Shown here: positions 1 to 64,000 of the stretch, piece after piece
Layout of the letters: the number at the start of each line of letters is the position of its first letter
Numbering within the stretch: position 1 is the stretch's first letter
IMG/VR virus record: IMGVR_UViG_3300024054_000015
Span: 1 to 64,000 of that record
DNA: 64,000 nt
Source of the DNA: a virus
Direction: 5' to 3' (one strand)
Translations under genes and position numbers: made by a program
Notes under the pieces: model-generated
The model's database searches: none
The model's input: only the letters and a program-made list of their open reading frames with translations
Told to the model about the DNA's origin: nothing

Positions 1-600
1 GATGGGCTGATTGTGGAGGGTTACGTTGGTATCGGTATTGCGTCGGGCCTTGGGAACATTCTGCACGTGCGCGGAACCGCCAACCAAACTGGCCTGCGGG
101 TGGATTCTGGACCCTCTTACACCTGCTCGGTGGTTGAACTCTACAACGCGAACACCGGAGCCACGGCAGCTAGAAACTGGCGGTTGGCGAGTAACTATAC
201 AGCGAACGGGATGTTTGAGATTCAACGCTCGCTGTTCGTGGATGCTGCCGCAACGACTACCGCCTTAGCCTTTGATTCCAGTGGCAACGTCGGGATCGGG
301 ACCGGAGCGACAGTTTCGGCCCGTCTGCACGTCATCAGCACTACCGAGCAAATGCGGCTGGGATACGATGCTACGAAATATGCGTCATTCACGGTAGATA
401 ATTCCGGGGATATGACGATCGCTCCGAGTGGTGCGAATCTCGCCATCACAGCGGACGTGGACGTGCCGAGCGACAAAGCATTCTACCTCGGCGCTCCCGC
501 TACCGATGGAACTTGGCGAATCACTCGCAGCGGGAATAACCTGTTGATGGAGCGGCGGGAGTCAGGGGCTTACGTGACCAAACAAACTATTGCAGCGTGA
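1..600 (+). CDS. Virion fibre-like protein, C-terminal part (5' truncated)
   Basis: Frame open from base 1; GxVGIG beta-repeats (GYVGIGI, GNVGIGT...ARLHV) typical of phage fibres. Confidence 0.6.
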   Translation, partial: DGLIVEGYVGIGIASGLGNILHVRGTANQTGLRVDSGPSYTCSVVELYNANTGATAARNWRLASNYTANGMFEIQRSLFVDAAATTTALAFDSSGNVGIGTGATVSARLHVISTTEQMRLGYDATKYASFTVDNSGDMTIAPSGANLAITADVDVPSDKAFYLGAPATDGTWRITRSGNNLLMERRESGAYVTKQTIAA

Positions 601-603
601 CCT

Positions 604-1062
604 ATGGCACTTTCCTATACAGCGGCAGGCGGTGTGGTGGCTATTGGGTACGACACCGCAACCAACGAGCGCGGGTTCCTGTTGAAGATGATTAACAGGA
701 CCGGACACTCCTCGGTCAAAGGTGAACTGGTTGCGCAGCACTCGTCCAACAACCGTGAAGTAACTCTGCAAACCGGCGAATACGATACAATCGGCATCGT
801 CCAGGAAGCAGGAGTTGCTGAAGGTTCCGAAATGTGGGTTTGGCAGATCGGCAGCGTGTGCCAAGCGCTGCTCAAGAACACCGTGTCCGCGTCTCGTGCT
901 AATTTGGCGATTGCGGCTGACACTGATGGTCGCATGGATATGGTCGCCACTCCACCACCACCGCCGACAGCCGATACACATTTCAAGGAGGTTGGTCACG
1001 CCCTTGAAGCCGTGACCGGAGGAACGGATCAACTCTGTCTTATTTCCTTCCACCTGAACTAA
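604..1062 (+). CDS. Putative virion decoration/cement-like protein
   Basis: 152 aa; IGIVQEAGVAEG...VGHALEA pattern resembles DUF2190-like small beta proteins; structural context. Confidence 0.4.
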   Translation: MALSYTAAGGVVAIGYDTATNERGFLLKMINRTGHSSVKGELVAQHSSNNREVTLQTGEYDTIGIVQEAGVAEGSEMWVWQIGSVCQALLKNTVSASRANLAIAADTDGRMDMVATPPPPPTADTHFKEVGHALEAVTGGTDQLCLISFHLN

Positions 1063-1073
1063 GGAGTTCAACT

Positions 1074-1397
1074 ATGGCGGCGATTACTGTCACGTTTTTG
1101 GACCGTACCTTCACCGTCGAGTATCCCGACGCAGTGAAGGGTGTGATTCTGGACGACCTGTGCGAGCGCTACGGGTATCAATCACTCGTTCCCAATCCCA
1201 ATCCAGGCCCCACCGAACCGCCGATGGTGGCCAACGCGGAGGACAAAGTGCAGTTCGTGGTCAACCGCATCGTGGCCGAGTTGTTGCAGCCCAGCAAGAA
1301 CAAGCTGCGCAGCGCGGCGGTTCAGCAAGCTGAAGCGGTGGCTCAACAACAGATTGAGGCGGCGTTCGGAGGCGTGGTCATCAGCGAAGCGAAGTAG
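1074..1397 (+). CDS. Hypothetical protein
   Basis: AAGGAG RBS, 107 aa, co-oriented operon. Confidence 0.7.
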   Translation: MAAITVTFLDRTFTVEYPDAVKGVILDDLCERYGYQSLVPNPNPGPTEPPMVANAEDKVQFVVNRIVAELLQPSKNKLRSAAVQQAEAVAQQQIEAAFGGVVISEAK

Positions 1398-1436
1398 TGG
1401 TGTTTCTCAGGAGCATTCTTTGTACTAGGAGCAAAC

Positions 1437-1913
1437 ATGAAAGTCGATTTCACAACGGAACTCGTGGACATGGAAGGTCAGCCGATGCGCTGGGCAGACC
1501 ATCGTGAAGCGTGCGTGCAGATCATTGGGGAAGCGGCACGGCAGCAGATCATCAGCCCCGAGCAGTTCACCAAGATTCGCGAGTTGATGGGAGCGGATGA
1601 GAGCGTGCCGCCGCTCACCTTGGGTCGGGTAACGATCTCCTCGTTACTGGCCCCCGTCAAGGACGAGTCGCAAGAGGACAAGATGCGTGGCTTCGAGCTA
1701 ATGCAGAAGATCCACAACCGCACGAAGCCGATTACCGTCAGCGACGCGGACATCACGTTCATCAAGAAGGCCATCGGCAATAGCTCGTTCGTCAAGCTGG
1801 TGATGGGCCAGTGCTGGAATCTGCTCGCCGGGCGCAAGGCGTTCCAGTTGGAGGCCGACGAGGAAGACGAGAAGCCACAGGACGAGAAACCGCAGGACGA
1901 GAAGGTAGAGTGA
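1437..1913 (+). CDS. Hypothetical protein (possible fibre chaperone)
   Basis: AGGAG RBS, 158 aa, acidic C-terminus with DEKPQ repeat. Confidence 0.65.
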   Translation: MKVDFTTELVDMEGQPMRWADHREACVQIIGEAARQQIISPEQFTKIRELMGADESVPPLTLGRVTISSLLAPVKDESQEDKMRGFELMQKIHNRTKPITVSDADITFIKKAIGNSSFVKLVMGQCWNLLAGRKAFQLEADEEDEKPQDEKPQDEKVE

Positions 1914-1914
1914 C

Positions 1915-2700
1915 ATGGCCAATACGAAGGTTCCTGTTCCGTATCTGGTGTCCGGTAGCTCACTGGCCGCGACCATCTGGAATCGAGCTGGTCAGGTCTG
2001 GAACGGCTCGTCGCACGTCACGTATGCCGCAGTAGACGTTGCGACCTACGGCGTGAACCTGTCGGAACAGGGAGCTTCGAAGGTCTATCTACTAACCTTT
2101 CCATCGGGCATCACCGCTGCTGGCCGCTATCTGTGCATGGTGTACGTGAAGGCCGGAGCGAGTCTGGCCGAGAGCGATTCCGGCCCCATCTGGGTGGCAG
2201 ATGTCGATTGGGACGGCACGGAGATCACTTCGTTTGAATCCGTGGCGGCGGATGTCTGGGCCTATGCTACCCGCACGCTGACGATGACGGCGGCACAGAT
2301 TGCATCTGTGTTAGCTGGTTCCGAGATAACCGTTCACCGTGGGGATACTACCAGCATCTCAATCACGGGTGCTGGCAACATCTCTGCTCGTACGAAGCTC
2401 TGGTTTGCAGTCAAGCTTGATAAACACCAAGAGGACACAGAGGCTCAACTATTCATCACAGAGGCTGATGGACTAGTCTACGTTAACGGAGCAGATCCTA
2501 CAGCTTCACAAACAGCCACGATCACAGTTACCAATGCTACTACCGGAGCCTTGACTATTGCAATCTCAGCAGCAGCTACAGCCGCTCTAGAAGAGCTTGG
2601 TGGACATTGGGAACTGCAAATGCTCACAGCCTCTGGAATCACCACCTTACTTTATGGAACATTTGTTCTAACAGAGGATGTCGTAAAGGCTACTTCCTAA
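1915..2700 (+). CDS. Virion protein with BppU-like Ig domain
   Basis: C-terminal RGDT...TGALTIAISAAATAAL...WELQ pattern of BppU-N-like domains. Confidence 0.5.
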   Translation: MANTKVPVPYLVSGSSLAATIWNRAGQVWNGSSHVTYAAVDVATYGVNLSEQGASKVYLLTFPSGITAAGRYLCMVYVKAGASLAESDSGPIWVADVDWDGTEITSFESVAADVWAYATRTLTMTAAQIASVLAGSEITVHRGDTTSISITGAGNISARTKLWFAVKLDKHQEDTEAQLFITEADGLVYVNGADPTASQTATITVTNATTGALTIAISAAATAALEELGGHWELQMLTASGITTLLYGTFVLTEDVVKATS

Positions 2701-3116
2701 TGCTAGAGAAGCTGCGAAAGTATTGCCGCGACAATAAGGGAGAAAACTCCGTGGTAGTAGTCATCTGCTACCCCATGGAGTATGCCCTAAAGGTTCATGA
2801 AAGAACAGACCTCCACCACAAGGTAGGTCAAGCCAAGTACCTGGAGACCGCGGCCAGGACTAGCATCAGCGAGATTAGGGCTTCTATCAGAAAGGTCAAG
2901 CCGAACGATATGCCGGAGGCTATGCTTAGAGCAGGTTTGTTAATCCAAAGGCGAAGCCAAGAACTCGTGCCCGTAGATACTTCAGCCCTAAAGTCCAGTG
3001 CGTTTACCTGCTTGCAGGAAGACCTGGATCGTACAGCCTCTCAGGCTAGGGCTGAGGCTGAAGCATTGCGGGTTCGGGTGCTGGCAGAAAGGGCAGCTAA
3101 AAGGAGCAAGAAGTGA
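2700..3116 (+). CDS. Neck/tail-completion protein (HK97 gp10-like)
   Basis: VPVDTSALKSS and YALKVHE motifs; ATG overlaps upstream stop (TAATG). Confidence 0.65.
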   Translation: MLEKLRKYCRDNKGENSVVVVICYPMEYALKVHERTDLHHKVGQAKYLETAARTSISEIRASIRKVKPNDMPEAMLRAGLLIQRRSQELVPVDTSALKSSAFTCLQEDLDRTASQARAEAEALRVRVLAERAAKRSKK

Positions 3117-3583
3117 CAGGAGTTCTTTACCACACCCCAGCCGAGATCATTGCTCAGATGATGCACAATGTATCGCTGGCAGATCTTGAGGGTCCTGGCA
3201 CAGGAGACCCTCCGACCGAGTGGACAGTGTTCCCTATCCATTTGCCAGAAAGCCCTGAGCAAGCTATACTGGTAAAAGATACCTCAGGAATGGTTCACAG
3301 AAGGATCCAAACTACCGGAGTCATGGGTGAGCATTACGGAATCCAACTATTGGCCCGTAGCTCTGAGGATCCCGCTGTCCCTTACAAGAAGATGAAGCAG
3401 ATCCTGGAGTACTTCGACTCGAACATTCGCAGAGAGTTGGTGACCTTGCAGGATGGTTATGCCACTAGAACCTACATGGTCCACGCAATCACCAGAATTA
3501 CTCCAGTGGTCCCTGCTGGCAATGATGGCCGCAGGTTTTTCTTTTCAGGGAATGTAATCGCGTCAATTGAACTTCAGAGTTAG
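3113..3583 (+). CDS. Tail terminator-like protein
   Basis: Size and position between gp10-like gene and tail tube gene. Confidence 0.55.
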   Translation: MTGVLYHTPAEIIAQMMHNVSLADLEGPGTGDPPTEWTVFPIHLPESPEQAILVKDTSGMVHRRIQTTGVMGEHYGIQLLARSSEDPAVPYKKMKQILEYFDSNIRRELVTLQDGYATRTYMVHAITRITPVVPAGNDGRRFFFSGNVIASIELQS

Positions 3584-3606
3584 CCCTAACACGTAGGAGA
3601 TCTAAA

Positions 3607-4071
3607 ATGACTCACACTACAAGAGTAACCCCTCCGGGTACTCCGTTTGATGAAGGCTATCAGTCAATGATTGCCTTTGCCGCCGATCCCAATCTTTCGT
3701 TCTGGGAAACCGTTGTAGGGGCTCCCGGCATCGACGGTGGTGATCCTGTTCCAACAACCACGATGCACAACCGCTCGGTCAGGACCTTGGCTCCTCGTCG
3801 TCTGAAGAGCCACACCGCGTTTCAGGTTCAAGGAAAGTTTGGTGGTGCGACGATTGATCAGGTTTATGCCCTCATCAACGTCAATGGCTGGATCACTGTG
3901 CATTGGCCAGACGAAACCAACTACAGCTTTCCTGGATACCTCAAGAGCTTTCAGCCAGGGCAGTCTCAAGAGGGCAACCCGTTAGAGGGGGTTATTGAGA
4001 TTGTGCCTACTATGCAGATCAATGGTGTTGAGACTGAGTACGATTTGCAGGTGGCGGGCACTGGCACGTAG
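3607..4071 (+). CDS. Major tail tube protein
   Basis: 154 aa; ITVHWPD...FPGYLKSF pattern; precedes chaperone and tape measure genes. Confidence 0.7.
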   Translation: MTHTTRVTPPGTPFDEGYQSMIAFAADPNLSFWETVVGAPGIDGGDPVPTTTMHNRSVRTLAPRRLKSHTAFQVQGKFGGATIDQVYALINVNGWITVHWPDETNYSFPGYLKSFQPGQSQEGNPLEGVIEIVPTMQINGVETEYDLQVAGTGT

Positions 4072-4085
4072 TCGTTAGGGCTGTA

Positions 4086-4181
4086 AAGGGGCCTAGTAGC
4101 CCTTCAGCAACGCGCAAAGCCGCACAAGCACCAATACCTCAGGCGGGCTTGGCGCGTGCTGTAAGGGCTGCTAGGGGCCTT
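4086..4181. repeat. Dispersed 96-97 bp inverted-repeat element, copy 1
   Basis: AAGGGGCCTAG...CTAGGGGCCTT ends; related copies at 19864 and 53289. Confidence 0.75.
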
Positions 4182-4227
4182 AAAACACAGCCCCCCATAA
4201 GTGGTACACGTTCAAAGGAGCAGCAAG

Positions 4228-4713
4228 ATGTCAGACTTGGACTTTAGTGCAATCCAGATCAGAGAGGTTCCCGTTACAGGACCCAACGGTGAAAAGTACG
4301 TCCTGAGAGAAAGCACCGGGAAGGTTACTACTGATCACCGTAATGCCATCATGGCTTCTACACAATTCGGCCCCAACGGCAAGGTCGTGGGCCTCAAGGA
4401 TCTCGCCTCTGTAGAAGCTAAGTTTGTTGCGGGCTGCATGTGGGACTCTAAGGGCAGAAACCCTCCGGTTACTCTCATCCAGTCTTGGCCTGCCAGGGTC
4501 CAGCAAGCCCTGTACGAAAAGGCCAAAGAGCTCAGTGACATGGATGAGGAGTCCCCTGTCAGAAAGGCTCTGGAGTTAGCTCTGAGTAGAGAGGACGCTC
4601 CCATATCGTTTGAGCATCTCTCTGCTTGGGCTAAGGGTCTTGAAGACAGTGATGAACTCAGGCCCCTCATCAGGCTCTTTGCGGATCGGGAGGCAGAACT
4701 AAAAAACTCCTGA
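4228..4713 (+). CDS. Tail assembly chaperone (gpG-like)
   Basis: AAGGAG RBS; lies between tail tube and tape measure genes; ends at a slippery site. Confidence 0.75.
   Translation: MSDLDFSAIQIREVPVTGPNGEKYVLRESTGKVTTDHRNAIMASTQFGPNGKVVGLKDLASVEAKFVAGCMWDSKGRNPPVTLIQSWPARVQQALYEKAKELSDMDEESPVRKALELALSREDAPISFEHLSAWAKGLEDSDELRPLIRLFADREAELKNS
4701..4707 (+). other. Programmed -1 frameshift site A AAA AAC
   Basis: In-frame X XXY YYZ heptamer; -1 frame open from 4701 to 5060. Confidence 0.8.
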
Positions 4714-5060
4714 GGGGTTGCGGTGGTTGGTTCACCGTAGCCCAAGCGTTCGGTCAAGATCCGTTTGAACTCATGGGTAAATGGCCAGAACGATACAGGG
4801 ATTTAGTTCTTGAGTGGCTCGAGGACCAGTGGAATAGGCCCTCCAGGTCTGATTACTACGCCATGCGTATCTCTCAGAGAATCCAGCAGGGTTACTCCAA
4901 GAAGGCTGTTTCGATAGATGATCAGATGATCAAGTTCGCTGAGCCTACAGTCCAGAAGCCTGTGGATCCGGTAGAACGCTCTAAGGCCATCTGGATTGGA
5001 GGAGTTAAGGCTGCTCAACTAGCTGCAAGGGAGAGCCAATGGCCACGGAATACGAAGTAG
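4701..5060 (+). CDS. Tail assembly chaperone frameshift extension (gpT-like)
   Basis: -1 frame reads LLRGCGGWFTVAQAFGQDPFELMGKW... into ORF 4773-5060. Confidence 0.7.
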   Translation, partial: KKLLRGCGGWFTVAQAFGQDPFELMGKWPERYRDLVLEWLEDQWNRPSRSDYYAMRISQRIQQGYSKKAVSIDDQMIKFAEPTVQKPVDPVERSKAIWIGGVKAAQLAARESQWPRNTK

Positions 5061-7159
5061 ATCGTATGGTCGTGAGGTTGGTAGGAAACCAAGCCGATTA
5101 TCAGAAGATGCTCAAGGACGTAGAGCGTCAAACTGAGCAGACGGCCCAATGGGCTGAGGCCAGAGGCTCTCGCATTGCTGCTGCCTTCAACAAGGCTTTC
5201 AAAGCTGCCGCCATGTCTACAGCCATCGGCGGATCTATCAACGCTCCCTTGGCTAAGGCTGCTGGTGACTTCTCCAGCTACGGCAAGGCCATTCAAGAAG
5301 TCGTTAGGGACTCTGAGAAAGCAGCCCAGCAAGCCGAGCGTATGCAGAAAATCCTAATGGCGAATACGGCAGCCTACAAGGATCTAGCTAAGGTCACTAG
5401 AGTCAACAACCAAGAAGCTGCCGTGTACCTCATGATGAGTCAGCGTACTGGCAAGAGTATTGAGGAGTTGATCAAGTACATTAGGGTCGGCACGGTAGAG
5501 TTTGAGAAGTGGAATAAGGAGGCAAAGAAGTTTGGTCTGATCCTTAAGGACGAGGACGTAAAGGCAGCTAACGACCTTGCTGAGTCTTGGATTAGAGTCA
5601 AGCAAGCTATGCAAGGCTTCTGGTCTCAGCTTGGAGCAATCGTTGGTCCACGCTTCAAAGAGTTCAACGACATGGTCGTGGGGTTAATCCAGTCTGCAAC
5701 TCGCTGGGTTGACAGAAACAGAGACCTGATCAAGTCCTTGCAGCAAGTTGGTGAAAGACTGATCTACGTGGGAACCATCGTGACCGCGGTTCTTACAGGG
5801 TTGGGCACTCTGGCCACGATGATTGTTCCACTTACTGCCTCTATTACTGCTGGAGCATTGGCCTGGAAATACTACTCTGAGGAAGTCAAAAGAGCCTATG
5901 ACATAGTCATGGATTATGGCAAGCGAATCATAGGCTTTATGGACGACACTGTCAAGGGTATCAAAAATGCTCTAAAGGCTAGTGACGTTGAGCTTGCTGT
6001 GAAGATTCTGTGGAGCTCTATCAAGGTCGCCTGGATGCACGGAATGCAGGAGCTCGATAAGCTCACTGGAGAGAAGTTTAGTGCTATCTTTGACAACCTC
6101 TCTTCAGGGAATTGGAAGAGTGCCCTAGAGTCTGTAGCAAAAGAGATAGAGCTCCTGTGGCTGAAGATGCTGGATAAGATGGACCCAATATTCACAGATA
6201 TTGTGAATAGGGTAGCTCAGTTCTGGGCTGAGATCGTCAACACCTTCGAAGAGTCTATCCAAAGCCTCTTCTCAGTTATACAGGATTTTGCCGCCTATGA
6301 TTCTGGAGTGGCTTTTGGGTTAGGGAAAACCGAGCTAGGGAAATCTCTACTCAAGTTTTCTACAGCAGCCCCTCTAAGCACGCAGGCTTCTAGGGATAAG
6401 AGAACGGCTGATGCCTTAGTGGAGGCTGATAAAAGAGCCGATGCTTCTTATGCACGTCGGGCTAAGTATGCTGAGGAGATAGCTAGACTAGAAGCGGAGA
6501 TAGCCGAGGCTAAGGAGAAGGCTAACGCTCAAGCTCAACTATCTCTAGGTATGGCAGGACTTGAAAGAGATCTTCGTAGAAGTCAGGCTTCTGCTGAGGC
6601 TGAAAAGGTTGAAGCTGAAAGGGATAAGGCCAAGAAGGATCTTGAGAAGCTCGAAAAGGATAAGAAGGAGCTCGAGGACACTATACGACGTGAGTCCTCT
6701 AGGCAATCAATCGAGGAGAAACATGATCCCGTAGCTAGGTACATTCGTCAACTTAGAGAGTTGAACGAAATGTTCCTGGATTCAGAGCGAGGTATGTCAG
6801 CCTACAAGAAGGAACTAAAGTCGCTTCAAGACGAGTTAGCTGATAGCTCCTTCAGGGTCAACGTGGAGTTTACAGCCACCGGCATGGACGCTGTTAGGAT
6901 GGGCACCAGAGAGTATCAGCAGATCATAGCCAATACCCTGGAATCGCTGGAGCGTAAGAAGGTCAAGGAAAGAGCCTTGGCCGAAGCCAAGCGTAGAGAA
7001 GCCGAGGACGCTAAGGCCAGGGATCAGGCTCCTAAACCTGCTCCTGGAGCTTTGGCTGCTGGCGACCCTGCAATCCCAAGACTAGACCGCATTGCTACTG
7101 CCGTGGAGAAGATGGCAGATAGGCCGACCATTCAATTCGAACCTGTAGGACTTGTTTAA
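5039..7159 (+). CDS. Tape measure protein
   Basis: 706 aa, helical, Ala/Lys/Glu-rich with periodic Trp; follows the G/GT chaperone. Confidence 0.85.
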   Translation: MATEYEVDRMVVRLVGNQADYQKMLKDVERQTEQTAQWAEARGSRIAAAFNKAFKAAAMSTAIGGSINAPLAKAAGDFSSYGKAIQEVVRDSEKAAQQAERMQKILMANTAAYKDLAKVTRVNNQEAAVYLMMSQRTGKSIEELIKYIRVGTVEFEKWNKEAKKFGLILKDEDVKAANDLAESWIRVKQAMQGFWSQLGAIVGPRFKEFNDMVVGLIQSATRWVDRNRDLIKSLQQVGERLIYVGTIVTAVLTGLGTLATMIVPLTASITAGALAWKYYSEEVKRAYDIVMDYGKRIIGFMDDTVKGIKNALKASDVELAVKILWSSIKVAWMHGMQELDKLTGEKFSAIFDNLSSGNWKSALESVAKEIELLWLKMLDKMDPIFTDIVNRVAQFWAEIVNTFEESIQSLFSVIQDFAAYDSGVAFGLGKTELGKSLLKFSTAAPLSTQASRDKRTADALVEADKRADASYARRAKYAEEIARLEAEIAEAKEKANAQAQLSLGMAGLERDLRRSQASAEAEKVEAERDKAKKDLEKLEKDKKELEDTIRRESSRQSIEEKHDPVARYIRQLRELNEMFLDSERGMSAYKKELKSLQDELADSSFRVNVEFTATGMDAVRMGTREYQQIIANTLESLERKKVKERALAEAKRREAEDAKARDQAPKPAPGALAAGDPAIPRLDRIATAVEKMADRPTIQFEPVGLV

Positions 7160-8106
7160 TGTCTACCACACTTGTTGGACTCGTGGATTGGGGCGGCGGC
7201 AGATCTGAAGACATGCACCGTCAATACTACGCAAAGTTCCTAGTGGAGTCAACCTCTAAGGACGATGGTCCGCAAACGATCCTAGCCACTTCAGGACTTC
7301 CGTTAGTAGGGTCGGGTTGGATCTACGGTAACGACAGTGATAGTTGGGCCATCTGCCATCCGGGAGTGCAGTGTGAGTCTGTAGTAAAGAACGAGCCGAA
7401 CTTTTGGTGGATCCTAACCTACAACTTTGCCACCAGACCCTGGAGGTTTGCCACTGGCGATTCGGTCATCACCAATCCCCAAAGCATTCCAGACATGATC
7501 TCTGGCAGCTTTGTTACCTACCAGAAAAGAACCCAGAGAGATATCAATGGGGTAGCCATAGCCAGTTCTAGCCTCGAGCCTATCTGGGTCAACAAAGACG
7601 TAGGGATGGCGACAGTAGAGATCCAGCAGACAAGGCTCAACCTTCAGCTTCCAACGCTGACCCAGATGTATAACACGGTGAACGATAGAGACCTCTGGGG
7701 ACTGCCCTCTCACTGTGTCAAGCTGAGGAGCATTACCTGGAGGAGATTGGTGTGGGGTGTGAGAACCTTTTACTATGAAAGGGTTCTTGGCTTTGACATC
7801 AAGTTCAATACCTTCTACGAAGATGAGATTGCAGACGTAGGAACTCGAGTAGTCAATAAGCAATTAGCGGGCTATGTAGCCAGACCGAACGATGCAACAG
7901 TACCAAGTGATTTAGTGCTTGACAGAACAAACCCTCAGGTCTTTGTAAGAAACACTGACGAGACGGGGAACGTTCTAAGGCAGGTACTACTAGACGGGTA
8001 TGGTGAGGAGTGTACCGACCCACTAACTCATGTCCACGTTGTTGCCCGCAAGCAGATGTATACGCAAAGCAACTTCTTGTTGCTAGGTATCCCCACAGTG
8101 ATTTAG
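7159..8106 (+). CDS. Putative distal tail/hub protein
   Basis: 315 aa directly after tape measure gene, translationally coupled. Confidence 0.5.
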   Translation: MSTTLVGLVDWGGGRSEDMHRQYYAKFLVESTSKDDGPQTILATSGLPLVGSGWIYGNDSDSWAICHPGVQCESVVKNEPNFWWILTYNFATRPWRFATGDSVITNPQSIPDMISGSFVTYQKRTQRDINGVAIASSSLEPIWVNKDVGMATVEIQQTRLNLQLPTLTQMYNTVNDRDLWGLPSHCVKLRSITWRRLVWGVRTFYYERVLGFDIKFNTFYEDEIADVGTRVVNKQLAGYVARPNDATVPSDLVLDRTNPQVFVRNTDETGNVLRQVLLDGYGEECTDPLTHVHVVARKQMYTQSNFLLLGIPTVI

Positions 8107-8115
8107 GAGCAAGCC

Positions 8116-8622
8116 ATGGAGCCCCTGGAAGACACACCGCCGGAATCTGGCACTATTAGTGAGGAAGACATTTCGGTCTTGATATCGCGGGAAGATCTCC
8201 TGAAGAAAGACCAGCCAGAGCTTGATCGATTCAGTATCAAGATCGACGTGTACCACGAGACAGAGGAAGAGGAAGCCTTCGGTAGAGGCATTGCTGCCTG
8301 TAGGTTCACCAAGACCAAGGGTATAGAACCTTACTCCAGAAAGGTGACCGTTACCGAGGAAGAGAACACCCTGTCCATCGGTGACCTAAAGCGTGAGGAT
8401 GTGGGCTACATCTTTATCACCAACTTGGAGGGAACCAAGTTTCGTGTTAATCCCACCGAAGAGGAGCTCGAGGATATCAGGAAGAAGGTAGTAGTGTTCA
8501 ATGGCTTTGAGATCTATCCAGAGGGTATGCCCTTCCTTGGACAACCTTCTGCTGACAGCCCGCTGAAGATTCGTAGTCTGCATGGGCAGGCTAAGGTCCA
8601 GGTTGTAGTCTTTCCGAGGTGA
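8116..8622 (+). CDS. Putative virion beta-protein (paralog of 57344-57733)
   Basis: RBS; shares LGDL..GY..I.NL motif with ORF 57344. Confidence 0.5.
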   Translation: MEPLEDTPPESGTISEEDISVLISREDLLKKDQPELDRFSIKIDVYHETEEEEAFGRGIAACRFTKTKGIEPYSRKVTVTEEENTLSIGDLKREDVGYIFITNLEGTKFRVNPTEEELEDIRKKVVVFNGFEIYPEGMPFLGQPSADSPLKIRSLHGQAKVQVVVFPR

Positions 8623-8626
8623 TGCG

Positions 8627-9259
8627 ATGGCCAAGGCTTATTACCTGAGTGAAGAAGACGCTGAGGTTTTGCGAGACCTAATCAAGCATCACGGTAACAA
8701 GATCCGGCAAGGGGAAGCCCAGCTATCGCCTAGCTTGTTTGAGTTTTCAGAAGAGGATCCCAATGACACCTTCACTCCAGAAGTCTATATCGTAGGGATT
8801 CCGACTGACGGCATTCCAGGTATGGACTATAACGGAGGCACTGGAGCGGCTGTACCTGGACATGCTGAGTGTACGATCCATAAGATGGTCTACAATGATG
8901 ACGAAGACGAGTGGAGGGTTGAAGAGACTAACTTTACTAAAGAAGTCTACAACCTAGCCAGTGCGCCGATTACTAGGGCAAGCAAGTCTCCATTCAGTCT
9001 GGCCATTAGAGACAAGTACGGCAAGTGGATTGGAGGCTTTGGTGGACCTCAAATGATCTTGGGTGTGCTAGATGGGATTATGTCTTATCAAGGATCTGCC
9101 ACCGTAAGCATTTGGGATGGAACTTCAGATACTGGTCAAGACATCACGGCCTATGACTGGTTGTTGAGCAGTGGTCAGTCTTTAGCTAATGGGAAGAAAG
9201 TGGTCGTACTGCCTCATGCCAATGGCAAGTATTATGTCGTAGGAGCTCAGTGTACGTGA
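8627..9259 (+). CDS. Putative tail protein
   Basis: 210 aa in tail module, ends in AQCT. Confidence 0.5.
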   Translation: MAKAYYLSEEDAEVLRDLIKHHGNKIRQGEAQLSPSLFEFSEEDPNDTFTPEVYIVGIPTDGIPGMDYNGGTGAAVPGHAECTIHKMVYNDDEDEWRVEETNFTKEVYNLASAPITRASKSPFSLAIRDKYGKWIGGFGGPQMILGVLDGIMSYQGSATVSIWDGTSDTGQDITAYDWLLSSGQSLANGKKVVVLPHANGKYYVVGAQCT

Positions 9260-9909
9260 GGTTCTATCCGTCTAATAGTTGCTGTGCGGACTTTTGCGGA
9301 TGTACTCCTGCGTATAAGCCGTCCACCTTGTCCGTCACCATCGCGGGAATCACCAGCCAAGGAACTCCTCCGTTCGGTGCCCTGTGCTACGGCCTGCAAA
9401 CAGGATTATGTCCTTGCGAGGACTTCAATGGAACGTATCTACTGTCTCTGTTGAACCCGACGGGCTGTACCTACACTTACAACTCGGGAGGAAACTGCTT
9501 TGCGGGCGATTGTGTCGTTTCGTTGACGGGTGTCGTCACGAATCGGTCAGGGATTCTAACCTGTCAGATTCAGATGAACTTCAAACGGCCTTGTCGGATG
9601 CTATGTGCGCTCGGGGGTTCTTGTACCTACGCCTGGAGTACGGGCCTTTACCGTTATGTGAAGATCTCGGGTGTTTGCTGGGGTTCGTGCCAATGTATTG
9701 AACCGCCGACGACCTACCAAGGTGACACGATCACTATAGGTTGCTGGCAACCATCCTGCGAAACGAAATCCCTCGTCTTCTATGCCACGGAAAGCAAGAC
9801 CGCAGGCGACTGTCGCGTCAACATGAATCTACCAATCACTCAGGTCGATAACACAGGTTGTTGCGGTTGCTATACTACGGATGCCACTTGCAGCGTTTCT
9901 TCATCATGA
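9250..9909 (+). CDS. Cysteine-rich putative tail tip/receptor-binding protein
   Basis: 24 Cys in 219 aa; last gene of tail module. Confidence 0.5.
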   Translation: MYVRFYPSNSCCADFCGCTPAYKPSTLSVTIAGITSQGTPPFGALCYGLQTGLCPCEDFNGTYLLSLLNPTGCTYTYNSGGNCFAGDCVVSLTGVVTNRSGILTCQIQMNFKRPCRMLCALGGSCTYAWSTGLYRYVKISGVCWGSCQCIEPPTTYQGDTITIGCWQPSCETKSLVFYATESKTAGDCRVNMNLPITQVDNTGCCGCYTTDATCSVSSS

Positions 9910-10838
9910 TCTGGATCTGTGCCCACTGTCGCTTCGAGCTCTCGCAGCCAACGATCGTCTACCCGGTACGTTGCTTCTGTGGCTACGTAGATCGGGGACC
10001 GATCCTTCCAGCAGAACAGCCGAAGCCGCGTTGGGTGAGCCTCACAGATCGACTGCAAGCGGTTGAACGACTGGCGAGCATGATCCCTTCCACTGTAAAG
10101 CGCATCATGGGTGTCTCCCGTTCCGGCATGTTTGCTGCTGGGATCCTAGCCGAGCGGTTTCATGTACCTCTCTGGTCTATCTCTCAGCAAACGGGTCCAA
10201 TTGACCTCGGTCATGGAGTACGTCTAGACAAGGTCGAGGAAGAAGGCTTAACGGTCGTTGTTGATGATACCGTCGCAGCGGGCTACTCCTTTGCTCAACT
10301 TAAACCGTTGCTCCTGCCTAACTCACTGTTCTACTGTCTTTACTGTAGCCCTGAATGTCGCAACCTCGTAACAGGATTCGCTGAACTTCTCTCGCTGCCC
10401 CACTATCTCGAATGGAACATCTTCAACTCGGTTCATACTCCGTCACTCGCTACGGACATCGATGGAATCCTTTGCCCTGATCCACCGGAGAGCTTCCTGG
10501 ACAAGGAACAGGAATGCCCCTACGAGAAGTGGTTAATCCGAGCTCCGATCCTTCAGCGTCCGTTGCGGGATACCATCCCCTTAATCGCTACGGGTCGTCG
10601 CCGTCGCTATCGGCGGCAGACCGAGAGCTGGCTAGAGACCTGCGGTATCTGTTACGACCAGCTAGTTTTCCCGCAGACCGAGGAAGAGTATCTAAACCCC
10701 GGTAAGATGAAGGCCGAAGCCTACGGCAAATCACCAGCCACGATCTTTATTGAATCCAATCAAAAGCAAGCTCGCTTGATAGCGAGACTCACCGGCAAAC
10801 GTGTAATCTGTCCCGCTTCACAGGAGGTACTAAATTGA
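9906..10838 (+). CDS. Phosphoribosyltransferase-like plus HAD-like fusion
   Basis: GVSRSG and VVVDDTVAAG (PRPP loop); DIDGIL (HAD motif I); N-terminal CxxC/CxC. Confidence 0.7.
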   Translation: MIWICAHCRFELSQPTIVYPVRCFCGYVDRGPILPAEQPKPRWVSLTDRLQAVERLASMIPSTVKRIMGVSRSGMFAAGILAERFHVPLWSISQQTGPIDLGHGVRLDKVEEEGLTVVVDDTVAAGYSFAQLKPLLLPNSLFYCLYCSPECRNLVTGFAELLSLPHYLEWNIFNSVHTPSLATDIDGILCPDPPESFLDKEQECPYEKWLIRAPILQRPLRDTIPLIATGRRRRYRRQTESWLETCGICYDQLVFPQTEEEYLNPGKMKAEAYGKSPATIFIESNQKQARLIARLTGKRVICPASQEVLN

Positions 10839-11428
10839 TTGTCCTAGAAAACAAACAGTTGGTGATTCTGACGCCTCCGCACACGGCTTCCAAGAATCTG
10901 CATGAAGCCCTCTGCCGTCCTCCACACAACGGTCTCTGGGTAGTCGGTCGCAACCCTGACGGTCACATCGACCATCATGTCTCTATCGCGTCCGAACCCT
11001 GGCTGCATTTCCGCATCGCCTGTGTCGTCCGCGATCCGCTAGAGCGTCTGCGTGGTCTCTGGGTGCATCACTGCATTAGCTGCCGTCGCTTGGGCACTCC
11101 TGCTCTACTCTGGCCGCAGTACGTGATGTCCCTATCCACTGAACGCTGGGGAGTGCTGCCTAGCTACCTTGACCACTACACGATTTCTCGGTGGTTGCAC
11201 AAGACGGCATTGCAGGAGGTCATCCGGTTCGAGGCTCTCCAAGAGGAATTACTGCGAGTGCTAGGTGAGCCGGTGGAACTAGCTCCTGGTTGGACCGACG
11301 ATGGTGAACACCCGTCGATGGAGGAACTGTTCGCGGAAGAAAACAAGATTCGTTTCCACGCGGCAGCGTGGTCGTTGCCAGACAGAGTACGGTGGGACTA
11401 TAAGTTGTTCTGGAACGAGACCCAATGA
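10835..11428 (+). CDS. Sulfotransferase-like protein
   Basis: PPHTAS (5'-PSB-like), VRDPLERL (3'-PB) and IRFEAL motifs. Confidence 0.6.
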   Translation: MIVLENKQLVILTPPHTASKNLHEALCRPPHNGLWVVGRNPDGHIDHHVSIASEPWLHFRIACVVRDPLERLRGLWVHHCISCRRLGTPALLWPQYVMSLSTERWGVLPSYLDHYTISRWLHKTALQEVIRFEALQEELLRVLGEPVELAPGWTDDGEHPSMEELFAEENKIRFHAAAWSLPDRVRWDYKLFWNETQ

Positions 11429-11793
11429 GTGAGACCACATCAGAAATCCTCCAGGAAGTAATGAATGGTCACGGGGTTGGTAGCCAACTCTGGAGGATTC
11501 TACAGTCTCTGGGAGTTGACCATAACTCAAGCTGCTCGTGCTTACTGTTAGCAGATGTAATGAACGAGCTAGGTCCCAAGGGTTGTGTAAGAGAGCGAGA
11601 GAAGCTCTTGGACTTGATGAGGAAGAACCAAAAGAAGTATGGATGGTATCACCACTTCAAGGCTGGAGTAAACGCTATCTTATTGGGCTGGGCTTTTCAA
11701 CTTAATCCACTAGATCCATTACCAGGACTCTTGGATAGAGCCATCAGCTTGGCAGAGGAGCAGCTATGCCAGTCTGGTCCTATGGCGTCGTAA
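11425..11793 (+). CDS. Hypothetical protein with CxC...C motif
   Basis: GVGSQL...SCSC...MNELGPKGC; coupled in operon. Confidence 0.65.
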   Translation: MSETTSEILQEVMNGHGVGSQLWRILQSLGVDHNSSCSCLLLADVMNELGPKGCVREREKLLDLMRKNQKKYGWYHHFKAGVNAILLGWAFQLNPLDPLPGLLDRAISLAEEQLCQSGPMAS

Positions 11794-12485
11794 CTATACC
11801 TAGTCGAATCTCTAGCGGTCTGCTAGAAACCACTCTGAAGTATCTTGCTAACGCAGGGTTCCCAGAGCCTAGACTCTTCATTGATGGGTTCCCTAACGAA
11901 GCGTTGCCAGACTTCGCTAAGGTCTTAGCCGTCACTTGCCGCAATCCGGCCTTCGGCACCTTTTGCAGTTTCTACCTGGGAGTCAGCGAGCTATTCTTAA
12001 GGAATCCCAAAGCTGACTTCTATGCCCTGTTTCAAGACGACTGCATCTGCTGCCGCAACATCCGCCAGTACCTTGAGCAGTGTACTCTTCCAGAGAGGTC
12101 GTACCTGAATCTCTACACCTACCCTAACAACGAGCGTGGGGATGTTAAGGGCTGGTCCTTCAGTAACCAACTTGGCAAGGGAGCCGTGGCTCTGGTCTTT
12201 GTACGGGAGGTTCTGGTAGACCTACTCAGAAGCCCTAATTGGGTCAACATTCCACTGTTCAATGATCACCCTAAAGAGGGTTGGAGAAAGGTTGATGATG
12301 GGGTTATCGTAGAGGCTCTAAGGAAGTGTAATGTTAATGAGTACGTTCACCTTCCATCTCTAGTCCAACACGACAACACAGTTAGAAGTTCCCTAGGTCA
12401 CGTAAAGAGTCCTCAGGCCAACACGTTTCCCGGAGTTGACTTTGACGCTTTGTCCCTACTAGGAGCAGCAAATGCAAGCAGATGA
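11766..12485 (+). CDS. Glycosyltransferase-like protein (GT-A fold)
   Basis: FQDD and PSLVQH motifs. Confidence 0.6.
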   Translation: MPVWSYGVVTIPSRISSGLLETTLKYLANAGFPEPRLFIDGFPNEALPDFAKVLAVTCRNPAFGTFCSFYLGVSELFLRNPKADFYALFQDDCICCRNIRQYLEQCTLPERSYLNLYTYPNNERGDVKGWSFSNQLGKGAVALVFVREVLVDLLRSPNWVNIPLFNDHPKEGWRKVDDGVIVEALRKCNVNEYVHLPSLVQHDNTVRSSLGHVKSPQANTFPGVDFDALSLLGAANASR

Positions 12486-13515
12486 CTATTACAGCCCACT
12501 CAAGATCTTTCATCACAGGGAGTGGCTGGACAAACTCAGAGCCGGTGTTAATCCTTCTCCAATCTTCGTACAGCTAGTACCTACCAACAGATGCAACCAA
12601 GACTGTCACTTCTGTGCCTACAGAATGTCTGGGTACTCTTCCAACGAGAGGTTCCAGGAAAGGGACCAGCTTGACTGGGACAAGCTAAAGGAGATAGTCC
12701 AGGACTGCAAGGACATGGGAGTTAAGGCCATCGAGTTGACTGGTGGCGGCGAGCCCACGGTACACAAGAACTTTCTAGACCTGTGCAGGCTAATCTTGGA
12801 CAGTGGAATCGATCTTGGTCTTGTTACCAACGGATCTGTCTGGTCTGACAGGCATACGGAGGTACTGTCCAAGGCTCTATGGGTTAGGTTCTCTGTAGAC
12901 GCAGGTCGCCCAGAAACCTACGCCAGTATGAGAGGTTCCACTGTCAGGACTTATACAAGAGTAAGGGATGCTATCAGTTCCATGCCTAAAGACGGTCCAG
13001 TGGTAGGTGTAGGGTTTGTGATTAACCGCGAGAACTACAAGGAAATAGAGGAGGCCGCTGACGCAGCTTTTGCAGACGGGGCAGACAACATCCGCTTCAG
13101 TGCTGTTTTCCAGAACGAGGGAACGAAATACTTCGATGGATTCATAGCTGAGGCAACTGCCTCCTGCAACAGAGTGGTGGAGAAGTACAGGTCCACAAGG
13201 ATGAAGGTGTTTGACCTGTTCCTGGACAGAGTCGGTGACCTGGGGCATGGTCCTCCAGACTATACGTTCTGTGGATTCCAGCAAGCCTCTACTTACATTG
13301 GTGCAGACTCTAACGTCTATCGCTGCTGCATCTTGGCCTACAGTCAGCGAGGTATGTTAGGGTGCATACTGGTGAGACGCTTTGCTGACGTGTGGAAGTC
13401 GTTAGACTTCTCCACCTTTGATGCCCACGGTTGTCCTCGCTGCATGTTCAACGCTAAGAACCGAACCATTGCCTATGCTCTAAACCCTAACCCTGCACAC
13501 GTGAACTTTCCGTGA
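12472..13515 (+). CDS. Radical SAM/SPASM protein
   Basis: CNQDCHFC, TGGGEP, C-terminal YRCC...CPRC. Confidence 0.9.
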   Translation: MQADDYYSPLKIFHHREWLDKLRAGVNPSPIFVQLVPTNRCNQDCHFCAYRMSGYSSNERFQERDQLDWDKLKEIVQDCKDMGVKAIELTGGGEPTVHKNFLDLCRLILDSGIDLGLVTNGSVWSDRHTEVLSKALWVRFSVDAGRPETYASMRGSTVRTYTRVRDAISSMPKDGPVVGVGFVINRENYKEIEEAADAAFADGADNIRFSAVFQNEGTKYFDGFIAEATASCNRVVEKYRSTRMKVFDLFLDRVGDLGHGPPDYTFCGFQQASTYIGADSNVYRCCILAYSQRGMLGCILVRRFADVWKSLDFSTFDAHGCPRCMFNAKNRTIAYALNPNPAHVNFP

Positions 13516-14045
13516 TCAACCCAGCGGACAATCTCCGAGACCTCTACACTTGCCTGACGGTAGCCACTTCAGACTGCGAGTCAGTCCTGGACTTGTGCTG
13601 TGGTTTCGGCGAAAAGCTGGCTTGCACTAGAGCAGGGTTCAGGGTTGGTGTAGATATCCACAAGCCTTACCTAGACGTGGCTTGCAAGAAATGGGGGAAC
13701 CGTATTTACTTCGTTTGGGAGGATGCCCTTAGCTACGCTTTTAGCTGTGCCTACCCGTTCGATGGGATCCTACTCATAGATGCCATTGAGCATCTGGAGA
13801 AGCAGCGTGGTCTAGACCTGATCTCCAGGTGTCAAGAAATAGCCAAGAGGCGACTGATCGTATTTACTCCAGAAGGTGTGTGCCCGCAAGATCACGATAC
13901 GTACGAAATGGGTGGTGACTATGCACAGACTCACAAGTCCACCTGGACTGCTGAGGAAATGAGGACTCTAGGGTTTAAGGTAGCCCTCTGGGAAAACTGG
14001 CATCCAGGTACAGAAGGAACATTCTTTGCGATTTGGGAACCTTAG
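13512..14045 (+). CDS. Class I SAM-dependent methyltransferase
   Basis: VLDLCCGFG, GVDI, DAIEHL motifs. Confidence 0.85.
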   Translation: MINPADNLRDLYTCLTVATSDCESVLDLCCGFGEKLACTRAGFRVGVDIHKPYLDVACKKWGNRIYFVWEDALSYAFSCAYPFDGILLIDAIEHLEKQRGLDLISRCQEIAKRRLIVFTPEGVCPQDHDTYEMGGDYAQTHKSTWTAEEMRTLGFKVALWENWHPGTEGTFFAIWEP

Positions 14046-14048
14046 TCC

Positions 14049-14870
14049 ATGATTAGCATGAAGCGTCAGTGGGTCGTGCAGATAGACGTTACCAACGCCT
14101 GCAACAGAGCTTGCAGTAATTGCACGAGGTTGATTGGTCATACCGATGAGACGTTCTATATGGATCCCGACTACTTCCGGCATACCGTGAAGTGCCTGAG
14201 GAGGTTTCCCACTCACAGCCCGCCCAGCCTATACGTGGACGTGCCGAACAAGATGCTAGGCATGATCGGTGGCGAACCCTTGATGCACCCGCAGTTTGAA
14301 GAGTTGGCCAAGATTATGGAAGAGGAGATTCCTTGTAGAGAACACCGAGGACTGTGGACGGGTTTCGTATGGCAGAGGACTAGGTTTGCTGAGTTGATCG
14401 AAAGGGTCTTCGGGTATGTGAACAATAACACTCACTCCACAGAGTGTTACCACTCACCGATCCTAGTGGCCATCAAAGACGTGGTTCCAGATGAGGCCAC
14501 TCGCAAGTCCCTGATCAGCAACTGCTGGCTGCAAAAGATGTGGGCTGGAACCGTAACACCCAAGGGTCTGTTCTTCTGTGAGGTAGCGGGAGCCTTTGAC
14601 TTCGTTATGAAGGGGCCAGGAGGTTTGCCGGTAACAGAGGACTGTTGGGAGAGGCCCTTGTCGGACTTCCAGGAGCAGATAGATCGGTGGTGCCAGGGAT
14701 GTGGAGTACCTCTGCAACTGAAGGGCAGGCGGGACACCGAGGAGGTAGACGACATCAGCCTCAGCAACCTAGCTCTTCTTTCAGAGAGTTCGCGGATAAA
14801 GGTTAGGAAGTATAACCTAGTGACAGGTCTTCAGGAGAGAACAGGTAAACCTTGGGAGTACCTGAAATGA
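14049..14870 (+). CDS. Radical SAM protein
   Basis: CNRACSNC, GGEPLMHP, C-terminal Cys cluster. Confidence 0.85.
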   Translation: MISMKRQWVVQIDVTNACNRACSNCTRLIGHTDETFYMDPDYFRHTVKCLRRFPTHSPPSLYVDVPNKMLGMIGGEPLMHPQFEELAKIMEEEIPCREHRGLWTGFVWQRTRFAELIERVFGYVNNNTHSTECYHSPILVAIKDVVPDEATRKSLISNCWLQKMWAGTVTPKGLFFCEVAGAFDFVMKGPGGLPVTEDCWERPLSDFQEQIDRWCQGCGVPLQLKGRRDTEEVDDISLSNLALLSESSRIKVRKYNLVTGLQERTGKPWEYLK

Positions 14871-15589
14871 CTCACGTATGGACGTATTGGGAAGGGCCGA
14901 TGCCGGAGTACATTAGCATCTGCCTCTGGTCCAGTAGAATGATCTGCTCGAGCGGCCTGGAGTTTACCTGTGTTACTCCAGAGAATGTGCGGACGTTCTT
15001 GCCACCTGGAACAATCCATGAGAACTACTTGAAGCTCCAGCAACCAGCCCTTAGAGCTGATTGTGTGCGGGCGGCTTTGCTGGCAAGGTACGGAGGCTGG
15101 TGGTGGGACGCTGATACGGTAGGCATCAACTATCCAAGCAAGTCCATAGTCAACCCGGAGTCTGCTCTGTATATGATCTGGGACAAGGCTCCTAGGAGAG
15201 TTCTAAATGGCTACATCTACCTGCCACCCGATTCCACGATAGCGAAGGTATGGCTAGGCGCTGTTAACCGAGCCCTGATGGATGACTACGAGCATATCGA
15301 TTGGTGTTCACTCGGAGAGGGAGTGTTGACCAATCTATTGCCAGAGTTGGGAGCAGTGCAGATAGACCGCAGCACGTTCCTACCCATAGACATAGATAGC
15401 TCTGTGGGCTTGTTTTTTGGTGAGGAGGACTTCCATAAGTACCTAACCCATCACACTGTCTGCTTCGGGCTTAACCACTCTTGGTTCATGTACCACAAGT
15501 TTGAGGCTATGAGCCTTCCAGCCTGCGAGTGGCACAAGAGTCCGCTGCTAATCCACAGGCTCTTGGAACATGCTAGGAGGTTGCTATGA
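14867..15589 (+). CDS. GT32-like (capsular polysaccharide synthesis family) glycosyltransferase
   Basis: WTYW, RADCVRAALLARYGGWWWDAD. Confidence 0.85.
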   Translation: MTHVWTYWEGPMPEYISICLWSSRMICSSGLEFTCVTPENVRTFLPPGTIHENYLKLQQPALRADCVRAALLARYGGWWWDADTVGINYPSKSIVNPESALYMIWDKAPRRVLNGYIYLPPDSTIAKVWLGAVNRALMDDYEHIDWCSLGEGVLTNLLPELGAVQIDRSTFLPIDIDSSVGLFFGEEDFHKYLTHHTVCFGLNHSWFMYHKFEAMSLPACEWHKSPLLIHRLLEHARRLL

Positions 15590-16935
15590 AAGCCTCTATT
15601 TGCATGTCTACTTTCTACAGAGAACCTCGAGTATTGCAGAGGACACTTAATAGTATCTTCAAGCAGGAGGTTCCGTTTGAGTTTGAGGTGATCATAGCAG
15701 ACGATGGAGCCTCTGATAAAGAGCAGACTGCCAGAAAGATCTGTGAACGCTTCCCTGTCAAGTACATACCCATTGAGCGGGACAACGTCAAGCGTAATCC
15801 CTGCGTGGCTAGGAACGTAGCCTATAGAGCAGCTACGGGCAGTGTGATCATTGCCCAATCCGACGAGGTAGCTCATGTCAGCCCTAACGCCATAGAGACC
15901 TTGGTGATAGAGCTAGAGCTAAAGCCCAAGTCCTTCATCATCGCCTCCGTTATTGCCTGTGGGCCTGACGGTAGTGAATGGTCTGCTTACACCGGCAGAT
16001 GGTATCGAAACGGGAATCCTCAACCCTACCAGTCAAGGCTTGTTCCGTTCTTCTTCCTTGGAGCCTTGTGGAGAAGAGACCTGTACGCCGTTGGTGGTAA
16101 CGACGAGGAGTTCGTAAGCTACCAGGGATACGACGATGACTGGTTTGCCAGATGCTTGGAGAATGGATTAGGTCTAAGGGCCGTTTATGTGGACTCAGTC
16201 GTGGGACACCACCAGTATCATGAGTGCCACGACACCAAGGAGAAGTACACGCTCTCCAAAGCCTTTTATAGAAGGAAGTGCGAAATGGCTCAACAGGAGA
16301 ATGTTTGGAGGGCTGCTGGAGGTCCTTGGCCTTACGAGGAGTCGTTTGCCTCTGCCTATAAGAGCGGCGGTGATTGGAGCGGCCACGAGTCCGGTAGTGG
16401 TGAGGGGTCTTCCATCAAGGCCACTGAATCCATAAGGGTTATGCTGAAGAACCTGATAGGGCTGCTGGACCTCAAGTCCATCCTGGACATACCTTGTGGA
16501 GACTTTAACTGGATGAGATGGGTGGAGCTAGGTGACGTGAAGTACCTGGGAGCCGACATCGTCAAGGAGCTAGTTCTGCAAAACCAAGAGAGGTTTCCAG
16601 GTAGAGAGTTCTTGTACCTGAACCTGCTAACGGAAAACCTGCCGACGGTAGACCTAGTTCTTTGCAGGGATTGCTTCGGGCACATGTCCTTTGAGGACTG
16701 CAACCGAGCCCTTGAGAACATCAAGCGTAGCAAGAGCAAGTACCTGCTGATGACAACCTTTTGGAACCATGCTAACATGGACGGTAGGACAGGTCCTAGT
16801 TGGCACGCTAGGTCCATGACCAAGTCACCCTTCAACCTGCCACCACCCATGCTGACCGTGGACGAGTTGTGCCAGGAAGTCTATCCAAAGTACGCAGACA
16901 AGAGCTTAGGCTTATGGGAGGTTGCCAAGTTATGA
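15586..16935 (+). CDS. GT2 glycosyltransferase fused to methyltransferase
   Basis: EVIIADDG, ARN, GGNDEEF..YQGYDDD; C-terminal SGSGEGS..ILDIPCGDFNW. Confidence 0.85.
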   Translation: MKASICMSTFYREPRVLQRTLNSIFKQEVPFEFEVIIADDGASDKEQTARKICERFPVKYIPIERDNVKRNPCVARNVAYRAATGSVIIAQSDEVAHVSPNAIETLVIELELKPKSFIIASVIACGPDGSEWSAYTGRWYRNGNPQPYQSRLVPFFFLGALWRRDLYAVGGNDEEFVSYQGYDDDWFARCLENGLGLRAVYVDSVVGHHQYHECHDTKEKYTLSKAFYRRKCEMAQQENVWRAAGGPWPYEESFASAYKSGGDWSGHESGSGEGSSIKATESIRVMLKNLIGLLDLKSILDIPCGDFNWMRWVELGDVKYLGADIVKELVLQNQERFPGREFLYLNLLTENLPTVDLVLCRDCFGHMSFEDCNRALENIKRSKSKYLLMTTFWNHANMDGRTGPSWHARSMTKSPFNLPPPMLTVDELCQEVYPKYADKSLGLWEVAKL

Positions 16936-17666
16936 ACAGCATCGTAGTCTGTGTGGAGTTCGACGATTTCCTAGCTCTTACTTTGCCAAGGAACAGGCGG
17001 CACTTTGGGCGGACGCTGGTAGTTACCTCCTGTGCTGATGTTTCCACTCAGAAGCTGGCTCTGGAGAACTCCTGCGAGTGCTTCGTTACGAACTCGTTCT
17101 ATGAACGTGGGGCGATGTTCAACAAGGGCTCGGCCTTGGAGAAGGGCCTGGACGTTCTCGGCAGGGAGGGCTGGATTTGCATCTGGGATGCAGACATTGT
17201 CATGCCGAACTCCATAGAGTTTGACAAGTCAGAGGAGTGCCTCTATACAGCCCTACGCAGAACCCTAGACTTCCCGCAGGACTTCAACGACAACCTGGAC
17301 TGGGAAACCGTTCCTGTTACTGGTCTCGAGTGCGAGTACCCTGGATACTTTCAACTGTTCCATGTCTCAGCAGCTAGACAAAAGCCTTGGTACGAAACAG
17401 ACTGGACGCACGCGGGCGGCTGTGATGGCAGCTTCCAGCACAGGTTCAAGAGGTTGGCTAGACCACCCTTCAACGTCCTGCACTTAGGCCCGAGCGTAGA
17501 CGAAGCTCCACTATTCCATTTGAGAATAGGAAACAACTGGTGCGGCAGGACCACTCCCAGGTTAGACGGTAAACCACTGTCGCCAGATGCTAGGCTGCAT
17601 CAAGTGGCCTCTATTTCAGAGAGTAGAAGGGTAGGTTGTGGCACAATGAATGAGAAGCTGAAATGA
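16932..17666 (+). CDS. Glycosyltransferase-like protein (GT-A)
   Basis: FNKG, WDADI (DxD), GYFQLF, VLHLG motifs. Confidence 0.7.
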   Translation: MNSIVVCVEFDDFLALTLPRNRRHFGRTLVVTSCADVSTQKLALENSCECFVTNSFYERGAMFNKGSALEKGLDVLGREGWICIWDADIVMPNSIEFDKSEECLYTALRRTLDFPQDFNDNLDWETVPVTGLECEYPGYFQLFHVSAARQKPWYETDWTHAGGCDGSFQHRFKRLARPPFNVLHLGPSVDEAPLFHLRIGNNWCGRTTPRLDGKPLSPDARLHQVASISESRRVGCGTMNEKLK

Positions 17667-18526
17667 TTTCAAAGCGTATGGCGTTCTTCTGGGTTGGTCG
17701 CATGTCTTGGCTAAGGTGGCTGACCCTCAGTAGCTTCGTTAGGTTCAACCCAGACTGGGAGGTTGTGCTTTACACAGCCGACAGTGAGTTTGTCGGGTCA
17801 AAGCATTGGAAGTCTGACAACGACGACGATAGCTCCTACGAGGGGCCTGACTATTGGGAGCATATTCCAAAGCAGGTCATCGTCAAGAAGTTTGTACCAC
17901 CTTCCGTAATGAGTGCTGCCCAGATGTGTGATCTGTTCCAGTGGTGGTACTTGGGCACAGAGGGTGGGTTCTATGCCGACATGGACATCCTGTGGCTCCG
18001 GCCTTTCGATGAGACTTATAGAACCTGTCTAAACTCTAACGCTGTGTTCTGCCTAGAGGGTACACTCCTAGCCATTGGCCTTGTAGGCTCTACACCGGAT
18101 TGCCCACTGTTCAGGGCTATCTATAGCGGAGCCGAGATAGAGTCCAATGCCGACTATCAGCACTATGGGACTAACCTTGTCTACAGAGTGTTCGAGATTG
18201 GCTATGGTAAACCTCATCCCGGCAAGAAGTTTCTTAACCTAGCTAGAAGGATCTACCCGAATCTGCAAATAGAGGAGATCCCGCAGAATACGGTCTATCC
18301 ATTTATCTGGGATGAGGCCGACAAGATCTTTGAGAGAAAGCTGCCTGTGCCTAACAGTTCTGTAGGAATCCACTGGTTTGGAGGAGGGCCAATCCCTAAC
18401 AAATGGAACAGGTTATTGACCGAGGACTCCTGGACAAGCTACGACAACACTTTCACTGCCAGATTGAATAGGATCTGCAAAGTTGAAGGTAACTTTAATC
18501 TATCCCCCACAGCAGTCGCGTCCTGA
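17663..18526 (+). CDS. GT32-like DxD glycosyltransferase
   Basis: FFWVG, DLFQWWYL...GGFYADMD, GIHWFGG. Confidence 0.8.
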   Translation: MISKRMAFFWVGRMSWLRWLTLSSFVRFNPDWEVVLYTADSEFVGSKHWKSDNDDDSSYEGPDYWEHIPKQVIVKKFVPPSVMSAAQMCDLFQWWYLGTEGGFYADMDILWLRPFDETYRTCLNSNAVFCLEGTLLAIGLVGSTPDCPLFRAIYSGAEIESNADYQHYGTNLVYRVFEIGYGKPHPGKKFLNLARRIYPNLQIEEIPQNTVYPFIWDEADKIFERKLPVPNSSVGIHWFGGGPIPNKWNRLLTEDSWTSYDNTFTARLNRICKVEGNFNLSPTAVAS

Positions 18527-19841
18527 CATTCCCCACAAGCCAGAGGCTTCCCTAGCTTATCCTTATCTGGCTGGGGGTCTACTAGACCTTGGTGTAAGTG
18601 TCAGTATCTATGACGCCTGTGTAGGGAACAGTAAAGATCCTGAGGACGTGTTCTACAACTCTGTGGACCTCCCTAGTGGGCTACGCAGATACGGGGTTTC
18701 AGACGACAGGATCTTAGAGGAGGTTAGCGACAGTGACCTAGTTGGCATCACTTCCATATTCACTGCTCAGGAAACGATGGCCCTGTACGTCGGCAGGCTC
18801 ATCAAGAAACATTTTCCAGACAAGGTCTTGGTTTGTGGCGGCACCAATGCCAGAAGCAGACCTAGGATGTTCATCAAGTCTGGGTTTGACGTGGTCTGTA
18901 TGTCTGAGGCCGACTACAGCATCCAAGCCATCGCCTACGCAGTAGAGAACCACAGGCCGACTAGAAGGTTCTACCGGCAACCACTGATCACCAACCTGGA
19001 CCAGCTTCCCATGCCAGCTTGGGAGCTACACCAGAACGATCGGTACTGGCAGTTAGGAAAGCCTCACGGTTCAGCCCAAGGTGAGGGCTTCAAGTACGCT
19101 CCCATCATGACCTCTAGAGGATGTGTGTTCAGGTGCAGCTATTGCCACATCTCAGGAGAGCAAGGCATCTGCAAGTTTCGTGTCAAGTCCTTGGACAGGG
19201 TTTCCTTAGAGTTGGAGAAGCTTCGCACCCTGGGTGTAGAGAACCTCTTCATTGAGGACGACACGCTATTCGGGAACAAGCCCAGGGGCCTTGACGTCTT
19301 GAGGCTAGTCCAGCAGTTCAGCTTTAAGGTCTGGGACATCAACGGCGTCAACATTGCCCACCTGTTCAAAGGCAGCGAGCCAGACCAAGAAGTCCTGGAC
19401 ACTCTTCAGGCTTGTGGCTTTGCAGCCCTGACCATTCCAGTAGAGTCTGGTAGCCAGAGGATCCTGGACAAGTACGCCTCCAGGAAGTGGCAGGTAGCCA
19501 GATACGACATATCGAAACTCATCAAGGGTCTGAACAGCAGAGGCATCAAGGCAGGCGTGAACTACATGCTGGGCTATCCAGACGAGACCCTAGAGGAGAT
19601 GCAGTCAACCATCGCTCTAGCTCAGAAGCTAAGAGACGCTGGGGCGAACAGTTCAAACTTCATGATCGTTATCCCACTGCCTGGAACTGCCATCTATGAC
19701 ATGGCTATTAGGGAGGGGTATCTGGATCTAGACTTTAACCCAGATACGTTCAACTGGAGGCAAGCCAGCATGAAGAATACAACCGTGCCAGCAAGTCAAA
19801 TAGAGGAGATGCAAGCCGAAGCCTACGCCAAGCTAAACTAG
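18483..19841 (+). CDS. Cobalamin-binding radical SAM protein
   Basis: N-terminal B12-binding domain (LVGITS, VCGG); TSRGCVFRCSYC; ESGS; GYPDET; PLPGT. Confidence 0.9.
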   Translation: MKVTLIYPPQQSRPDIPHKPEASLAYPYLAGGLLDLGVSVSIYDACVGNSKDPEDVFYNSVDLPSGLRRYGVSDDRILEEVSDSDLVGITSIFTAQETMALYVGRLIKKHFPDKVLVCGGTNARSRPRMFIKSGFDVVCMSEADYSIQAIAYAVENHRPTRRFYRQPLITNLDQLPMPAWELHQNDRYWQLGKPHGSAQGEGFKYAPIMTSRGCVFRCSYCHISGEQGICKFRVKSLDRVSLELEKLRTLGVENLFIEDDTLFGNKPRGLDVLRLVQQFSFKVWDINGVNIAHLFKGSEPDQEVLDTLQACGFAALTIPVESGSQRILDKYASRKWQVARYDISKLIKGLNSRGIKAGVNYMLGYPDETLEEMQSTIALAQKLRDAGANSSNFMIVIPLPGTAIYDMAIREGYLDLDFNPDTFNWRQASMKNTTVPASQIEEMQAEAYAKLN

Positions 19842-19863
19842 GCTGTTTGGCGTAATGCCCAAC

Positions 19864-19960
19864 AAGGCCCCTAGCTACCCTGTAGGCGAGCGCAAGCCGT
19901 AACAAGGTGCAGCTAGGCCACTAACTACCAGCGCTCGGCTACGGGCCTGCTAGGGGCTTT
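19864..19960. repeat. Dispersed 96-97 bp inverted-repeat element, copy 2
   Basis: AAGGCCCCTAG...CTAGGGGCTTT ends, 97 bp span. Confidence 0.75.
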
Positions 19961-19986
19961 AATTGGCATACTACCTTTGGGGGTAA

Positions 19987-20046
19987 GGTAGGCAGCGCTC
20001 TCGCTCGGGTCCTGCTCCGCCCGTAGCTTGAGAGCGCTGCCCTACC
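19987..20046. terminator. Long hairpin between convergent transcription arms
   Basis: GGCAGCGCTCTC (19991-20002) pairs with GAGAGCGCTGCC (20030-20041); no U tract. Confidence 0.55.
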
Positions 20047-20052
20047 GTTCTG

Positions 20053-20226
20053 CTACTGTTTACCCTCCAGCTTGATCCTGTCGTAAACTTCCTGTCTATG
20101 CACTGGCATCTCTTTCGGGGCCTCGATGGCTATGCCCACCTTGTCTCCCCTAATGTAAGAGATAGAGATCCTGATGTTGTCACCAATCATGATCGACTCG
20201 CCAGCGTGTCTACTGAGAACTAGCAT
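20053..20226 (-). CDS. csrA: Carbon storage regulator CsrA homolog
   Basis: MLVLSRHAGESIMIGDNI...VGIAIEAPKEMPVHRQEVY; AAGGAG RBS. Confidence 0.93.
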   Translation of the reverse strand: MLVLSRHAGESIMIGDNIRISISYIRGDKVGIAIEAPKEMPVHRQEVYDRIKLEGKQ

Positions 20227-20380
20227 CTTGAACTCCTTTACGATCTGGTTCTGACCCTGTCTCATCAACTATCCCTAGATCATAGGCCTCCTCTAGAGAC
20301 AACTCTCCATGATGGAATGCACTTCGTGCGTCTTCTGTATCAATCGTTTGATCCAAGAAGTCGTCAGCCATATCTCCCAT
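20210..20380 (-). CDS. Small acidic hypothetical protein (56 aa)
   Basis: Own translation MGDMADDFLDQ...; GGAG RBS; below ORF track cutoff. Confidence 0.6.
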   Translation of the reverse strand: MGDMADDFLDQTIDTEDARSAFHHGELSLEEAYDLGIVDETGSEPDRKGVQDASSQ

Positions 20381-20383
20381 AAC

Positions 20384-21289
20384 TTACTCCTTCGTTGTAG
20401 GAAGTGAAGACCGGAGACCTAAGTAGATCGGGAACCGTGGAGCATCTCTAACTCCTGTGGGCTGGGACTTGTACTTGACAATCATACCACGTAGGAACTC
20501 TCTACAGTTCCAGAGAACCTTCCTGGTCTCATCGTCAAAGCCCGATCCTATGTTGAATATCACGCCACTGTGAATGTCAATCACTGTTAGTGATCCCAAT
20601 GTGTCCATTGGAATGAGATTGGCCTTGTGGGAGCTACGCTTGGTCCTGCCGAGCTCATCCAGCTTGGCCTCATTGGCGTTGTGCATCTTCTCCTCGACAC
20701 CTATGATAACGGCCTCAGAATCTGAGAACCGTTTTATCTTGAGCAGCCACCCCTCCTTCTCGGTGCTGCGTCCGAACTTGTAAGGACCGTAGGGGTCACG
20801 AACCATCACACCTTCAAAGCCTAGTGATAGTACGTGATGCTCGTACTCCTCCAGTTCTTCTGGGGTACTCATTCGGTCTGGTAGTACCAGTCGTACTGGA
20901 TCACTCGGAGTGGGACTCTTGCCGAATTGGTCGGCCAGTCTAGTAACCCTTATGTCGTATCCACACGTAGGGCTAGTTGCCAACCAGTCAAATACTTGAT
21001 ACTCGAAGTCAGGTGCTCCATCCCTGGACATGATGGCAGAACTGGTCTGCTGGAAAGTGCCCTCAGGTACGACCAACTCCCCGTCAAAGCCTACGGGGCA
21101 GATACTTTCTAGCTTGCCCCTAACGTACTCGTTGGGAATCGGCTTGAAGTTTCGGCTGACGGCAACCTTTCGATCGCCTTGCTGAATGATAAGACACCGA
21201 ATGCCATCCAGCTTAGGCGTCGCCAGCACTGGATACTTCAGCTTGTTGATGTCCGAACATTTCCCCGCTAACATGGGTTTCTCGATCAT
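20384..21289 (-). CDS. ATP-dependent DNA ligase
   Basis: KLDGIR (motif I), FDGEL, EGVMVR, LLKIK, GSGF, PRFP. Confidence 0.93.
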   Translation of the reverse strand: MIEKPMLAGKCSDINKLKYPVLATPKLDGIRCLIIQQGDRKVAVSRNFKPIPNEYVRGKLESICPVGFDGELVVPEGTFQQTSSAIMSRDGAPDFEYQVFDWLATSPTCGYDIRVTRLADQFGKSPTPSDPVRLVLPDRMSTPEELEEYEHHVLSLGFEGVMVRDPYGPYKFGRSTEKEGWLLKIKRFSDSEAVIIGVEEKMHNANEAKLDELGRTKRSSHKANLIPMDTLGSLTVIDIHSGVIFNIGSGFDDETRKVLWNCREFLRGMIVKYKSQPTGVRDAPRFPIYLGLRSSLPTTKE

Positions 21290-21584
21290 CTGGTTTCCTT
21301 CCAAACTTAACGGAAATTCCCTTGAGACCTAGCTTCTCGGCTAGGCCCCTAGCTTCCTCTAAACTCTTGACTAACCCCTGATCTGTATGCAACTCTAGGC
21401 TCCAACTAGAGGCATATACGGTAAGGTACTCTGGTCCTGAGTTGATTCTGGAGTGAGTAAAGGCTTTGCTCTCCTCCAGTTCGTTTGGGACGCGTACCGA
21501 AACGTCCTCTCCGTTCAACACCCTAAGCTCGCGCTCGAGCCTCCTAAGCTGCTCCTCAAGGATCCGGGTCTGTAGAGACTTCAT
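21213..21584 (-). CDS. Hypothetical protein
   Basis: 123 aa ORF in early arm. Confidence 0.6.
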   Translation of the reverse strand: MKSLQTRILEEQLRRLERELRVLNGEDVSVRVPNELEESKAFTHSRINSGPEYLTVYASSWSLELHTDQGLVKSLEEARGLAEKLGLKGISVKFGRKPDDRETHVSGEMFGHQQAEVSSAGDA

Positions 21585-21789
21585 CGCCAGAGTCCTCCAA
21601 CTTCTGAAACTTCTTTACAGTTTTCATAAAGATCTCTGGAGGATCTTCGTCCTGAAACCAAACGTGTGGCGTCTTGTTCTCCTTGATTGTGTGAGCTCTG
21701 AGGGCCTCCCTATTCTCTGGTGAGAAATGGGTTTCCTTCACATATAGAAAGTTCTCCGTGTCCTCCGGGTGCATTATGTAGATCTTCAT
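21556..21789 (-). CDS. Hypothetical protein
   Basis: GGAG RBS; HVWFQDE motif shared with ORF 22088. Confidence 0.6.
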   Translation of the reverse strand: MKIYIMHPEDTENFLYVKETHFSPENREALRAHTIKENKTPHVWFQDEDPPEIFMKTVKKFQKLEDSGDEVSTDPDP

Positions 21790-21790
21790 A

Positions 21791-22075
21791 TTATCTCCGG
21801 GAGATGTTAATCGCGTGATAGGTGTTGCCAGTGCGTTCATCCGTGACCTCCGTCATGGTCACGTGGCAGTAATCCCTGACCATGCCGTGGACGATGTTCT
21901 TCCGCACCGTACTCTGTACGGCTCTAGGAGCACAGCGTACTGCGAGGTTGACGATTCGTCCAATCTTGATGGCCAGATCCTTAGCGTCGATGCCTGGATT
22001 AGCCGCCGTCAGATCATTGATCAAAGCCACCACTTCCTTACGACCTTCTTCTGCAATCTCTAAGTAACGAGCCAT
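21791..22075 (-). CDS. Hypothetical protein
   Basis: AAGGAG RBS, 94 aa. Confidence 0.7.
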   Translation of the reverse strand: MARYLEIAEEGRKEVVALINDLTAANPGIDAKDLAIKIGRIVNLAVRCAPRAVQSTVRKNIVHGMVRDYCHVTMTEVTDERTGNTYHAINISRR

Positions 22076-22087
22076 GACTTGCTCCTT

Positions 22088-22300
22088 TCAGTTGGATCTA
22101 GCTGCATCTGCCTTCGGACCGTACACTGCCATTGGACCATCCACTGGATCTAGAACAGTTCCTCTTTCATCCTCGAACCAGACATGGGTTACGTCATAGA
22201 TCTCCTTTATGATCTTTCTGGTAAGCTCCCTATCGAACTCCGTCACAGACAGGGCTTCGCCACATTGCATCCCGATAGCATCCGCTGTGTAGTATCTCAT
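22088..22300 (-). CDS. Hypothetical protein
   Basis: HVWFEDE motif; starts just after helicase stop. Confidence 0.55.
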   Translation of the reverse strand: MRYYTADAIGMQCGEALSVTEFDRELTRKIIKEIYDVTHVWFEDERGTVLDPVDGPMAVYGPKADAARSN

Positions 22301-22301
22301 G

Positions 22302-24182
22302 TTACACCTTGTACCTTGAAATTTCCCCATCCTCGGTGATAACCGATACAAGGAACTTCCTGGAAATAGATCCGTCCTTGCGTACAACGTCTACGTACTG
22401 ACCCATCTTTCCGCTGGGACCGCGTACGACCCATTTTCCGGTCACCTTATCCATGGACCATGTGAACTCTCCTTCCGGTGGGCTTGAGGGTGTCGGTGGA
22501 ATTACAGTTGGAATCTCTACTGGAATCGGTGTGGAGGCAATGATGTACTCCACATCCAAGCTATCATCTCCTGTAAAGGTAGGACACTCTGTTATGTCTA
22601 ATTGTAGCTTGGCTCTGGTAACTGCGACGTAGACCAGCTTCTTGATGGCGTCGTCGCACTTGCTAAGGGTTGGGAAGTCGCTGGCAAGTGCGACTGTATC
22701 CCACTCACGTCCTTTGGCCTTGTGAGCCGTGCTGATGATAAGATCCGCATCCTTTTCCTGCGGCATGTTCTTCAGGGCATCCTTGATCACCTTGGCCCCG
22801 AAGGTGTCAATCAGCTTAACCATCAGCCGCAGGTCTTCACCCTCGTCCTGTTTGCTGTACTCCTGCACTTCTGTCCAGGAAGCAAAGCAGGCAAGCTCTG
22901 GGTGAGAGGTAGGCTTCAGTTTCTGTAGGCACTCAGCAGCTTCTACGAAGCTGATGACGTCTGAGCCGCCACCAACCAGGAAAGGTCGTAGACCGTTGCC
23001 AATCGCTGTGAGGAGCTTGGTCACTGCCATCGCATTGGTTCTGCAAAGGATGGCAACCGGATTCGCAATCGGTCCAACCACGCTCGGTATGCTCGGTAGA
23101 CCTTTGAGCCTTAGAGGCGTCGGCTCATCCAACGTCTCAAGCACGGCATTGGCTACCTGAGCAATCGCCTCGCCAAAGCGAAAGCTCTGGCTTAAGAAGC
23201 AGCGTGGCGCGTCCGGAAAGAAGGACATCGCGTTGATGGCTCCACGCCACTCATAGATCTGCTGGGCACTGTCGCCAACCAGGATCACTGGACACTTCTG
23301 CCGTCGTAGGATGTCCAGCATTACTGGCGCAGTGTCCTGAGCCTCATCCAGTAGGATGTAGTCAGCAGAGATTACTGGATCGCTCAACTGCCAGATCTTG
23401 ACGTAGTGGTCGTGTCCAAACGTCAGTTGCCCATCCTTGTCGCACAGGTCCTTCCAAGCCTTCAACGCAAAGGGCAGCAGGTATTCCCTGACCTTCTTGT
23501 TGTTGGTGTAGGTTCTCCTTTCATCCACAGGAGCGTCGATACCATCGATGTAACGAAAGTGATCGACCTTCAGTTCCATGTCTGCCGACTGGCAGAATCG
23601 CCGAATGGCGTCCAGCACCTTACCTGCCAGGAAGCCCGGAGCAATTCGCCTGGTCTCATCACCAAGCTCAAACTCGAAGGCTTCCAGTTCCAGCATCCTT
23701 GCCACCTGCTCACTCTTGATCCTTGGTCGGTTGAGCTTGTGAGCATACTGCTTTCCTACAGCCTGAAAGGCAAGGCTGTGAGTCGTGTTGCACTGTACTC
23801 GAGTCCCATGGAACTTGGGTTTCGTCTCGGCTACCAGTGCTGAATTGAAAGCTGTGTACTGTCCACGACCTTCCATGACGTCTGCTAACATTCGCAGAGT
23901 CGTGGTTTTTCCAGTACCTGCTCCAGCTTCAATTATCAGACACTTCTTAACTCTACCTCCCTCAACCAAGATGACTTGCTGCTCCTTGGTTGGCTTCTTG
24001 TCACTCTTTGGTCCTGTGGGCGGTTTCAGCCTCTCTATTATTGAGGCTGTCTTCGTCTCACTTGCCACCACTTTCCTGGCAGTAGGGACACACTCTGGAC
24101 ACACGTTCCAGTTCCCTATTGCTCGGGGCCTGTTTGTCGGCTGTCCACAGATCTGACAGTCAACTGGTTGTTTCTTAGGCAT
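22302..24182 (-). CDS. UvrD/Rep-like SF1 helicase
   Basis: AGAGTGKT, DEAQD, VGDSAQQIY, SFRFG, STAHKAKGREW, YVAVTRAK. Confidence 0.93.
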   Translation of the reverse strand: MPKKQPVDCQICGQPTNRPRAIGNWNVCPECVPTARKVVASETKTASIIERLKPPTGPKSDKKPTKEQQVILVEGGRVKKCLIIEAGAGTGKTTTLRMLADVMEGRGQYTAFNSALVAETKPKFHGTRVQCNTTHSLAFQAVGKQYAHKLNRPRIKSEQVARMLELEAFEFELGDETRRIAPGFLAGKVLDAIRRFCQSADMELKVDHFRYIDGIDAPVDERRTYTNNKKVREYLLPFALKAWKDLCDKDGQLTFGHDHYVKIWQLSDPVISADYILLDEAQDTAPVMLDILRRQKCPVILVGDSAQQIYEWRGAINAMSFFPDAPRCFLSQSFRFGEAIAQVANAVLETLDEPTPLRLKGLPSIPSVVGPIANPVAILCRTNAMAVTKLLTAIGNGLRPFLVGGGSDVISFVEAAECLQKLKPTSHPELACFASWTEVQEYSKQDEGEDLRLMVKLIDTFGAKVIKDALKNMPQEKDADLIISTAHKAKGREWDTVALASDFPTLSKCDDAIKKLVYVAVTRAKLQLDITECPTFTGDDSLDVEYIIASTPIPVEIPTVIPPTPSSPPEGEFTWSMDKVTGKWVVRGPSGKMGQYVDVVRKDGSISRKFLVSVITEDGEISRYKV

Positions 24183-24196
24183 GACACTGATCCCTC

Positions 24197-24397
24197 TTAA
24201 TGACCTTTGATCCTTCTCAACTCTGTACTAAATTCTAATGTTCCCCAATCAAGAACTTCCTGAACTCCTAGCTGCACACTTTTCGCTCCGAAAACTACTG
24301 GATCTTCTGCGGATCCCTTCACTGCCGAGCAGTTGCAGAACTTGATCCAGTTAGCCTTGGTGAACTTCCACAATTCACCGTCAAGTAGAACATACAT
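24197..24397 (-). CDS. Hypothetical protein
   Basis: AAGGAGG RBS. Confidence 0.65.
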   Translation of the reverse strand: MYVLLDGELWKFTKANWIKFCNCSAVKGSAEDPVVFGAKSVQLGVQEVLDWGTLEFSTELRRIKGH

Positions 24398-24482
24398 CGT
24401 AACCTCCTTCTAGTAGAGTGTCAATCAACACTGCACACTGCCGCAGCAGATCTTTCCAGGATCCCTGCGGGAGTTTGAAGTG

Positions 24483-24776
24483 TTACATGCCGTACCTACT
24501 GTGAGGGAAAGCCTTCTTGCAGATCTGCTCCTGCCTCTTGCGAGGCTGCTTCTCCAACCACTCCACAGCCTCGTTGTCTCCGCCGTGGGACATCGGATAT
24601 CCTCCAGTGAATCCGCAGGATGTAACCGACTCGATTACTTGGGATCTGGTCATTACAGCCCGCTCGATGCTCTTGGCTTCCCCACAGTCAACCATGCACT
24701 GAAGGGTGTCCGGTCCAATCGCCTGCCATGTGGCATCCAGTGCGCGAATGGCTCGTTTCTCCATGTCGTCTGTCAT
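24483..24776 (-). CDS. Hypothetical protein
   Basis: Coupled early ORF. Confidence 0.65.
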   Translation of the reverse strand: MTDDMEKRAIRALDATWQAIGPDTLQCMVDCGEAKSIERAVMTRSQVIESVTSCGFTGGYPMSHGGDNEAVEWLEKQPRKRQEQICKKAFPHSRYGM

Positions 24777-25000
24777 CTGTCAAGTCTCCCTTTGAATTGA
24801 TTCACAGCATCAAAGAAGTTTTCGCTGTAGTGCCCGAACTCGGTACTACCGTCTGGAAAGAATCTCCAGGAGACATACTCTCCATCAGGTCTACCTCCCT
24901 TGTTCCAATGGCAAAGAACATAAATGTTTCCGCAGCGGCTCTCCATTCCTGTTAGGACTACCGCTCCGTTTTCTAGAATGGTTCCAGGTTTTGGAATCAT
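24773..25000 (-). CDS. Hypothetical protein
   Basis: Coupled early ORF. Confidence 0.65.
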   Translation of the reverse strand: MIPKPGTILENGAVVLTGMESRCGNIYVLCHWNKGGRPDGEYVSWRFFPDGSTEFGHYSENFFDAVNQFKGRLDR

Positions 25001-25212
25001 GATGGCCTCCGGCTCAGTCTACGAGGGGGCTCTCTGCGAACAGGCTGCTCCTCTGGAAGAAGAGGCTGTGCTAACGGCTCTTGCTCACAGGGGTCAATTG
25101 GTCTCACTTGTATGTCTCCGTCCATGTTGATACCGAATCCCATCAAGTTGGTCGTGATAGCCATGCGGCCTCTAACGACACCATCCACTACTAGTTCGTA
25201 ATACTGAATCAT
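24997..25212 (-). CDS. Hypothetical protein
   Basis: Coupled early ORF. Confidence 0.6.
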   Translation of the reverse strand: MIQYYELVVDGVVRGRMAITTNLMGFGINMDGDIQVRPIDPCEQEPLAQPLLPEEQPVRREPPRRLSRRPS

Positions 25213-26441
25213 CTGATCGGACCTCCCTGAAAGTAGTCCTCAAACAAGTGTCGAACTTCTTTACTCACTGGACTGTTGCACGGTCCACTCACCTGAACTA
25301 TAGCTCCGGCTCTCGTTTCGATTTGGCCCAGAGCTATCGGCTTTCCACCTCCGTTTCTAAGAACCAGTAGCACACTGGTCCTCTTGTCTATGGGATCGTG
25401 GTAGTTGGCAGCACAGTTATGAAGAGCCACCCCAATCTCCACGAGCTCACCGTAAGTCCTAACTGGACCAATGGTCGTTTCACCAACCTCCACAGTTGGG
25501 AACCTGTCTACCCAATCGTAGACGTACTCTTTGGGAACCGTCGGCACCCAAGGATGGCCCCATCTCTCACGATTCGCGGCGTCTATAGCCTCGATCGTAG
25601 CGAACAGCCTTTCTGGTGGCATGGCTAAGACTTGATCAAACTCTTCGTCACGAAGTCTGGTGACCTCGTCCAGTCTGCCCATTCTGTTCTCCACCCTAAA
25701 CCAGTCTCTGTACCTCCAGATGTACTCCAGGAGTCGCTTGATCTCCAGGCGCTTCTCCTTGGACTTCCAATACCATTTAGATGGAGTTAGTATCCCCTGC
25801 GACGTACCATAGCCTAGAGCTATGATATAGTCTGGAGGAACTATCGCCAGATCATTGACTTGTTGCAGAACCGTCTGCAAGTCAAACTTCCAGAGGATGA
25901 AGAAGTCCTTTCCCCTTTTGTACTTCATCCAAGTCTCCCTGACGTAAGGATCCTCGCAGAAGCAGAACTCGAGGTTATCTCTGTGAGGAACCTTCTTGTC
26001 ACCAAAGATCCTGGTGTAGTTGTCGGCAGCTTTGACTGCCCGAAGATAGAACTTCGGCTGTGCAGCTTTGATGTGCCGATAGAGAATGCCTGCTGGAATG
26101 CAGTCCTTGTCCAACTCATCCAGCGTTACATTCCCTCTACAGGTGTTAGACAGAATCATCAGGAACCTCTCAATAGAGGTATCAATCCTGTTCCCTCCAG
26201 CCCAAGCTCTGAGCTTTCCATTCTTAAGAGTCGGTTCTAAAGAAGGAACACGGCTATGCCATACAGACTCTGCTGCTGCGATAGCCCATCTCACGGACAG
26301 CTCTCTACTGTGTCCGCGTTCCCGAGCCTTCTTGTAGTTCTCGATCATCTTAACGGCATTCGGCAAGAGTGCATGATGCCGTCCGATGTCGTTTACCCAA
26401 CGAGGCTTGCCTGAAGACAAGCATGGAGTGCTCCAAGGCAT
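25209..26441 (-). CDS. PcfJ-like domain protein
   Basis: C-terminal ELVEIGVALHNCAANY...QVSGPCN. Confidence 0.65.
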   Translation of the reverse strand: MPWSTPCLSSGKPRWVNDIGRHHALLPNAVKMIENYKKARERGHSRELSVRWAIAAAESVWHSRVPSLEPTLKNGKLRAWAGGNRIDTSIERFLMILSNTCRGNVTLDELDKDCIPAGILYRHIKAAQPKFYLRAVKAADNYTRIFGDKKVPHRDNLEFCFCEDPYVRETWMKYKRGKDFFILWKFDLQTVLQQVNDLAIVPPDYIIALGYGTSQGILTPSKWYWKSKEKRLEIKRLLEYIWRYRDWFRVENRMGRLDEVTRLRDEEFDQVLAMPPERLFATIEAIDAANRERWGHPWVPTVPKEYVYDWVDRFPTVEVGETTIGPVRTYGELVEIGVALHNCAANYHDPIDKRTSVLLVLRNGGGKPIALGQIETRAGAIVQVSGPCNSPVSKEVRHLFEDYFQGGPIR

Positions 26442-26731
26442 TACAAATCCTCCGCAGAAAGAACTGCGATCACAGTGGACATGTCTGAAGCCAACCCTCT
26501 TGGTGATACAGGGTGATCTGGCACCTTCTTGTGAGTGTTGTTCGGTCCATAAACCAGGATCACCCGCTGTCCTAGATATGAACTGTCCAGCATCTGGCAC
26601 TCCAGCATGAACCATCCAGTAGGACGATAGTCACGCTTCTGCCTCAGCAAGATCTCTTTGAGACCTTCTGGAGTTTGCTCCTGTCTGTCGCAATACAGTT
26701 TTGCGAACTCATCGAACTTCACTTGCTTCAT
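26441..26731 (-). CDS. Hypothetical protein
   Basis: Coupled early ORF. Confidence 0.65.
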   Translation of the reverse strand: MKQVKFDEFAKLYCDRQEQTPEGLKEILLRQKRDYRPTGWFMLECQMLDSSYLGQRVILVYGPNNTHKKVPDHPVSPRGLASDMSTVIAVLSAEDL

Positions 26732-26809
26732 TTCCTTTCCCCTAAACTAAGGTTACCGAACTCTACCAAGAGCCAACCGAGGCTCACACTCCCTCGGTTG
26801 GTTGCTTGG

Positions 26810-27142
26810 TCAGTTAGGTCGCTTGAATGTCAGGTGAATGTTGAAACTGTTCGTCTTGGCACCATCAAAGAGCCAACCATCGTTTCTCATACGAGCGATG
26901 AATCTTTGTACGTTCTCCTCCTCTTCCAACTCGGTTGGGGGTCGTGGAATCACTATGACCTTGGTCGTGTAATCCTGATCCACTCGAGCCTTGCAGGGAT
27001 TTTCTTCCAGACACTTATTCCACATGTCTGTTTCCTTTTGTGTAATTCCCGGTCCTGCCGGAGCAGACTGTGCTAAGACCAGTCGCTTTGTGCTTTCCAC
27101 GAACTTGCAGGCTTCGCAAACGCCGCAGCGAATTGTGATCAT
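26810..27142 (-). CDS. Hypothetical protein with CxxCxxC motif
   Basis: RCGVCEAC. Confidence 0.6.
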   Translation of the reverse strand: MITIRCGVCEACKFVESTKRLVLAQSAPAGPGITQKETDMWNKCLEENPCKARVDQDYTTKVIVIPRPPTELEEEENVQRFIARMRNDGWLFDGAKTNSFNIHLTFKRPN

Positions 27143-27603
27143 GATGCTCTTCCTATGCTGACGTTGAATTGAGCACAGAAGCTTCGCTTCGGGTTGGGTA
27201 ACTCGATTCCGTCCAGTGTGTCAATGTCAAATGGCTCACTGGCATTGCCGAGAGGGGCTGGCATCGTTCTGTACCACCACCACTTGACTCCATCACCATC
27301 CACATACTCCGGACAGTTCTCGTCCAAGCCTGCACAGGCTTTGGAGAAGTCACTGGTCATGTAGTCCTTCCAATCTCCATCACCCGGCTTGATGAGCCAC
27401 CTTTCCAACTTGCCCTCATCAGCGGCCTCATCAAAGGCATCCTGAAGGTTAGAAGCAAACACGATGCACACCGGGAATCCATGGTCGTGAATCAACCACG
27501 GCACAACCTTGTGTGGATTGGACTCACCATCCGGAATCCAGTTGTCCAGATTCACGACATCGCTGTCAGAGAACTGGATTTCCCTGAACTTACTCATACT
27601 CAC
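27139..27603 (-). CDS. Hypothetical protein
   Basis: 154 aa, coupled. Confidence 0.7.
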   Translation of the reverse strand: MSMSKFREIQFSDSDVVNLDNWIPDGESNPHKVVPWLIHDHGFPVCIVFASNLQDAFDEAADEGKLERWLIKPGDGDWKDYMTSDFSKACAGLDENCPEYVDGDGVKWWWYRTMPAPLGNASEPFDIDTLDGIELPNPKRSFCAQFNVSIGRAS

Positions 27604-27947
27604 TGTTCTTCTCCTCTGTAGATCTCGTCCGCATCACCGGACTCGTCTGTATGGAGGTAAAGCTTCTGTCCACATGAACAGTAAGCGAATCCCTCCTTTA
27701 CCTCCAGGATACCTTCAACAGCCCAATAGGTCTCACCGCAGGAGTCGTTCGGGTAGAACTTCCCGCAGTTGTGACACCAGAATCCTGCCCCTCCACACCA
27801 GAGCCGATTGTCTTCCTTGATCGATTCCGTGCATTCCTCTGCACAGGCAAGGTTCTTCCTGCCGCAGAATCCACAGATCTCATCAGGACCTTCGGCTGGT
27901 CCACAGTGAGGGTTCATGAACCACTCTTCTCTAGTAGTCATTGGCAT
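27600..27947 (-). CDS. Zn-finger-like hypothetical protein
   Basis: Several CxxC motifs; AAGGAG RBS. Confidence 0.65.
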   Translation of the reverse strand: MPMTTREEWFMNPHCGPAEGPDEICGFCGRKNLACAEECTESIKEDNRLWCGGAGFWCHNCGKFYPNDSCGETYWAVEGILEVKEGFAYCSCGQKLYLHTDESGDADEIYRGEEQ

Positions 27948-27994
27948 CTCCTTAGGTCTACTACGCTTCTCTCAGAGACTTCCCAACCGAAGGA

Positions 27995-28384
27995 TCACCA
28001 CCGACCATGCGTCCACGTGCTCTCCTTGAGTTCGGACATCTTGTAGATCAAGGCCGGTTCTTTGAGGTACAACCCGTCCTCCGGATCCTCGTGCAGTTCC
28101 CAGTCCACGAAGGCTGCACTGTCGTATCGCAGCATGTCTTCCGGAAAGGAAAACAAGCCTCGGGCAACTCCGATGTGAACCCATCGGTACTTGACCGGAC
28201 ACTTCTTCAGGTCTGTGATCGGCAACCAGACGGCAGTCGCCGCTTGCGAGGGCACCATCCGCACGTAGATCTGTGCATCCGGTGCGTCGCTGGTCGGATA
28301 GGAAACCGTCTCCACTATCCGTCGTCTCTTGCTGGTTGGCAACTGAACCGTCGCCAACTCCCAAGGTTTCCACCTACTGTCCAT
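27995..28384 (-). CDS. Hypothetical protein
   Basis: 129 aa; frame choice versus 27972-28373 uncertain. Confidence 0.5.
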   Translation of the reverse strand: MDSRWKPWELATVQLPTSKRRRIVETVSYPTSDAPDAQIYVRMVPSQAATAVWLPITDLKKCPVKYRWVHIGVARGLFSFPEDMLRYDSAAFVDWELHEDPEDGLYLKEPALIYKMSELKESTWTHGRW

Positions 28385-28580
28385 CAGCGTTCTCCTGACT
28401 GGCTGGAATCAAGACTTCCATCATGTTCCAGATGAGGTCATTGTAACCGATGATCCCTTCCCACTGAAGGAATCTCTCCAAAACCTCTCGGGGCCGCATG
28501 TTGGCGATATCTTCCTCCGTGTACCCAGCATCATCCAGGGAATCCACGACCATCATTGGTAGTCTTTCAACGTCGATCAT
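28374..28580 (-). CDS. Hypothetical protein
   Basis: TAGGAG RBS; WEGIIGY motif. Confidence 0.65.
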   Translation of the reverse strand: MIDVERLPMMVVDSLDDAGYTEEDIANMRPREVLERFLQWEGIIGYNDLIWNMMEVLIPASQENADGQ

Positions 28581-28611
28581 ATTGACATCTCCTAAGCTAA
28601 ACCGAACACTA

Positions 28612-28666
28612 GAAACACAGCCCTCACGGTAGGAATCGCACCTACTCTCGATCGCGTCTGTGAGGG
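28612..28666 (-). promoter_or_regulatory. tRNA-like mini-structure in 5' leader, copy 1
   Basis: CCCTCAC/GTGAGGG stem plus GTAGG-TGCGATT-CCTAC arm, then CTGTGTTTC. Confidence 0.5.
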
Positions 28667-28808
28667 TTAGCCCATCTTTACGAGTTTACCAGACTCTGGG
28701 CTGTAGCATGGGTCACCTCCTTTCATTTCGTTGCGCTTAGGGGATGCAACGAAACCCATCAAAGGAGTCTGCTGGCAGAGTCAACCACCAGCAGACTTGA
28801 CCTCATGC

Positions 28809-29513
28809 TTACTCCTGGGCCTTGGCCTTCTTCAGTTCCTCACGACCCTTGGCCGTGATCTTGAACCGCTTCCCTCGCACCCCCTCCTCCGGCACGAGCT
28901 CTTCGAGCAGCCCGCCTTCCACGATCTGGGGCAGCTTCTTGCCCTTCTGGATTCCAGTGCTGTCGGCGATCTCACTGGCAGTCCGAATGTTGCCGTCATC
29001 CATGGCCTCCAGCACCTTGATCATGTTCGGCGTCAAGCCATTGAATGACTTCCGGCCTTCCCCCTTGGCCCTCGCCAGCTTCGGCAGCGGTCCAATCGAG
29101 GCCCGGTGCTTCTTGGCATCCTCCAGAATGCTCCACTCCTCGGTGTACTCCAGTTCCCGTTGGGCTTTCGCCACAGCGGCATCGGCCAGAGCGATCTCCT
29201 CCTCCTTCTTGGCCCTCTCAGCCAAGGCCAACTTCTTCTCGTTTTCCTTGGCCTCCTTCTTGGAGTTCTTCTCCTTTTTCTCCTTCTCCTGGGCTTGCTT
29301 CAGCTCCTTCTTGAGCTCCTCCATCTTCCGCTTGATGGCCTCCTTGGCCTCGTTCTGGGCCTTGGCCTTCTTGACGTTCTCCTCGTCCATCTTCTTCTCC
29401 TCGGGGGTCGTGGCGGGCTTCCCAACCGGCAGGGGCTTCGTGGTCCCCTCGGCGGCCTTCTTCTTCTGCTCCTCGGCCTTCTGCTGGTTCTGCGGGTTCT
29501 GATTCTTAGCCAT
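28809..29513 (-). CDS. Lys/Glu-rich coiled-coil protein with C-terminal winged helix
   Basis: LTPNMIKVL...TASEIADSTGI...GKRFKITAKGRE; paralog at 48951. Confidence 0.75.
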   Translation of the reverse strand: MAKNQNPQNQQKAEEQKKKAAEGTTKPLPVGKPATTPEEKKMDEENVKKAKAQNEAKEAIKRKMEELKKELKQAQEKEKKEKNSKKEAKENEKKLALAERAKKEEEIALADAAVAKAQRELEYTEEWSILEDAKKHRASIGPLPKLARAKGEGRKSFNGLTPNMIKVLEAMDDGNIRTASEIADSTGIQKGKKLPQIVEGGLLEELVPEEGVRGKRFKITAKGREELKKAKAQE

Positions 29514-29557
29514 CTGTTGCTCCTGCGCTCCTAAGCGCTGTAAACGAAACGAAACAC

Positions 29558-29609
29558 GAAACACAGCCCTCCGCCGAGTAACGACACTCGGTACGATCCT
29601 CTCCGGAGG
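29558..29609 (-). promoter_or_regulatory. tRNA-like mini-structure in 5' leader, copy 2
   Basis: CCTCCG/CGGAGG stem plus CCGAG/CTCGG arm, then CTGTGTTTC; 14-mer identical to copy 1. Confidence 0.5.
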
Positions 29610-29660
29610 CTCCAAGGATCACTGCCAAAGTGGCAACCCTTGGCAAGCACTGGCAACTAG

Positions 29661-29676
29661 AGCAAATGCCGTGCCA
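29661..29676 (-). promoter_or_regulatory. Sigma54 (RpoN) -24/-12 promoter
   Basis: Minus strand TGGCACGGCATTTGCT matches the consensus; intergenic. Confidence 0.75.
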
Positions 29677-29934
29677 TCACACGTATCCCCTTTCGCTCTT
29701 CCATGCGTCAAATGACAAGAGCAACGTCCTCTCTGCCGAGCGACGATATTCGGTGATCCGGTCAAGCAGCTTCCCAAACTCGCAGTCGCTGCCGTACCGA
29801 TTGAGGAGTTTGTGAGCCAAGAGCTCATCAATCTGAGACCTGGCTATCTCTCCTGCGGCGTGCTGGATTTCATCCAGCGAGGTCCTCATCCTCCGGCTAG
29901 GACGCTTCATGACTTCTTCCCTTACTGGCTTCAT
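29677..29934 (-). CDS. Hypothetical protein
   Basis: Coupled early ORF. Confidence 0.6.
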   Translation of the reverse strand: MKPVREEVMKRPSRRMRTSLDEIQHAAGEIARSQIDELLAHKLLNRYGSDCEFGKLLDRITEYRRSAERTLLLSFDAWKSERGYV

Positions 29935-30173
29935 CAGATGGATCCCTTTCGCGAGTAGACCCCGAGGATCTTCGCGTCCTCGCCACGGTCGTTGAGGTAC
30001 CTCAAGAGGTCAGACATCTTCGCCGGTTGCGTGACGGCAAAGACGTCGAGGCCTCCATCCACTAACACAAGAACGACGTGATCCAGTTCAACCGGCTCAA
30101 AGTCCCGGTCAAATCCGTTGTAAACGGTCTCGGCACCTGAATCTGTCACAGTGAACTTTCTAGGCTTTAGCAT
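29934..30173 (-). CDS. Hypothetical protein
   Basis: Coupled early ORF. Confidence 0.6.
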   Translation of the reverse strand: MLKPRKFTVTDSGAETVYNGFDRDFEPVELDHVVLVLVDGGLDVFAVTQPAKMSDLLRYLNDRGEDAKILGVYSRKGSI

Positions 30174-30348
30174 CCGAGTCTCCCTTTCCTCCAACTACTT
30201 TCCACTGCCCGTAGTCCAACGCTGGACTACCACACTTCTTGCACAGCACATCCCTCCAGAGCTCTTTCGGTCCGGTATAGGTCGCCGGATCCTTGGCTCT
30301 CTGGCAATGGCCGCACTCCTGACACTCACGAATGAACCACTTAGTCAT
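30160..30348 (-). CDS. Small Zn-ribbon protein
   Basis: CQECG...CKKCGS. Confidence 0.65.
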   Translation of the reverse strand: MTKWFIRECQECGHCQRAKDPATYTGPKELWRDVLCKKCGSPALDYGQWKVVGGKGDSDAKA

Positions 30349-30602
30349 ACTCTCATCTCCCCAAGTGTCAACCATACTTCAGAGAGGTTCTGCTTGTCTC
30401 GCTTAACGTGCAAGATCTTGTATCCGTGTTTCTTGATCCTCATTCCAGCGACGCTAGCGATTCTTTGCTCATCCATACTCTTCCAGCGGTCGTAGACCTC
30501 CATGGCTCTGTCCCTGGCTTCCTTCATGGATCCAGCCTTAACCAGATCCGTCCACACGAAGAGTCCAGCTTGAACTCTCACTTTCCAAAAAGAGTCGGTC
30601 AT
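30345..30602 (-). CDS. Hypothetical protein
   Basis: Coupled early ORF. Confidence 0.6.
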   Translation of the reverse strand: MTDSFWKVRVQAGLFVWTDLVKAGSMKEARDRAMEVYDRWKSMDEQRIASVAGMRIKKHGYKILHVKRDKQNLSEVWLTLGEMRV

Positions 30603-30603
30603 C

Positions 30604-30774
30604 TCACTTCTCCAAGTGAACCAAGAGTCTGTCAACCAGATCCGAGTCGCGGTCGTCGACCTCCGCCGCGTCGTTGAATACCTCCAACGCATGCTCCAGT
30701 TCGTCTCTGGTTAAGTTCCCCAGCGGCACTCCCGCCAAGATCTCCTTCAGTTCTGCTACACTCAACATTTTCAT
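30604..30774 (-). CDS. Small acidic hypothetical protein (56 aa)
   Basis: Own translation MKMLSVAELKEILAG...; TAGGGAG upstream. Confidence 0.55.
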   Translation of the reverse strand: MKMLSVAELKEILAGVPLGNLTRDELEHALEVFNDAAEVDDRDSDLVDRLLVHLEK

Positions 30775-30846
30775 CCTAGCACTCCCTAAGCAATCATCGA
30801 GGAATCTGCCTCATCAGTGCCGGTAGATCATCTCCGGCAGAGTCAG

Positions 30847-31041
30847 TCACTCCTGGCTTTCGGCTTTCCTCGCAAGCTCCATCAGGGCACTGGTAATCTG
30901 CTCCTCTGTTATTCTAGCCTTTCGGCTCTTTGTGTTGTCGGTCATCTGTACAAAACATCTCAGCCTTCTATTCGTTTTCGCTCTTATCATGTTCTCCGTA
31001 ACAAACACGGAATTCATTCCACCTAGTTCTCTAACGCTCAT
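30847..31041 (-). CDS. Hypothetical protein
   Basis: Coupled early ORF. Confidence 0.55.
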   Translation of the reverse strand: MSVRELGGMNSVFVTENMIRAKTNRRLRCFVQMTDNTKSRKARITEEQITSALMELARKAESQE

Positions 31042-31451
31042 AGCTTTACTCCCAACTTTTCCATTCTGGCCGTTACCTCGGCCATCTCTTCATCACTCAA
31101 GGTTACTCCAGCCTGCTCGCAGGCTTGCAGTGCTGCCAACAGGGCTTGCATTTCATCCAGTTGCCCTCGCAGCTTCTTCGGCCTGTTCTTCTCTGCAATA
31201 AGTTCATTCTGCTTCTCGTTACTCTTATGGTAGCACGCCTGGCATACCGTCGTAACGTTCCAAGTGTCATAACCATTCTGGTTAATCAACAGCCTCGTAG
31301 CTTCCACTTCCTCCGCCTCCTCCACTGTAAGGCAAGGCTTGCAGTGGTAGGGGCAGTTTCGGCATCGTCCTATTCGGTACACTTCAGGTGGCATACTACC
31401 TGCCCTCCCGTCCTTATTTCCAAATGGTAATATTCTAATCATTCGCTCCAC
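31038..31451 (-). CDS. Cys-containing hypothetical protein
   Basis: CRNC..HCKPC...CQAC. Confidence 0.6.
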   Translation of the reverse strand: MERMIRILPFGNKDGRAGSMPPEVYRIGRCRNCPYHCKPCLTVEEAEEVEATRLLINQNGYDTWNVTTVCQACYHKSNEKQNELIAEKNRPKKLRGQLDEMQALLAALQACEQAGVTLSDEEMAEVTARMEKLGVKL

Positions 31452-31518
31452 GCCTTACACTGCCTGCGCTGCCTGCTATACGCTGCGCCACTGTGTAGGC
31501 AAAAACCAATAGGCGCAA

Positions 31519-31550
31519 TAAAGCCCGTATGGCAAGCCATACGGGCTTTA
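31519..31550 (-). terminator. Intrinsic terminator of the island gene
   Basis: Perfect IR TAAAGCCCGTATGGC-AA-GCCATACGGGCTTTA just past the stop; T-rich tail on minus strand. Confidence 0.75.
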
Positions 31551-31566
31551 CGTGCGCTGCGCTGTG

Positions 31567-31920
31567 TTACTTGCCAGCGCTTACCAGCATGTAGTAGGCT
31601 GTGCCACCAACGGTAGTACCGTTGTTGCCAACGTAGCCGCCAGTGGTAACGCTTACCACTTGGCCAGCGCTGGCAAGCTTGCGCAATGTGCCGCGCAGTG
31701 GTGCCCATACAAGCTTGCCATTGCTGCGCTTGCGCGGCTTAAAGCCGCAAGCTTGCGCTACTTGGCGCAGTGTGTAGGGCTTACCTGCCTGCAAGCTTGC
31801 AAGTACTGCGCTGCCTTGCGGCGCTGCCTGCGCTGTGCTGGCAAGCGCTGCCTGCAATGCTGCAAGCGCTGCCTGTTGGGGGCTGGTGGTGGTGCTGGTG
31901 GTGGTGCTGGTGGTTGCCAT
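31567..31920 (-). CDS. Basic winged-helix-like DNA-binding protein with no Asp/Glu (117 aa)
   Basis: VLASLQAGKPYTLRQVAQACG...LRGTLRKLASAGQV..wing; TTAGGGG RBS; own promoter and terminator. Confidence 0.7.
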   Translation of the reverse strand: MATTSTTTSTTTSPQQAALAALQAALASTAQAAPQGSAVLASLQAGKPYTLRQVAQACGFKPRKRSNGKLVWAPLRGTLRKLASAGQVVSVTTGGYVGNNGTTVGGTAYYMLVSAGK

Positions 31921-31997
31921 GTGCGTTACCCCTAAGCTGGTGGTGCAGTACCGTTGCTGCCACATTGGCAGCAACCGGCGTAACAGTGGCAACAACC

Positions 31998-32013
31998 GCA
32001 AGCGCTGTGCCAA
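31998..32013 (-). promoter_or_regulatory. Sigma54 (RpoN) -24/-12 promoter
   Basis: Minus strand TTGGCACAGCGCTTGC about 80 nt upstream of the ATG at 31920. Confidence 0.7.
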
Positions 32014-32147
32014 TGGCGCGCAAAATGGCTACAAGTGGCAGCGCGCGCGCACATATATGTTGTGTGCGCGCGCCGCCCCTGCCGGTCATTCACCATACAG
32101 ACTCATAGAAAGTTTGGATAACATGGAAATACGACTATTGGAAATAT

Positions 32148-32186
32148 CTAGACCTCCATACAAGATCCGTTTGTATGGAGATCTAG
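32148..32186 (-). terminator. Hairpin terminator upstream of the island
   Basis: CTAGACCTCCATACAA pairs with TTGTATGGAGATCTAG right after the stop of ORF 32197. Confidence 0.6.
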
Positions 32187-32196
32187 GTTAGACTGC

Positions 32197-33447
32197 TCAT
32201 CCTTGTGACTTGTCCAAGCTTCCAATGTCAATACCCATCAGGTCACCAAACACTTCCCCAACCGTTGGACAAGCTGCCAACCTTTCCACTCCATCCTGGT
32301 CCTTGATTAGATCAAGGGTGACGTCCTCCTCAGCCAACTTCTTGTTTTCTGCGAATTTCCACCAGGATTGGACGATTAGGGCGACCCTTTCCTGGAGAAA
32401 AGAGCCTCCAGCAGAGTCCATCAGTTCTGATACAGCTTGTATGAGCAGCTTCATGGACTTGTCGCCAGAAGCGATGGCAGTCCAAAAGCTGCAAGCCTTA
32501 TCCCACATGTCCCAATTCAGCAAGTCCTCTGTGGGACAGTCGGCCTGGATGTAGCCTGTGCCCTCGGAGTTCTCCCGCTCGCTGCTACTGGACCCCATGA
32601 GGTACAGCAGTGCCGCAGCGTATCCAGGACTGGGATAATACTTGAGCTTGTCGTCATTTCCATTCTCCTCGTATATGTGCCGCACGCACTCCAGGAGCTT
32701 CGGATGGCGTTGGATGAAGTCCAAGCTCTCGGCATGTGTACGCCTGGGAGCAAAGGCGTTTTCGCTGGCTCCAGTGCGCTGCCAGAGCAGCCTCACAGCA
32801 TAGTCTGCCATACGGCTGAGCATTTTCAGCTTACGCTTGTCCTTGGACCTGGAGGCGTCCATGTCTCCAAACAGCCCGGAGGCGTAGATGGCATCCGCCA
32901 AGCTACGAGGCTTGCCAGTGTTGATGGTGTTAATGCTTTGGATGTCTTCACGTACTCCAATGTTGATGAAGCAGTGAATCTTCGGCTCTTCTCCCCAATG
33001 GTGGTACTTGTCCGGATTGTTGAGCCATTCCTGCTCAGCCAGCACTAAGCCGATTAGGCGATGCTTCCCGTCGATCACTAGGGCTGTGCGGCTGATAATG
33101 ATCGACTCACCGTTCGCCTCGCCGCCATCGCCGTTCCAGTGCCCACCGAGTATTTCGCCCATCCACTGCAAGGCAGTAGCCATATAGAACGGTCGCTGCT
33201 TCTCGACGTTAAAGCACTTGGTTGCGACTCCATTGCGGTCCTTCAGGAGAAATTCTGTGTAGGGCTTGTCGGCGTTGTCCGACTGCTTCCAGCCTAGGAA
33301 GGTTCGAGCCTGCTCGGCTGTTAGCCAACCTACCTTCCCCTTGAGCTCGGGGTAGATCACCTTACGCTCTTTGGGCGGCGCTGGCTCTTTGGACTGCTTC
33401 TTGCTCTTAGCCTTGGACTCTTCCAACTTTTCAACAAACTTCGGCAT
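32197..33447 (-). CDS. ParB/Srx-like N-terminal domain protein
   Basis: NGESIII...VIDGKHRL motif; AAGGAG RBS. Confidence 0.6.
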   Translation of the reverse strand: MPKFVEKLEESKAKSKKQSKEPAPPKERKVIYPELKGKVGWLTAEQARTFLGWKQSDNADKPYTEFLLKDRNGVATKCFNVEKQRPFYMATALQWMGEILGGHWNGDGGEANGESIIISRTALVIDGKHRLIGLVLAEQEWLNNPDKYHHWGEEPKIHCFINIGVREDIQSINTINTGKPRSLADAIYASGLFGDMDASRSKDKRKLKMLSRMADYAVRLLWQRTGASENAFAPRRTHAESLDFIQRHPKLLECVRHIYEENGNDDKLKYYPSPGYAAALLYLMGSSSSERENSEGTGYIQADCPTEDLLNWDMWDKACSFWTAIASGDKSMKLLIQAVSELMDSAGGSFLQERVALIVQSWWKFAENKKLAEEDVTLDLIKDQDGVERLAACPTVGEVFGDLMGIDIGSLDKSQG

Positions 33448-33457
33448 GTGTTGCTCC

Positions 33458-33790
33458 TTAACCAAAATCAACTGCACTAGGTACAAACTGTTCCCTTTCG
33501 TCCAACTCTTCCTGAGGAACATCCTCAGGTTCTACTGGCTGTGCTGAAAGCGTTCTCCTTTCTTTGAGTTCTTCTTTTGTCAGGTACTGCCATCCACATA
33601 GACCCTCGTCTAGTTCTGGGGCTTCGTGGTTGGCAGTAGAGGTACTAATGACCTTAATACCTATCCCTTTAGTAGTCCCACGGCCATTAGACCGTACGAT
33701 GTGGTCCTCACTAGACCACCCTGCGCGAATTTTCGCAGTTTCCTGGGCAATTTCTTCCTCTGTGGGAAGATAGGGTGTAGCCCTCGGCAT
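33458..33790 (-). CDS. Hypothetical protein (first gene of leftward arm)
   Basis: AAGGAGG RBS; YLPTEEEIA...IRAGWS. Confidence 0.7.
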   Translation of the reverse strand: MPRATPYLPTEEEIAQETAKIRAGWSSEDHIVRSNGRGTTKGIGIKVISTSTANHEAPELDEGLCGWQYLTKEELKERRTLSAQPVEPEDVPQEELDEREQFVPSAVDFG

Positions 33791-33834
33791 TTGGAACCTC
33801 CTTTAGTTGCTGGCTGTTGTTCCAAGTATGCCTA

Positions 33835-33863
33835 ATTATACACAACTATTTATGTTTTAACAA
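33835..33863 (-). promoter_or_regulatory. Sigma70-type promoter (leftward)
   Basis: TTGTTA-17-TATAAT on minus strand. Confidence 0.7.
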
Positions 33864-34030
33864 TAACCCCTTTGGGTGGGGCTAACAAGCAGTTCGGATC
33901 TACTTTGGATCTTCTTTAACTCTTACTCTAATAATATAATAATAAAATAATAAGAATACTGACCCATTGTAAGTATAGTGGAGAATGCCGCAAGTGCAAG
34001 GCCCGAGGCCGCGAATGGTGTGCGGCTCCC

Positions 34031-34059
34031 TTGCAAAAGCCTTATTTATGCTTTAACAT
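34031..34059 (+). promoter_or_regulatory. Sigma70-type promoter (rightward)
   Basis: TTGCAA-17-TAACAT. Confidence 0.55.
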
Positions 34060-34065
34060 AAAGGT

Positions 34066-34638
34066 GTGGCACCTTACCCTTCTCTTCAGAAAGTTGCGGC
34101 GATGCGGGAAGAATTCGAAAGGATGATTGAGTTAGGCAAATGCGGGTACAAGCTCGCAGTCCTCAAGATTGTTAGACCAGACACCGATCCCGAGTACACC
34201 TACCAGTTAAGGCTGGATGGGCTGCGCTATGGGCAGTTCGGCATTGTGCAGGAGGATGAGATCTTCTACGTGGTCCACGTGGGCTCGGGCAGAGTTTGCG
34301 GTGAGTTCACAGTTATTGAGACTGCTGAGCGTGAGGTTTTTCTTCTCAGAAAATTGACCGACTGGAGGAAGGTTGGCTGGAGTGACAATGAGAAGTTTCT
34401 AAAGAGTCCTTTCCGCTTCATCTGTGCTGAAGCTGCGGAGTATTGTGTAGGTCTGGACAAGCCATTTGACAGACTCGCCAAGGCTGTGAAGGCCGCTCTC
34501 CCTAAGACTAAGGAAGAGATCGTGGAAGAGTTTGCATTTGAGCTACAGTCCACTCCATTCGGGGATGATGAGGAATTTGTACCTCCCAAGCGGTCTGAAG
34601 CCAAGAAAGACGATGGCTGGGGGCATACTATTACATAG
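34066..34638 (+). CDS. Hypothetical protein
   Basis: 190 aa; start may be the ATG at 34102. Confidence 0.65.
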   Translation: MAPYPSLQKVAAMREEFERMIELGKCGYKLAVLKIVRPDTDPEYTYQLRLDGLRYGQFGIVQEDEIFYVVHVGSGRVCGEFTVIETAEREVFLLRKLTDWRKVGWSDNEKFLKSPFRFICAEAAEYCVGLDKPFDRLAKAVKAALPKTKEEIVEEFAFELQSTPFGDDEEFVPPKRSEAKKDDGWGHTIT

Positions 34639-34686
34639 TGGCGGCGGCGGGCTTGCCTTATTACTGTTTGTGGTTACTATACTAAT

Positions 34687-34902
34687 ATGGCACATAAATA
34701 CAGCAATTATCGTGGTCGTCCAAGGAAGTATCCATGGAAGACCTGGTTCAAAAACTCTGTGACCCATTTGGTTCGTGGTAAGGACTACCAGTGTGAACCT
34801 TATAGTCTGGCTATACAGATACGCAGGATGTCTAACATCCTGGACATTCCAGTTACGGTCTCCGTACATGCAGAGCGGGTGACCATTACGAGGTTGAAAT
34901 GA
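34687..34902 (+). CDS. Small basic DNA-binding-like protein
   Basis: RGRPRKYPW (AT-hook-like). Confidence 0.6.
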   Translation: MAHKYSNYRGRPRKYPWKTWFKNSVTHLVRGKDYQCEPYSLAIQIRRMSNILDIPVTVSVHAERVTITRLK

Positions 34903-35363
34903 ACTACACAGAGAAAGACTTAAAAAGGTTCTGGAGCAGAGTCAACAAGTCTGGACCTGTTCATCCAGTTCATGGAACCTGTTGGAATTGGAAGACTTGG
35001 GATGGACGTAACTTCTATCACTATGGTGACTTCTTCTGCCAGGGAAGAATCTACAGGGCTCACAGGTTTTGCTGGGAGCTCCTTGTTGGACCAATTCCAG
35101 AAGGACTTATCGTCTGTCACAAGTGCGATAACGGAGGTTGTGTTAAGCCTAGTCATTTGTTCCTTGGCACTTACCAAGACAATATGACTGACGCCTCTGT
35201 TAAGGGTAGGATGAAAAGTCCTAAAGCTAAATTGAACAAGACTCAGGTTAGAAGAGTGAGGCAGGGTAAGGAATCCTTGGCCAAGCTGGCTAGGGAGTTT
35301 GGAATAACTGTTCCGGCGTTGATTCAAGTGAGAAAGAGAACTACTTACAAGTGGGTGAAATAA
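34899..35363 (+). CDS. HNH endonuclease
   Basis: CWNW, AHR, VCHKCDNGGCVKPSHLFLGT..DN; C-terminal HTH. Confidence 0.9.
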   Translation: MNYTEKDLKRFWSRVNKSGPVHPVHGTCWNWKTWDGRNFYHYGDFFCQGRIYRAHRFCWELLVGPIPEGLIVCHKCDNGGCVKPSHLFLGTYQDNMTDASVKGRMKSPKAKLNKTQVRRVRQGKESLAKLAREFGITVPALIQVRKRTTYKWVK

Positions 35364-35863
35364 TGCCTAAGCTCCCTATTCCTATAGTCATTAAACCTGA
35401 ACCTTGGTTCATTGGAGTAGATCCAGGTCAGTCTGGAGGAATCGCTGTAGTCTCTTTCAGTGTAAAGTGTGAGTACCTTTTCAAAATGCCTGAGACAGAG
35501 CAGGGCATTTGGGAGCTCTTTAGAGACCTATCAGTTGCATGTGAGTGTCGTGCTGTGATAGAGAAGGTTCACGCCATGCCTAAGCAGGGTGTATCATCCA
35601 CATTCAAGTTTGGCTGTGGATATGGTGGGCTTAGGATGGCTCTAACTGGAAACCTAATTCCATTTGAGGAGGTTTCTCCACAGACTTGGCAGAAGCAAAT
35701 GGGTATCCGTCCTCGAGCAAAGACGGAGAGCAAGAACGATCACAAAAACAAGCTCTTAGCAGCCGCCCAGCGACTATTTCCTGGACCGAGAATTACCAAG
35801 GCTACTGCTGATGCTCTATTGCTGGCGGAATACCTGCGTCGTGAGTACAGGGGAGTCATGTAA
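35363..35863 (+). CDS. RuvC-like Holliday junction resolvase
   Basis: IGVDPGQSGGIA, IEKV, PQTWQK, ADALLLA. Confidence 0.85.
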   Translation: MPKLPIPIVIKPEPWFIGVDPGQSGGIAVVSFSVKCEYLFKMPETEQGIWELFRDLSVACECRAVIEKVHAMPKQGVSSTFKFGCGYGGLRMALTGNLIPFEEVSPQTWQKQMGIRPRAKTESKNDHKNKLLAAAQRLFPGPRITKATADALLLAEYLRREYRGVM

Positions 35864-36432
35864 TGCCTAGAGTTGGCGATACTCCTTGGCAACGCTTTAA
35901 GCTCAAGTGGTCTGACTGTACGCAGTGTGAACTGTGTCAGGTACGGAAGAAGATCGTGCTGTGTCGTGGCAGTATCCCCTGTGATGTACTCCTGATTGGT
36001 GAAGCTCCTGGAGCCAGCGAAGACGTAATAGGTCAACCGTTCGTTGGACCTGCCGGTCACTTGTTGGATGAGCAGGTAGAGAATGTCATGAAGAACCTGG
36101 ACTTCCCAGAGATCAGCTTCTGCTTCACCAACCTAGTATGCTGTATCCCCAAGGTTCATGGCCGAAAGATCACTGAACCTATGGAGGAGCATGTGGACTC
36201 CTGCCAGCAGAGGAGGCTCGAGTTCATCCAGTTGTGCCAGCCTAAGATTATAGTCTCTGTTGGAGACTTGGCCTACAAGTACCTGGAGAGGGATGAGTTG
36301 GAAACCGTTAAGATCACTCATCCTGCGGCAATCCTCAGGGCTGAGGTTGTAAGGCAAGGACTTATGTATCAGAAAGTGGTGGTAACTCTAGAAAACGCCA
36401 TAAGGGATCTGTTAGATGGACAAGTTCATTGA
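35863..36432 (+). CDS. Uracil-DNA glycosylase family 4-like protein
   Basis: CxxC, IGEAPG..ED..GQPFVGPAG, TNLVCC, HPAA. Confidence 0.88.
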   Translation: MPRVGDTPWQRFKLKWSDCTQCELCQVRKKIVLCRGSIPCDVLLIGEAPGASEDVIGQPFVGPAGHLLDEQVENVMKNLDFPEISFCFTNLVCCIPKVHGRKITEPMEEHVDSCQQRRLEFIQLCQPKIIVSVGDLAYKYLERDELETVKITHPAAILRAEVVRQGLMYQKVVVTLENAIRDLLDGQVH

Positions 36433-36521
36433 GTTAATGATGGAACCCGAACCGGAGTTGGTTAGGGAACAGTTGGAAATGCGTCGTGAGAGGTTCTTAC
36501 CAGTTACACAGGAGCAGTTAG

Positions 36522-37640
36522 ATGCCCAAGCTCGCCAGCAAGCTGAAGAAGATTCAAGAAGAAAGGCCGAAAGGCCCAGTCTGGCAGGGTCCATGTGATC
36601 CTGGTCCCAATGGAGGAGTAACACAATCGTTACTCAACTCCTTTCTGGTGTGTCGGGAAAGGTTCAGAATCAAGTACATGGAGGGACTCCAGATACCGGA
36701 TGACTTCAACCACCGGCTTGAGTATGGAAACATGTGGCACGCCTGTGAGGAAGGCTTGGCTGCAAAAGACAAGGATCCCTTCGAAAGACTCACAAAGCTG
36801 GTCGTGGAACTCTGTGAGAAGTATCCACTTAAGAAGGCTGATATCATCCACTGGTACGAGATCTGTAGGATCCAGTTTCCAGTGTACCAAGCCTTCTGGG
36901 CTGAACACGAGGATACAGACAATCTCAGACCCGTTGCTCAAGAGCTTACGTTTAGGGTAGGCTTTCTACTGCCCAAAGGCAGGAAGGTCTGGCTGCGAGG
37001 CAAGTTCGACTCCATCGACAGAATTGGAACTAAGGTCTGGCTGCAAGAGAACAAGACCAAAGGAGACATTGACTCTGCTCTCATGCAGCGGCAGTTGTCG
37101 TTCGATCTGCAGACCATGCTATACCTCACAGCTATGCACAGTCAGGCGTGGACTGGTGAGGATGGAGCGCACTATGCTCCATCAGAGGTTGCCGGCGTCC
37201 GCTACAACGTGATCCGTAGACCTCTCAGCGGTGGTAAGGGTAGTATCCGCCAAAAGAAGAACCAAACTTCTGAGGAGTTCTACCAGGAACTTGGTGAGTT
37301 GATCAAGAGTGCTACTGGCCCAGAGTGGGGAGTATTACCAAGAGAGCATTTCTTCTTCATGCGGTGGAAGGTGGCTGTAACCAATGCGGATATAGTCGCC
37401 TATGTGCAGCACTTCCTGATCCCAGTCCTGGAGATGTTGTGTGACTGGTATGAGGAGCAGGTGGAGTTAAAGGAAATGAACCTTCGGCCCTTCGATGGTC
37501 ATCACCACTTTAGGACACCTTATGGAATCTACTCTCCACTGTATGATGGGAAGCCCACAGACGTGGATGAGTTTCTTTCTTCAGGGAGTACCGTAGGTCT
37601 TGTGAGAACCGAAAAGTTGTTTAAGGAGTTAGCAGAATGA
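36522..37640 (+). CDS. PD-(D/E)XK exonuclease (Cas4/RecB-like)
   Basis: GNMWH, LRGKFD, ENKT, QTMLY. Confidence 0.75.
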   Translation: MPKLASKLKKIQEERPKGPVWQGPCDPGPNGGVTQSLLNSFLVCRERFRIKYMEGLQIPDDFNHRLEYGNMWHACEEGLAAKDKDPFERLTKLVVELCEKYPLKKADIIHWYEICRIQFPVYQAFWAEHEDTDNLRPVAQELTFRVGFLLPKGRKVWLRGKFDSIDRIGTKVWLQENKTKGDIDSALMQRQLSFDLQTMLYLTAMHSQAWTGEDGAHYAPSEVAGVRYNVIRRPLSGGKGSIRQKKNQTSEEFYQELGELIKSATGPEWGVLPREHFFFMRWKVAVTNADIVAYVQHFLIPVLEMLCDWYEEQVELKEMNLRPFDGHHHFRTPYGIYSPLYDGKPTDVDEFLSSGSTVGLVRTEKLFKELAE

Positions 37641-37721
37641 GTAAGAGAGTCAGTTCTTGGTGGCCCTATCTTCAAGCAGTGGTCTGGGGGATTGGGATTC
37701 TGGAAGTGTTGATCTTGTCAC

Positions 37722-38564
37722 TTGAGGAAAATGAGAATGCCGTCGGTTCAGAAACAAACAGTGGGTCAAAGGCCAGTAGCAAGCGGAGTCCTCGGAAGAA
37801 TCGTACCCGTAAGCAGCTTGTCAAAGGGGATGAAGCTGTTGGTGTACGGAAGAGGAAAAACGGGTAAGACCCGTCTGTTCTCCACGTTTCCAAAGCCTGC
37901 TCTACTGGTAGGTACTGAGGATGGAACCAACAGTATCGCCGACGTGAAGGGCCTGGACTTTATCTACCTCAGGGAAAGCTCTGAGTTGGATGAAGTTTGT
38001 ACGATGCTCAAGAGTGGCAAGTACAAGTCCGTAGGCTTGGACACGGCAGGTGGATTGCAGGACTTGATCCTCAAGGAAGTGTTGGGTTTGGATAACGTAC
38101 CTGTTCAGCGTAGCTGGGGAATGGCCCAGCAACGTGATTGGGGTACAGTTGGTGTCCAACTCAAGGAACGGCTACGCAGGTTGCTAGACCTAGCTGATGC
38201 TGGTATAATGGATGTAATGGTCATCGCTCACGAAAGAAACTTCAACGATGAGGGTGGTAGTGAGCTCATGACCCCCACAGTAGGTGCTGCCCTCAGTCCT
38301 TCTGCTGCCGGTTGGCTTAATGGAGCCACCGACTACATCTGTCAAACTTTTATCAAGGAAGCCACCCAGACAACTACACAAAAGGTGGCGGGAAAGGAGA
38401 TTAGCCAAACGAAGAAGACGGGCAAGGCTGAGTATTGCCTTAGAATTGGAGCCCATCCTGTGTATATTACAGGGTTCAGGGTAAGAAAGTCTGCCCAACA
38501 GTTGCCTGACATGATTGTGGACCCCAGCTACGAGAAGATTCGCAAACTCATTGACGTTTCTTGA
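37722..38564 (+). CDS. AAA_24/Sak4-like recombination ATPase
   Basis: YGRGKTGKT, LDT, IAHE. Confidence 0.8.
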   Translation: MRKMRMPSVQKQTVGQRPVASGVLGRIVPVSSLSKGMKLLVYGRGKTGKTRLFSTFPKPALLVGTEDGTNSIADVKGLDFIYLRESSELDEVCTMLKSGKYKSVGLDTAGGLQDLILKEVLGLDNVPVQRSWGMAQQRDWGTVGVQLKERLRRLLDLADAGIMDVMVIAHERNFNDEGGSELMTPTVGAALSPSAAGWLNGATDYICQTFIKEATQTTTQKVAGKEISQTKKTGKAEYCLRIGAHPVYITGFRVRKSAQQLPDMIVDPSYEKIRKLIDVS

Positions 38565-38578
38565 GAAAGGAACCCTGT

Positions 38579-39742
38579 ATGGCGAAGAAAGTGACGAAGA
38601 GTTCGTTCGCGGAGCGCTTGGCTCAGGCTCACGAGGAGCATAAGGGAGACGAAACACGAGTAGGAAGTGGTGGAGATCTGCCGCCCGGTATCGATCAGGG
38701 AGTAGCACGGCTGGTCGATGTCAAGGTTGGCACCTTCCAGAAGGGTGACAATAAGGGGCAACCGTTCTTCATGGCTGCTGGAACTGTGCTGGAACCTGAC
38801 ACCATCACAGTGGTTGACCAGAAGACAAAGAAGTCTCGCGTGATCCACGTCAAGGGCTTGCGTACCCAGATTGGGCCGGAACCCATCTGTGATACAACCG
38901 CCAAGAAGACTGGCGTGGTGACTTCCTTGTCGGACCATTGGGATCGCGTGCTCAACCACTTGCGGTTGTTGGGAATCGATACTAAAACTATTTCTCCAGA
39001 AGATGTGATCGCGGAGGCTGAAAATGGTGAGTTTAGCTCTGGTGCTGTGTTGGAAGCACTTCTGGAAGCTGCTCCGACATTTCGTTTCCGTACTTGGCAG
39101 GGCAAGCCTAGTGCAGAGTACCCCGATCCGCGTGTGAACCACGATTGGCGAGGGGCCTTTGACTACAGCGAGAATGGAGACGGGGATGCTGTGCAAGACT
39201 CCTCTGGGGAAAAGCCTAAGTGGGAGTCGGATGCTGAGGCTGAGGCCGGGGCCACAGAGGAAGAGGCACCCGTAGAGGAAGAGCCTGAAACCGAAGCTAC
39301 TGAAGAGCCTGAAGAGGATGAGAAGGTGGACTACCTCGCCTTGGCAAAGCTGGCTGATGCTGGCAAGCCCAAGAAGGAAGCCCTGGCAGCAGCCAAGACC
39401 TTGTCTGATCACGCCAAGATGCTTGGAATCGAGGGAGCTGAGGACATGGCTTCCTGGGTAGAGGTGGCCGAGGCAATCGTAGCAGAGGAGCAGCCCGAGG
39501 CCGAGGAAGAGGAGGAAGAGCCTCAGGAGGAGGAAGAGTACCAGGAAGAGCCTGAGGAGTGGGCACCCTCTGAGGGCGAAGTGTGCTACCTCAGCAACGG
39601 AGCTAAGAAGGCTCCCACTGAGTGTGAGATTGTCAAGGTGTACGGCAAGGTTCAGAAGGCCGACATCAAGCGTTTGGACACCAAGAAGATTATCAAGGGT
39701 GTTCCATTCGCGAAGCTGGGGCCGGATGAGATTCCGTTCTAA
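38579..39742 (+). CDS. Putative ssDNA-binding protein with long acidic region
   Basis: Follows exonuclease and Sak4-like genes; ends in DEIPF. Confidence 0.6.
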   Translation: MAKKVTKSSFAERLAQAHEEHKGDETRVGSGGDLPPGIDQGVARLVDVKVGTFQKGDNKGQPFFMAAGTVLEPDTITVVDQKTKKSRVIHVKGLRTQIGPEPICDTTAKKTGVVTSLSDHWDRVLNHLRLLGIDTKTISPEDVIAEAENGEFSSGAVLEALLEAAPTFRFRTWQGKPSAEYPDPRVNHDWRGAFDYSENGDGDAVQDSSGEKPKWESDAEAEAGATEEEAPVEEEPETEATEEPEEDEKVDYLALAKLADAGKPKKEALAAAKTLSDHAKMLGIEGAEDMASWVEVAEAIVAEEQPEAEEEEEEPQEEEEYQEEPEEWAPSEGEVCYLSNGAKKAPTECEIVKVYGKVQKADIKRLDTKKIIKGVPFAKLGPDEIPF

Positions 39743-39757
39743 GTGATCCCTTTCCCA

Positions 39758-39811
39758 ACCCTTCCCATCACGGTGGAATGCTGGCTCTGCCGTGGTTGGG
39801 AAGGGTATTTT
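39758..39811 (+). terminator. Intrinsic terminator
   Basis: ACCCTTCCCA..CACGG pairs with CCGTG..TGGGAAGGGT, then ATTTT. Confidence 0.6.
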
Positions 39812-39932
39812 ATATGACCCATTTGGACTACCAACTGAAACCCGCCCGCAAAATGCTCGCTGGGTCCAAACCAGTGGAGAAACGGGCTATGGCTCAACAC
39901 TGGTAGGAGGGTCTTATTCTTGCGGAGAAGTT

Positions 39933-40217
39933 ATGACGCCGGAAGAACACATACAGCAAGCCGAGTTGAAGATCAGGTGGTGGCGGTCGATCATTGCCAA
40001 GAAGCCGATTACTATTCAGGTTTTCGATAAGTGTAGGAGGGAGTGGGTTGTGATTAAGGATCCTTCCTGGGATTCGATAAACACCTATCGTGAGAAGCCT
40101 AAGCCCTTTGAGGGTTGGGTAGCGACAGCCGATTGCTACCGCACCCAAGAAGACGCGAGTCGTGCTATGGGTGACACTTTCCATAGGCTGATTCACGTCC
40201 GTGAAGTGGAGGAGTGA
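39933..40217 (+). CDS. Hypothetical protein
   Basis: GGAG RBS; PSWD...YREKP. Confidence 0.6.
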   Translation: MTPEEHIQQAELKIRWWRSIIAKKPITIQVFDKCRREWVVIKDPSWDSINTYREKPKPFEGWVATADCYRTQEDASRAMGDTFHRLIHVREVEE

Positions 40218-40606
40218 GGATGAGTCTACCAAAGCTCGAAGATCTGATCCGAGAAAAGATCGATTACAACGGCTATACGCTCAGCTACGTTAATGTCTCG
40301 GATGCTCTTAGGCTGTTGGAGCAGTGCCGACAACTCCAGATGGAATTAGCACAAGCTCGTGCGACCCCTAATCCTACGCGAGACTTTGTTACAGAATGTA
40401 ATGAAGCCTTAGATTCAAAGAATAAGGTAATTAAGCAGTTGGCTACAGAAGTGGAGCGGTTGCGCAATGCGCTGGAACAGTACGCCGACAGAAATCGCTG
40501 GGCTGGAGTGGATCACCAAGTAACCTGGATCAGAACTGAAGGGCCGCAGAGGGATCAGAATTACCCTGGTTGGCGGATAGCTGAGGAGGCGCTGAGGTAT
40601 GAGTAA
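40214..40606 (+). CDS. Hypothetical coiled-coil protein
   Basis: EVERLR module. Confidence 0.6.
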   Translation: MRMSLPKLEDLIREKIDYNGYTLSYVNVSDALRLLEQCRQLQMELAQARATPNPTRDFVTECNEALDSKNKVIKQLATEVERLRNALEQYADRNRWAGVDHQVTWIRTEGPQRDQNYPGWRIAEEALRYE

Positions 40607-40832
40607 AATCTATGAACCATTGGATATGCACACAGAGTGTCGGCGGATAATCAAGCTCCGCATTGCGGAGCTTGGGCTCCTGCGGGCGGAAGTGGAGCGG
40701 TTGCGGAAGGCGTTGCTGTGTCCAGAGTGCGCTGGGAAAGGACAAGTGGCTGTGTTTGGTATCACTACCGTTAACTGGATGGACTGCCCCAACTGCGAGG
40801 CAGCGAAGATCCGAAAGGAAGCACAGAAATGA
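40599..40832 (+). CDS. Small Zn-finger protein
   Basis: EVERLR, CPECAGKG...CPNC. Confidence 0.6.
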   Translation: MSKIYEPLDMHTECRRIIKLRIAELGLLRAEVERLRKALLCPECAGKGQVAVFGITTVNWMDCPNCEAAKIRKEAQK

Positions 40833-42325
40833 GTAAGACTAGAAAGTTGCAGTTTGAGAATCTCGAGTCCCGTCAGTTGCTCTCGACCGATCTATGGCCG
40901 AAAGGGGTGGGACTGAAGGCCGATGTCTTCGTCGATGGCGGGGTTGAATTGTCGAAGGTGTCGTTGGCAAAATCCGCCAACCTCGCTGGACTCACACGCG
41001 AAGTGTTCTTCACCAACAGTGGTGCGACGACGCGCGCTGTGATCGGTGGCAATGCCAACGATACCAACGGTGCTCTGCTGTTCCCGGATGGCCAGCCGCG
41101 ATTTGGCACCATCTATGTCAACGGCGGATCGGCGGGTCATGCCAAGATAATGGGCGCGGCGGGGCGACAAGCAATAGAAACCTTCTATGCCCACGGAGGT
41201 TCCTACACCGGCTCGTGTGCTGGTGAGTTTGTGGCAGCACGTCGTATTCCGTCGCTTTGGGGCGGGAAGGTTGGTAATCAAGGTAACACAGGAAGACAAA
41301 CCATTACGTTTGATGAAACCGACCATCCGCTGGTGCAGGATTTGATGCGCTGGAACGGCGGCAGTAATGTCGTCACCAACGTCCCGCACTATTGGGGACC
41401 GACGAACCGGGAATCTTATCCGCATCCCGAGGGGACGCTGTTCCTCGGCACGATTACGGGCGGGCTGTATCGTGGAACCGATTTCCTCGTCGAATACCAA
41501 CGCGATGCGGAATCGGGGGTAACGGTGCTCAGCCCCTCCCATCCTGAGTATGGTAGGCAGGCTAGTCATACAGCCTTGATGGCGTCGATACTAAAGCGGG
41601 CCAACGATCTGTCGCGCACCACACCGGACCTGAAGGGCACGCTGGTTAGCGACCAGTCCTTGGAAATGAGCGGCCCGGAACAGAAAGTCGGTGATGGGCA
41701 GTATCACAGATATACGCTCGAGGTTCCAGAGGGAACGAGCGTACTGTACGTGGGTCTCACCAACCTTAGCGGCAACGCTGACCTCTTTATACAGAAGGAT
41801 GGCGTAGCGCACGCTGGTAGCTACCTAGTGAAGTCAACCAACGTCGGCGATGACATGGTGGCAATTCCAAGCCCGGAGGCTGGCACGTATGAGATCAGTG
41901 TGTTCGGGGCACATACGGTGTTGAATGGTGCAGCCTACACTTTGTCAGTGAAAGCTCAAGCGGTGGACATGGTACTAGCGGAAGCGGAGATGAACATGAG
42001 TGACGAGGTGAAGGTCGAAGGTCCGTACACCTTCGGGTTGACCCCTGGCTCCAAGTTGGAGGTCCAGACCATTGAAGGTCAGGAGATCGATCGCCTGCGG
42101 GTGGAAATGGATCAGTTACAAAAGAAACTGGATGAGGCTAACAAGTTGTTGGCCGCGTCGATGCGACTGTTGAAGAATCGCGATTACTATTGGAGTTGGA
42201 ACTATAAGCTGGAGCAATACGGCTACTTCAGCCAGGGTGAGTACGTCGGTACGGAGTTACTGGACGTGGTGAAACTGGAGGCCAGACTCGCAAATGAAAG
42301 AGCCAGCAACAGTAACGCCAGTTGA
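40829..42325 (+). CDS. Planctomycete-type exported protein: BPL_N/GATase-like domain plus PPC domain
   Basis: N-terminal RKLQFENLESRQLLS; GGSYTGSCAG and SHPE; PPC-like GNADLFI...PEAGTYEISVFG. Confidence 0.7.
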   Translation: MSKTRKLQFENLESRQLLSTDLWPKGVGLKADVFVDGGVELSKVSLAKSANLAGLTREVFFTNSGATTRAVIGGNANDTNGALLFPDGQPRFGTIYVNGGSAGHAKIMGAAGRQAIETFYAHGGSYTGSCAGEFVAARRIPSLWGGKVGNQGNTGRQTITFDETDHPLVQDLMRWNGGSNVVTNVPHYWGPTNRESYPHPEGTLFLGTITGGLYRGTDFLVEYQRDAESGVTVLSPSHPEYGRQASHTALMASILKRANDLSRTTPDLKGTLVSDQSLEMSGPEQKVGDGQYHRYTLEVPEGTSVLYVGLTNLSGNADLFIQKDGVAHAGSYLVKSTNVGDDMVAIPSPEAGTYEISVFGAHTVLNGAAYTLSVKAQAVDMVLAEAEMNMSDEVKVEGPYTFGLTPGSKLEVQTIEGQEIDRLRVEMDQLQKKLDEANKLLAASMRLLKNRDYYWSWNYKLEQYGYFSQGEYVGTELLDVVKLEARLANERASNSNAS

Positions 42326-42487
42326 GTGTCGGGTGTGCGACGGCTATGGGGTTCTGTATCGCACCGTCGTGCAGAGAGACGGTGAAGAATACGAGGTAGC
42401 CGATGAGTGTCCAGCGTGCGGCGGGCATGGGTGGACCGTAGAACTTGTCAAAGGTGGTGTTGTTTCTGTTTAGTTTCTGTAAGGAGA

Positions 42488-42937
42488 ATGATGATGGTGC
42501 GAAGGATGTTGATGGTGTTCGTGGTGTTGGTGTTGGTGTCTGACGTGAATGCAGGTATCTTCAACTGGCGAAGAGCTCGCTGCTCCAATGGATCCTGTGG
42601 TACAGCTTCAGCAGTACAAAAGGAAACTGCTGTGCAGAAGGAAGCCGTTCAAAAGGAGGCTGTGCAGAAAGAGGCCGTGCAAAAGTCCGTGGTGGTCACG
42701 CAAGGTAGTCCACTTTACGGGATCTGCCTCCGCAAAGCTCGTCTACAGGCGGCACGCGGACGAGTGTTTCATCCAGGAGGTAGTATGGGCAGTTGCCATT
42801 ACGAAGGATGTGGTAGTGGTTCTACAGCCGCTCAAGCTCTGGCTAATTGCTGCTTCACTGGAAAGCGACGTTGTGCAGCCTCAGCAGTAGTGCGAGGGGC
42901 GAACGGTCGTTACTACGCTACCAAACTCTTCTGGTAG
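42488..42937 (+). CDS. Secreted Cys-rich protein with QKEAV repeats
   Basis: Signal peptide-like N-terminus; four AVQK repeats; HPGG..EGCG..NCC..GRYYA. Confidence 0.65.
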   Translation: MMMVRRMLMVFVVLVLVSDVNAGIFNWRRARCSNGSCGTASAVQKETAVQKEAVQKEAVQKEAVQKSVVVTQGSPLYGICLRKARLQAARGRVFHPGGSMGSCHYEGCGSGSTAAQALANCCFTGKRRCAASAVVRGANGRYYATKLFW

Positions 42938-42942
42938 TCTAC

Positions 42943-43029
42943 GGGCCTGATAGTGTAATCGGTAGCACATTGCTGTTCAAGATCGGTGGCTTGGCAGTGA
43001 AGGTGTGGGTTCGAATCCCACTAAGGTCC
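42943..43029 (+). tRNA. tRNA-like element (His-like) with an elongated anticodon arm
   Basis: D arm GTGT-AATCGGTA-GCAC; T arm GTGGG-TTCGAAT-CCCAC; G-1:C73 pair; no canonical 7-nt anticodon loop. Confidence 0.55.
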
Positions 43030-43296
43030 TTGAAAACAAGACTGTAAATCTGGCAGCAGTAATGTCGCAACGCACAGTCTACAACCGACCTCACGGACGC
43101 TCGCGAAAGCGTTGGTCTGGCAGGTTTGTGCGTAGCTGTAGAAATGTCTGGTCTTTGTTCGCGGGAGCTGGACCGTCTCCACGGAGACGTTTCGAGCCTA
43201 CACTCCTTTCCACAGATGGGCTTTTGTCCGGGTTAGCCGCCGGACGCTGGTGGGCTCCGGAAGCTAATGTCCGTCCCACCCAACTAAGCAGTACCT

Positions 43297-43962
43297 ATGG
43301 TCATATCTACCGCCTGCTGGGGCGGAAGAAAGAAATACCAGCTAGAGTTTTACAAGAATTATCATACAGAATGGAGTCAATTAGTGGGACCATTTCTTGA
43401 TAAGTTAAGGAAGACTCTGGACGAGAAGCCAGTAGCTATATGGACGCCTAGGCCAGAAGTCTTGCTTCTTCCGCAGATTCCCAAACCCATGCACGGACTT
43501 GCTCCTAGGGTAATCCTTGGAGACAAGTGGTGGAATGAGACTAGACGTGCTGCCTACAATAAAACTGACAATCATTGTATCGCCTGTGGAGTTCACAAAA
43601 CCCGAGCTAAGGGTCCAAAATGGATGGAGGCCCACGAGGTCTACCGTACTAACTATCTACAGGGCAGAATGGTCTTTCTGGAAGCTGTTCCACTGTGTCA
43701 CTACTGTCACAACTTCATACATAGTGGGCGTCTGCAGGCCCTCTTGGATAAGCACAGAATCACACAGCAGCGGTTTACCTCTATTATCCAACATGGTGAG
43801 CGCGTGCTTGGTCAGGCTGGTTTGGAGAAGGCTCCGCCATACGAAGGTAAAATCGCGCCGTGGTCAAGCTGGCGTCTCGTGTTGAACCGTAAGATGTATA
43901 AGCCACGCTTCAAGTCAGCAGAGGCTTGGGCTAAACACTTCGGGGTAGAATTGGAGGAGTAA
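43297..43962 (+). CDS. HNH-like Zn-binding protein
   Basis: CIACG, AHEVY, LCHYCHNFIH; likely start is the GTG at 43384. Confidence 0.65.
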   Translation: MVISTACWGGRKKYQLEFYKNYHTEWSQLVGPFLDKLRKTLDEKPVAIWTPRPEVLLLPQIPKPMHGLAPRVILGDKWWNETRRAAYNKTDNHCIACGVHKTRAKGPKWMEAHEVYRTNYLQGRMVFLEAVPLCHYCHNFIHSGRLQALLDKHRITQQRFTSIIQHGERVLGQAGLEKAPPYEGKIAPWSSWRLVLNRKMYKPRFKSAEAWAKHFGVELEE

Positions 43963-43963
43963 G

Positions 43964-45970
43964 GTGCCGAAAGTAAAGGAGCATATCTATGCCTTGGATA
44001 CCGAAGCTACAGGGTTAGATCTAAGGCATGGGGCTAGGCCGTTCTTTGTCAGCATTTGCACACAGGACAACGAGGTACACTATTGGGAAGCTACAGTTGA
44101 TCCACTAACTAGGAGGCCTTATTGGAAAGAGGAGGACTTGTATGAAATCCAGGAGATGATAGATGAGGCCGATACCTTGGTCCTGCAAAACCCTCGGTAC
44201 GACTTTCGTGGGCTGGACCTGTTGGGACTCAGGGCTGGTACTCCAAGGAATTGGATCAAGGTCCGCGATACGTTAATGGCTGGGCATCTGCTAGTGTCCA
44301 ATCAGCCACATGATCTAACCACTATGGCTATGATCTATCTGAGGCTGAACATTCAACCACTTGAGGACAAGCTGGAGGCAGCGGTTAAGGAGGCCGTTAG
44401 GATTGCCAAGCGCAAGTACCCTAAGTGGAGGTTGGCTAAGAAAGACCTGCCCGAGATGCCTAGTGCCAAGGACAAGGTCTGGAAGTACGACTCCTGGCTA
44501 CCCAAGGCTATTGCCGCAGCAGAGGGCTACGAGCCTGACCATGACTGGTGGACCGTTCTAGCAAACTACGGCAACGGCGACAGTAGTGTGACCCTGCCGT
44601 TGTACTTAGCCCAGGAGAAGCTGCTAATCAAGGCTGGGCTTTACAGTATCTACAAGTTCCGGCTCAAGCTGTTGCCAACCATCTACAAGATGGAAACACA
44701 TGGCATGACTATGAGTAAGGAGCGGACCACCGAACTACTGGCTAGGCTCACAGATGAATCCGAGCAGTGTCGCGCTAACTGTATAGAGCTCTCTGATGGA
44801 GAGTTGGAGGACTTGCCCGTTAATGGAATGAGCAATGCTCTACGGCATGTGCTGTTTGAGAAGTTCTCCTTACACTCACCTAAGCAAACAGCCGCAGGAA
44901 AGTCCAGTGCTGACAAGTTCGTGCTGGACCACTGGATCGCTACTCTTCCAGAAAGTTCCAGGGCTTGGAAGTTTGTTAACGACCTGAAGAGGTACCGAAA
45001 GCGTAAGACTGCCATAGGGTACATTCACTCCTATGAGAAGTTCTGGCAGCATACGGTAGTCACGCTGCGTGGTAGTGGTACTGTCATGATAGTGTACCCC
45101 TCGTATAATCCGACGGGCACAGATACGCTGCGGTTCAGTAGCCAGAACCCTAATGCCCAACAGGTCAGCAAGCAGGAGGAGGTCAACACTCGCTACTGCT
45201 TTGGTCCAGCCCCAGGTCGTGAGTGGTGGTCCATAGACTTCTCCAACCTGGAGTTGCGTATCCCAGCCTACGAGTCGGGCGAAGAGGAGATGATATTCCT
45301 GTTCGAGCATCCGAACGATCCACCCTACTATGGCTCCTACCACATGATGATCTTCGACACGCTGCACCCTAACCTGTTCCTGGAACATGGTATGGAGTGC
45401 AAGAAGGTCTTCGAGTCTACGTGGTATCAGTGGACCAAGAATGGAAACTTTGCTGTGCAGTATGGGGCTGTGGAGCATAGTGGTACGGCAGATAAAGCCT
45501 ACCACGTACTAGGAGCCCAGCGTAAGATCATGTCGCGGTTCACTAGGATCAAGCAACTCAGCAATCGGTGGATCGAGTTCGCCAATAAGTCTGGCTATGT
45601 GGAAACAATGCCCGACAAGACAGTGGACCCTATTCGGGGTTATCCCCTATACTGTACCCGCACCAACTACGGCAAGGTCTTGGAAACAGTGCCTCTAAGC
45701 TACCACGTTCAGGGTACTGCCATGTGGATCACCTGTAGGGCGATGATTGACTGCCAGAACTACTTGGACATACATAAGAGTAGTGGTGGCAGGATAATCT
45801 CACAGATCCATGACGAGATCCTGTTCGACTTCCCGGTAGGTGTAGGCAAGCACCATGTTGGGAATCTTAGGAAGCTAATGGAGCAGGTAGGTCAGGATAT
45901 TGGGGTTCCATTGGCAACCACTTGCGGCTATCATCCAGTAACTTGGGCCAAGTCGGAGAACTATCAGTGA
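43964..45970 (+). CDS. DNA polymerase family A with 3'-5' exonuclease
   Basis: DTEATG, DFSNLELR, KNGNFAVQYG, QIHDEI. Confidence 0.93.
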   Translation: MPKVKEHIYALDTEATGLDLRHGARPFFVSICTQDNEVHYWEATVDPLTRRPYWKEEDLYEIQEMIDEADTLVLQNPRYDFRGLDLLGLRAGTPRNWIKVRDTLMAGHLLVSNQPHDLTTMAMIYLRLNIQPLEDKLEAAVKEAVRIAKRKYPKWRLAKKDLPEMPSAKDKVWKYDSWLPKAIAAAEGYEPDHDWWTVLANYGNGDSSVTLPLYLAQEKLLIKAGLYSIYKFRLKLLPTIYKMETHGMTMSKERTTELLARLTDESEQCRANCIELSDGELEDLPVNGMSNALRHVLFEKFSLHSPKQTAAGKSSADKFVLDHWIATLPESSRAWKFVNDLKRYRKRKTAIGYIHSYEKFWQHTVVTLRGSGTVMIVYPSYNPTGTDTLRFSSQNPNAQQVSKQEEVNTRYCFGPAPGREWWSIDFSNLELRIPAYESGEEEMIFLFEHPNDPPYYGSYHMMIFDTLHPNLFLEHGMECKKVFESTWYQWTKNGNFAVQYGAVEHSGTADKAYHVLGAQRKIMSRFTRIKQLSNRWIEFANKSGYVETMPDKTVDPIRGYPLYCTRTNYGKVLETVPLSYHVQGTAMWITCRAMIDCQNYLDIHKSSGGRIISQIHDEILFDFPVGVGKHHVGNLRKLMEQVGQDIGVPLATTCGYHPVTWAKSENYQ

Positions 45971-46356
45971 AGGCTAAGTGTGTAGCTATCTTAGATACTA
46001 TGTGGGGAGGATCTGGCAAGGCTCCAGGTATGTTTAGGATAAACCCTAAGAACCACACAGGCCGGAGGCTGTACTGGTTCCTCGGCCACAAGGATCTATG
46101 GGTTACGAATGCCTGCACAGAGTACGTCGCCAATGCCAAGCTGCACGGGAGGCCAGACCCTAAGAGGTTGGCAACTAACCTCCAGAGAGTCACCTGTGAC
46201 CTATTGCTGGTCTGTGGTTCGGTGGCTGCTAAAGCCTTTAGGAAGTGTGGCTACAAACCGAAGTGTAGGGTCATATACATTCCGCATCCAGCTTGGCGTG
46301 GTTGGACAATGGAGCACTTGGAAGAAGTGAGAAGGAGAATACAAGATGAAGATTGA
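45967..46356 (+). CDS. Divergent UDG-superfamily-like protein
   Basis: WVTNAC, LLVCGSVA, IPHPAWR. Confidence 0.55.
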   Translation: MKAKCVAILDTMWGGSGKAPGMFRINPKNHTGRRLYWFLGHKDLWVTNACTEYVANAKLHGRPDPKRLATNLQRVTCDLLLVCGSVAAKAFRKCGYKPKCRVIYIPHPAWRGWTMEHLEEVRRRIQDED

Positions 46357-47224
46357 AGATGTTAGGAAGCTAAGCCCAGAAGGGAGGTTTCTGTATTGGG
46401 TTGGGGAAAGATGGAATATCCTTAGCAAGAGAAGGAGTGGCTATGTAAGGCCCTGGACGAATGACAAGATCTTACAGTCCTACTACTTTACCAATGTGAA
46501 GCGTAAGGATGACAAGGTCACCATCTGGGTTACTGAGAACATTATTGGACCAATGCAATGGGATCCACTGGTCATCTTTGCAGTCCTAGCCTTTCGGTGG
46601 TTCAACCAACCCCAACCTTCTGGAGAGTATCTAGTAAGTCATGATCTTCTAAAGCTGTGGAACTGCGAGTTGGCAGTGAAGGGACTTACAGGGTTCAAGA
46701 ACGCGGGCTTGAAAGTGTTCACTGGAGCCTTTAACATTTCCAATGGAGGTAGTAGCAAGCCTAAAGTCAACCGCGTCTGCGAGGACTACATCCAGCCAGT
46801 ATGGGAGTGTCGAGAGAACTTACTGAACCGTATATTAGAGCCCAAGGAGCGTACCCTCGCAAGAGCCTTTGAGGTAATCTCCGAGTATCCAGGTATGGGT
46901 GGCAGTGGCTTCATGGCTGCTCAGGTTGTCTGTGATCTAGCCTACACACACTTTCTAGAGGATGCTAAGGACTTTGAAACATGGTGTTCCTGGGGTCCGG
47001 GAAGTAGACGTGGTATGAATAGAGTGTGTGGCTTTGATGAAAACTTTCCAATGCCAGCAGGGGATTGGAATGTTAGACTTCAACGCTTGCGTGGGGTCAT
47101 CAGTAGGAAGCTTGGCCTAAACCTCCATGCCCGCGATGTTCAGAACTGTCTATGTGAGTTCTCGAAATACGAAAGGGCTTTGTGGAATCAAGGTCACTTA
47201 AAGAGGAGGTACAAGGGTGCCTAG
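46346..47224 (+). CDS. 5-hmdU DNA kinase-like protein (aGPT-Pplase1 family)
   Basis: PWTNDKILQSYYFTNVKRKDD, FRWFN, GPGSRRG, QNCLCEFSKY. Confidence 0.85.
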   Translation: MKIEDVRKLSPEGRFLYWVGERWNILSKRRSGYVRPWTNDKILQSYYFTNVKRKDDKVTIWVTENIIGPMQWDPLVIFAVLAFRWFNQPQPSGEYLVSHDLLKLWNCELAVKGLTGFKNAGLKVFTGAFNISNGGSSKPKVNRVCEDYIQPVWECRENLLNRILEPKERTLARAFEVISEYPGMGGSGFMAAQVVCDLAYTHFLEDAKDFETWCSWGPGSRRGMNRVCGFDENFPMPAGDWNVRLQRLRGVISRKLGLNLHARDVQNCLCEFSKYERALWNQGHLKRRYKGA

Positions 47225-48134
47225 AATACAGGAGCAGTTGATTGTCTATGTCCCCACTAGGGGAAGAGCTCGCAAGCAGACAACCCTCAAGCAGTTTGAC
47301 CTCTATAAAAGGCCAGACGTGTTTGTAGTGGTTCCAGAGTGTGAACGCAGGTTGTGGACTAGGGATGTGCTGGTAGTTCCAGACGACTACAAGTTTTCTG
47401 ACATTCGGCAGTTCATCCTTAACTGTCCTGGGAAGTACCATCTGGTGTTGGATGACGACCTAAGACCCGCGGTCAGAAGGATCGACGATCCAACTAAGTT
47501 CACCAACCTAGAGGTTATGGACAGGGCTTCTAGGGCAGACCATATTGACCAACTGTTTGATACGATACTGTCGTTACTCCAAGAGGGATGGGTGCATGGA
47601 GGCATTGCGGCTCGGCAAGGGGCCAACAACGACACCAATCAGTATCAGTTCTGTAGTCGGGTGGTAAGAGCCCACTTCTACAACGCAGAGATTGTGAAGA
47701 GTCTAGGACACGACTTTCGGCAGTTCGTTATTAAGCAGGACTATGACTTCATCCTGTCCATGCTGTGTAAGGGGATCCCTAACATAGTGATAAACGAATA
47801 TGTCCAGGATCAGGTTGGCAGTAACACTTCAGGAGGTTGCTCCAGGTATAGGACAAGCTCGGTGCTAGAGGAAGGAGCTAATCTACTACACCAGAAGTAT
47901 CCAGACTTCGTAAAGGTGGTGCATAAGCACCCCAAGACTTCCTGGGGAGGAAAGCCTAGAGTGGATGTAGTGATCCAGTGGAAGAAAGCCTATAAGGAGG
48001 GGTTAGAGTATGCCCGTCATTTACAGAGAAAGAATCCGGCCTCCATGGACAATAAAGATAGAGCAATCGCGCGGTTGCAACCTCTCATGCAAGTTCTGTC
48101 CAATAAACTACTTGAAGGAAATCAACCAAAGTAG
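47217..48134 (+). CDS. TAGT/GREB1/JGT-like DNA glycosyltransferase
   Basis: VPTRGR, RQFIL, VLDDD, QDYDF, GGCSRYRT, QWKKAY. Confidence 0.75.
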   Translation: MPRIQEQLIVYVPTRGRARKQTTLKQFDLYKRPDVFVVVPECERRLWTRDVLVVPDDYKFSDIRQFILNCPGKYHLVLDDDLRPAVRRIDDPTKFTNLEVMDRASRADHIDQLFDTILSLLQEGWVHGGIAARQGANNDTNQYQFCSRVVRAHFYNAEIVKSLGHDFRQFVIKQDYDFILSMLCKGIPNIVINEYVQDQVGSNTSGGCSRYRTSSVLEEGANLLHQKYPDFVKVVHKHPKTSWGGKPRVDVVIQWKKAYKEGLEYARHLQRKNPASMDNKDRAIARLQPLMQVLSNKLLEGNQPK

Positions 48135-48906
48135 GAAGTTCCTAAGCCCCTCAATGTGTAGGATTATTACTCGGCAGGCAGTGGAGCTAAAGCCCAACCT
48201 GAGAGTGGAACTGACCCTTAGAGGGGAGCCTACTCTAAACCCGCACATTCTGGAGAACCTCTCCATTATTAGAGAGGAGGCGCCTGAGTTCCAGATAAGT
48301 CTGTTCACCAATGGGGTGAAGACCTTTGGTGATCCGTCCCTGATCGTAGCGTTGCTGGATGCAGGTGTGAACATCCTGTGCATCGATTGCTACAACAATA
48401 CCTACCAGAGATTTCTCGAAGCTGCCAAGAGAACCAAGGAGCAGGTCGTGGACTTCAGGGAGTTCTCTGCCTACAAGAGATACAGGAACGGTCATAGGCT
48501 ACGGGTTATCAACCTAGTACCCGACATCCAGGAGGGATCTGTAGACGTCAGGAAGATCCACAATAACGCTGGAAACGTGGACCCCGAGTACCTGTCTAAA
48601 CTTGAGGGCTACGTTAAGCAAGCCCTACCATTGGCCCGAGGATGCTCTAGACCATTCACTGAGGTTGTGGTCTACTACAATGGGGATGTTCCAATCTGCT
48701 GTAGTGATTGGAAGGCTGAGTATGTCCTAGGTAATGTTATGGACCAAGACCTATCGGACATCTGGTATGGTAAGAGACACTACGAAGCCTTGGTGAAGCT
48801 TCACATGTCTAGGGCAGATAGAAGTCTACCTCCATGTGCCAAGTGTGACTACCACGGTGGGTATCGTCTTGGACTTCTGCAAGATCCAATAAAAAACCCC
48901 CGCTGA
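48010..48906 (+). CDS. Radical SAM/SPASM protein
   Basis: CNLSCKFC, GEPTL, CSRPF..GDVPICC.DW..LGN..CAKC. Confidence 0.9.
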   Translation: MPVIYRERIRPPWTIKIEQSRGCNLSCKFCPINYLKEINQSRKFLSPSMCRIITRQAVELKPNLRVELTLRGEPTLNPHILENLSIIREEAPEFQISLFTNGVKTFGDPSLIVALLDAGVNILCIDCYNNTYQRFLEAAKRTKEQVVDFREFSAYKRYRNGHRLRVINLVPDIQEGSVDVRKIHNNAGNVDPEYLSKLEGYVKQALPLARGCSRPFTEVVVYYNGDVPICCSDWKAEYVLGNVMDQDLSDIWYGKRHYEALVKLHMSRADRSLPPCAKCDYHGGYRLGLLQDPIKNPR

Positions 48907-48929
48907 ACACCGTTCAACGAGGGTTGTTT
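48892..48929. terminator. Bidirectional terminator candidate
   Basis: A-run, imperfect hairpin and T-rich tail between convergent genes. Confidence 0.5.
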
Positions 48930-48950
48930 GTGTTGATCGTAGTTGCCGTG

Positions 48951-49271
48951 TTAGCTCTTTGATTCCTTCAGGGCTTTTTCCAGGGCTTTTCGACCAACGG
49001 GTGTAATCTTGAATCTCTTGCCACGCTTGCCTTCCTCGGCCACCAGTTCCTGTAGATATCCTTTCTCCACAAGCTCGGGCAGTCGGCGTCCCTTGTCGAT
49101 CCCGGTCGAGGAACTGATCTCAGCGGCAGTCAACACGCTACCACTCTTCAGCGAGTCCAACACCTTCATCATGTTGGGAGTAAGATCCTTTGGCTCCCGA
49201 GGGGTTTGCTCCTTCTTCTCCTCCTTGGCGACCTTTCCCTTCTTCACTGGAAGTTCTGCTGTCTTGGGCAT
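48951..49271 (-). CDS. Winged-helix protein (paralog of the C-terminus of ORF 28809)
   Basis: LTPNMMKVL...TAAEISSSTGI...GKRFKITPVGRK; AAGGAG RBS. Confidence 0.75.
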   Translation of the reverse strand: MPKTAELPVKKGKVAKEEKKEQTPREPKDLTPNMMKVLDSLKSGSVLTAAEISSSTGIDKGRRLPELVEKGYLQELVAEEGKRGKRFKITPVGRKALEKALKESKS

Positions 49272-49317
49272 CAAATGCTCCTTTAGAAATGTAACCAACA
49301 AAACACCACTACCTTGC

Positions 49318-49345
49318 ATTGTAGGGTATAATGAAGTATTGGCAA
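49318..49345 (-). promoter_or_regulatory. Sigma70-type promoter
   Basis: TTGCCA-16-TACAAT on minus strand; overlapping plus-strand TATAAT at 49327. Confidence 0.55.
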
Positions 49346-49411
49346 GTCCTAGCTGAAAAATTTGTTCAAATAGTTGCAACTCGTGTTCCCACTCTCACTT
49401 AGGAGCAGACA

Positions 49412-50458
49412 ATGCACCTGTCTTACATGAATGTGAACGCCGCTTTCAACGACTTGGTGTGCAAGTTCCACTACAGTGAAATCCCCATAACTGTAGCCCC
49501 TAGTAGGAATGGGGACGTGATCATGGCGACCCAGCCCATGACCATCACCTACCTGAACCCCAAGCAAAGAGTCTTGTTTAACGAGGCTCGGGATTGCAAC
49601 CCATTCTTTCATCTGTTTGAGTCCTTGTGGATACTGGCTGGCAGGGATGACGTCGCTCCTCTGAAGTATTTTGTGTCTACGATTAATGAGTTCTCTGACA
49701 CAGGTTTCACGTTCAATGGTGCCTATGGTCAGAGATTGAGGTACTTCCATAGGATTGATCAGATTAAAGAGGCCATTGCCCAACTGAAGCACAACCCAAA
49801 CTCTAGAAGGGTAGTGCTACAGATGTGGACTCTCTCAGACATGATGAAAGCTGACAACAGACATGGAACCATGTCCAAGGACGTTCCATGCAACACACAT
49901 GCCTACGTCTCTATCAACCCACTTGGCCTAGAACTAACTGTCTGTAACCGAAGCAACGACATGATCTGGGGAATGCTGGGAGCCAATGTCGTACACTTCT
50001 CTTTCCTTCAGGAATACTTGGCGGCTTGTATAGGAGTTCCGGTCAACGTCTACAATCAGTTCACTAACAACCTACACGTTTACCGAAGCAACTGGAAGCC
50101 AGATGAATGGTTGAGTGACCGGACCGAGGATCTGTATAGTATGCCACGCGTCTTGAGAGCAGTGCCCTTAGTAAAAGACGTAGAGAGGTTCAACTACGAG
50201 TGTGCAGAGTTCATAGACCTAAAGGAGGATGGAGTCTATCAGGAACCATTTCTTAACGACGTAGCTGTCTGGGCTTGCTTGGGGTACAGACACCATAAGA
50301 ACCGGGAGTACCCTCGAGCTCTGGAAGCTGTGTCCAGGATAGAGTCTGATGATTGGAGAGTTGCTTGTCGTAGGTGGTTGGAACGAAGGTCAGTAGCTTG
50401 GAGGAAGAAGAATGGAGATGTCGAAAGAGCCGAGAGTTGTGATAACGCTGAGGCTTAG
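49412..50458 (+). CDS. Thymidylate synthase homolog, probably dUMP hydroxymethylase
   Basis: GAYGQR, SRRVV, DVPCN, RSNDMIWG..GAN (Asn indicates uracil specificity), NLHVY. Confidence 0.85.
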   Translation: MHLSYMNVNAAFNDLVCKFHYSEIPITVAPSRNGDVIMATQPMTITYLNPKQRVLFNEARDCNPFFHLFESLWILAGRDDVAPLKYFVSTINEFSDTGFTFNGAYGQRLRYFHRIDQIKEAIAQLKHNPNSRRVVLQMWTLSDMMKADNRHGTMSKDVPCNTHAYVSINPLGLELTVCNRSNDMIWGMLGANVVHFSFLQEYLAACIGVPVNVYNQFTNNLHVYRSNWKPDEWLSDRTEDLYSMPRVLRAVPLVKDVERFNYECAEFIDLKEDGVYQEPFLNDVAVWACLGYRHHKNREYPRALEAVSRIESDDWRVACRRWLERRSVAWRKKNGDVERAESCDNAEA

Positions 50459-50690
50459 TAAGCTCGAGAGGGACAAGTTGATTGACAAGGCTAACAAGAT
50501 GGGCATTAGCCTGAACGAGTACCTGAGGTTTAGATTAGGATTCCCCCTAAATGAAAAGAGTACCAAGATCATCAGCGCTCCAAACCCCTATCTCATCAAC
50601 GAACTTTCCAGATCTATCGCTACCGAACTTGCCAGACAGGAGGCCAGTCCTAACAAAGCAGGACTTTGCCCGCCGGTATCGTTCGGGTGA
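50412..50690 (+). CDS. Ribbon-helix-helix protein
   Basis: ITLRLS...KANKMGISLNEYLR. Confidence 0.65.
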   Translation: MEMSKEPRVVITLRLSKLERDKLIDKANKMGISLNEYLRFRLGFPLNEKSTKIISAPNPYLINELSRSIATELARQEASPNKAGLCPPVSFG

Positions 50691-51174
50691 GTTCGGCAAT
50701 GCCGCCCCTACGTGGGATTGCAGTATCGAGCTACTCCGTTCTGGCTATCTAGATCCAGTACATCTACGCTGTAGGGAGTCTAGTGGAGCAACCTTCTACA
50801 ACCTGGAGCCTTCAGAAGCTCTACGCATGTGGAAGGCAATGCCCTTCCCAGAGATGTACTACTGCTCGGCAATGGCTCCACATGGTAGGGGAACCATCCA
50901 AGGCGAAGTACAGCAAACAGAAAGGGGTTTGTCACTGTTGGCCTTTAGTGCCGACATAACTATGCGGGATGCTATGGCAAGGCGTGGTGTGGAGCTACAT
51001 GGCATCCTTGCCGTCCACTTACTGAAGATGAACATGTGTCCTAAGAGCTATGACTGGCTTCAGTTCCTACTGGAGGCCTATCCACTTCATGTTGTGGAGT
51101 TCACTTGCTTTGATTGTAATTGGGGTACGTTACCTGGATTCAACACCGTCTTTTGGGAGGTCCGCCTGTATTAG
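50551..51174 (+). CDS. Hypothetical protein
   Basis: 207 aa; GEFGN...HVVEF...WEVRLY. Confidence 0.6.
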   Translation: MKRVPRSSALQTPISSTNFPDLSLPNLPDRRPVLTKQDFARRYRSGEFGNAAPTWDCSIELLRSGYLDPVHLRCRESSGATFYNLEPSEALRMWKAMPFPEMYYCSAMAPHGRGTIQGEVQQTERGLSLLAFSADITMRDAMARRGVELHGILAVHLLKMNMCPKSYDWLQFLLEAYPLHVVEFTCFDCNWGTLPGFNTVFWEVRLY

Positions 51175-51183
51175 GAGTTCTAA

Positions 51184-51729
51184 ATGCCGTTTACACAGAA
51201 AATTTTAGACAGATTCTGGTCCAAGGTAGATAAGAAAGGTCCTATCCATACAGCCTATGGGAAATGTTGGACCTGGAGTAGTGCAATTAACAATAAAGGA
51301 TACGGTGTGTTTAGCCTACGTAGAGGTAGAAATTCCTACTCTCACAGGCTATCTTGGAGGATTCATTATGGTAAGATTCCGGACGGGATGTGTGTACTTC
51401 ACAAGTGCGACAACCCAAGATGTGTAAATCCAAGCCATTTATTTCTTGGATCTCACAAGGACAACACGCAGGACATGATTAGAAAGGGAAGGAGAGGATA
51501 CACTGGAGTATCTGGAGACTCAAATCCTTCCAGGACTCATCCAGAGTGTTTAGCTAGAGGCTCTAGTCATGGAATGGCAAAGCTATCAGAAGGTCAAGTT
51601 TTAGAAATTCTTAAACTTAGAAAGGTTGGGTATACGCAGGCCAGATTAGGAAAGATGTTTGGTGTTAGCAGGGAGCAGATTAAGAATATTGTCAACAATA
51701 AGCAGTGGAGACATGTCGTATGTCAATGA
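51184..51729 (+). CDS. HNH endonuclease
   Basis: RFWSKVDK, CWTW, VLHKCDNPRCVNPSHL; related to ORF 34899. Confidence 0.9.
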   Translation: MPFTQKILDRFWSKVDKKGPIHTAYGKCWTWSSAINNKGYGVFSLRRGRNSYSHRLSWRIHYGKIPDGMCVLHKCDNPRCVNPSHLFLGSHKDNTQDMIRKGRRGYTGVSGDSNPSRTHPECLARGSSHGMAKLSEGQVLEILKLRKVGYTQARLGKMFGVSREQIKNIVNNKQWRHVVCQ

Positions 51730-52337
51730 CTCTAAAAGAGTATCAACAGTTAGCTCTACGAACGGAATGTGATCAAAATCGCAGTCTTAACAACATTGTT
51801 CATCATCAGCCTCCACTTATTACTGTTAGGGCGCTACACAGTGTGATTGGAATGTCTGGAGAAGTAGGTGAATTATCTGGGTCCATAGAGAAATGGATCT
51901 ACTATGGACAACCCTTGGATGTTTTGAATATCAAAGAGGAGATAGGAGACCTACTATGGTATGTGAATCAGTTATGCAGCGTGTTACATCTGGACCTAGG
52001 ACAGATCATGGAGGCCAACATTGCCAAGCTGAGACAACGCTATCCCCAGAAGTTCGAGGAAGTCTTAGCCAAGGAAGAGAACCGCGACCGTGCTGCTGAG
52101 GCGGAGTGTGTAGCCTGTAGCACAGGTGGAAACATGAACTGTTCGGAGGAAGTCACGGAGAGTGGATCCGACTTCATCAAGCATCAAATGCTGAATAAGC
52201 CTAGGACTGCTCTCTGCCCTCATTGTGGTGGGCATCTGAATAGACAGGCTTGTAACAGGGCTGCTGAGGGTGGTAGGTCCGTAGCGTGCCCAGACTGCTT
52301 GAAATCGTTTTCCGTTAAGGAGATCAGATACGCATGA
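51726..52337 (+). CDS. MazG-like nucleotide pyrophosphohydrolase with C-terminal Zn ribbon
   Basis: GEVGEL...KEEIGDLLWY...NIAKLRQRYP. Confidence 0.85.
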   Translation: MTLKEYQQLALRTECDQNRSLNNIVHHQPPLITVRALHSVIGMSGEVGELSGSIEKWIYYGQPLDVLNIKEEIGDLLWYVNQLCSVLHLDLGQIMEANIAKLRQRYPQKFEEVLAKEENRDRAAEAECVACSTGGNMNCSEEVTESGSDFIKHQMLNKPRTALCPHCGGHLNRQACNRAAEGGRSVACPDCLKSFSVKEIRYA

Positions 52338-53227
52338 CAGAGGATCTGCCAGCAAAGATAAGACCTTTTGTGTTTCATGGACTGACTTTATCAAAGAGAA
52401 ACAACGAGTACGTAGGAGCCTGCCCCTTTTGTGATAAGGAGAAGTTCTCGGTCAACTGTATCACAGGACTCTGGAAGTGTTGGTACTGCGCCACTGGTAG
52501 CGAGAAGGCCGGAGGCAACATTAGCACTTTCATCCAGAAGTTTCATGGGATGTGCATGGAAGCCACTAAGCCCAGCGAGTATTCCAAACTAGCTGAGGAC
52601 CGTAGCTTTGTGGATGGCATGGCTGTAGTGGAATGGCAGTTGGCTCTATCAACCACTACGGGCGATTGGCTAGTCCCAGGGTACAACCATCAGCGAACGC
52701 TGTGTTCCCTGTATCGCTACATCCACCAGAGAGATGGTGGCTATAGGCTGATCCCTACTCCCACACTAGGTCATCACATTCATGGGATGAACTTATGGGT
52801 CAAGAGCAAGCCTGTAGTCTACATCTGTGAAGGGCCTTGGGATGCCATCGCCTTATGGGAATGCTTGATTGCTGCTAAGAACTCTTCCAATGGTCTAGCT
52901 CTCACTGCCAGCAGAGAGTCTAGCCTAGCTTCTCAAGCTAACGTGATAGCTGTTCCTGGATGTGAGGTATTCTACGAGCCGTGGCTATCTCTGTTCGAGG
53001 GCAAGATCGTTAACCTGATGTACGATAGCGATCATCCTCGTAAGCATCCGAATACAGGACACATCACAGAGGGTGCTGGCTACAGAGCCATGAAGAGGAT
53101 CACGGAGTTGTTCTCTAAGTCTAAACATCAACCAGAGGAGTTGAATTACTTATGTTGGGGTCCAGAGGGTTACGATCCCAAGAGAAAGTCTGGGTTCGAC
53201 GTTAGGGACTTCATCGTTAGGGGATAG
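52334..53227 (+). CDS. DNA primase (Zn finger plus TOPRIM)
   Basis: CPFC...CWYC; ICEGPWDAIA; YDSD; DVRD. Confidence 0.8.
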   Translation: MTEDLPAKIRPFVFHGLTLSKRNNEYVGACPFCDKEKFSVNCITGLWKCWYCATGSEKAGGNISTFIQKFHGMCMEATKPSEYSKLAEDRSFVDGMAVVEWQLALSTTTGDWLVPGYNHQRTLCSLYRYIHQRDGGYRLIPTPTLGHHIHGMNLWVKSKPVVYICEGPWDAIALWECLIAAKNSSNGLALTASRESSLASQANVIAVPGCEVFYEPWLSLFEGKIVNLMYDSDHPRKHPNTGHITEGAGYRAMKRITELFSKSKHQPEELNYLCWGPEGYDPKRKSGFDVRDFIVRG

Positions 53228-53229
53228 AT

Positions 53230-54606
53230 ATGCCGAGATTGCCAGCACTTGAAGAGCCCTTACAGCCTGCCACCCAAACAAGCCCAGCAAGGCCCCTACA
53301 AGCCCGTTTAACGCATTTGCGGGCTTTATTGGGGTTGGTGCAGCCTGTACCGCGCGCGTGGCTTGTAGGGGCTGCTAGGGGCCTTAAAAGCCATGCCACT
53401 AGTTCGGGGGGTGAAGAAACTACCATTAGACTTAAATCCTGCGAGTCGTATCAAGATCTCGTGAAGGCTTGGCGTAAGGCCCTCAAGTGGTCTCCAGGTC
53501 TTGATAACACGTTAGCAGTGATGTTAGCCTCGAGCTTCTCTACACAGTTCGTTGGAGAGCAGTTGTGGCTTAAAGTCATCGGGCCTCCTAGTTGTGGAAA
53601 GACAACCCTAATGGAAGGGTTAGCCACTGCTAGGAAGTGGTATTTGAGTAAAGATACCATACGAGGCTTTCATAGTGGTTGGAAGCGTGAGGACAATGCA
53701 GACGTATCGTTAGCCGATATGGTCAAGGGAATGACATTAGGGACTAAGGATGGCGATACACTCCTCAAGGCTCCCAACCTCAAACAGATACTAGCCGAGG
53801 CTCGAGCTCTCTACGATCGTGTATCCAGAACCAACTACCGCAACGATACCAATCGTGAGTACCAAGGTCATCGCATGACTTGGCACCTAGCAGGCACTAA
53901 CGCTCTTAGGGAGATCGACGACTCAGAGCTTGGTGTAAGGTTTCTGGACGTAGTGGTAATGGATAAGATTGATGACGAGTTCGAGTACGAGGTCTGCTGG
54001 AGGGCTGTCAACCAAGAGATGATCAACATGCGTCATCTCTCTGACGGAAAACCCGAAACGCAGTATCCTGAGGATTTGGCTAATGCAATGGCCCTTTCTG
54101 GAGGATATCTCGACTTCCTCAGGACTAATGCTGTGGAGCTAGCTCGTAGTCTAGAGTTGTCTGATGAAAGCGTCGTTAATCGCTGTATTCAGCTAGGGAT
54201 CTTCACAGCCTTTATGCGTGCTAGATCTGGTGCTAACTCCGAGGAAGCTACTCGTGAGTTTGGCCCTAGACTAACGACACAGTTAGGGCGATTGGCTACA
54301 GGATTAGCCTGTGTCTTCAACAAGCCTAGAGTTGATGATGAGGTCATGCACAAGACTTGGCAAGTCGCTATGCACACATCCAGAGGGCCTACGTTAGAGC
54401 TCGTGAAGGTTCTACACAAGATCCCTCAAGGGATAGAAGTGCGTGGTTTAGCAGCCCTAATGCGTGCTAATGATGACAAGCTGCGCGCGCAGTTAAGATT
54501 CTTGCGAGCTATTGGTGTAGTGGAAACTGATGTGAACTTTAAGCGTTGGCGTATAACTCCCAAGCTATCCAAGCTCTATGAGGCTGTCAATGCCCAGAGA
54601 TCCTAA
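53230..54606 (+). CDS. Replicative helicase-like AAA+ ATPase
   Basis: GPPSCGKTT; follows primase; C-terminal wHTH-like region. Confidence 0.7.
   Translation: MPRLPALEEPLQPATQTSPARPLQARLTHLRALLGLVQPVPRAWLVGAARGLKSHATSSGGEETTIRLKSCESYQDLVKAWRKALKWSPGLDNTLAVMLASSFSTQFVGEQLWLKVIGPPSCGKTTLMEGLATARKWYLSKDTIRGFHSGWKREDNADVSLADMVKGMTLGTKDGDTLLKAPNLKQILAEARALYDRVSRTNYRNDTNREYQGHRMTWHLAGTNALREIDDSELGVRFLDVVVMDKIDDEFEYEVCWRAVNQEMINMRHLSDGKPETQYPEDLANAMALSGGYLDFLRTNAVELARSLELSDESVVNRCIQLGIFTAFMRARSGANSEEATREFGPRLTTQLGRLATGLACVFNKPRVDDEVMHKTWQVAMHTSRGPTLELVKVLHKIPQGIEVRGLAALMRANDDKLRAQLRFLRAIGVVETDVNFKRWRITPKLSKLYEAVNAQRS
53289..53385. repeat. Dispersed 96-97 bp inverted-repeat element, copy 3
   Basis: AAGGCCCCTAC...CTAGGGGCCTT, 97 bp; lies inside a 150-nt GA/TC-free stretch. 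Confidence 0.75.
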
Positions 54607-54763
54607 CACTTATGGAGAGGTTCTTAAGGAAAGGCTGAGGAATTGGGCATTTCCTGTTTGCATGGATGCTCTTAGGGAAATAGAGCGCTTAGAACGTCTT
54701 TTAAGAGAGAAAGACAGAGAGATAGAAGAGTTAACCTCTAAGCGCAAGTATATTAGATTGTAA
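54590..54763 (+). CDS. Small coiled-coil hypothetical protein
   Basis: EIERLERLL. Confidence 0.5.
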   Translation: MPRDPNTYGEVLKERLRNWAFPVCMDALREIERLERLLREKDREIEELTSKRKYIRL

Positions 54764-54784
54764 TTATATCAAGTGTTTTCGGGC

Positions 54785-54813
54785 TTGCAAGTGACATTTG
54801 TGCGTGGTAAGTT
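54785..54813 (+). promoter_or_regulatory. Sigma70-type promoter
   Basis: TTGCAA-17-TAAGTT with TG extension. Confidence 0.55.
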
Positions 54814-54843
54814 GCACTTGTGGAGACACCCTGGGAGCAGACT

Positions 54844-55404
54844 ATGAACGGATTGGTGTACGATCTGGAGATTGTCAAGGGTATCCCTTTAGGACATAAA
54901 GAAGAGGGTGTGGAGTACTGTGACGGATGGACAGACTATGCTAACATGGGCATCAGTGTTCTCTGTGCCTACGACTTCGTGAGCAAGTCTTTTAGGGTCT
55001 TCTGTCAGGACAACCTTCAGGAGTTCTTTGAGTTAGCAGCCCAAAGGGATCCATTGATTGGGTTCAACTCTGTAGGATTCGATAACAACGTCCTCTCATG
55101 CTTTGGTACTCTTCCAGAGGGTAAGGACTACTACGATATCCTTCAGGAGATCTATCGCACGGTTGGCAAAAGATTCAAGGGTAGTGGTCTTGATGCTATC
55201 TGTACTCTGAATGGGTTGGGTAGCAAGTCTGGAAATGGTGCTCTAGCTCCTGTGCAATGGCAGAGAGGGCAAATTGGTAGTGTCATTGATTACTGCTTGA
55301 GGGATGTAAGGCTTACGAGGGATCTCTTCGTCCTCAGTCAGAAGGCTATCATCAAGACTCCTAAGGGAAACCTCTCGTTGAGGAAGGTTGATGATGCTGA
55401 TTAA
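54844..55404 (+). CDS. DEDD/RNase H-like 3'-5' exonuclease
   Basis: YDLEI, GFNSVGFD, YCLRDV. Confidence 0.8.
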   Translation: MNGLVYDLEIVKGIPLGHKEEGVEYCDGWTDYANMGISVLCAYDFVSKSFRVFCQDNLQEFFELAAQRDPLIGFNSVGFDNNVLSCFGTLPEGKDYYDILQEIYRTVGKRFKGSGLDAICTLNGLGSKSGNGALAPVQWQRGQIGSVIDYCLRDVRLTRDLFVLSQKAIIKTPKGNLSLRKVDDAD

Positions 55405-55966
55405 CCCTTTCACTGGTCAAGTCTTGAATGCTAATCCAGAGGGGCATAACCAGTATTGGAACCCTAATGGACCTTCTGCAGACTTCTCTCTGCCTCTGAA
55501 GCCCTCTATCTCTCCAGGAAGTCTATCGAGGGGGTTGGCTAAGAGAAGGTCTAGGGAGGCTATTCGCCTTCTTAAAGTTGCCTCTAGAGCTCCTGGCACA
55601 AGTCTTGATAAGTTCATGTCTAAAATGACTGGAGTTGACGCTGATAGCCGAGTGGCTGAGGAAGCTAAGGATCAGCTAGAGAGACTTAGGAGTAGTAGAA
55701 AGCCCTCAAAACACGCTCTGGTTGCTAAGAAGCTCAGGGACATCTACGAAAACGAGGAATTCCTCATGGTTGATGAGGCAGATGCCCTAAAGAGACTCTC
55801 CGGCGCAAATCAGAGAGCAGCAGATGCCTATGCCGTGGCTAAGAAGATTAGATCAAGGAGAAACGCCAGTAGTGGTCAATTCGTGAAGAAGAGTGGTGAT
55901 TTGATTCCAGTTCAACCCTTCAATCAACCTTTCTGGACTCCTCGTGAGTACCCTGAACCTGACTAG
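55391..55966 (+). CDS. NPFTGQV-leader protein 1 (putative internal virion protein)
   Basis: MLINPFTGQVLNANPEGHNQY. Confidence 0.65.
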   Translation: MMLINPFTGQVLNANPEGHNQYWNPNGPSADFSLPLKPSISPGSLSRGLAKRRSREAIRLLKVASRAPGTSLDKFMSKMTGVDADSRVAEEAKDQLERLRSSRKPSKHALVAKKLRDIYENEEFLMVDEADALKRLSGANQRAADAYAVAKKIRSRRNASSGQFVKKSGDLIPVQPFNQPFWTPREYPEPD

Positions 55967-55978
55967 TGGAGACCTATC

Positions 55979-56212
55979 ATGACTGAAGGCTGGCAACAAC
56001 GACTCATTGACGAAGCAGAGGACCTCGAGATCAGGATCAAGAAGCTCTCTGAGTTTGCTAACACCGAGGAGTTCAAGAGCCTTGACAGTACTCATCGTGA
56101 TTTCGTGAGGATTCAGCAGTATCACATGGGGTGGTATCTCTGGGCTCTGAAGGCTCGAATCAAGAGACTTTCTGAGCCTGCTCCTCCGGTTATCATTCCG
56201 TTGAATAAATAA
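55979..56212 (+). CDS. crAss001_48-like small protein
   Basis: WQQRLIDE..L..RIKKL..F...Q...M..Y...L..RI pattern. Confidence 0.6.
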   Translation: MTEGWQQRLIDEAEDLEIRIKKLSEFANTEEFKSLDSTHRDFVRIQQYHMGWYLWALKARIKRLSEPAPPVIIPLNK

Positions 56213-56236
56213 TGTCTAGTGGTGGATGGGACAGAA

Positions 56237-56896
56237 ATGCCATCTGTGATTCTCAAGAAACGTGATCTTGATTCCTTGAATGATATGGAATTGAGATTCG
56301 TCAAGGCTTTGATCGCTGACGATCTTTGGAGACCTGTTCAGGCAGCTAGGACTGTTGGATATAAGAGCCCTTCATTAGCTGCTACGAGGTTGATGAAGAA
56401 GCCCGTAGTAGCAGCAGCCTTAGGAAGAGAACAACGTCGCAGATTAGAACGTCTTCAGTTGAAAGCTGATGAAGTTCTGCACATGCTCGCTACTGGACTC
56501 TTCTTCAATCCACTTTCACTCTTTAAGCCTTCTGCTGATGGAAAGTGGGTCGTAGAGGACTTGGACAAAGTCCCTGCGGAAATAGGACGTTGTGTAGAGG
56601 AAGTCAAGTGTCGTACTGTGGACAGTATGGACGACGATGGGAACGTGACTTCCACAACGTACTTTGAACTGAAGATGATGTCCAAGACGAAGCTCTTAGA
56701 GCTTGCGATGAAACACTGCGGAGTTGACGGCACGCAGAAGATAGAGCATACGGGCAATCTGGGTCTACAGATCGGCCTCAGCAATGGGATCAATGGGCTG
56801 CTGATGGCCATTGAGAACACACGCTCTTCCCAAGTGGTCGATGGTACAGTGTTGGAGAAAGAGGTAACAGATGTTACTAATCAATCCGCTGACTAG
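56237..56896 (+). CDS. Terminase small subunit
   Basis: QAARTVGYKS...ATRLMKKP HTH; QKIEHTG; upstream of TerL. Confidence 0.8.
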   Translation: MPSVILKKRDLDSLNDMELRFVKALIADDLWRPVQAARTVGYKSPSLAATRLMKKPVVAAALGREQRRRLERLQLKADEVLHMLATGLFFNPLSLFKPSADGKWVVEDLDKVPAEIGRCVEEVKCRTVDSMDDDGNVTSTTYFELKMMSKTKLLELAMKHCGVDGTQKIEHTGNLGLQIGLSNGINGLLMAIENTRSSQVVDGTVLEKEVTDVTNQSAD

Positions 56897-57344
56897 GCAA
56901 GTTCTAAACCACATGCAAGGAAGGCATGATCAGTCAGGACATGGACAGGAGGCTTTGCCAGACAAGTTCTACAAGAAGAGAAGGGATTCTACTTCCAGTA
57001 GGTTGGCCAAGAGAATCTTTGAGGGACCATTTGACAGTTTTGAAGAGGCTGCTGCTCACTCGTACGTGTTGGATGACCTGGACACTAGGAAGTCTTCCCT
57101 GGATAAAGGCTTTCTGATGGGAGCTCATGGGAAAGCAATCCCTGTCACCAAAGGCTCTTATCTTCAGGAGGATATCACAGGAGGAAATGAGGGAGACATT
57201 CACGACTACAACAAGAGTGGAGATCGTATCCCTATAAGGCATAGGATTGTCCCGGTAAGGAGTGTGGCAAAGCTCCGACCCAAAAGAGTGAACATGATGG
57301 CAGACGTGATAGCAGAACTTAGGCAGAGAAGGGGATTAGACTGA
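56871..57344 (+). CDS. NPFTGQV-leader protein 2
   Basis: MLLINPLTRQVLNHMQGRHDQSGHG. Confidence 0.6.
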   Translation: MLLINPLTRQVLNHMQGRHDQSGHGQEALPDKFYKKRRDSTSSRLAKRIFEGPFDSFEEAAAHSYVLDDLDTRKSSLDKGFLMGAHGKAIPVTKGSYLQEDITGGNEGDIHDYNKSGDRIPIRHRIVPVRSVAKLRPKRVNMMADVIAELRQRRGLD

Positions 57345-57733
57345 TGTCCAACGAGATACAGGTAACGATTCAGCTTAGTTGTGCTAAGGGTGAGTTCTAT
57401 CAGCCTGCCCTTGGAACGCCTCAATCAGTAGACCAGAACGGTCTAGGTGGAGGCAATCCAGGGTTCATTAACGTAGGGGCCTCTGAGGAGGACGTTAGCT
57501 TGGGAGACCTTACGACTCCAGGCTATTGCTACATCAAGAACCTTGGCCCTTTGACTGGCACGGCTCAGCCTGTGATCACCTTTGGTCCTAAGAGTGGCGG
57601 AGCTATGGTCGGCTTCTGTAGTCTAAAGACTGGCGAGGAAGCGTGCTTTAGGCTCACGGACACAACTCCCACGCTGCGCATTGTCAGCGATATCGCGAAT
57701 ACAGGCGTGCAGATAGTCATCCTGGAGGATTAG
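57344..57733 (+). CDS. Putative virion beta-protein
   Basis: SLGDLTTPGYCYIKNL; related to ORF 8116. Confidence 0.55.
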   Translation: MSNEIQVTIQLSCAKGEFYQPALGTPQSVDQNGLGGGNPGFINVGASEEDVSLGDLTTPGYCYIKNLGPLTGTAQPVITFGPKSGGAMVGFCSLKTGEEACFRLTDTTPTLRIVSDIANTGVQIVILED

Positions 57734-57734
57734 C

Positions 57735-57941
57735 ATGGCTACGATTCATCTAGCAGGTCCAATAGTAACTGTAGACAGCAGAGTCGTTCAGCGTTGTGCT
57801 GTCTGTGGACAGAAGCTAGTGGACTTGGACGCTTTCGAGCCAGGAAAGCCTGTAGTGGAAGAGGGCTGTCAGTTGAAGACAGTGCAGAACGTAGATATGT
57901 ACCATAGCTCCGACCTGTGCGTGACCTTGGTGGAGAAATGA
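57735..57941 (+). CDS. Small Zn-binding hypothetical protein
   Basis: QRCAVCG. Confidence 0.55.
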   Translation: MATIHLAGPIVTVDSRVVQRCAVCGQKLVDLDAFEPGKPVVEEGCQLKTVQNVDMYHSSDLCVTLVEK

Positions 57942-58423
57942 CCATGCTCATCAATCCGTTTACAGGTCAGGTACTCAACGTCAATCCACAGGGATACAAT
58001 CAGTACACTGGAAAGGGTCCGGAGTCTAACAGGAAGAGACTTCAGCAGATCGCTGGAGATGATGTCCGTATTGAGTACAAGATCCCAGAGGCCTACGAGA
58101 AGAGCGTGAGGCTGTCTGGAGACTACTTTCCTCCAGAGGTAGACTGGGACACTGAAGAGGTAACGAAGCCAGCGACTATCTTTGTTTCTCCAGGCAGATA
58201 CGAAGGTGCTATAGCTGCCCATGAGATAGGGCATCATAAGCTAGGTCACACGCAGGATGTGGAATACGAAGATGATGCAGAGAGCCGTGAAAGAGATGCC
58301 TGGCGATATGCTCTTAAGAACAGAAAGAGTATGGCAGTCTCTAAGAGGAAACTGTTCCGCCTTATGAGGACTGCTGAGGTTCTGGCTAAGAAGTCTAGAG
58401 GAACTTTCGGACCAGCTAAGTGA
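57938..58423 (+). CDS. NPFTGQV-leader protein 3 with HExxH metallopeptidase motif
   Basis: MLINPFTGQVLNVNPQGYNQY; AHEIGHH...ERDAW. Confidence 0.7.
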   Translation: MTMLINPFTGQVLNVNPQGYNQYTGKGPESNRKRLQQIAGDDVRIEYKIPEAYEKSVRLSGDYFPPEVDWDTEEVTKPATIFVSPGRYEGAIAAHEIGHHKLGHTQDVEYEDDAESRERDAWRYALKNRKSMAVSKRKLFRLMRTAEVLAKKSRGTFGPAK

Positions 58424-60021
58424 TCAACTCCGAAGCTGACCTACTCTCTGATCCCTTTAACTTTCTTGCTCTGTGTTGGCCAGACATCAAGCTGACCAAG
58501 CCGCAAGCCAAGATCGTACATAGCATTGTCCACAATCACACTACTGTCGTGCCTGCTGGCAACGATCAAGGCAAGGACTTTATTGCAGCCTTTATCTGCG
58601 TCTGGTTCTTCTGCTCTCGTAGCCCTTGCAAGATTGTGACCCATTCGGTAGATCAGCCTCAGCTTAAAGGCGTTCTCTGGGGCGAAATGAAGAGGTTTAT
58701 TCAGACCTCGAGATATCCTCTGCCGCTGAACGTGCGTGAGGATATGTTCATGCAGTTCGTGCGTCCTGATGGTACAGCCGATCCCTTGAGCTACCTCATT
58801 GGCCGTGTCACACGTAAGGGTGAGGGATTGCTGGGTCATCATATCGCTAACACAGAGAGCGATAGACTGCCCGATGGCTCTATGCTTCCTCGTACGCTGT
58901 TCGTAGCTGATGAAGCCAGCGGTATTGACGACGAGGCATGGGAGAAGGTGGACACCTGGAGTCATCGTAAGCTCGCTATCGGCAATCCCTATCCCACTAC
59001 GAACTTCTTCTATAAGGCCACGAAGGCCGGAGATATCCCGCACCCCAGGCTCAAGGGACGTTTCCTTCAGAAGGTTATCCACATCGATTGCGATGATAGT
59101 CCGCACGTAGAGCGGGCTAAGTCGATGATGGACATTGGTCTAGACCCTGATGACAAGGTCTTGATCCCAGGCATCCTCAGTTGGCAGGAATACGAGCGAC
59201 GTCTCAAGGTCTGGGATGAGATGCGGCAGTGCATCGGCCTACATGGGAAGTTCTATGAAGGTCGTGAAGTCAAGCTATTTCCTCCCAACTGGCTAGACCG
59301 TGCTGAGGAAGTCGCTGAGAGGTTGCCGAAGGATCGCATAGGCAAAGCGATGGGAGTGGACGCTGCTGAAGGTGGCGATAACTCCGTGTGGTGCATAGTG
59401 GACGAGTTGGGCTTGATCTACATGGAGGCCCATAAGACAAATGACACAAATGATATTCCTGGACTTTCCATTGCCATCGGGAAGCGTTTCGGTGTTGCTC
59501 CTGAGCGTTGGGTATTCGATCGTGGGGGTGGCGGCAAGCAACATGCCGATCGGTTACGAGCAATGGGGTATGAGTGTGCTTCCATCGGTTTTGGTGAGGG
59601 TGTGGTAGATCCACAAGCCTGGAAGCGTACTGCGGACTATATCCCGAAGAAAGAAGTGCGGGAGGCTACAGAAGAGAGGTACATCTACAAGAACCGTAGA
59701 GCCGAGATGTACGGCACGCTTAGGCTTGCATTAGATCCGACTGTGTTGCAAAATGGCTTCGGGCTACCAAAAGAGTTGATTCGGGTGAAACGGTTGGACG
59801 GTGGACCTTCCCTCAGAGATCAGTTAGAGATACTACCGCTGCTCTACGATCCTGAGGGAAGGCTCTACTTGCCGCCTAAGCAGAAGAAGAATGCGGACGA
59901 CAAAACAGTCACGATCAAAGATATGCTGGGCGACTATAGCCCAGACGAGGCAGACGCGCTTGTGCTCGCCTGCTATGGAATGACCTTTAAGAGTCCTCCA
60001 GTCATCAGGAGTATGATATGA
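58420..60021 (+). CDS. Terminase large subunit
   Basis: AGNDQGKD (Walker A variant), VADEASG, IGNP, GVDAAEGGD, SPDEADA. Confidence 0.9.
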   Translation: MINSEADLLSDPFNFLALCWPDIKLTKPQAKIVHSIVHNHTTVVPAGNDQGKDFIAAFICVWFFCSRSPCKIVTHSVDQPQLKGVLWGEMKRFIQTSRYPLPLNVREDMFMQFVRPDGTADPLSYLIGRVTRKGEGLLGHHIANTESDRLPDGSMLPRTLFVADEASGIDDEAWEKVDTWSHRKLAIGNPYPTTNFFYKATKAGDIPHPRLKGRFLQKVIHIDCDDSPHVERAKSMMDIGLDPDDKVLIPGILSWQEYERRLKVWDEMRQCIGLHGKFYEGREVKLFPPNWLDRAEEVAERLPKDRIGKAMGVDAAEGGDNSVWCIVDELGLIYMEAHKTNDTNDIPGLSIAIGKRFGVAPERWVFDRGGGGKQHADRLRAMGYECASIGFGEGVVDPQAWKRTADYIPKKEVREATEERYIYKNRRAEMYGTLRLALDPTVLQNGFGLPKELIRVKRLDGGPSLRDQLEILPLLYDPEGRLYLPPKQKKNADDKTVTIKDMLGDYSPDEADALVLACYGMTFKSPPVIRSMI

Positions 60022-60620
60022 GCAAAGAGCCAATCGTGAATCCGTTTACTGGAGAAGTGGTGGCGAACTTCAGTCTTAGGGGAATCGGAGAGGTATTTGA
60101 CCTGGGAAGGAAGGCCCAGAAGCTCGGTCAGATGGCAGGAACTAAGTCAGGTGCGGTTGAGTCCAGGTGGGCTAAACTTCGCGGTAAAGACGCTGGTCTC
60201 TCTAGGAGAGCTTCCAGAAGGATCTACCGAGCCGGTGCTGGAACCCAGAAGGCCATAGAAGCCGCGAAGAAGCACTCCTTCAAGACGGGAGTGGCGACTG
60301 GTGCGGTTGCTGGTGCTGCCTCTACAGGAGCCGCCATGAAGTACTCCAAGTCCAAGAAGAAGCAGATGGCTCACAACATCCTCGGCATGGCTCTGGGAAA
60401 GGTCAGGAACCCTCTGCAAGATGCCCTCACCAAACCCTTCCGCAAGAAGAAGACCACTGTCGGTGGCGTGCTGAAGGGCGGACTCACAGGCGTTAGGAAC
60501 GAGAGCCATCTTGGCCTCATTACGCCTTCCAAGGCTAGGAAGCGTAAGCTCATCTCTTCTGCAGAGCAAGATGCCAAGAAGAGGGGATTGGTCCTCAAGC
60601 CCGTCGGGAGCTTCAGATGA
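60018..60620 (+). CDS. NPFTGQV-leader protein 4, highly basic
   Basis: IVNPFTGEVVAN; Lys/Arg/Ala/Gly-rich. Confidence 0.65.
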   Translation: MSKEPIVNPFTGEVVANFSLRGIGEVFDLGRKAQKLGQMAGTKSGAVESRWAKLRGKDAGLSRRASRRIYRAGAGTQKAIEAAKKHSFKTGVATGAVAGAASTGAAMKYSKSKKKQMAHNILGMALGKVRNPLQDALTKPFRKKKTTVGGVLKGGLTGVRNESHLGLITPSKARKRKLISSAEQDAKKRGLVLKPVGSFR

Positions 60621-60805
60621 CTCTTGGACAAATCGCTTACGAAGCCTACTGCAAGTTCAGTGACAACAAGTCTCTGGTCTCTGGGCAAGAGCTACCAAGC
60701 TGGGGAAACCTCAACAGTCGCATTAAGGCTGCTTGGGAAGCATGTGCTAAAGAGGTTGGCAGGTATGTGATGACAGAATTGGCAGACCTTGCCAAAGGAG
60801 ACTAG
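60617..60805 (+). CDS. Hypothetical protein
   Basis: GQIAYEAY...LPSW..L...IKAAWEA, a common small phage protein pattern. Confidence 0.65.
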   Translation: MTLGQIAYEAYCKFSDNKSLVSGQELPSWGNLNSRIKAAWEACAKEVGRYVMTELADLAKGD

Positions 60806-61030
60806 GTGGACAAGCCTAAGACCATTGCTGACCTGGGCGACAACACCGAACGTGATAAGCCCATTATCGGCAAGTCCATGATAGACCATGGACCTAAGTC
60901 GGTAAGTCGTCGCATTGAGGAAGCCCAGAAGCGGCATGAGGAAGAGCAGAAGCTGCTAGAGGCTGGCGGCTATGACTATGGCGGCACAGAGGCTTTCGAA
61001 CGAGCCATGAGGAACGTGGGGAGATGGTGA
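60806..61030 (+). CDS. Hypothetical protein
   Basis: AAGGAG RBS, GTG start. Confidence 0.55.
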   Translation: MDKPKTIADLGDNTERDKPIIGKSMIDHGPKSVSRRIEEAQKRHEEEQKLLEAGGYDYGGTEAFERAMRNVGRW

Positions 61031-61560
61031 TGATTCTAGTCAATCCATTCACTGGCCAAGTGCTTATCAACGCCAACCCTAGAGGCGACAATCAGTACAT
61101 CAATCCCGATGGGCCTAGCCAGAAGCCTGTTAGAACAGCGAAGCATCTCGTTAAACGTCTGACTGCTGGCGTGCTAGGACCTGTCTCGGCAGATCGTGTT
61201 GCTGGATTTGCACTGCCTGACGACAGTCTAGTGGGAGGCCTGGGCAAGATGCATGAGGATCTGGTGCGAGAGGATCCTGAGAAGTTCGGAATGGACAGAG
61301 GAGACATGCCAAGAGATCCAGTGGCCAAGGCTATCTCCAAGGGAGCCATACGCTTTCGTGGAGTTTCCCTAGAGCTCGACTCTAGCAGACACACTCCAGG
61401 GAAGATTGGCATGATGATCTCCAGCGGTAAGTTGCCCTCTACTACCGAAGGTCATGTCTACATTGACTCTGCAGACTTCAATGGTGCAGCCCATGTGGAT
61501 GAGTTGCTGATGGCCAAGTCTTGGAGACATCTAGCTTACGGGAAGAAAAGACTAAGATAA
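61024..61560 (+). CDS. NPFTGQV-leader protein 5
   Basis: ILVNPFTGQVLINANPRGDNQY. Confidence 0.65.
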   Translation: MVMILVNPFTGQVLINANPRGDNQYINPDGPSQKPVRTAKHLVKRLTAGVLGPVSADRVAGFALPDDSLVGGLGKMHEDLVREDPEKFGMDRGDMPRDPVAKAISKGAIRFRGVSLELDSSRHTPGKIGMMISSGKLPSTTEGHVYIDSADFNGAAHVDELLMAKSWRHLAYGKKRLR

Positions 61561-61570
61561 GGAAATAAGA

Positions 61571-64000
61571 ATGCCCACAGCAGAACGCAAGCGCCTGGCC
61601 TTGGAGCAGATGGCCAACTCCAAAGACTTCGTCATGAACGCTGAGTTCCAGGCCAAGTTCTTAGACCTCGTGCAAAACGAGTTCCTTAGTCGTGGAGCTT
61701 TCATTCAACGCTGGATGGACCCACGTCGGGACTACAACCGTGAGTGCGGCTATCCCGAGACGTATGAGATCACCAGTGAGAAGTGGCAGGACTACTACGA
61801 ACGTCATCCCATTGCTGCCCGCGTTGTGGAGATCATGCCTAGCGAGTGCTGGCAGATAACGCCAGATCTGTACGAGGTTGATGACCCCAACGTCAACACT
61901 CCGTTCGAACAGGGCTTTAAGGACTTGGCTGGGGACCTGCGTGGAGTCCAGTCGTACTACAAGCCTGAGGAAGAGGTCGTGCATCCGCTGTGGGAGTACT
62001 GCCGACGGCTAGACATTCTCTCAGGAATTGGTCAGTTCGGTGTGATGCTGCTAGGGTACGACGATGGCATTTCCCTGAACCAACCTGTAGAGGGTTGGCA
62101 AGAGCCAGAGGTAGGGAACATCACCTGGAACCAAGAGGCACTGCCTTTCCTCAGAGAGTTGTCCAAGCACTTCCATATCACCGCTAACGGTGAGCTAATA
62201 TGGAATGCACCAACTCCCGATGAAGAAGAGCAGTTGAAGAAAAAGTCCAAGTCTGTGCCTGAGGCAACTAACGGCAAGAAGCCCAAGGAGAAGAAGGTCA
62301 CCGACAAGGAGAACATGCAGAGCTCAGAAGGCTATCTGCCTCCAGAGCCTACAGGGAAGTCCATGCCTAGTCCTGCGGCCTTCGGTAATGTCAACCCGCA
62401 GCAGGGAAAGTATCACGATCCCATGGACCCAGAGGCTTTGAAGGACATCCAGCCTCAAGGGCCAGAGCAGCCAGAGTTTGGGGACTTTACTACTGAGGAC
62501 CAACGCCAACAGCCAGGAATGCAGACCGCTCCCACAGGCAGACGTAGGCTGATCTATGTGCGAGTGTTCCCCGAGGCGTTAGTGCAGATCATGCGATACG
62601 AGCAGAACATGGCGAGTCCACGCTTTGGACAGCCTACCATGTATCGCATCACGCTCAATGACCCCATGCAGAACCAGACGGGAGTGGGACTGCCTCTAAG
62701 CACCATTGAGGTCCACTACTCGCGGGTTATTCACGCTGCTGATTTGGGAGCTAATGCCGGATCTAGTGAAATCTTCGCTCCTCCTCGCATGAGGCCGGTG
62801 CTGAACAACCTCATCGATCTACAGAAGATCTATGGAGCTTGCGGGGAAGGCTACTGGAAGAACGCTTTCGCAACGCTGGCAGCAGAGACACATCCTCAAC
62901 TCGGTGGAGATGTTACTCTGGACGTAGAAGCCATGCGGGAGCAGATGAAGAAGTGGAGAGATAGCCTGGATCGTGTGCTGGCAGCTACGGGCGTCACTTG
63001 GAGGACTATCAGCCCGCAACTGATTGATCCCAATAGCTACGTGCAGAATCACCTGACTGCCATTTGCATCAAGCTCGGCTGTCCGTTGCGAGTGTTCATG
63101 GGCAGCGAACAAGGAGTGTTGGCCGCGAGCCAGGACTCGTACTCTTGGGGATTGCGAGTTCAAGAGCGTCGCAAGAACTACCTGACTCCTCGGCTAATCG
63201 TGCCGTTGATTGACAGACTCATCACCGTAGGCGTGCTGCCTGCTCCGCAAGAGTCGTACATGGTCAACTGGAACGATGAGCAGAAGCTGACTCCTCAGGA
63301 GCAGGCGAGCATCGGTGGAGCAATCACTGGAGCGATGGCAACCTACATCAGTGGCCAAGTTGACCAACTGATTGAGCCTGTGACCTGGATGACAGAGGTT
63401 CTGGGCTGGAATAGGGAGAAGGCTCAGTCTGTGGTAGATGCCACGATGGAGCATATCCTCAAGCAGCAAGAGCAGCAGGCGATGCAGGGGCAGCAGATGA
63501 TTGACCCCATGACGGGTCAGCCCATGCAGCAGGACGAGATGGGACAGTTCATTGATCCCAATACGGGCGAGCCTGCTCCGACAGATGAGATGGGCAAGCC
63601 GATGGTGATGGATCCCAATACTGGACAACCGATGCCCGCTCAGCCTCAGTCGCCACAAGAGAGCCAAGGCCCGCTAGGGGCAGAGGCTTCAGAGGCCGCT
63701 CAGGTTAGCCAAGAGATGGATCCTGGAGTTGAGGCACCAGAAGAGCAGATGGAACCCGAGGAAGAAGAGTTGCCCACAGACCCCGACTCTGGGTTGATGA
63801 TCGACGAGGAAGCAGGACTAGCTCTTGATCCAGAGACAGGTGACGTGTACGACATAGAGACTGGAGAAGTAGTAGGGAACGTGAACGATGATGAGCAATA
63901 TGCTGACGAGTTTGATCAGGAGCAACCGGATCAAGAAGATGGTTCTGAACTGGAAACTGAAGAACCCGAGGACGGCTTTGAAGACATGGAAGGTGATCAA
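61571..64000 (+). CDS. Portal protein (DUF1073-like), 3' truncated
   Basis: Missing from ORF track because it has no stop in the window; own translation gives DPRRDYNRECGYP, ERHPIAARVV..MPSECW, VHYSRVIH; follows TerL. Confidence 0.85.
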   Translation, partial: MPTAERKRLALEQMANSKDFVMNAEFQAKFLDLVQNEFLSRGAFIQRWMDPRRDYNRECGYPETYEITSEKWQDYYERHPIAARVVEIMPSECWQITPDLYEVDDPNVNTPFEQGFKDLAGDLRGVQSYYKPEEEVVHPLWEYCRRLDILSGIGQFGVMLLGYDDGISLNQPVEGWQEPEVGNITWNQEALPFLRELSKHFHITANGELIWNAPTPDEEEQLKKKSKSVPEATNGKKPKEKKVTDKENMQSSEGYLPPEPTGKSMPSPAAFGNVNPQQGKYHDPMDPEALKDIQPQGPEQPEFGDFTTEDQRQQPGMQTAPTGRRRLIYVRVFPEALVQIMRYEQNMASPRFGQPTMYRITLNDPMQNQTGVGLPLSTIEVHYSRVIHAADLGANAGSSEIFAPPRMRPVLNNLIDLQKIYGACGEGYWKNAFATLAAETHPQLGGDVTLDVEAMREQMKKWRDSLDRVLAATGVTWRTISPQLIDPNSYVQNHLTAICIKLGCPLRVFMGSEQGVLAASQDSYSWGLRVQERRKNYLTPRLIVPLIDRLITVGVLPAPQESYMVNWNDEQKLTPQEQASIGGAITGAMATYISGQVDQLIEPVTWMTEVLGWNREKAQSVVDATMEHILKQQEQQAMQGQQMIDPMTGQPMQQDEMGQFIDPNTGEPAPTDEMGKPMVMDPNTGQPMPAQPQSPQESQGPLGAEASEAAQVSQEMDPGVEAPEEQMEPEEEELPTDPDSGLMIDEEAGLALDPETGDVYDIETGEVVGNVNDDEQYADEFDQEQPDQEDGSELETEEPEDGFEDMEGDQ

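What the first reader, a model, noticed from the sequence alone, without database searches (positions are those of the whole stretch)
4086..53385. Three dispersed elements with 11-bp inverted ends at a fixed 96-97 bp span
Seen: copies at 4086-4181, 19864-19960 and 53289-53385 start with an AAGGCCCCTAG-like box and end with CTGCTAGGGGC(C/T)TTAA. Interiors diverge but length is constant, GC clusters recur roughly every 10 bp, and GA/TC is almost absent (2, 2 and 0 occurrences). Inference: protein-wrapped DNA sites kept unmodified. The symmetric periodic arms recall strong gyrase sites such as Mu SGS or pSC101 par. Packaging or genome-organising sites, or long RNA hairpins, are alternatives.
Basis: partly seen in the sequence, partly recalled or inferred. 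Interest (0 to 1): 0.7.

Follow-up and report, generated by a model that had tools for sequence, protein, structure and literature searches.

The report
Twin-box phage DNA sites, modification-free
An uncultured 80-kb lake phage carries three copies of a roughly 97-bp DNA element whose two ends are mirror-image copies of a box also found in many unrelated phages, and each copy sits in a roughly 175-bp stretch lacking the GA/TC step, probably so that a protein can bind DNA free of the phage's bulky thymine modification.

Summary
The window is bases 1-64000 of an 80,045-bp virus record. The 16-mer CTGCTAGGGGCYTTAA occurs three times in it, all on the + strand, each 96-97 bp downstream of an inverted AAGGCCCCTAG-like box.

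The box is part of a 25-35-nt motif found in dozens of unrelated viral contigs, four MAG contigs and cultured Gordonia and Mycobacterium phages. It is not a host repeat. Where two inverted boxes occur, the span is almost always 96-99 bp.

A syntenic relative has elements at the orthologous sites with unrelated interiors. Copy 3 lies inside conserved helicase coding sequence, so it is not an insertion.

The interiors are not consistently self-complementary, and box deviations are not compensated. In this clade alone, GA and TC are missing from the element and from 30-45 bp of non-palindromic flank on both sides. That is a strand-symmetric, DNA-level constraint.

The phage encodes a thymidine-hypermodification cluster. 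Its other GA/TC-free islands are in regulatory regions.

Best reading, at about 45% confidence, is a dyad protein-docking DNA site kept free of TC-context hypermodification. The binding protein and the function are unknown. Gyrase is untested and unlikely. RNA hairpin and selfish palindrome readings remain open. Other first-stage notes of this scan had already flagged these elements and the GA/TC ban.

The parts
4086..4183 (.). Twin-box element c1. The left box AAGGGGCCTAG is degenerate; the right box CTGCTAGGGGCCTTAA is exact. It is intergenic, between ORF 3607-4071 and ORF 4201/4229-4713, upstream of the tape-measure gene.
   Evidence: The orthologous element e2 in G001 lies between the orthologous genes.
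4073..4218 (.). GA/TC-free zone around c1 (at most 2 GA+TC per 98 nt).
19864..19962 (.). Twin-box element c2, at the convergent junction. It follows the last gene of the rightward late operon (B12-radical SAM, 18483-19841) and faces the CsrA-like gene 20053-20268(-) and the ligase gene 20384-21304(-).
   Evidence: Orthologous elements occur in G001 (e1) and L048.
19809..20001 (.). GA/TC-free zone around c2.
53289..53387 (.). Twin-box element c3, embedded in coding sequence. It covers residues 20-53 of the helicase ORF 53230-54606, which is the primase-helicase linker in fused homologues.
53238..53416 (.). GA/TC-free zone around c3. It includes a 150-nt gap, 53254-53404, with no GA or TC at all.
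46346..52337 (+). Thymidine-hypermodification gene cluster, the inferred reason for the GA/TC ban. Genes: 5-hmdU DNA kinase 46346-47224, TAGT-like 47217-48134, radical SAM/SPASM 48010-48906, thymidylate-synthase homologue 49412-50458, MazG 51705-52337.
31440..32100 (.). Largest GA/TC-free island, not a twin-box element: 639 nt without GA or TC. It is rich in palindromes, has four CAAGCTTGC sites, and holds a small basic protein gene at 31570-31920(-). It shows that the ban marks regulatory or early DNA.
33795..33897 (.). GA/TC-free island in the divergent intergenic region between the leftward and rightward operons.
34606..34719 (.). GA/TC-free island in the intergenic region after ORF 34066-34638.

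Best explanation
Each element is a dyad-symmetric protein-docking site in double-stranded DNA.

**Architecture.** It has two inverted copies of a box, held 96-99 bp apart. The core is AAGGCCCCTAGCAG, extended inward to about 25-35 bp. Each arm carries two CCCC(N)TAG-like half-sites 10-11 bp apart.

**Proposed mechanism (inferred).** A sequence-specific DNA-binding protein, not identified, occupies both arms. It bends or wraps the variable 40-50 bp between them and forms a complex covering about 175 bp.

**The GA/TC ban.** This phage clade replaces thymine with 5-hmdU and then hypermodifies it in a sequence context. I infer that context to be 5'-TC-3'. The whole footprint is written without the TC/GA step, so every thymine in it stays plain and the site stays readable. 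The same holds for the phage's presumed early promoter and regulatory regions.

**What is shown.** The architecture, the fixed spacing, the distribution, the conservation at orthologous sites, the embedding in a gene, the strand-symmetric GA/TC ban and the presence of modification genes.

**What is inferred.** Protein binding, wrapping, TC as the modification context, and the biological role. The role is most likely a boundary or organising site at junctions of gene modules, possibly origin-like.
For: 1. **A specific, widespread box.** Scanning viral contigs with the 16-mer gave 28 loci. Nearly all share further conserved bases upstream (CTAYRGGGSC) and downstream (A), which a chance 16-mer match would not.
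2. **Fixed spacing.** Ten of 13 two-box hits span 95-97 bp between AGG and CCT, including five unrelated phages at 96-97 bp. The allowed range was 75-105.
3. **Sequence is selected, not pairing.** In the box stem there are 0 compensated changes against 5 broken pairs. Interiors without the boxes have z-scores from +1.2 to -4.7 and are clearly negative in only about 4 of 12. Many phages carry a single box.
4. **DNA-level, strand-symmetric constraint.** GA and TC are both absent from non-palindromic flanks 30-45 bp on each side. The chance of no GA/TC in 30 nt is about 0.01. G001's only four islands are its four elements. Control dinucleotide pairs AG/CT and CA/TG give 0 islands in G000 and G001.
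5. **The ban is clade-specific.** Elements of unrelated phages have normal GA/TC content. Those phages showed no homologue of the modification genes by BLAST.
6. **Modification genes are present**. The literature says hypermodification is sequence-specific (PMC8989533, PMC5889632) and that phage thymine dioxygenases prefer NTC or NTG (PMC13229309). Relatives show TC-free or TG-free islands, enriched where thymidylate-synthase or kinase homologues are nearby.
7. **Functional retention.** Elements sit at orthologous positions in G000, G001 and L048 although the interiors have turned over.
8. **Copy 3 evolved in place.** It lies in a conserved linker-coding segment. The rare codon string AGG CCC CTA is kept in 4 of 6 lineages, against genome codon frequencies of 0.22, 0.22 and 0.14.
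9. **Helical phasing.** Strong/weak-base periodicity of 9.5-11 bp is seen in 10 of 12 elements.
Against: - No binding protein was found. No protein family is shared by all box-bearing genomes by BLAST, and no gene associates clearly with the box among 80 related loci.
- The same box occurs in phages of very different G+C content (40-57%) and apparently of different host phyla. A host factor or a single phage factor is hard to reconcile with that.
- Some members (c1, G001 e1, L052, L012, L043) are very good long hairpins at -55 to -69 kcal/mol.
- In several phages the box sits next to terminator-like hairpins. That also fits an RNA-level role.
- TC as the modification context is an inference from avoidance, not a measurement.
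- Centre-to-centre spacing of about 87 bp is 8.3 turns of relaxed B-DNA, not an integer.
Confidence: 0.45

Rival explanations
1. The element acts at the RNA level. Once transcribed, the two boxes form a conserved 12-bp G+C-rich basal stem enclosing about 70 nt. The structure would act as a transcript boundary: a terminator or attenuator, a 3'-end stabiliser, or an RNase III-type processing site.
For: - All three copies lie in rightward-transcribed regions at gene junctions.
- Whole elements fold at -49 to -57 kcal/mol with z-scores of -2.4 to -5.
- c2 ends the late operon.
- c1 follows ORF 3607-4071, the gene just upstream of the presumed tail chaperone and tape-measure genes (its own function was not determined: no PHROG or Pfam match).
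- In the L007 family, G014 and Gordonia phage Sephiroth, the box abuts a hairpin with a T run.
- Three shorter two-box hits (76-77 bp) look like ordinary U-tract terminators with the same stem.
Against: - There is no U tract after the G000 elements.
- Box deviations are not compensated: 0 compensated against 5 broken pairs.
- Interiors are not consistently structured.
- Single boxes are common.
- Orientation relative to genes varies, and neither strand is consistently the more stable.
- GA and TC are both missing from the unpaired flanks, which an RNA constraint on one strand does not predict.
- No Rfam family matches.
Confidence: 0.2
2. The element is a selfish miniature palindrome, like a REPIN or MITE. 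Its 25-35-bp inverted ends would be recognised by a transposase or nuclease supplied in trans. That would account for its spread among unrelated phages and mobile elements.
For: - Distribution is sporadic, with near-identical ends in unrelated genomes.
- G001 has an extra element (e3) at a site that is empty in G000.
- Two G001 elements share a 30-nt apical module absent from their G000 orthologues.
- At the c2 site the flanking cargo genes differ between relatives.
Against: - Copy 3 was not inserted. Homologues without boxes align through it without gaps.
- Elements are kept at orthologous sites while flanking proteins have diverged to 40-73% identity.
- No target-site duplication is visible; the flanks continue the palindrome instead.
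- Copies within a genome do not share interiors.
- Copy number is 1-4 per genome.
- No Y1 transposase in 11 records, and resolvase or integrase in only 2 of 16 each.
- It is not a host repeat: 2 of 301 genomes of the order carry the exact 14-mer, fewer than the reversed control.
Confidence: 0.17
3. The element is a replication origin or helicase/primase loading site. The boxes would be iteron-like sites for an initiator. The analogy is with the lambda origin inside the linker-coding part of gene O, and with island origins just downstream of their rep genes.
For: - c3 and single boxes in at least six related lineages lie in the primase-helicase linker.
- In two Planctomycetota MAG elements the box lies 380-450 nt downstream of Prim-Pol or AAA_25 genes.
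- In G021 the box is at the 5' end of a Dda-like helicase gene.
- c2-type elements and L025 are next to ligase genes.
- Each arm has two helically phased half-sites.
Against: - There is no A+T-rich unwinding segment in or beside the elements.
- The replication proteins next to the box are of unrelated families, yet the box is the same.
- c1 and G001 e3 lie in structural gene modules.
- G000 has a separate, more origin-like palindrome-rich region at 31440-32100.
Confidence: 0.1
4. The element is a strong DNA gyrase or topoisomerase site, or a terminase recognition site.
For: - About 175 bp is constrained, with dyad symmetry and 10-11-bp strong/weak-base phasing.
- In Gordonia Octobienvirus phages the box lies 47-75 nt from the left physical genome end, and a box-like sequence lies 59 nt from the right end.
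- In L020 a box lies 1.3 kb upstream of the large terminase gene.
Against: - For gyrase: the conserved part is a specific sequence at the ends, not the centre.
- For terminase: there are three or four copies per genome in the G000 clade, none adjacent to the terminase genes 56219-56896 and 58420-60021.
- No small terminase subunit is shared among carriers.
- In Mycobacterium phage Onyinye the box is mid-genome.
Confidence: 0.08

Closest known systems
BIME / REPIN elements (inverted doublets of REP sequences in bacterial chromosomes)
   Same: Two conserved units of about 25-35 bp in inverted orientation at a characteristic spacing. The total is about 100 bp with a variable linker. They are intergenic, often at 3' ends of genes and convergent junctions, and singletons also occur. 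They are reported to bind proteins such as gyrase and IHF and to fold as hairpins (my own knowledge).
   Different: The box is not itself a palindrome. There are 1-4 copies per phage genome rather than hundreds per chromosome. It was not found as a repeat in the searched host-order genomes. No RAYT-type Y1 transposase is present in carriers. One copy lies in frame inside a conserved gene.
Origin iterons inside a replication gene (lambda ori in the linker-coding part of gene O; SPP1 oriL in gene 38 plus a distant oriR)
   Same: Helically phased repeated protein-binding sites spanning about 100 bp, embedded in the linker-coding part of a replication gene. SPP1 has a second copy elsewhere in the genome (my own knowledge).
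   Different: There is no adjacent A+T-rich segment, and no cognate initiator was identified. The same box occurs in phages with unrelated replication proteins.
Dispersed centromere-like inverted repeats of the linear plasmid-prophage N15, and the P1 parS arms around an IHF bend
   Same: Several dyad-symmetric protein-binding sites dispersed over a phage genome. Two arms are read together across a bent spacer whose length matters (my own knowledge).
   Different: No ParA or ParB homologue was looked for or seen here. G000 shows no integrase or plasmid-maintenance genes.
Bacteriophage Mu strong gyrase site / pSC101 par
   Same: A footprint of about 130-175 bp, dyad character and 10-bp phased flexibility.
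   Different: Those sites have no strongly conserved terminal box shared across unrelated genomes. Here the centre is the variable part. Gyrase action was not testable.
Context-specific thymidine hypermodification (phages M6, ViI, phiW-14, SP10; NTC/NTG-preferring phage thymine dioxygenases)
   Same: G000 has the kinase, a thymidylate-synthase homologue, MazG and radical SAM genes. Published enzymes act in dinucleotide contexts NTC or NTG (PMC13229309). Modification is described as sequence-specific with motifs unknown (PMC5889632, PMC8989533).
   Different: I found no description in the papers read of islands written without the target dinucleotide around cis-elements.

Membership tests
REP/BIME/REPIN | Each unit is itself a short imperfect palindrome with a conserved 5' GTAG | tested here: not met
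   The box AAGGCCCCTAGCAGSCCCGTAG is C-rich on one strand and not self-complementary.
REP/BIME/REPIN | Inverted doublets at a characteristic spacing | tested here: met
   Spans of 96-99 bp in G000, G001 and five unrelated phages.
REP/BIME/REPIN | High copy number in the bacterial chromosome | tested here: not met
   One exact 14-mer in each of four MAGs. Two of 301 genomes of the same order carry it, below the reversed-pattern control. Six hits in 185,579 species genomes with the 17-mer.
REP/BIME/REPIN | A cognate RAYT (Y1 transposase) gene | tested here: not met
   PF01797 was absent from 11 box-bearing virus records, while the control genomes rang. Host genomes were not tested.
MITE | Terminal inverted repeats | tested here: met
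MITE | Target-site duplication flanking the element | tested here: not met
   The flanks extend the palindrome (CCGTTTAAGG...CCTTAAACGG) rather than forming direct repeats.
MITE | Copies are insertions, so empty sites exist and host sequence is interrupted | tested here: inconclusive
   G001 e3 has no counterpart in G000. Copy 3, however, is colinear with box-less homologues.
Intrinsic terminator / RNase III-type hairpin | A stable stem maintained by compensatory change | tested here: not met
   In the box stem, 0 compensated changes against 5 broken pairs. Interior z-scores run from +1.2 to -4.7.
Intrinsic terminator / RNase III-type hairpin | A U tract after the stem (terminator) | tested here: not met
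   The stem is followed by TTAAAA or TTTAATT in G000. The 76-77-bp class does have T runs.
Intrinsic terminator / RNase III-type hairpin | Transcript ends or cleavage at the site | not testable with these tools
   No RNA run holds the sequence.
Strong gyrase site | Gyrase cleavage at the centre of an approximately 130-bp wrapped site | not testable with these tools
   It needs quinolone-induced cleavage mapping.
Strong gyrase site | Phased flexibility in the arms | tested here: met
   Strong/weak-base periodicity of 9.5-11 bp with p < 0.05 in 10 of 12 elements.
Iteron-type origin | Repeated, helically phased binding sites | tested here: met
   Two CCCC(N)TAG units 10-11 nt apart per arm.
Iteron-type origin | An adjacent A+T-rich unwinding element | tested here: not met
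   Interiors and flanks are not A+T-rich.
Iteron-type origin | A cognate initiator protein | tested here: inconclusive
   No protein is shared by all carriers. Distant homology was not excluded.
cos/pac terminase site | Adjacent to the terminase genes or the physical genome end, one per genome | tested here: not met
   G000 has three copies, and none is next to the small subunit gene 56219-56896 or the large subunit gene 58420-60021. The feature is met only in Gordonia Octobienvirus.
Invertible switch / site-specific recombination site | A recombinase encoded in the genome, and both orientations present in the population | tested here: not met
   Resolvase in 2 of 16 and integrase in 2 of 16 carriers, neither in G000. 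No strand-changing joints in the contigs of four runs. Contigs drop rare variants.

The most novel reading that the evidence does not exclude
The twin-box is a previously undescribed cis-element that crosses host phyla. It occurs in apparent Planctomycetota phages and mobile elements, and in Gordonia and Mycobacterium phages. It would dock a still unknown machinery. In thymidine-hypermodifying phages, its roughly 175-bp footprint and the early regulatory DNA are deliberately written without the target dinucleotide (TC here, TG in some relatives). If so, the modification code of an uncultured phage can be read directly from its genome sequence, and phages keep 'readable windows' in otherwise armoured DNA.
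Probability: 0.3. Interest if true: 0.8.

Novelty: new variant of a known kind. Interest (0 to 1): 0.66.

Why it matters
Three things would follow if this reading holds.

1. **A new conserved non-coding element.** It defines a conserved DNA element of phages that is absent from Rfam and from the searched literature. The element also occurs in cultured, genetically tractable phages: the Gordonia phages Sephiroth and Octobien14 and Mycobacterium phage Onyinye. Its function can therefore be tested at the bench.

2. **A sequence-only route to modification context.** Islands that lack one thymine-containing dinucleotide point to the context of thymidine hypermodification. The 2018 paper read here calls those motifs unknown.

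3. **A design principle.** A phage that armours its DNA against nucleases must leave windows of plain DNA where proteins have to read sequence. Those windows would also be the places where such DNA stays vulnerable to sequence-reading host defences.

Tried and rejected
**Sequence and family searches**
- Near-identity search of the first 20 kb against cultured phages: no match.
- Rfam at gathering and permissive thresholds: only generic long-hairpin (miRNA-precursor) noise at the elements.
- Literature search for the motif as text: only chance hits. A search on the names of the cultured carrier phages found nothing relevant.

**Candidate readings tested**
- T7-like RNA polymerase promoter: PF00940 was not found in G000, but the control rang nowhere, so this is uninformative. 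A promoter reading is rejected because about half of the boxes have no same-strand gene downstream and orientation varies.
- CRISPR-repeat mimic, tRNA 3' end or attP core: rejected. The bacterial scan gave only single matches inside mobile-element-like contexts. Two viral hits in real tRNA genes look like chance.
- Dif/Xer and sigma-54 likenesses: examined by eye and rejected.

**Searches for a partner protein**
- Shared proteins by BLAST and gene-box association in 80 loci: nothing convincing.
- HNH_3 endonuclease is present in only 5 of 19 carriers.
- The small basic protein in the 31447-32086 island has only four homologues and none in viral contigs.
- The G000 small terminase candidate 57917-58423 and the large subunit have no cultured-phage homologues by tblastn.

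**Other**
- A single-protein locus search with the helicase found nothing.
- Consensus folding of 12 members recovers only the invariant box stem.
- Sequencing runs: no RNA holder is listed. Seven lake-water DNA runs hold the stretch as contigs. Contigs bridge c1 and c2, there are no joints, and there is one 1-nt deletion variant at 4085.

Full report
**What the window is**

The window is bases 1-64000 of an 80,045-bp virus record that CheckV rates complete. It holds tail, head, terminase and replication genes. One protein carries a Planctomycete-type extracellular signal motif. The DNA is found in lake-water metagenomes.

**Checking the observation**

- The 16-mer CTGCTAGGGGCYTTAA occurs three times in the whole genome, always on the + strand.
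- Each copy lies 96-97 bp downstream of an inverted, less exact AAGGCCCCTAG-like box.
- Interiors do not align.
- GA+TC counts are 2, 2 and 0 against 13.8 expected.
- Strong/weak-base periodicity near 10-11 bp is real, but the conserved arms carry much of it. Periodicity of the GC dinucleotide as such is significant only in copy 3.

**The box is a widespread motif**

A scan of 2.9 million viral contigs with the 16-mer returned 28 loci.

- Almost all share more sequence than was asked for. The consensus is roughly AATCGCTCTACGGGSCTGCTAGGGGCCTTAAAC, that is two CTA(N)GGGGC units 10-11 nt apart followed by TTAAA.
- Two hits lie in true tRNA genes, and one other sequence (two near-identical loci) lacks the extended motif; these look like chance.
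- A scan for two inverted 10-mers with 55-85 nt between them gave 13 hits. Ten span 95-97 bp, including five unrelated phages at 96-97. Three span 76-77 bp and look like ordinary terminators with T runs.
- The 17-mer occurs only six times in one genome each of 185,579 prokaryote species. Four of these carry the extended motif. Three are in Planctomycetota MAGs. Two of those three, the ones whose flanking genes were annotated, lie beside Prim-Pol or AAA_25 genes, one of them also next to an excisionase-like and an integrase gene.
- The box is single-copy in those MAGs. The exact 14-mer is in 2 of 301 genomes of the same order, below the reversed-pattern control. It is therefore not a host repeat.
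- It also occurs in cultured phages. In Gordonia Octobienvirus phages it lies 47-75 nt from the left genome end, beside a terminator-like hairpin. In Mycobacterium phage Onyinye and relatives it lies in a 555-nt divergent intergenic region.
- Carriers have 1-4 boxes per genome.

**Evolution in the close relatives**

G001 is a 59-kb syntenic relative. It has elements at the sites orthologous to c1 and c2, a degenerate one at the c3 site, and a fourth with no counterpart in G000.

- Flanking proteins are 40-73% identical and interiors are unrelated, yet the boxes are kept. L048 carries the c2-type element as well.
- Copy 3 is not intergenic. It encodes residues 20-53 of the helicase. This segment aligns without gaps to homologues down to 43% identity, and in many homologues it is the linker of a fused primase-helicase.
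- A single box at the same codons is found in at least five further lineages, within GA/TC-free islands.
- Arg-Pro-Leu is spelled AGG CCC CTA in 4 of 6 lineages. The genome frequencies of these codons are 0.22, 0.22 and 0.14.
- In another lineage the nucleotides are kept while the peptide changes to Gly-Gly-Leu.

This is selection on nucleotides inside a gene. It excludes a simple insertion for this copy.

**Hairpin or two sites?**

Whole elements fold well, but that is largely the box stem.

- With the boxes removed, interiors fold better than shuffles clearly in c1 and G001 e1, modestly in c2 and L052, and not at all in c3, e2, e3, L049 and L055.
- Deviations in one box are not compensated in the other: 0 compensated, 5 broken, 3 one-sided.
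- Neither strand is consistently the more stable.
- Many phages have a single box.

The universal features are the box sequence and the fixed distance between two inverted boxes, not a long helix.

**The GA/TC ban**

Windows of 98 nt with at most 2 GA+TC (genome mean 13.8) form six islands in G000.

- Three surround the three elements. The others are a 639-nt palindrome-rich region at 31447-32086, the divergent intergenic region at 33795-33897, and the intergenic region at 34606-34719.
- In G001 the only four islands are its four elements.
- The ban extends 30-45 bp into non-palindromic flanks on both sides, coding flanks included, and both GA and TC are missing there.
- Control dinucleotide pairs AG/CT and CA/TG give no islands in G000 or G001.
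- Elements of unrelated phages are not depleted.

Because the ban is strand-symmetric and reaches beyond the palindrome, it is a constraint on duplex DNA over about 175 bp.

**Why GA/TC?**

G000 encodes the following:

- a 5-hmdU DNA kinase (PF18723, E = 1e-38);
- a TAGT-like protein;
- two radical SAM proteins;
- a thymidylate-synthase homologue;
- MazG.

The papers read state that such phages convert 5-hmdU to a hypermodified base or to thymine in sequence-specific contexts whose motifs were unknown (PMC5889632, PMC8989533). They also state that phage thymine dioxygenases prefer NTC or NTG (PMC13229309).

Among 80 loci of helicase relatives, some have GA/TC-free islands and others CA/TG-free islands. 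One relative is depleted of CA/TG throughout, and G021 is depleted of GA/TC throughout. Such islands are more frequent where thymidylate-synthase or kinase homologues are nearby.

I infer that TC is the modification context in this clade, and that the islands are kept free of the bulky base. This is an inference from avoidance, not a measurement.

**What does the element do?**

I could not identify the partner.

- No protein is shared by all carriers.
- Y1 transposases, recombinases and HNH_3 endonucleases are absent from most carriers.
- The small basic protein encoded in the 639-nt island has only four homologues.
- Boxes do not sit at a fixed distance or orientation from gene starts.
- Positions are junctions of gene modules: between ORF 3607-4071 and the genes preceding the tape-measure gene, the convergent end of the late operon, the primase-helicase junction, divergent regions, and genome ends.
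- There is an excess of neighbours in replication and nucleic-acid metabolism.

My best reading, at about 45% confidence, is a dyad protein-docking DNA site that forms a complex of about 175 bp. The rivals are an RNA boundary hairpin (20%), a selfish palindrome (17%), an origin-like site (10%), and a gyrase or terminase site (8%).

**Novelty**

No Rfam family and no paper in the library matches the motif. The closest known architectures are BIME/REPIN doublets and iteron or centromere-type dyad sites, and the defining features of each fail in part (see the membership table). The link between a cis-element and a dinucleotide-free island in a hypermodifying phage appears not to have been described in what I read. 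Other first-stage notes of this scan had independently flagged the GA/TC ban and the modification cluster in this genome.

Noticed in passing
window 20053-20268 (-): A 71-aa CsrA homologue (PF02599, E = 2e-23) is encoded right beside element c2. A hairpin at 19991-20041 lies between them.
   Followed up: partly
window 31440-32100: This region has 639 nt without a single GA or TC. It contains a perfect 15-bp inverted repeat (31519-31550), four CAAGCTTGC palindromes, a G+C-rich palindrome with an ATATAT centre near 32040-32075, and a 117-aa basic protein gene (31570-31920, -) with no Asp or Glu. That protein has only four homologues in the large protein collection.
   Followed up: partly
window 46346-52337 and 18483-19841: A thymidine-hypermodification cluster: 5-hmdU DNA kinase, TAGT-like protein, radical SAM/SPASM, thymidylate-synthase homologue, HNH_3 endonuclease and MazG. 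A separate B12-binding radical SAM gene lies at the end of the late operon and has no tblastn match in the relative G001.
   Followed up: partly
window 30800-30865 (-): A type II hammerhead ribozyme match above Rfam's gathering score (39.4 bits).
   Followed up: no
window 42944-43029 (+): A tRNA match of 86 nt at 41.8 bits, long for a tRNA.
   Followed up: no
window 52334-53227 and 53230-54606: Primase and helicase are separate ORFs here, with a stop codon, two bases and then ATG, in different frames. In many homologues of about 740 aa they are one fused protein.
   Followed up: partly
window 40829-42325 (+): A protein with a Planctomycete extracellular signal motif and a PPC domain, hinting at a Planctomycetota host.
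   Followed up: no
L094, L115, L111, L088 (helicase relatives): These relatives have islands free of CA/TG instead of GA/TC, or genome-wide depletion of it. In L115 the islands are non-coding, including about 2.5 kb at 16113-18691. G021 is depleted of GA/TC genome-wide (8.6 per 98 nt).
   Followed up: partly
L142 (G014) about 39506-42478 (-): A single box lies just upstream of a 990-aa gene that matches PHROG 4291 (annotated RNA-dependent RNA polymerase, E = 1e-259). This is probably a YonO-like phage RNA polymerase. A terminator-like hairpin sits between the box and the gene.
   Followed up: no
L165 (Gordonia phage Sephiroth, last 200 nt): The right genome end carries an array of C-rich AAGCCCC / CAAGGCCCC repeats. 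It ends in a box-like AAGGCCCCTAAGGG 59 nt from the end.
   Followed up: no
window 34899-35363 and 51184-51729: Two paralogous HNH_3 (I-HmuI-like) endonuclease genes. Homologues lie within 1 kb of the c2-type element in G001 and L048.
   Followed up: partly

Follow-up and report, generated by a model that had tools for sequence, protein, structure and literature searches.

Organization of the locus

The window analysed here is the whole stretch of 64,000 nucleotides, taken from the start of a phage record of 80,045 bp, which is linear and lacks end repeats. Our study concerns three consecutive leftward genes and the DNA at their head, where the following features were located:

32148 to 32186, hairpin 3' of the upstream gene, 60 nt before the island (sequence, folding)
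32034 to 32080, GC-rich palindrome at the island head (fold z -4.7)
31998 to 32012, minus strand, sigma54-type -24/-12 match TGGCACAGCGCTTGC, exact for TGGCAC-N5-TTGC
31953 to 31975, minus strand, 10-bp leader hairpin (sequence, folding)
31929 to 31935, minus strand, ribosome-binding site TTAGGGG, the GA-free counterpart of TTAGGAG, which precedes other genes
31567 to 31920, minus strand, gene for a basic, putatively winged-helix-like protein of 117 aa without Asp or Glu (open reading frame, homologues, recoding)
31519 to 31550, perfect 15-bp, terminator-like hairpin after the stop codon (fold z -5.0)
31448 to 32086, symmetric GA/TC-free island, both strands (dinucleotide counts)
31038 to 31442, minus strand, downstream gene for a Cys-rich protein of 134 aa (message-strand TC 0, 15.9 expected; GA 44)
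30847 to 31041, minus strand, downstream gene for a protein of 64 aa (message-strand TC 1, 9.9 expected; GA 28)
30841 to 32099, minus strand, zone without message-strand TC (that is, without plus-strand GA), with one exception at 31011/31010
30800 to 30865, minus strand, candidate type II hammerhead ribozyme (RF02276; 39.4 bits vs an Rfam gathering threshold of 37)

Along the minus strand, the palindrome, the sigma54-type match, the leader hairpin, the gene and the 15-bp hairpin follow one another in this order, and the GGAG that precedes the next gene marks the end of the island. The upstream gene, also read on the minus strand, encodes a weak DGQHR-type protein that is conserved in relatives; between the hairpin at 32186-32148 and the island lie 60 AT-rich nt with a normal GA/TC content. 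The first-pass annotation of this DNA had placed a sigma54-type promoter, hairpins, a gene and a terminator in the island, a second hairpin upstream of it at 32148-32186, and an altered ribosome-binding site before its gene. All of these were located as sequence features, with TTAGGGG present here vs TTAGGAG before several other genes.

The exact TGGCAC-N5-TTGC pattern occurs twice in the 64-kb window (32012-31998 and 29676-29662, both on the minus strand), where we estimate about 0.1 matches under equal base frequencies. Both matches lie upstream of leftward genes, the second one upstream of the gene for a 268-aa winged-helix protein. No activator gene for the candidate promoter was seen among the proteins scanned, and a simple sigma70 scan returned no promoter at the island head. 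The palindrome at 32034-32080 is situated 30-70 bp upstream of the sigma54-type match and is a candidate activator site, or a candidate 5' stem-loop if transcription starts near 32090.

Absence of GA and TC across 639 nt

The absence of GA and TC claimed for 31448-32086 is exact: neither dinucleotide occurs once in the 639 nt, on either strand. In the whole record, GA and TC together occur at a rate of 0.142 per position (14.2 per 100 nt) and are over-represented, with observed/expected ratios of 1.13 and 1.15, respectively. Approximately 1e-38 GA/TC-free runs as long as the island are expected, and the next longest run measures 150 nt. Other dinucleotide classes show nothing comparable. The island lacks only these two dinucleotides, with a compensating rise in GC (2.8-fold), TG (1.8-fold) and CG (1.6-fold), and its GC content is 61% vs 52% in the flanks. 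Intergenic DNA in general is not depleted of GA/TC (13.1 vs 14.4 per 100 nt).

Several other ideas were considered and rejected. A footprint of TC-to-TT deamination is ruled out by the fact that TT and AA are not enriched and GC is, and Z-DNA or another structural constraint is ruled out by the purine-purine steps that are still present. Avoidance of GGA sites for the phage's own CsrA accounts for too little, and the CAAGCTTG palindromes, of which the island contains four, were discarded as operator or centromere sites, being lost in diverged variants.

A real gene recoded at the nucleotide level

The gene at 31567-31920 is real. Its protein has metagenomic homologues with 38-74% identity and a clear conservation pattern, and these contain between zero and three Asp or Glu residues in 113-161 aa. 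All of its serine codons are AGC (10/10) and all of its arginine codons are CGC (5/5). When the same protein was recoded with the codon usage of the genome, the mean number of GA/TC dinucleotides was 28 and the minimum in 20,000 trials was 12, against an observed value of zero; the resulting z of -7.2 is followed by -4.1 for the next lowest gene. Since silent sites and non-coding DNA are purged as well, it is nucleotides that the constraint acts on, and the protein has lost Asp and Glu as a consequence; a protein-level cause, in which the lack of these residues alone would empty the sequence of GA and TC, is insufficient for the same reason. The earlier proposal of a ban at the nucleotide level covering a whole expression unit is thus borne out, both by the recoding and by the natural variants described below.

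The protein has no Pfam or PHROG match, and its AlphaFold2 model is poor (pLDDT 52), with the order helix-helix-helix-strand-helix-strand-strand. Its structure neighbours in the Atlas belong to MarR, IclR and HTH_24 clusters (TM 0.45-0.5), which suggests, with low confidence, a winged helix of the MarR/IclR type. Only weak paralogy (E 0.06) relates it to the neighbouring 268-aa winged-helix protein. The name "Atl1-like base flippase", given to one homologue by a source, was set aside, as neither profiles nor solved structures lend it support. No related loci were retrieved from viral, metagenome and genome contigs with the protein or its alignment, a degenerate DNA pattern of the island gave two chance matches only, and blastn and tblastn searches against deposited phages left the island unmatched.

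A one-strand extension that ends at a candidate ribozyme

The island is the head of a larger purged zone. Plus-strand GA occurs only once between 30841 and 32099, so that the purge extends, on one strand only, over the two further genes. When controlled for protein sequence, the depletion of message-strand TC has a z of -5.6 in the gene at 31038-31442 and of -3.5 in the gene at 30847-31041, and no other gene shows a loss of this kind. The GA counts on the message of both genes are normal or high, and TC is abundant on their template strand. Consequently, the island is purged on both strands and the next two genes on the message strand only; this nested arrangement is a new finding beyond the symmetric island of the first-pass annotation. 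The constraint is also visible in variants of the zone with 18 and 11 substitutions, none of which creates a plus-strand GA.

The candidate hammerhead at the far end has the core CUGAUGA, the GAAA and the NUH site, with four non-canonical pairs. Its cleavage triplet CUC (U30841 C30840) lies 7 nt after the last stop codon and contains the first message-strand TC past the purged zone. Because the zone ends at this triplet, the selected unit is the three-gene operon as a whole.

Presence and conservation of the island in natural variants

The first-pass annotation had allowed for an assembly artefact without spanning reads, which is not the case: contigs of several runs span the island. The phage is present in lake-water metagenome runs of 2018 and 2025, whose independent assemblies include the island. 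Contigs of both years bridge its left edge, and two overlapping contigs enclose its right edge by 14-15 nt. Contig depth (47 in the island, 38-51 in the flanks) is uninformative either way.

In its 2025 versions the island has two substitutions, a third that is minor, and an insertion of 4 nt, and the ban on GA and TC is kept. The same runs contain short contigs of diverged relatives, which break away within the island. Their four alignable 30-nt segments contain 41 differences, none of which creates GA or TC; 33% of the possible substitutions would do so. The island is real, conserved DNA and not an artefact of assembly.

A thymidine-hypermodification-like gene cluster

The first-pass annotation had related the island to enzymes that hypermodify thymidine, and genes that resemble such enzymes are indeed present after the polymerase gene:

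46346 to 50458, plus strand, modification-like gene cluster (profile and homology matches)
51705 to 52337, MazG-like gene near the cluster

By homology, the cluster encodes an aGPT-Pplase1/HMUDK_hel protein, a TAGT-type glycosyltransferase, a radical SAM/SPASM protein and a divergent thymidylate-synthase homologue. The first of them (46346-47224) matches PF18723 (E 1.4e-38) and gp55 of phage M6, an aGPT-Pplase paralogue that is dispensable in lysate reconstitution. The last (49412-50458) matches PF00303 (E 1e-20) far below every cut-off for a true thymidylate synthase (TS) and is 39% identical to M6 gp58; its substrate may be dUMP or dCMP. The glycosyltransferase also matches the TET-associated family PF20691. 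In addition, the phage carries a UDG-family gene.

The 5-hmdU DNA kinase named in the first-pass annotation corresponds here only to the helical aGPT-Pplase-type domain (PF18723). A tblastn search with M6 gp54, the one query used for the P-loop 5-hmdU DNA kinase, returned nothing better than E 0.28. Clade 2 of the aGPT-Pplase family consists of amino acid:DNA transferases, and the query for this clade, M6 gp51, found nothing. No cytosine methylase or TET-type dioxygenase was identified among the proteins scanned. When the whole record was searched in six frames with PF01702, no TGT/DpdA gene was matched, while 14 of 14 control genomes were. Judged by these matches, this thymidine-hypermodification-like cluster is a non-standard one, in which neither the P-loop kinase nor the clade-2 transferase was detected.

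Comparison with relatives and with known systems

The closest relative found (TerL 75%) also has TS and TAGT genes; its contig stops within the modification cluster, short of the region expected to hold the island. Twelve more distant related genomes, with helicases 38-49% identical, were examined whole. Nine of them gave aGPT and TS matches, one a TS match alone and three neither, and no GA/TC-free outlier and no island protein was found among them. Distant relatives have the upstream neighbour gene and lack the island. No close relatives were retrieved with the neighbour gene, the UvrD-type helicase or PolA as queries, and phage M6 contains no dinucleotide-free outlier of this kind. The comparison with relatives, which had been proposed as a check, thus speaks against the earlier reading: no island of this kind occurs in ten related genomes with matches to those same modification families. 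The idea that dinucleotide-free islands are a general trait of T-hypermodifying phages was rejected, since they are absent in M6 and ten related genomes.

The proposal that thymine marks occur in dinucleotide contexts has published support. For M6, ViI and phiW-14, modified T in TG/TC has been deduced from restriction sites that are resistant (PMC6449724), the conversion of 5-hmdU has been called sequence-specific (PMC5889632), and in Pbunaviruses about a quarter of T in TG bears a sugar-type mark (PMC12191111). The phage studied here resembles M6, ViI, phiW-14 and Pbunavirus F8/14-1 in having genes for a TS homologue and an aGPT-Pplase-type protein that adjoin the DNA polymerase gene (PMC6449724, PMC5889632, PMC8989533, PMC12191111). 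Those phages mark 25-50% of T after replication and in a two-letter context, and TC would correspond here to 30% of T (29.7% by count). Unlike the M6 type, it has a TAGT-type glycosyltransferase and a radical SAM/SPASM protein where the kinase and the clade-2 transferase would stand, and its context would be TC alone instead of TG/TC (M6 type) or TG (Pbunavirus F8/14-1). In the portions of the cited literature that deal with M6-type and Pbunavirus marks, a mark-free operon is not described, and our literature search found no paper describing a dinucleotide-purged operon. A further parallel is the hypermodification of phages by a GpC-context C5-methylase, TET and glycosyltransferase (bioRxiv 10.1101/2023.12.21.572611; PMC8256090), which likewise places a post-replicative sugar mark in one dinucleotide context; here, the context is not GpC.

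The selection of a short word out of DNA that is needed at a vulnerable moment is also familiar from restriction-site and short-motif avoidance, from the class I region of T7 and from the first-step-transfer DNA of T5. Unlike in those cases, the word here is a bare dinucleotide, and the purge is confined to 0.6-1.3 kb, is absolute and in part strand-specific, and costs two amino acids. Unlike the T7 and T5 regions, the operon is not at a known genome end.

Possible agents behind the purge

Something in the infected cell must read the TC/GA step, most likely a DNA mark made by the phage itself. According to the reading that we favour, with a probability of about 40%, the operon escapes the phage's own TC/GA-context mark. 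The mark would be set in the phage's own DNA, at the duplex step 5'-TC-3'/5'-GA-3'; judging from the genes present, it would most likely be a hypermodified thymine in TpC, and selection would keep one small leftward operon free of the marked step. Its first 639 bp (the regulatory DNA, the gene for the acid-free, winged-helix-like protein and the terminator) are free on both strands and the next two genes on one. The DNA of the operon would then stay ordinary and could still be bound or read, or be spared, where marked DNA is not, for example on the arrival of fully marked virion DNA or under attack by a modification-dependent nuclease; hosts possess nucleases aimed at hypermodified DNA (PMC12191111). 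GA and TC would both have been lost over the 639 bp because one duplex step is excluded, so that one cause could explain the symmetric island, the purged hairpins described below and the gene content. It would explain the one-strand tail only if strand matters.

The first-pass annotation had already read the island as a unit kept free of a mark on T in TC, so that host RNA polymerase could read it. The nucleotide ban, its conservation and the gene cluster stand; the kinase, the polymerase block and the genome end find no support or are weakened. The genes behind the main leftward promoter are full of TC/GA, as are all other genes, and a polymerase unable to read modified DNA therefore cannot be a general explanation. 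A block in the reading of the template by modified T predicts the opposite of what was found in the tail, which keeps TC on the template and loses it on the message. Because template-strand TC is abundant and message-strand TC absent in the distal genes, a mark on T in TpC fits this part of the operon poorly: it would sit on the template there, with no obvious benefit. It also counts against a DNA mark that all the other genes, rich in TC/GA on both strands, must still be expressed.

In a serious competing explanation, which we hold to be somewhat less probable, the selected object would instead be the transcript: the message of approximately 1.26 kb, from about 32095 to the hammerhead cut at 30840, could not be touched by an agent that acts at UC in single-stranded RNA, and its first cistron could not be touched by a GA agent of the kind of the mRNA ADP-ribosyltransferase CmdT. 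The operon would stay translatable while other messages are disabled, as would suit an antidote or takeover function. Such immunity at the RNA level would account for the significant message-strand-only purge of the two further genes (z -5.6 and -3.5), and a count so close to zero would be expected of an agent to which a single site is fatal. The purged zone, whose start falls in the 60 AT-rich nt that follow the upstream terminator and whose end is the candidate NUH triplet, seems to start near a possible transcription start and to stop at a ribozyme site, as fits an RNA unit, and hairpin RNAs that avoid UC lose paired GA automatically. CmdT, of the CmdTAC defence, disables messages by ADP-ribosylating the A of GA in single-stranded mRNA, and Shine-Dalgarno sequences contain GA (PMC11618068); both the message of the island and its ribosome-binding site (AGGGG) lack exactly this target. 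However, a CmdT-type agent leads one to expect GA to be missing from the message only, and UC is missing too. The wider purge is that of UC, which CmdT leaves unexplained, and the two distal genes are full of GA. The RNA-level explanation requires either two agents, the target of one being the reverse complement of the other's, or a hypothetical antisense transcript over the island only, and our literature search found no UC-specific RNA agent. Moreover, should transcription really start from the sigma54-type match at 32012-31998, some 100 nt of the purged zone would precede the transcript, and the candidate hammerhead scores barely above its threshold.

The same strand asymmetry could arise from a purine mark, or a purine-directed enzyme, at 5'-GA-3', with a template that must be GA-free for faithful copying and a regulatory head that must be clean on both strands. 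Adducts on N6 of adenine or on guanine in the template can disturb base pairing, and the template (plus) strand indeed lacks GA over the whole operon, with one exception, while the non-template strand lacks it in the island only. We nevertheless consider this improbable, given that the record has no TGT/DpdA-type gene, that no Mom-like gene or DNA adenine methylase was identified, that the modification genes present are of the thymidine type, and that the clean state of both strands in the coding body of the island would be left unexplained. Still somewhat less probable is an attack on single-stranded DNA by a host enzyme directed at TC, for instance a TC-specific deaminase or a thymidine ADP-ribosyltransferase of the DarT type. 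TC would then be avoided where strands are exposed most often, namely on the non-template strand when an operon is busy, in promoter bubbles and in extruded hairpins. The purged strand of the two distal genes is the non-template one, hairpin-forming elements are purged on both strands and the phage has a UDG-family gene, but other, presumably well-expressed genes are not purged and this reading gives no reason for the first gene to be clean on both strands. We regard as very improbable that the island is a first-injected genome end or a foreign or artefactual insert. Its higher GC content (61% vs 52%) and its absence from distant relatives that have the upstream neighbour gene would agree with such an origin; against it, contigs of several runs pass through without piled-up ends, natural diverged variants exist, and the island lies inside a gene cluster, between two coding genes, with a purge that starts and stops at expression signals.

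A broader formulation, which we offer tentatively and hold to be rather unlikely in its entirety, would be that some phages have an "escape operon", a single expression unit that is written without one dinucleotide, even at the price of whole amino acids, and is thereby invisible to an agent reading that dinucleotide, be it the mark of the phage or a host defence acting on DNA or RNA. In this phage its 3' end would be made by a self-cleaving ribozyme, and its acid-free, winged-helix-like first product would let the marked genome function or would disarm the defence.

The contexts of hypermodification are still largely unknown, and their determination normally calls for virion DNA as well as mass spectrometry. 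If the purge is due to a mark of the phage itself, such a context would be readable from the genome alone, including that of uncultured phages; more generally, purged dinucleotides would be a read-out, from sequence only, of the specificity of phage DNA marks or of host defences. The purge would also point to three genes that must work when the rest of the genome does not, which is where anti-defence or takeover functions are expected, and its strand-specific half offers an experimental handle on whether the agent reads DNA or RNA. In addition, it illustrates how far selection can recode a protein, with all acidic residues removed for a constraint on nucleic acid.

Other GA/TC-free elements

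The further GA/TC-free runs of the phage are intergenic hairpins and regulatory spacers, among them the following elements:

53255 to 53404, GA/TC-free intergenic hairpin of the CCCCTA-83 nt-TAGGGG family, between primase and helicase
19807 to 20004, GA/TC-poor hairpin of the CCCCTA-83 nt-TAGGGG family, adjoining the CsrA gene
4043 to 4226, GA/TC-poor hairpin with the right-arm motif CTAGGGGCCTTAAAA (shared motif)
34613 to 34710, GA/TC-free intergenic stretch of 98 nt in the rightward early region

The hairpin at 4043-4226 lacks the 83-nt CCCCTA-TAGGGG pair and is not part of the six-element alignment. Two intergenic hairpins of about 100 nt have the conserved ends AAGGCCCCTAGC and GCTAGGGGCCTT, separated by a constant 83 nt, with variable interiors. 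Four hairpins of the same family are present in the closest relative found, and they are purged as well.

Hairpin elements and local dinucleotide depletion

A family of hairpins of about 100 nt is common to this phage and its closest relative, in which the closing stem AAGGCCCCTAGC/GCTAGGGGCCTT is conserved and the spacing is fixed at 83 nt, while the interior is variable. Its members lie as follows:

This phage, window 19856-19968, 53281-53393 and 4071-4200
Closest relative, L004:11687-11799, L005:6558-6670, L006:4161-4273 and L006:14582-14694 (contig loci)

The right-arm motif is the only part that the copy at 4.1 kb (window 4071-4200) has in common with the family.

Local purges of other dinucleotides occur in related phages: CA/TG is absent over 125 nt directly past the helicase gene (L024:1702-1826), and TG is absent on one strand over 282 nt (G007 22036-22317). 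In the related phage G004 (IMGVR_UViG_3300009149_000037), CG is missing over about 1.1 kb (35419-36577), with one CG-free run of 415 nt and one of 688 nt (log10 expected -5.9). The aGPT homologue of G004 lies on one side of this stretch and the TS homologue on the other.

Immediately adjoining a GA/TC-poor hairpin element of the window is the following gene:

20053-20226 (-), CsrA-family RNA-binding regulator (PF02599, E 9e-24)

GGA motifs are the binding targets of CsrA; an RNA free of GA has none.

Gene content around the island and elsewhere in the window

Leftward features near the island are:

32197-33447 (-), upstream neighbour gene (product of 416 aa carrying a DGKHR motif)
30800-30865 (-), candidate type II hammerhead ribozyme
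29662-29676 (-), second exact match to a sigma54-type promoter, preceding gene 28809-29513 (-)

The 416-aa protein gives a weak DGQHR-domain match and has matches of 31-40% identity in all 12 whole related genomes fetched except the closest relative, whose contig is incomplete. The candidate ribozyme lies within the leftward gene cluster and overlaps the 3' end of the 64-aa gene. The product of gene 28809-29513 is Lys/Glu-rich with a winged helix in its C-terminal part, and the gene body contains two long runs without TA (336 and 361 nt).

Other features of the window are:

9858-19841 (+), radical SAM/glycosyltransferase block
34899-35363 (+), HNH_3 homing-type endonuclease
42943-43030 (+), tRNA-like gene (Rfam tRNA, 41.8 bits)
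51184-51729 (+), HNH_3 homing-type endonuclease

The block, whose gene content is unusual for a phage, combines two radical SAM enzymes (one B12-binding) with methyltransferase domains and glycosyltransferases; it may act either on DNA or on a cell-surface glycan. One of the two HNH_3 genes sits in the modification cluster, flanked by the TS homologue region and MazG. ARAGORN assigns no amino acid to the tRNA-like gene and reports its anticodon as four bases long (caag).

Follow-up and report, generated by a model that had tools for sequence, protein, structure and literature searches.

A gene cassette emptied of GA and TC steps in a lake phage with thymine-modification genes encodes a predicted winged-helix protein without acidic residues

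We have found that an uncultured lake phage carries a 638-bp island of DNA without a single GA or TC step, where about 91 would be expected at the density of its genome, and that this island holds a gene whose 117-aa product lacks both aspartate and glutamate. All TC/GA steps have been removed from the cassette by selection on the DNA. The phage also encodes a set of thymine-modification enzymes, and the simplest account of the purge would be that T is marked in TpC and that the cassette is kept as ordinary DNA.

The window, that is, the whole 64,000-base stretch analysed here, covers bases 1-64000 of an 80,045-bp IMG/VR virus record that recurs across lake-water metagenomes. The phage encodes structural and packaging proteins (small and large terminase, portal, tape measure) and a replication set (family-A DNA polymerase, helicase, ligase and a primase-like zinc finger). 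It further carries matches to Thymidylat_synt (1.2e-20), HMUDK_hel (1.4e-38) and TAGT (3.6e-10), together with a radical SAM-SPASM protein and MazG. By family match, a thymidylate-synthase-like hydroxymethylase homolog thus occurs alongside hmU-processing enzymes, the combination that characterizes 5-hmdU-based thymidine hypermodification. Pfam models for TET/JBP, TGT/DpdA and QueC found no match in the phage genome; 7-deazaguanine at GA was discarded as a candidate modification for want of a TGT/DpdA or QueC gene, and TET-type T oxidation for want of a Tet_JBP gene. At the end of the structural block (12472-19841, plus strand) we also noted two radical SAM enzymes, one of them B12-binding, three glycosyltransferase-like proteins and a GT2-methyltransferase fusion. 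Elsewhere, a 498-aa protein (40829-42325, plus strand) combines a 'Planctomycete extracellular' N-terminal motif with a PPC domain, a weak hint at a planctomycete host. The features on which the analysis turns are the following.

31448-32085, both strands: GA/TC-free island, 638 bp
32034-32080, no strand assigned: GC-rich palindrome at the upstream border of the island, its two 20-nt arms flanking CATATATG (folded as RNA, -39.5 kcal/mol, z -5.0)
31998-32012, minus: sigma-54-type -24/-12 box, TGGCAC-N5-TTGC, perfect match
31984-31993, minus: GTTGCCAnTG box, common to the second -24/-12 promoter
31953-31975, minus: leader hairpin, 10-bp stem and 3-nt loop, core TGCCA-nnn-TGGCA, with a counterpart at the second promoter
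31929-31933, minus: GA-free ribosome-binding site AGGGG, not of the GGAG type, 8 nt before the ATG
31567-31920, minus: coding sequence, 117 aa, of which residues 1-13 form a leader rich in Thr/Ser, 14-28 an amphipathic helix of Ala/Leu/Gln and 34-117 a predicted winged-helix core
31674-31799, no strand assigned: four CAAGCTTG palindromes in the coding sequence, starting at 31674, 31710, 31748 and 31792 (spacing 36/38/44 bp)
31519-31550, minus: terminator hairpin with a perfect 15-bp stem that can be prolonged to 20 pairs, then UUUAUU (-35.9 kcal/mol, z -4.9)
29662-29676, minus: second perfect -24/-12 box, TGGCACG-N4-TTGCT, an exact fit to TGGCACG-N4-TTGCW
46346-47224, plus: HMUDK_hel protein (5-hmdU-kinase helical domain), match 1.4e-38
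47217-48134, no strand assigned: TAGT-like transferase

The island is bounded by GA/TC steps at 31447 and 32086. No other gap in the 80-kb genome is as long as the 639 between them, the second and third longest measuring 150 and 98 nt. The genome holds a mean of 28 GA/TC per 200 bp, its density elsewhere is normal or high (0.136-0.158 per base), and no comparable gap was found in it for any other dinucleotide class. We compared the coding sequence with 5000 recodings in which the amino-acid sequence was kept fixed and codons were sampled from the long ORFs of the phage. The recoded genes contained 27.9 +/- 3.9 GA/TC, with a minimum of 15, against 0 observed. The non-coding DNA of the island (119 + 165 = 284 bases) has none either, for which P is about 1e-19 at genome density. 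Since these 284 bases are clean, and since a recoded protein would carry about 28 GA/TC, the ban acts on the DNA and not on the protein. Both strands are purged alike, a symmetry that suggests double-stranded DNA, and not RNA, as the object of the purge; the purge also follows the boundaries of the cassette.

The composition of the protein follows from this ban. The first-pass annotation, made from the sequence, had proposed that the product lacks Asp and Glu, that its serines are encoded by AGY only and that its amino-acid alphabet is set at the level of the DNA. We find 0 Asp/Glu in the protein, with 11 Lys+Arg and a net charge of +11; each of the ten serines is encoded by AGC, and translation ends at TAA. 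The ban indeed spans codon choice and the flanking non-coding DNA alike. The absence of Asp/Glu, the AGC-only serines, the CTT/GTT codons, the TAA stop and the glutamines found where relatives have glutamate are therefore consequences of the GA/TC ban and not a chosen property of the protein, although selection for charge could partly have contributed to a protein free of acidic residues.

To judge from its elements, the island is a self-contained cassette: palindrome, -24/-12 box, leader hairpin, GA-free ribosome site, coding sequence and terminator appear in order within its limits. The palindrome at its upstream edge may be an insulating hairpin, or else a protein-binding or activator site; a further hairpin (32148-32186), placed after the upstream gene, is not part of the island. 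The sigma-54-type box is the only promoter-like element that we found for the 117-aa gene. The first-pass annotation had taken the protein to be immediate-early, a suggestion that gains no support from this element, and perhaps to let modified DNA be transcribed or to coat it, which is speculation. Perfect TGGCAC-N5-TTGC occurs twice in the window against 0.23 expected, both times on the minus strand, in intergenic DNA and upstream of ORFs. Consensus scans detected no sigma-70-like promoter, and no terminator either, though the hairpin at 31519-31550 folds strongly, and Rfam matched nothing inside the island. About 0.6 kb downstream of it, in the same leftward operon, we observed a match to the Hammerhead type II ribozyme (RF02276; 30800-30865, minus strand; 39.4 bits against a gathering threshold of 37, E 6e-6).

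The second perfect box is likewise followed by the GTTGCCAnTG box and a hairpin. The ORF behind it (28809-29615, minus strand) encodes a Lys/Glu-rich protein of 268 aa with an HTH-like C-terminal segment, and no relation between this protein and the 117-aa protein was shown by hhalign (E 0.065). This sister gene is rich in GA/TC, with just 41 nt clean at its promoter. Purging of an entire coding region is therefore special to the 117-aa gene, and a purged template is not generally needed for transcription from this type of promoter. The TGGCAC-N5-TTGC match to sigma-54 promoters is perfect, and the upstream palindrome sits where an activator site could be. Against this likeness, Pfam models for sigma-54, enhancer-binding ATPase and T7-type RNA polymerase found none of them in the phage genome, so that neither sigma-54 nor its ATPase is encoded by the phage; the motif could also be a phage-specific promoter that merely resembles the sigma-54 type. 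A scan of viral contigs with the extended promoter motif gave one match (L003), which lies inside an unrelated polyprotein and was dismissed as chance.

Shorter GA/TC-free patches occur at other control and intergenic DNA of the genome, where six gaps of at least 70 nt were counted against 0.25 expected. Three GA/TC-poor elements (4139-4212, 19818-19999 and 53254-53404) share inverted repeats of the form AAGGCCCCTA ... (G)CTGCTAGGGGC(C/T)TTAA; placed where gene blocks end or ahead of ORF 53230-54606, they may act as terminators or as structured elements. Three further patches (33821-33894, 34027-34081 and 49286-49333) contain promoter-like hexamers that do without the GA of TTGACA (TTGCAA...TAACAT; TTGCAT...TATAAT), and two of the three fall inside the divergent control region, where the GA/TC density is low (0.096). 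Within the island itself, contigs from lake metagenomes show two SNPs and a TGGT insertion, none of which makes a GA/TC, and a variant contig from the same kind of source keeps the start boundary of the island. Two 30-nt pieces from the contig that encodes a homolog of the P0003 type are also GA/TC-free (P = 0.03 given their peptides). Thin as they are, these data support a conserved DNA-level GA/TC rule.

The open frame at 31567-31920 is very probably a real, conserved gene. Since GA/TC-free DNA cannot contain TGA or TCA, long open frames come cheaply in the island, and five overlapping ORFs of 102-148 aa cross it in several frames; among them, only this one combines a ribosome site at its start with a terminator. 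The search for homologs that the first-pass annotation had proposed returned 11 metagenomic relatives with 40-75% identity that keep the frame, their indels being in-frame and their replacements conservative; an additional match (P0009) was rejected as a low-complexity artefact. All 11 family members are poor in acidic residues (0-3 per protein) and carry 9-18 Lys+Arg. At one alignment position Glu occurs in four relatives (LRE[VL]A) and Gln in the 117-aa protein (Gln53) and six other members, and the other scattered Asp/Glu of the relatives align mostly with Gln of the 117-aa protein, or with Ala/Thr. Gln is a chemically conservative choice that is free of GA, where deamination would give Lys or Asn. 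Three homologs have mis-called N-terminal extensions that amount to about 100 codons of upstream DNA with 0 Asp/Glu, which hints that this upstream DNA is GA-poor as well. With the 117-aa protein or the family alignments as query, no related loci were found in viral, metagenome or genome collections, and blastn of the region against phage records gave no match.

As to the fold, the helix-turn-helix-wing pattern that had been read from the sequence agrees with structure prediction. An AF2 model built from a 10-sequence alignment is compact, with a core pLDDT of 73-83 and the elements H36-42, H51-58, H73-85, E88-93 and E107-112. The N-terminal amphipathic helix (14-28) is followed in the model by helix, strand, helix, an insert, a long helix and a beta wing, the insert being a basic segment of 14 residues between helices 2 and 3 of the winged-helix core. 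Foldseek against the PDB retrieved winged-helix domains (MarR, PadR, ArsR/SmtB, SelB and the N-terminal domains of plant O-methyltransferases) with E 0.006-0.05 and probability 0.75-1.0. VIA-align, which is independent of Foldseek, returned almost exclusively winged helices in its top 50 (Z 7-8), and its core-only alignments cover 62-69 residues of model residues 34-117 at an rmsd of 2-3 A. Matches in BFVD were small phage HTH proteins (best E 2.8e-4), while the ESM Atlas yielded unnamed or wHTH clusters only (scores about 0.9, TM 0.45-0.5). We therefore predict a winged-helix fold for the 117-aa protein from matches of middling strength (Z 7-8; Foldseek E 0.006-0.05).

At the sequence level, the 117-aa protein has no family match in Pfam, PHROGs, NCBIfam or PDB sequences, and no Pfam model, those of MarR, ArsR and PadR included, matches it at E <= 0.1. 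Over 10 family members, the best Pfam matches are MlrA_helical (0.0074) and DUF3253 (0.031), all of them below cut-off, and the profile of the family alignment (A2) had no match at E <= 10 among PDB sequences. Three specific assignments were considered and rejected. The name 'Atl1', given by JGI to one homolog (P0005), finds no support, DNA_binding_1 being absent from the Pfam matches of all members and the PCHR/PWHR motif from the alignment; a type II DNA-binding protein of the HU/TF1 kind has no Pfam match, and the predicted fold is a winged helix; and Z-alpha domains, which would suggest Z-DNA binding, appear only among generic winged-helix matches. Taken with the model, these searches indicate a new small family with a predicted winged-helix fold that is confined to close relatives of the lake phage. 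The fold, the net charge and the basic insert suggest that the protein binds DNA, and it is probably a dimer, a state that the predicted amphipathic N-terminal helix fits. Small winged-helix regulators (MarR, ArsR/SmtB, PadR) and uncharacterised small phage wHTH proteins share with it the three helices and the beta-hairpin wing, and also fit it in size and in the likely dimerisation helix. It differs from MarR, ArsR and PadR in having no sequence-family match, in its 14-residue basic insert and in lacking any acidic residue.

A second peculiarity of the gene is its content of CAAGCTTG palindromes. Five copies exist in the entire genome and four of them lie within the 117-aa coding sequence, in three codon contexts, where dinucleotide shuffles give an expectation of 0.06. 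Under a codon-aware null in which protein sequence, GA/TC ban and the codon usage of the gene itself are all preserved, the mean is 0.96 (P = 0.002). It is attractive to think that a dimeric winged-helix protein, as modelled, would bind these palindromes within its own gene, but the P0003-like variant has changes in two of these four sites, and we therefore regard this as a lead only.

Upstream of the cassette, the neighbouring gene (32197-33522, minus strand) encodes a 441-aa phage protein that is widespread (244 homologs) and has a DGKHR motif. Its DGQHR/ParB-Srx signal is weak (TIGR03187, E 0.002), and its Foldseek list, also weak, is led by ParB N-domains; ParB-like activators of phage T-dioxygenases have recently been described (PMC13229309). 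With this gene or the helicase as single query, no related loci were found. A homolog of the 117-aa protein (P0008) and one of the neighbour (P0025) are each recorded on a contig of 79,911 bp, so that synteny probably holds for this pair. Among 55 viral loci of distant relatives, whose neighbour gene is 28-44% identical, none carries a dinucleotide-free island the size of a gene, and the 117-aa protein has no homolog within 6 kb. On this evidence from sequence comparison, the cassette appears to be confined to a narrow clade.

The explanation that we tentatively favour, with a confidence a little short of even, is that the island is a modification-exempt cassette for a basic, dimeric regulator. 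The thymine-modification pathway (synthase-like hydroxymethylase, HMUDK_hel, TAGT-type glycosyltransferase and radical SAM) would mark T in TpC, and the cassette at 31448-32085 would have to remain ordinary, unmarked DNA, so that its expression and control would be independent of the modification state. The cassette might be exempt for other reasons: its DNA, with the four palindromes, might be the binding platform of the protein, or it might have to escape a repressor or coat that reads the mark. The regulatory role of the protein and the TC specificity of the modification are both inferred, the latter only from the purge and from published NTC/TG precedents. Several findings count against a modification-based reading, namely the GA/TC-rich sister gene, the want of a purged island at the 55 distant-relative loci, the loss of two palindromes in the P0003-like variant and the middling fold matches.

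Two precedents make such a context rule conceivable. The phage T-dioxygenase 5mYOX97 has a strong NTC preference (PMC13229309), and Pbunavirus F8/14-1 carries sugar-type hypermodified T at TG, amounting to about one quarter of its T (PMC12191111). In both, a dinucleotide context picks the thymines to be marked, about a quarter of all T, and TpC accounts for 30% of the thymines of the lake phage, which shares with that setting its hmU-pathway and glycosyltransferase genes. The lake phage differs from the 5mYOX97 case in having no TET/JBP gene, and its pathway, known from genes alone, appears to make hmU through a thymidylate-synthase-like enzyme. Neither report, in the parts consulted, describes a gene cassette purged of the target step (PMC13229309, PMC12191111). 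Likewise, our search of the literature on unmodified regions or dinucleotide avoidance in hypermodified phages returned nothing relevant and no description of a dinucleotide-purged cassette. For a protein that reads the modification state, TF1 of phage SPO1 offers a functional analogy: it is a type II DNA-binding protein with a preference for hmU-DNA (Grove et al. 1996, as cited in PMC3969353), small and basic, from a phage whose thymine is replaced via the hmU route. TF1 has the HU fold, whereas the 117-aa protein is a predicted winged helix without homology to it.

The main rival to modification exemption is nuclease avoidance. Sites with TC/GA would be recognised either by a defence enzyme of the host or by a nuclease with which the phage degrades unmarked DNA, and until protection is complete the gene would have to persist or remain open to transcription; the cause of the purge would be cutting instead of modification. 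We consider this unlikely. GA/TC occurs within many restriction sites, and a strand-symmetric purge that tracks the cassette boundaries would suit such a pressure, but we know of no nuclease that recognises a bare dinucleotide, and the island retains common restriction sites (AAGCTT four times, GCGC 28 times). Moreover, with GA/TC normal or high elsewhere in the genome, cuts there would still kill the phage. Restriction-site avoidance is familiar from site-poor leading regions such as the first-step-transfer DNA of T5 and the early region of T7, which resemble the island in that short words have been selected out of DNA that functions early or unprotected; here, by contrast, a bare dinucleotide is concerned, its purge is total, it is limited to one cassette of 0.64 kb and it has altered the amino-acid alphabet. 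Modification-dependent END nucleases that act early on hypermodified phages (PMC12191111) provide a precedent in its favour. Less probable still is a binding-platform module of the lambda O/origin or parS type. The island would then serve chiefly as a DNA element, be it an operator array, an origin or a site of partition or nucleation, with the protein bound to the four CAAGCTTG sites and the purge keeping the platform readable. The palindromes, 36-44 bp apart within the coding sequence and improbable under the codon-aware null, agree with this, as do the predicted amphipathic helix that would fit a dimer, the weakly ParB/DGQHR-like neighbour and the AT-richer DNA just outside the island (32087-32200). 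The ori-lambda iterons lie inside the O gene, so that in both cases the gene of a winged-helix protein, known or predicted to bind DNA, contains repeated dyad-symmetric sites in its coding sequence; the 117-aa protein is much smaller than lambda O and without homology to it, no unwinding element is recognised, and the variant strain conserves the sites only in part. Nor does the protein resemble known initiators in sequence; cumulative GC skew reaches its minimum near 34 kb, away from the island; and a platform accounts for clean binding sites but not for all 638 bp.

The remaining alternatives fare worse. If selection acted on the protein alone, keeping the family extremely basic as a histone-like coat, the loss of GA/TC would be a side effect, and the scarcity of acidic residues in 11 of 11 members fits that picture; normal codons would nevertheless have given about 28 GA/TC and never fewer than 15, and charge cannot explain 284 clean non-coding bases that include the ribosome site and terminator, so that we hold this to be very improbable. 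Just as improbable is that there is no gene at all, the five overlapping ORFs being chance frames in a non-coding element where TGA/TCA is impossible, given that only one frame is provided with both a ribosome site at its start and a terminator, that the 11 homologs show protein-like conservation down to 40% identity and that their alignment of 10 sequences yields a confident compact fold. We find it scarcely credible that the island is the footprint of a TC-specific cytosine deaminase (TC to TT, GA to AA) on a highly transcribed unit. AA is enriched on the plus strand (observed/expected 1.76), as such an enzyme would leave it, yet TT on that strand is not (0.86), and GC and TG are the most enriched steps; at the Glu positions of relatives the protein has Gln and not Lys; and the protein is intact and conserved, with the ban kept in diverged strains.

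If modification exemption of the cassette is correct, sequence alone would give the modification context, TpC, of an uncultured virus, and the purge would single out the gene that the phage cannot afford to have modified, offering a handle on how hypermodified genomes are transcribed and regulated. A dinucleotide-free cassette may then serve as a signature of context-specific modification systems in metagenomes. A broader proposition, which we put forward as possible but rather doubtful, is that phages with dinucleotide-context hypermodification delete the target step from promoter to terminator, that DNA chemistry would thereby set the amino-acid alphabet of a protein, here by taking out Asp and Glu, and that the exempt winged-helix factor would read or control the modified versus the unmodified genome. 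The cassette is also an unusually clean natural case in which a nucleotide-level constraint rewrites a folded protein without acidic residues.
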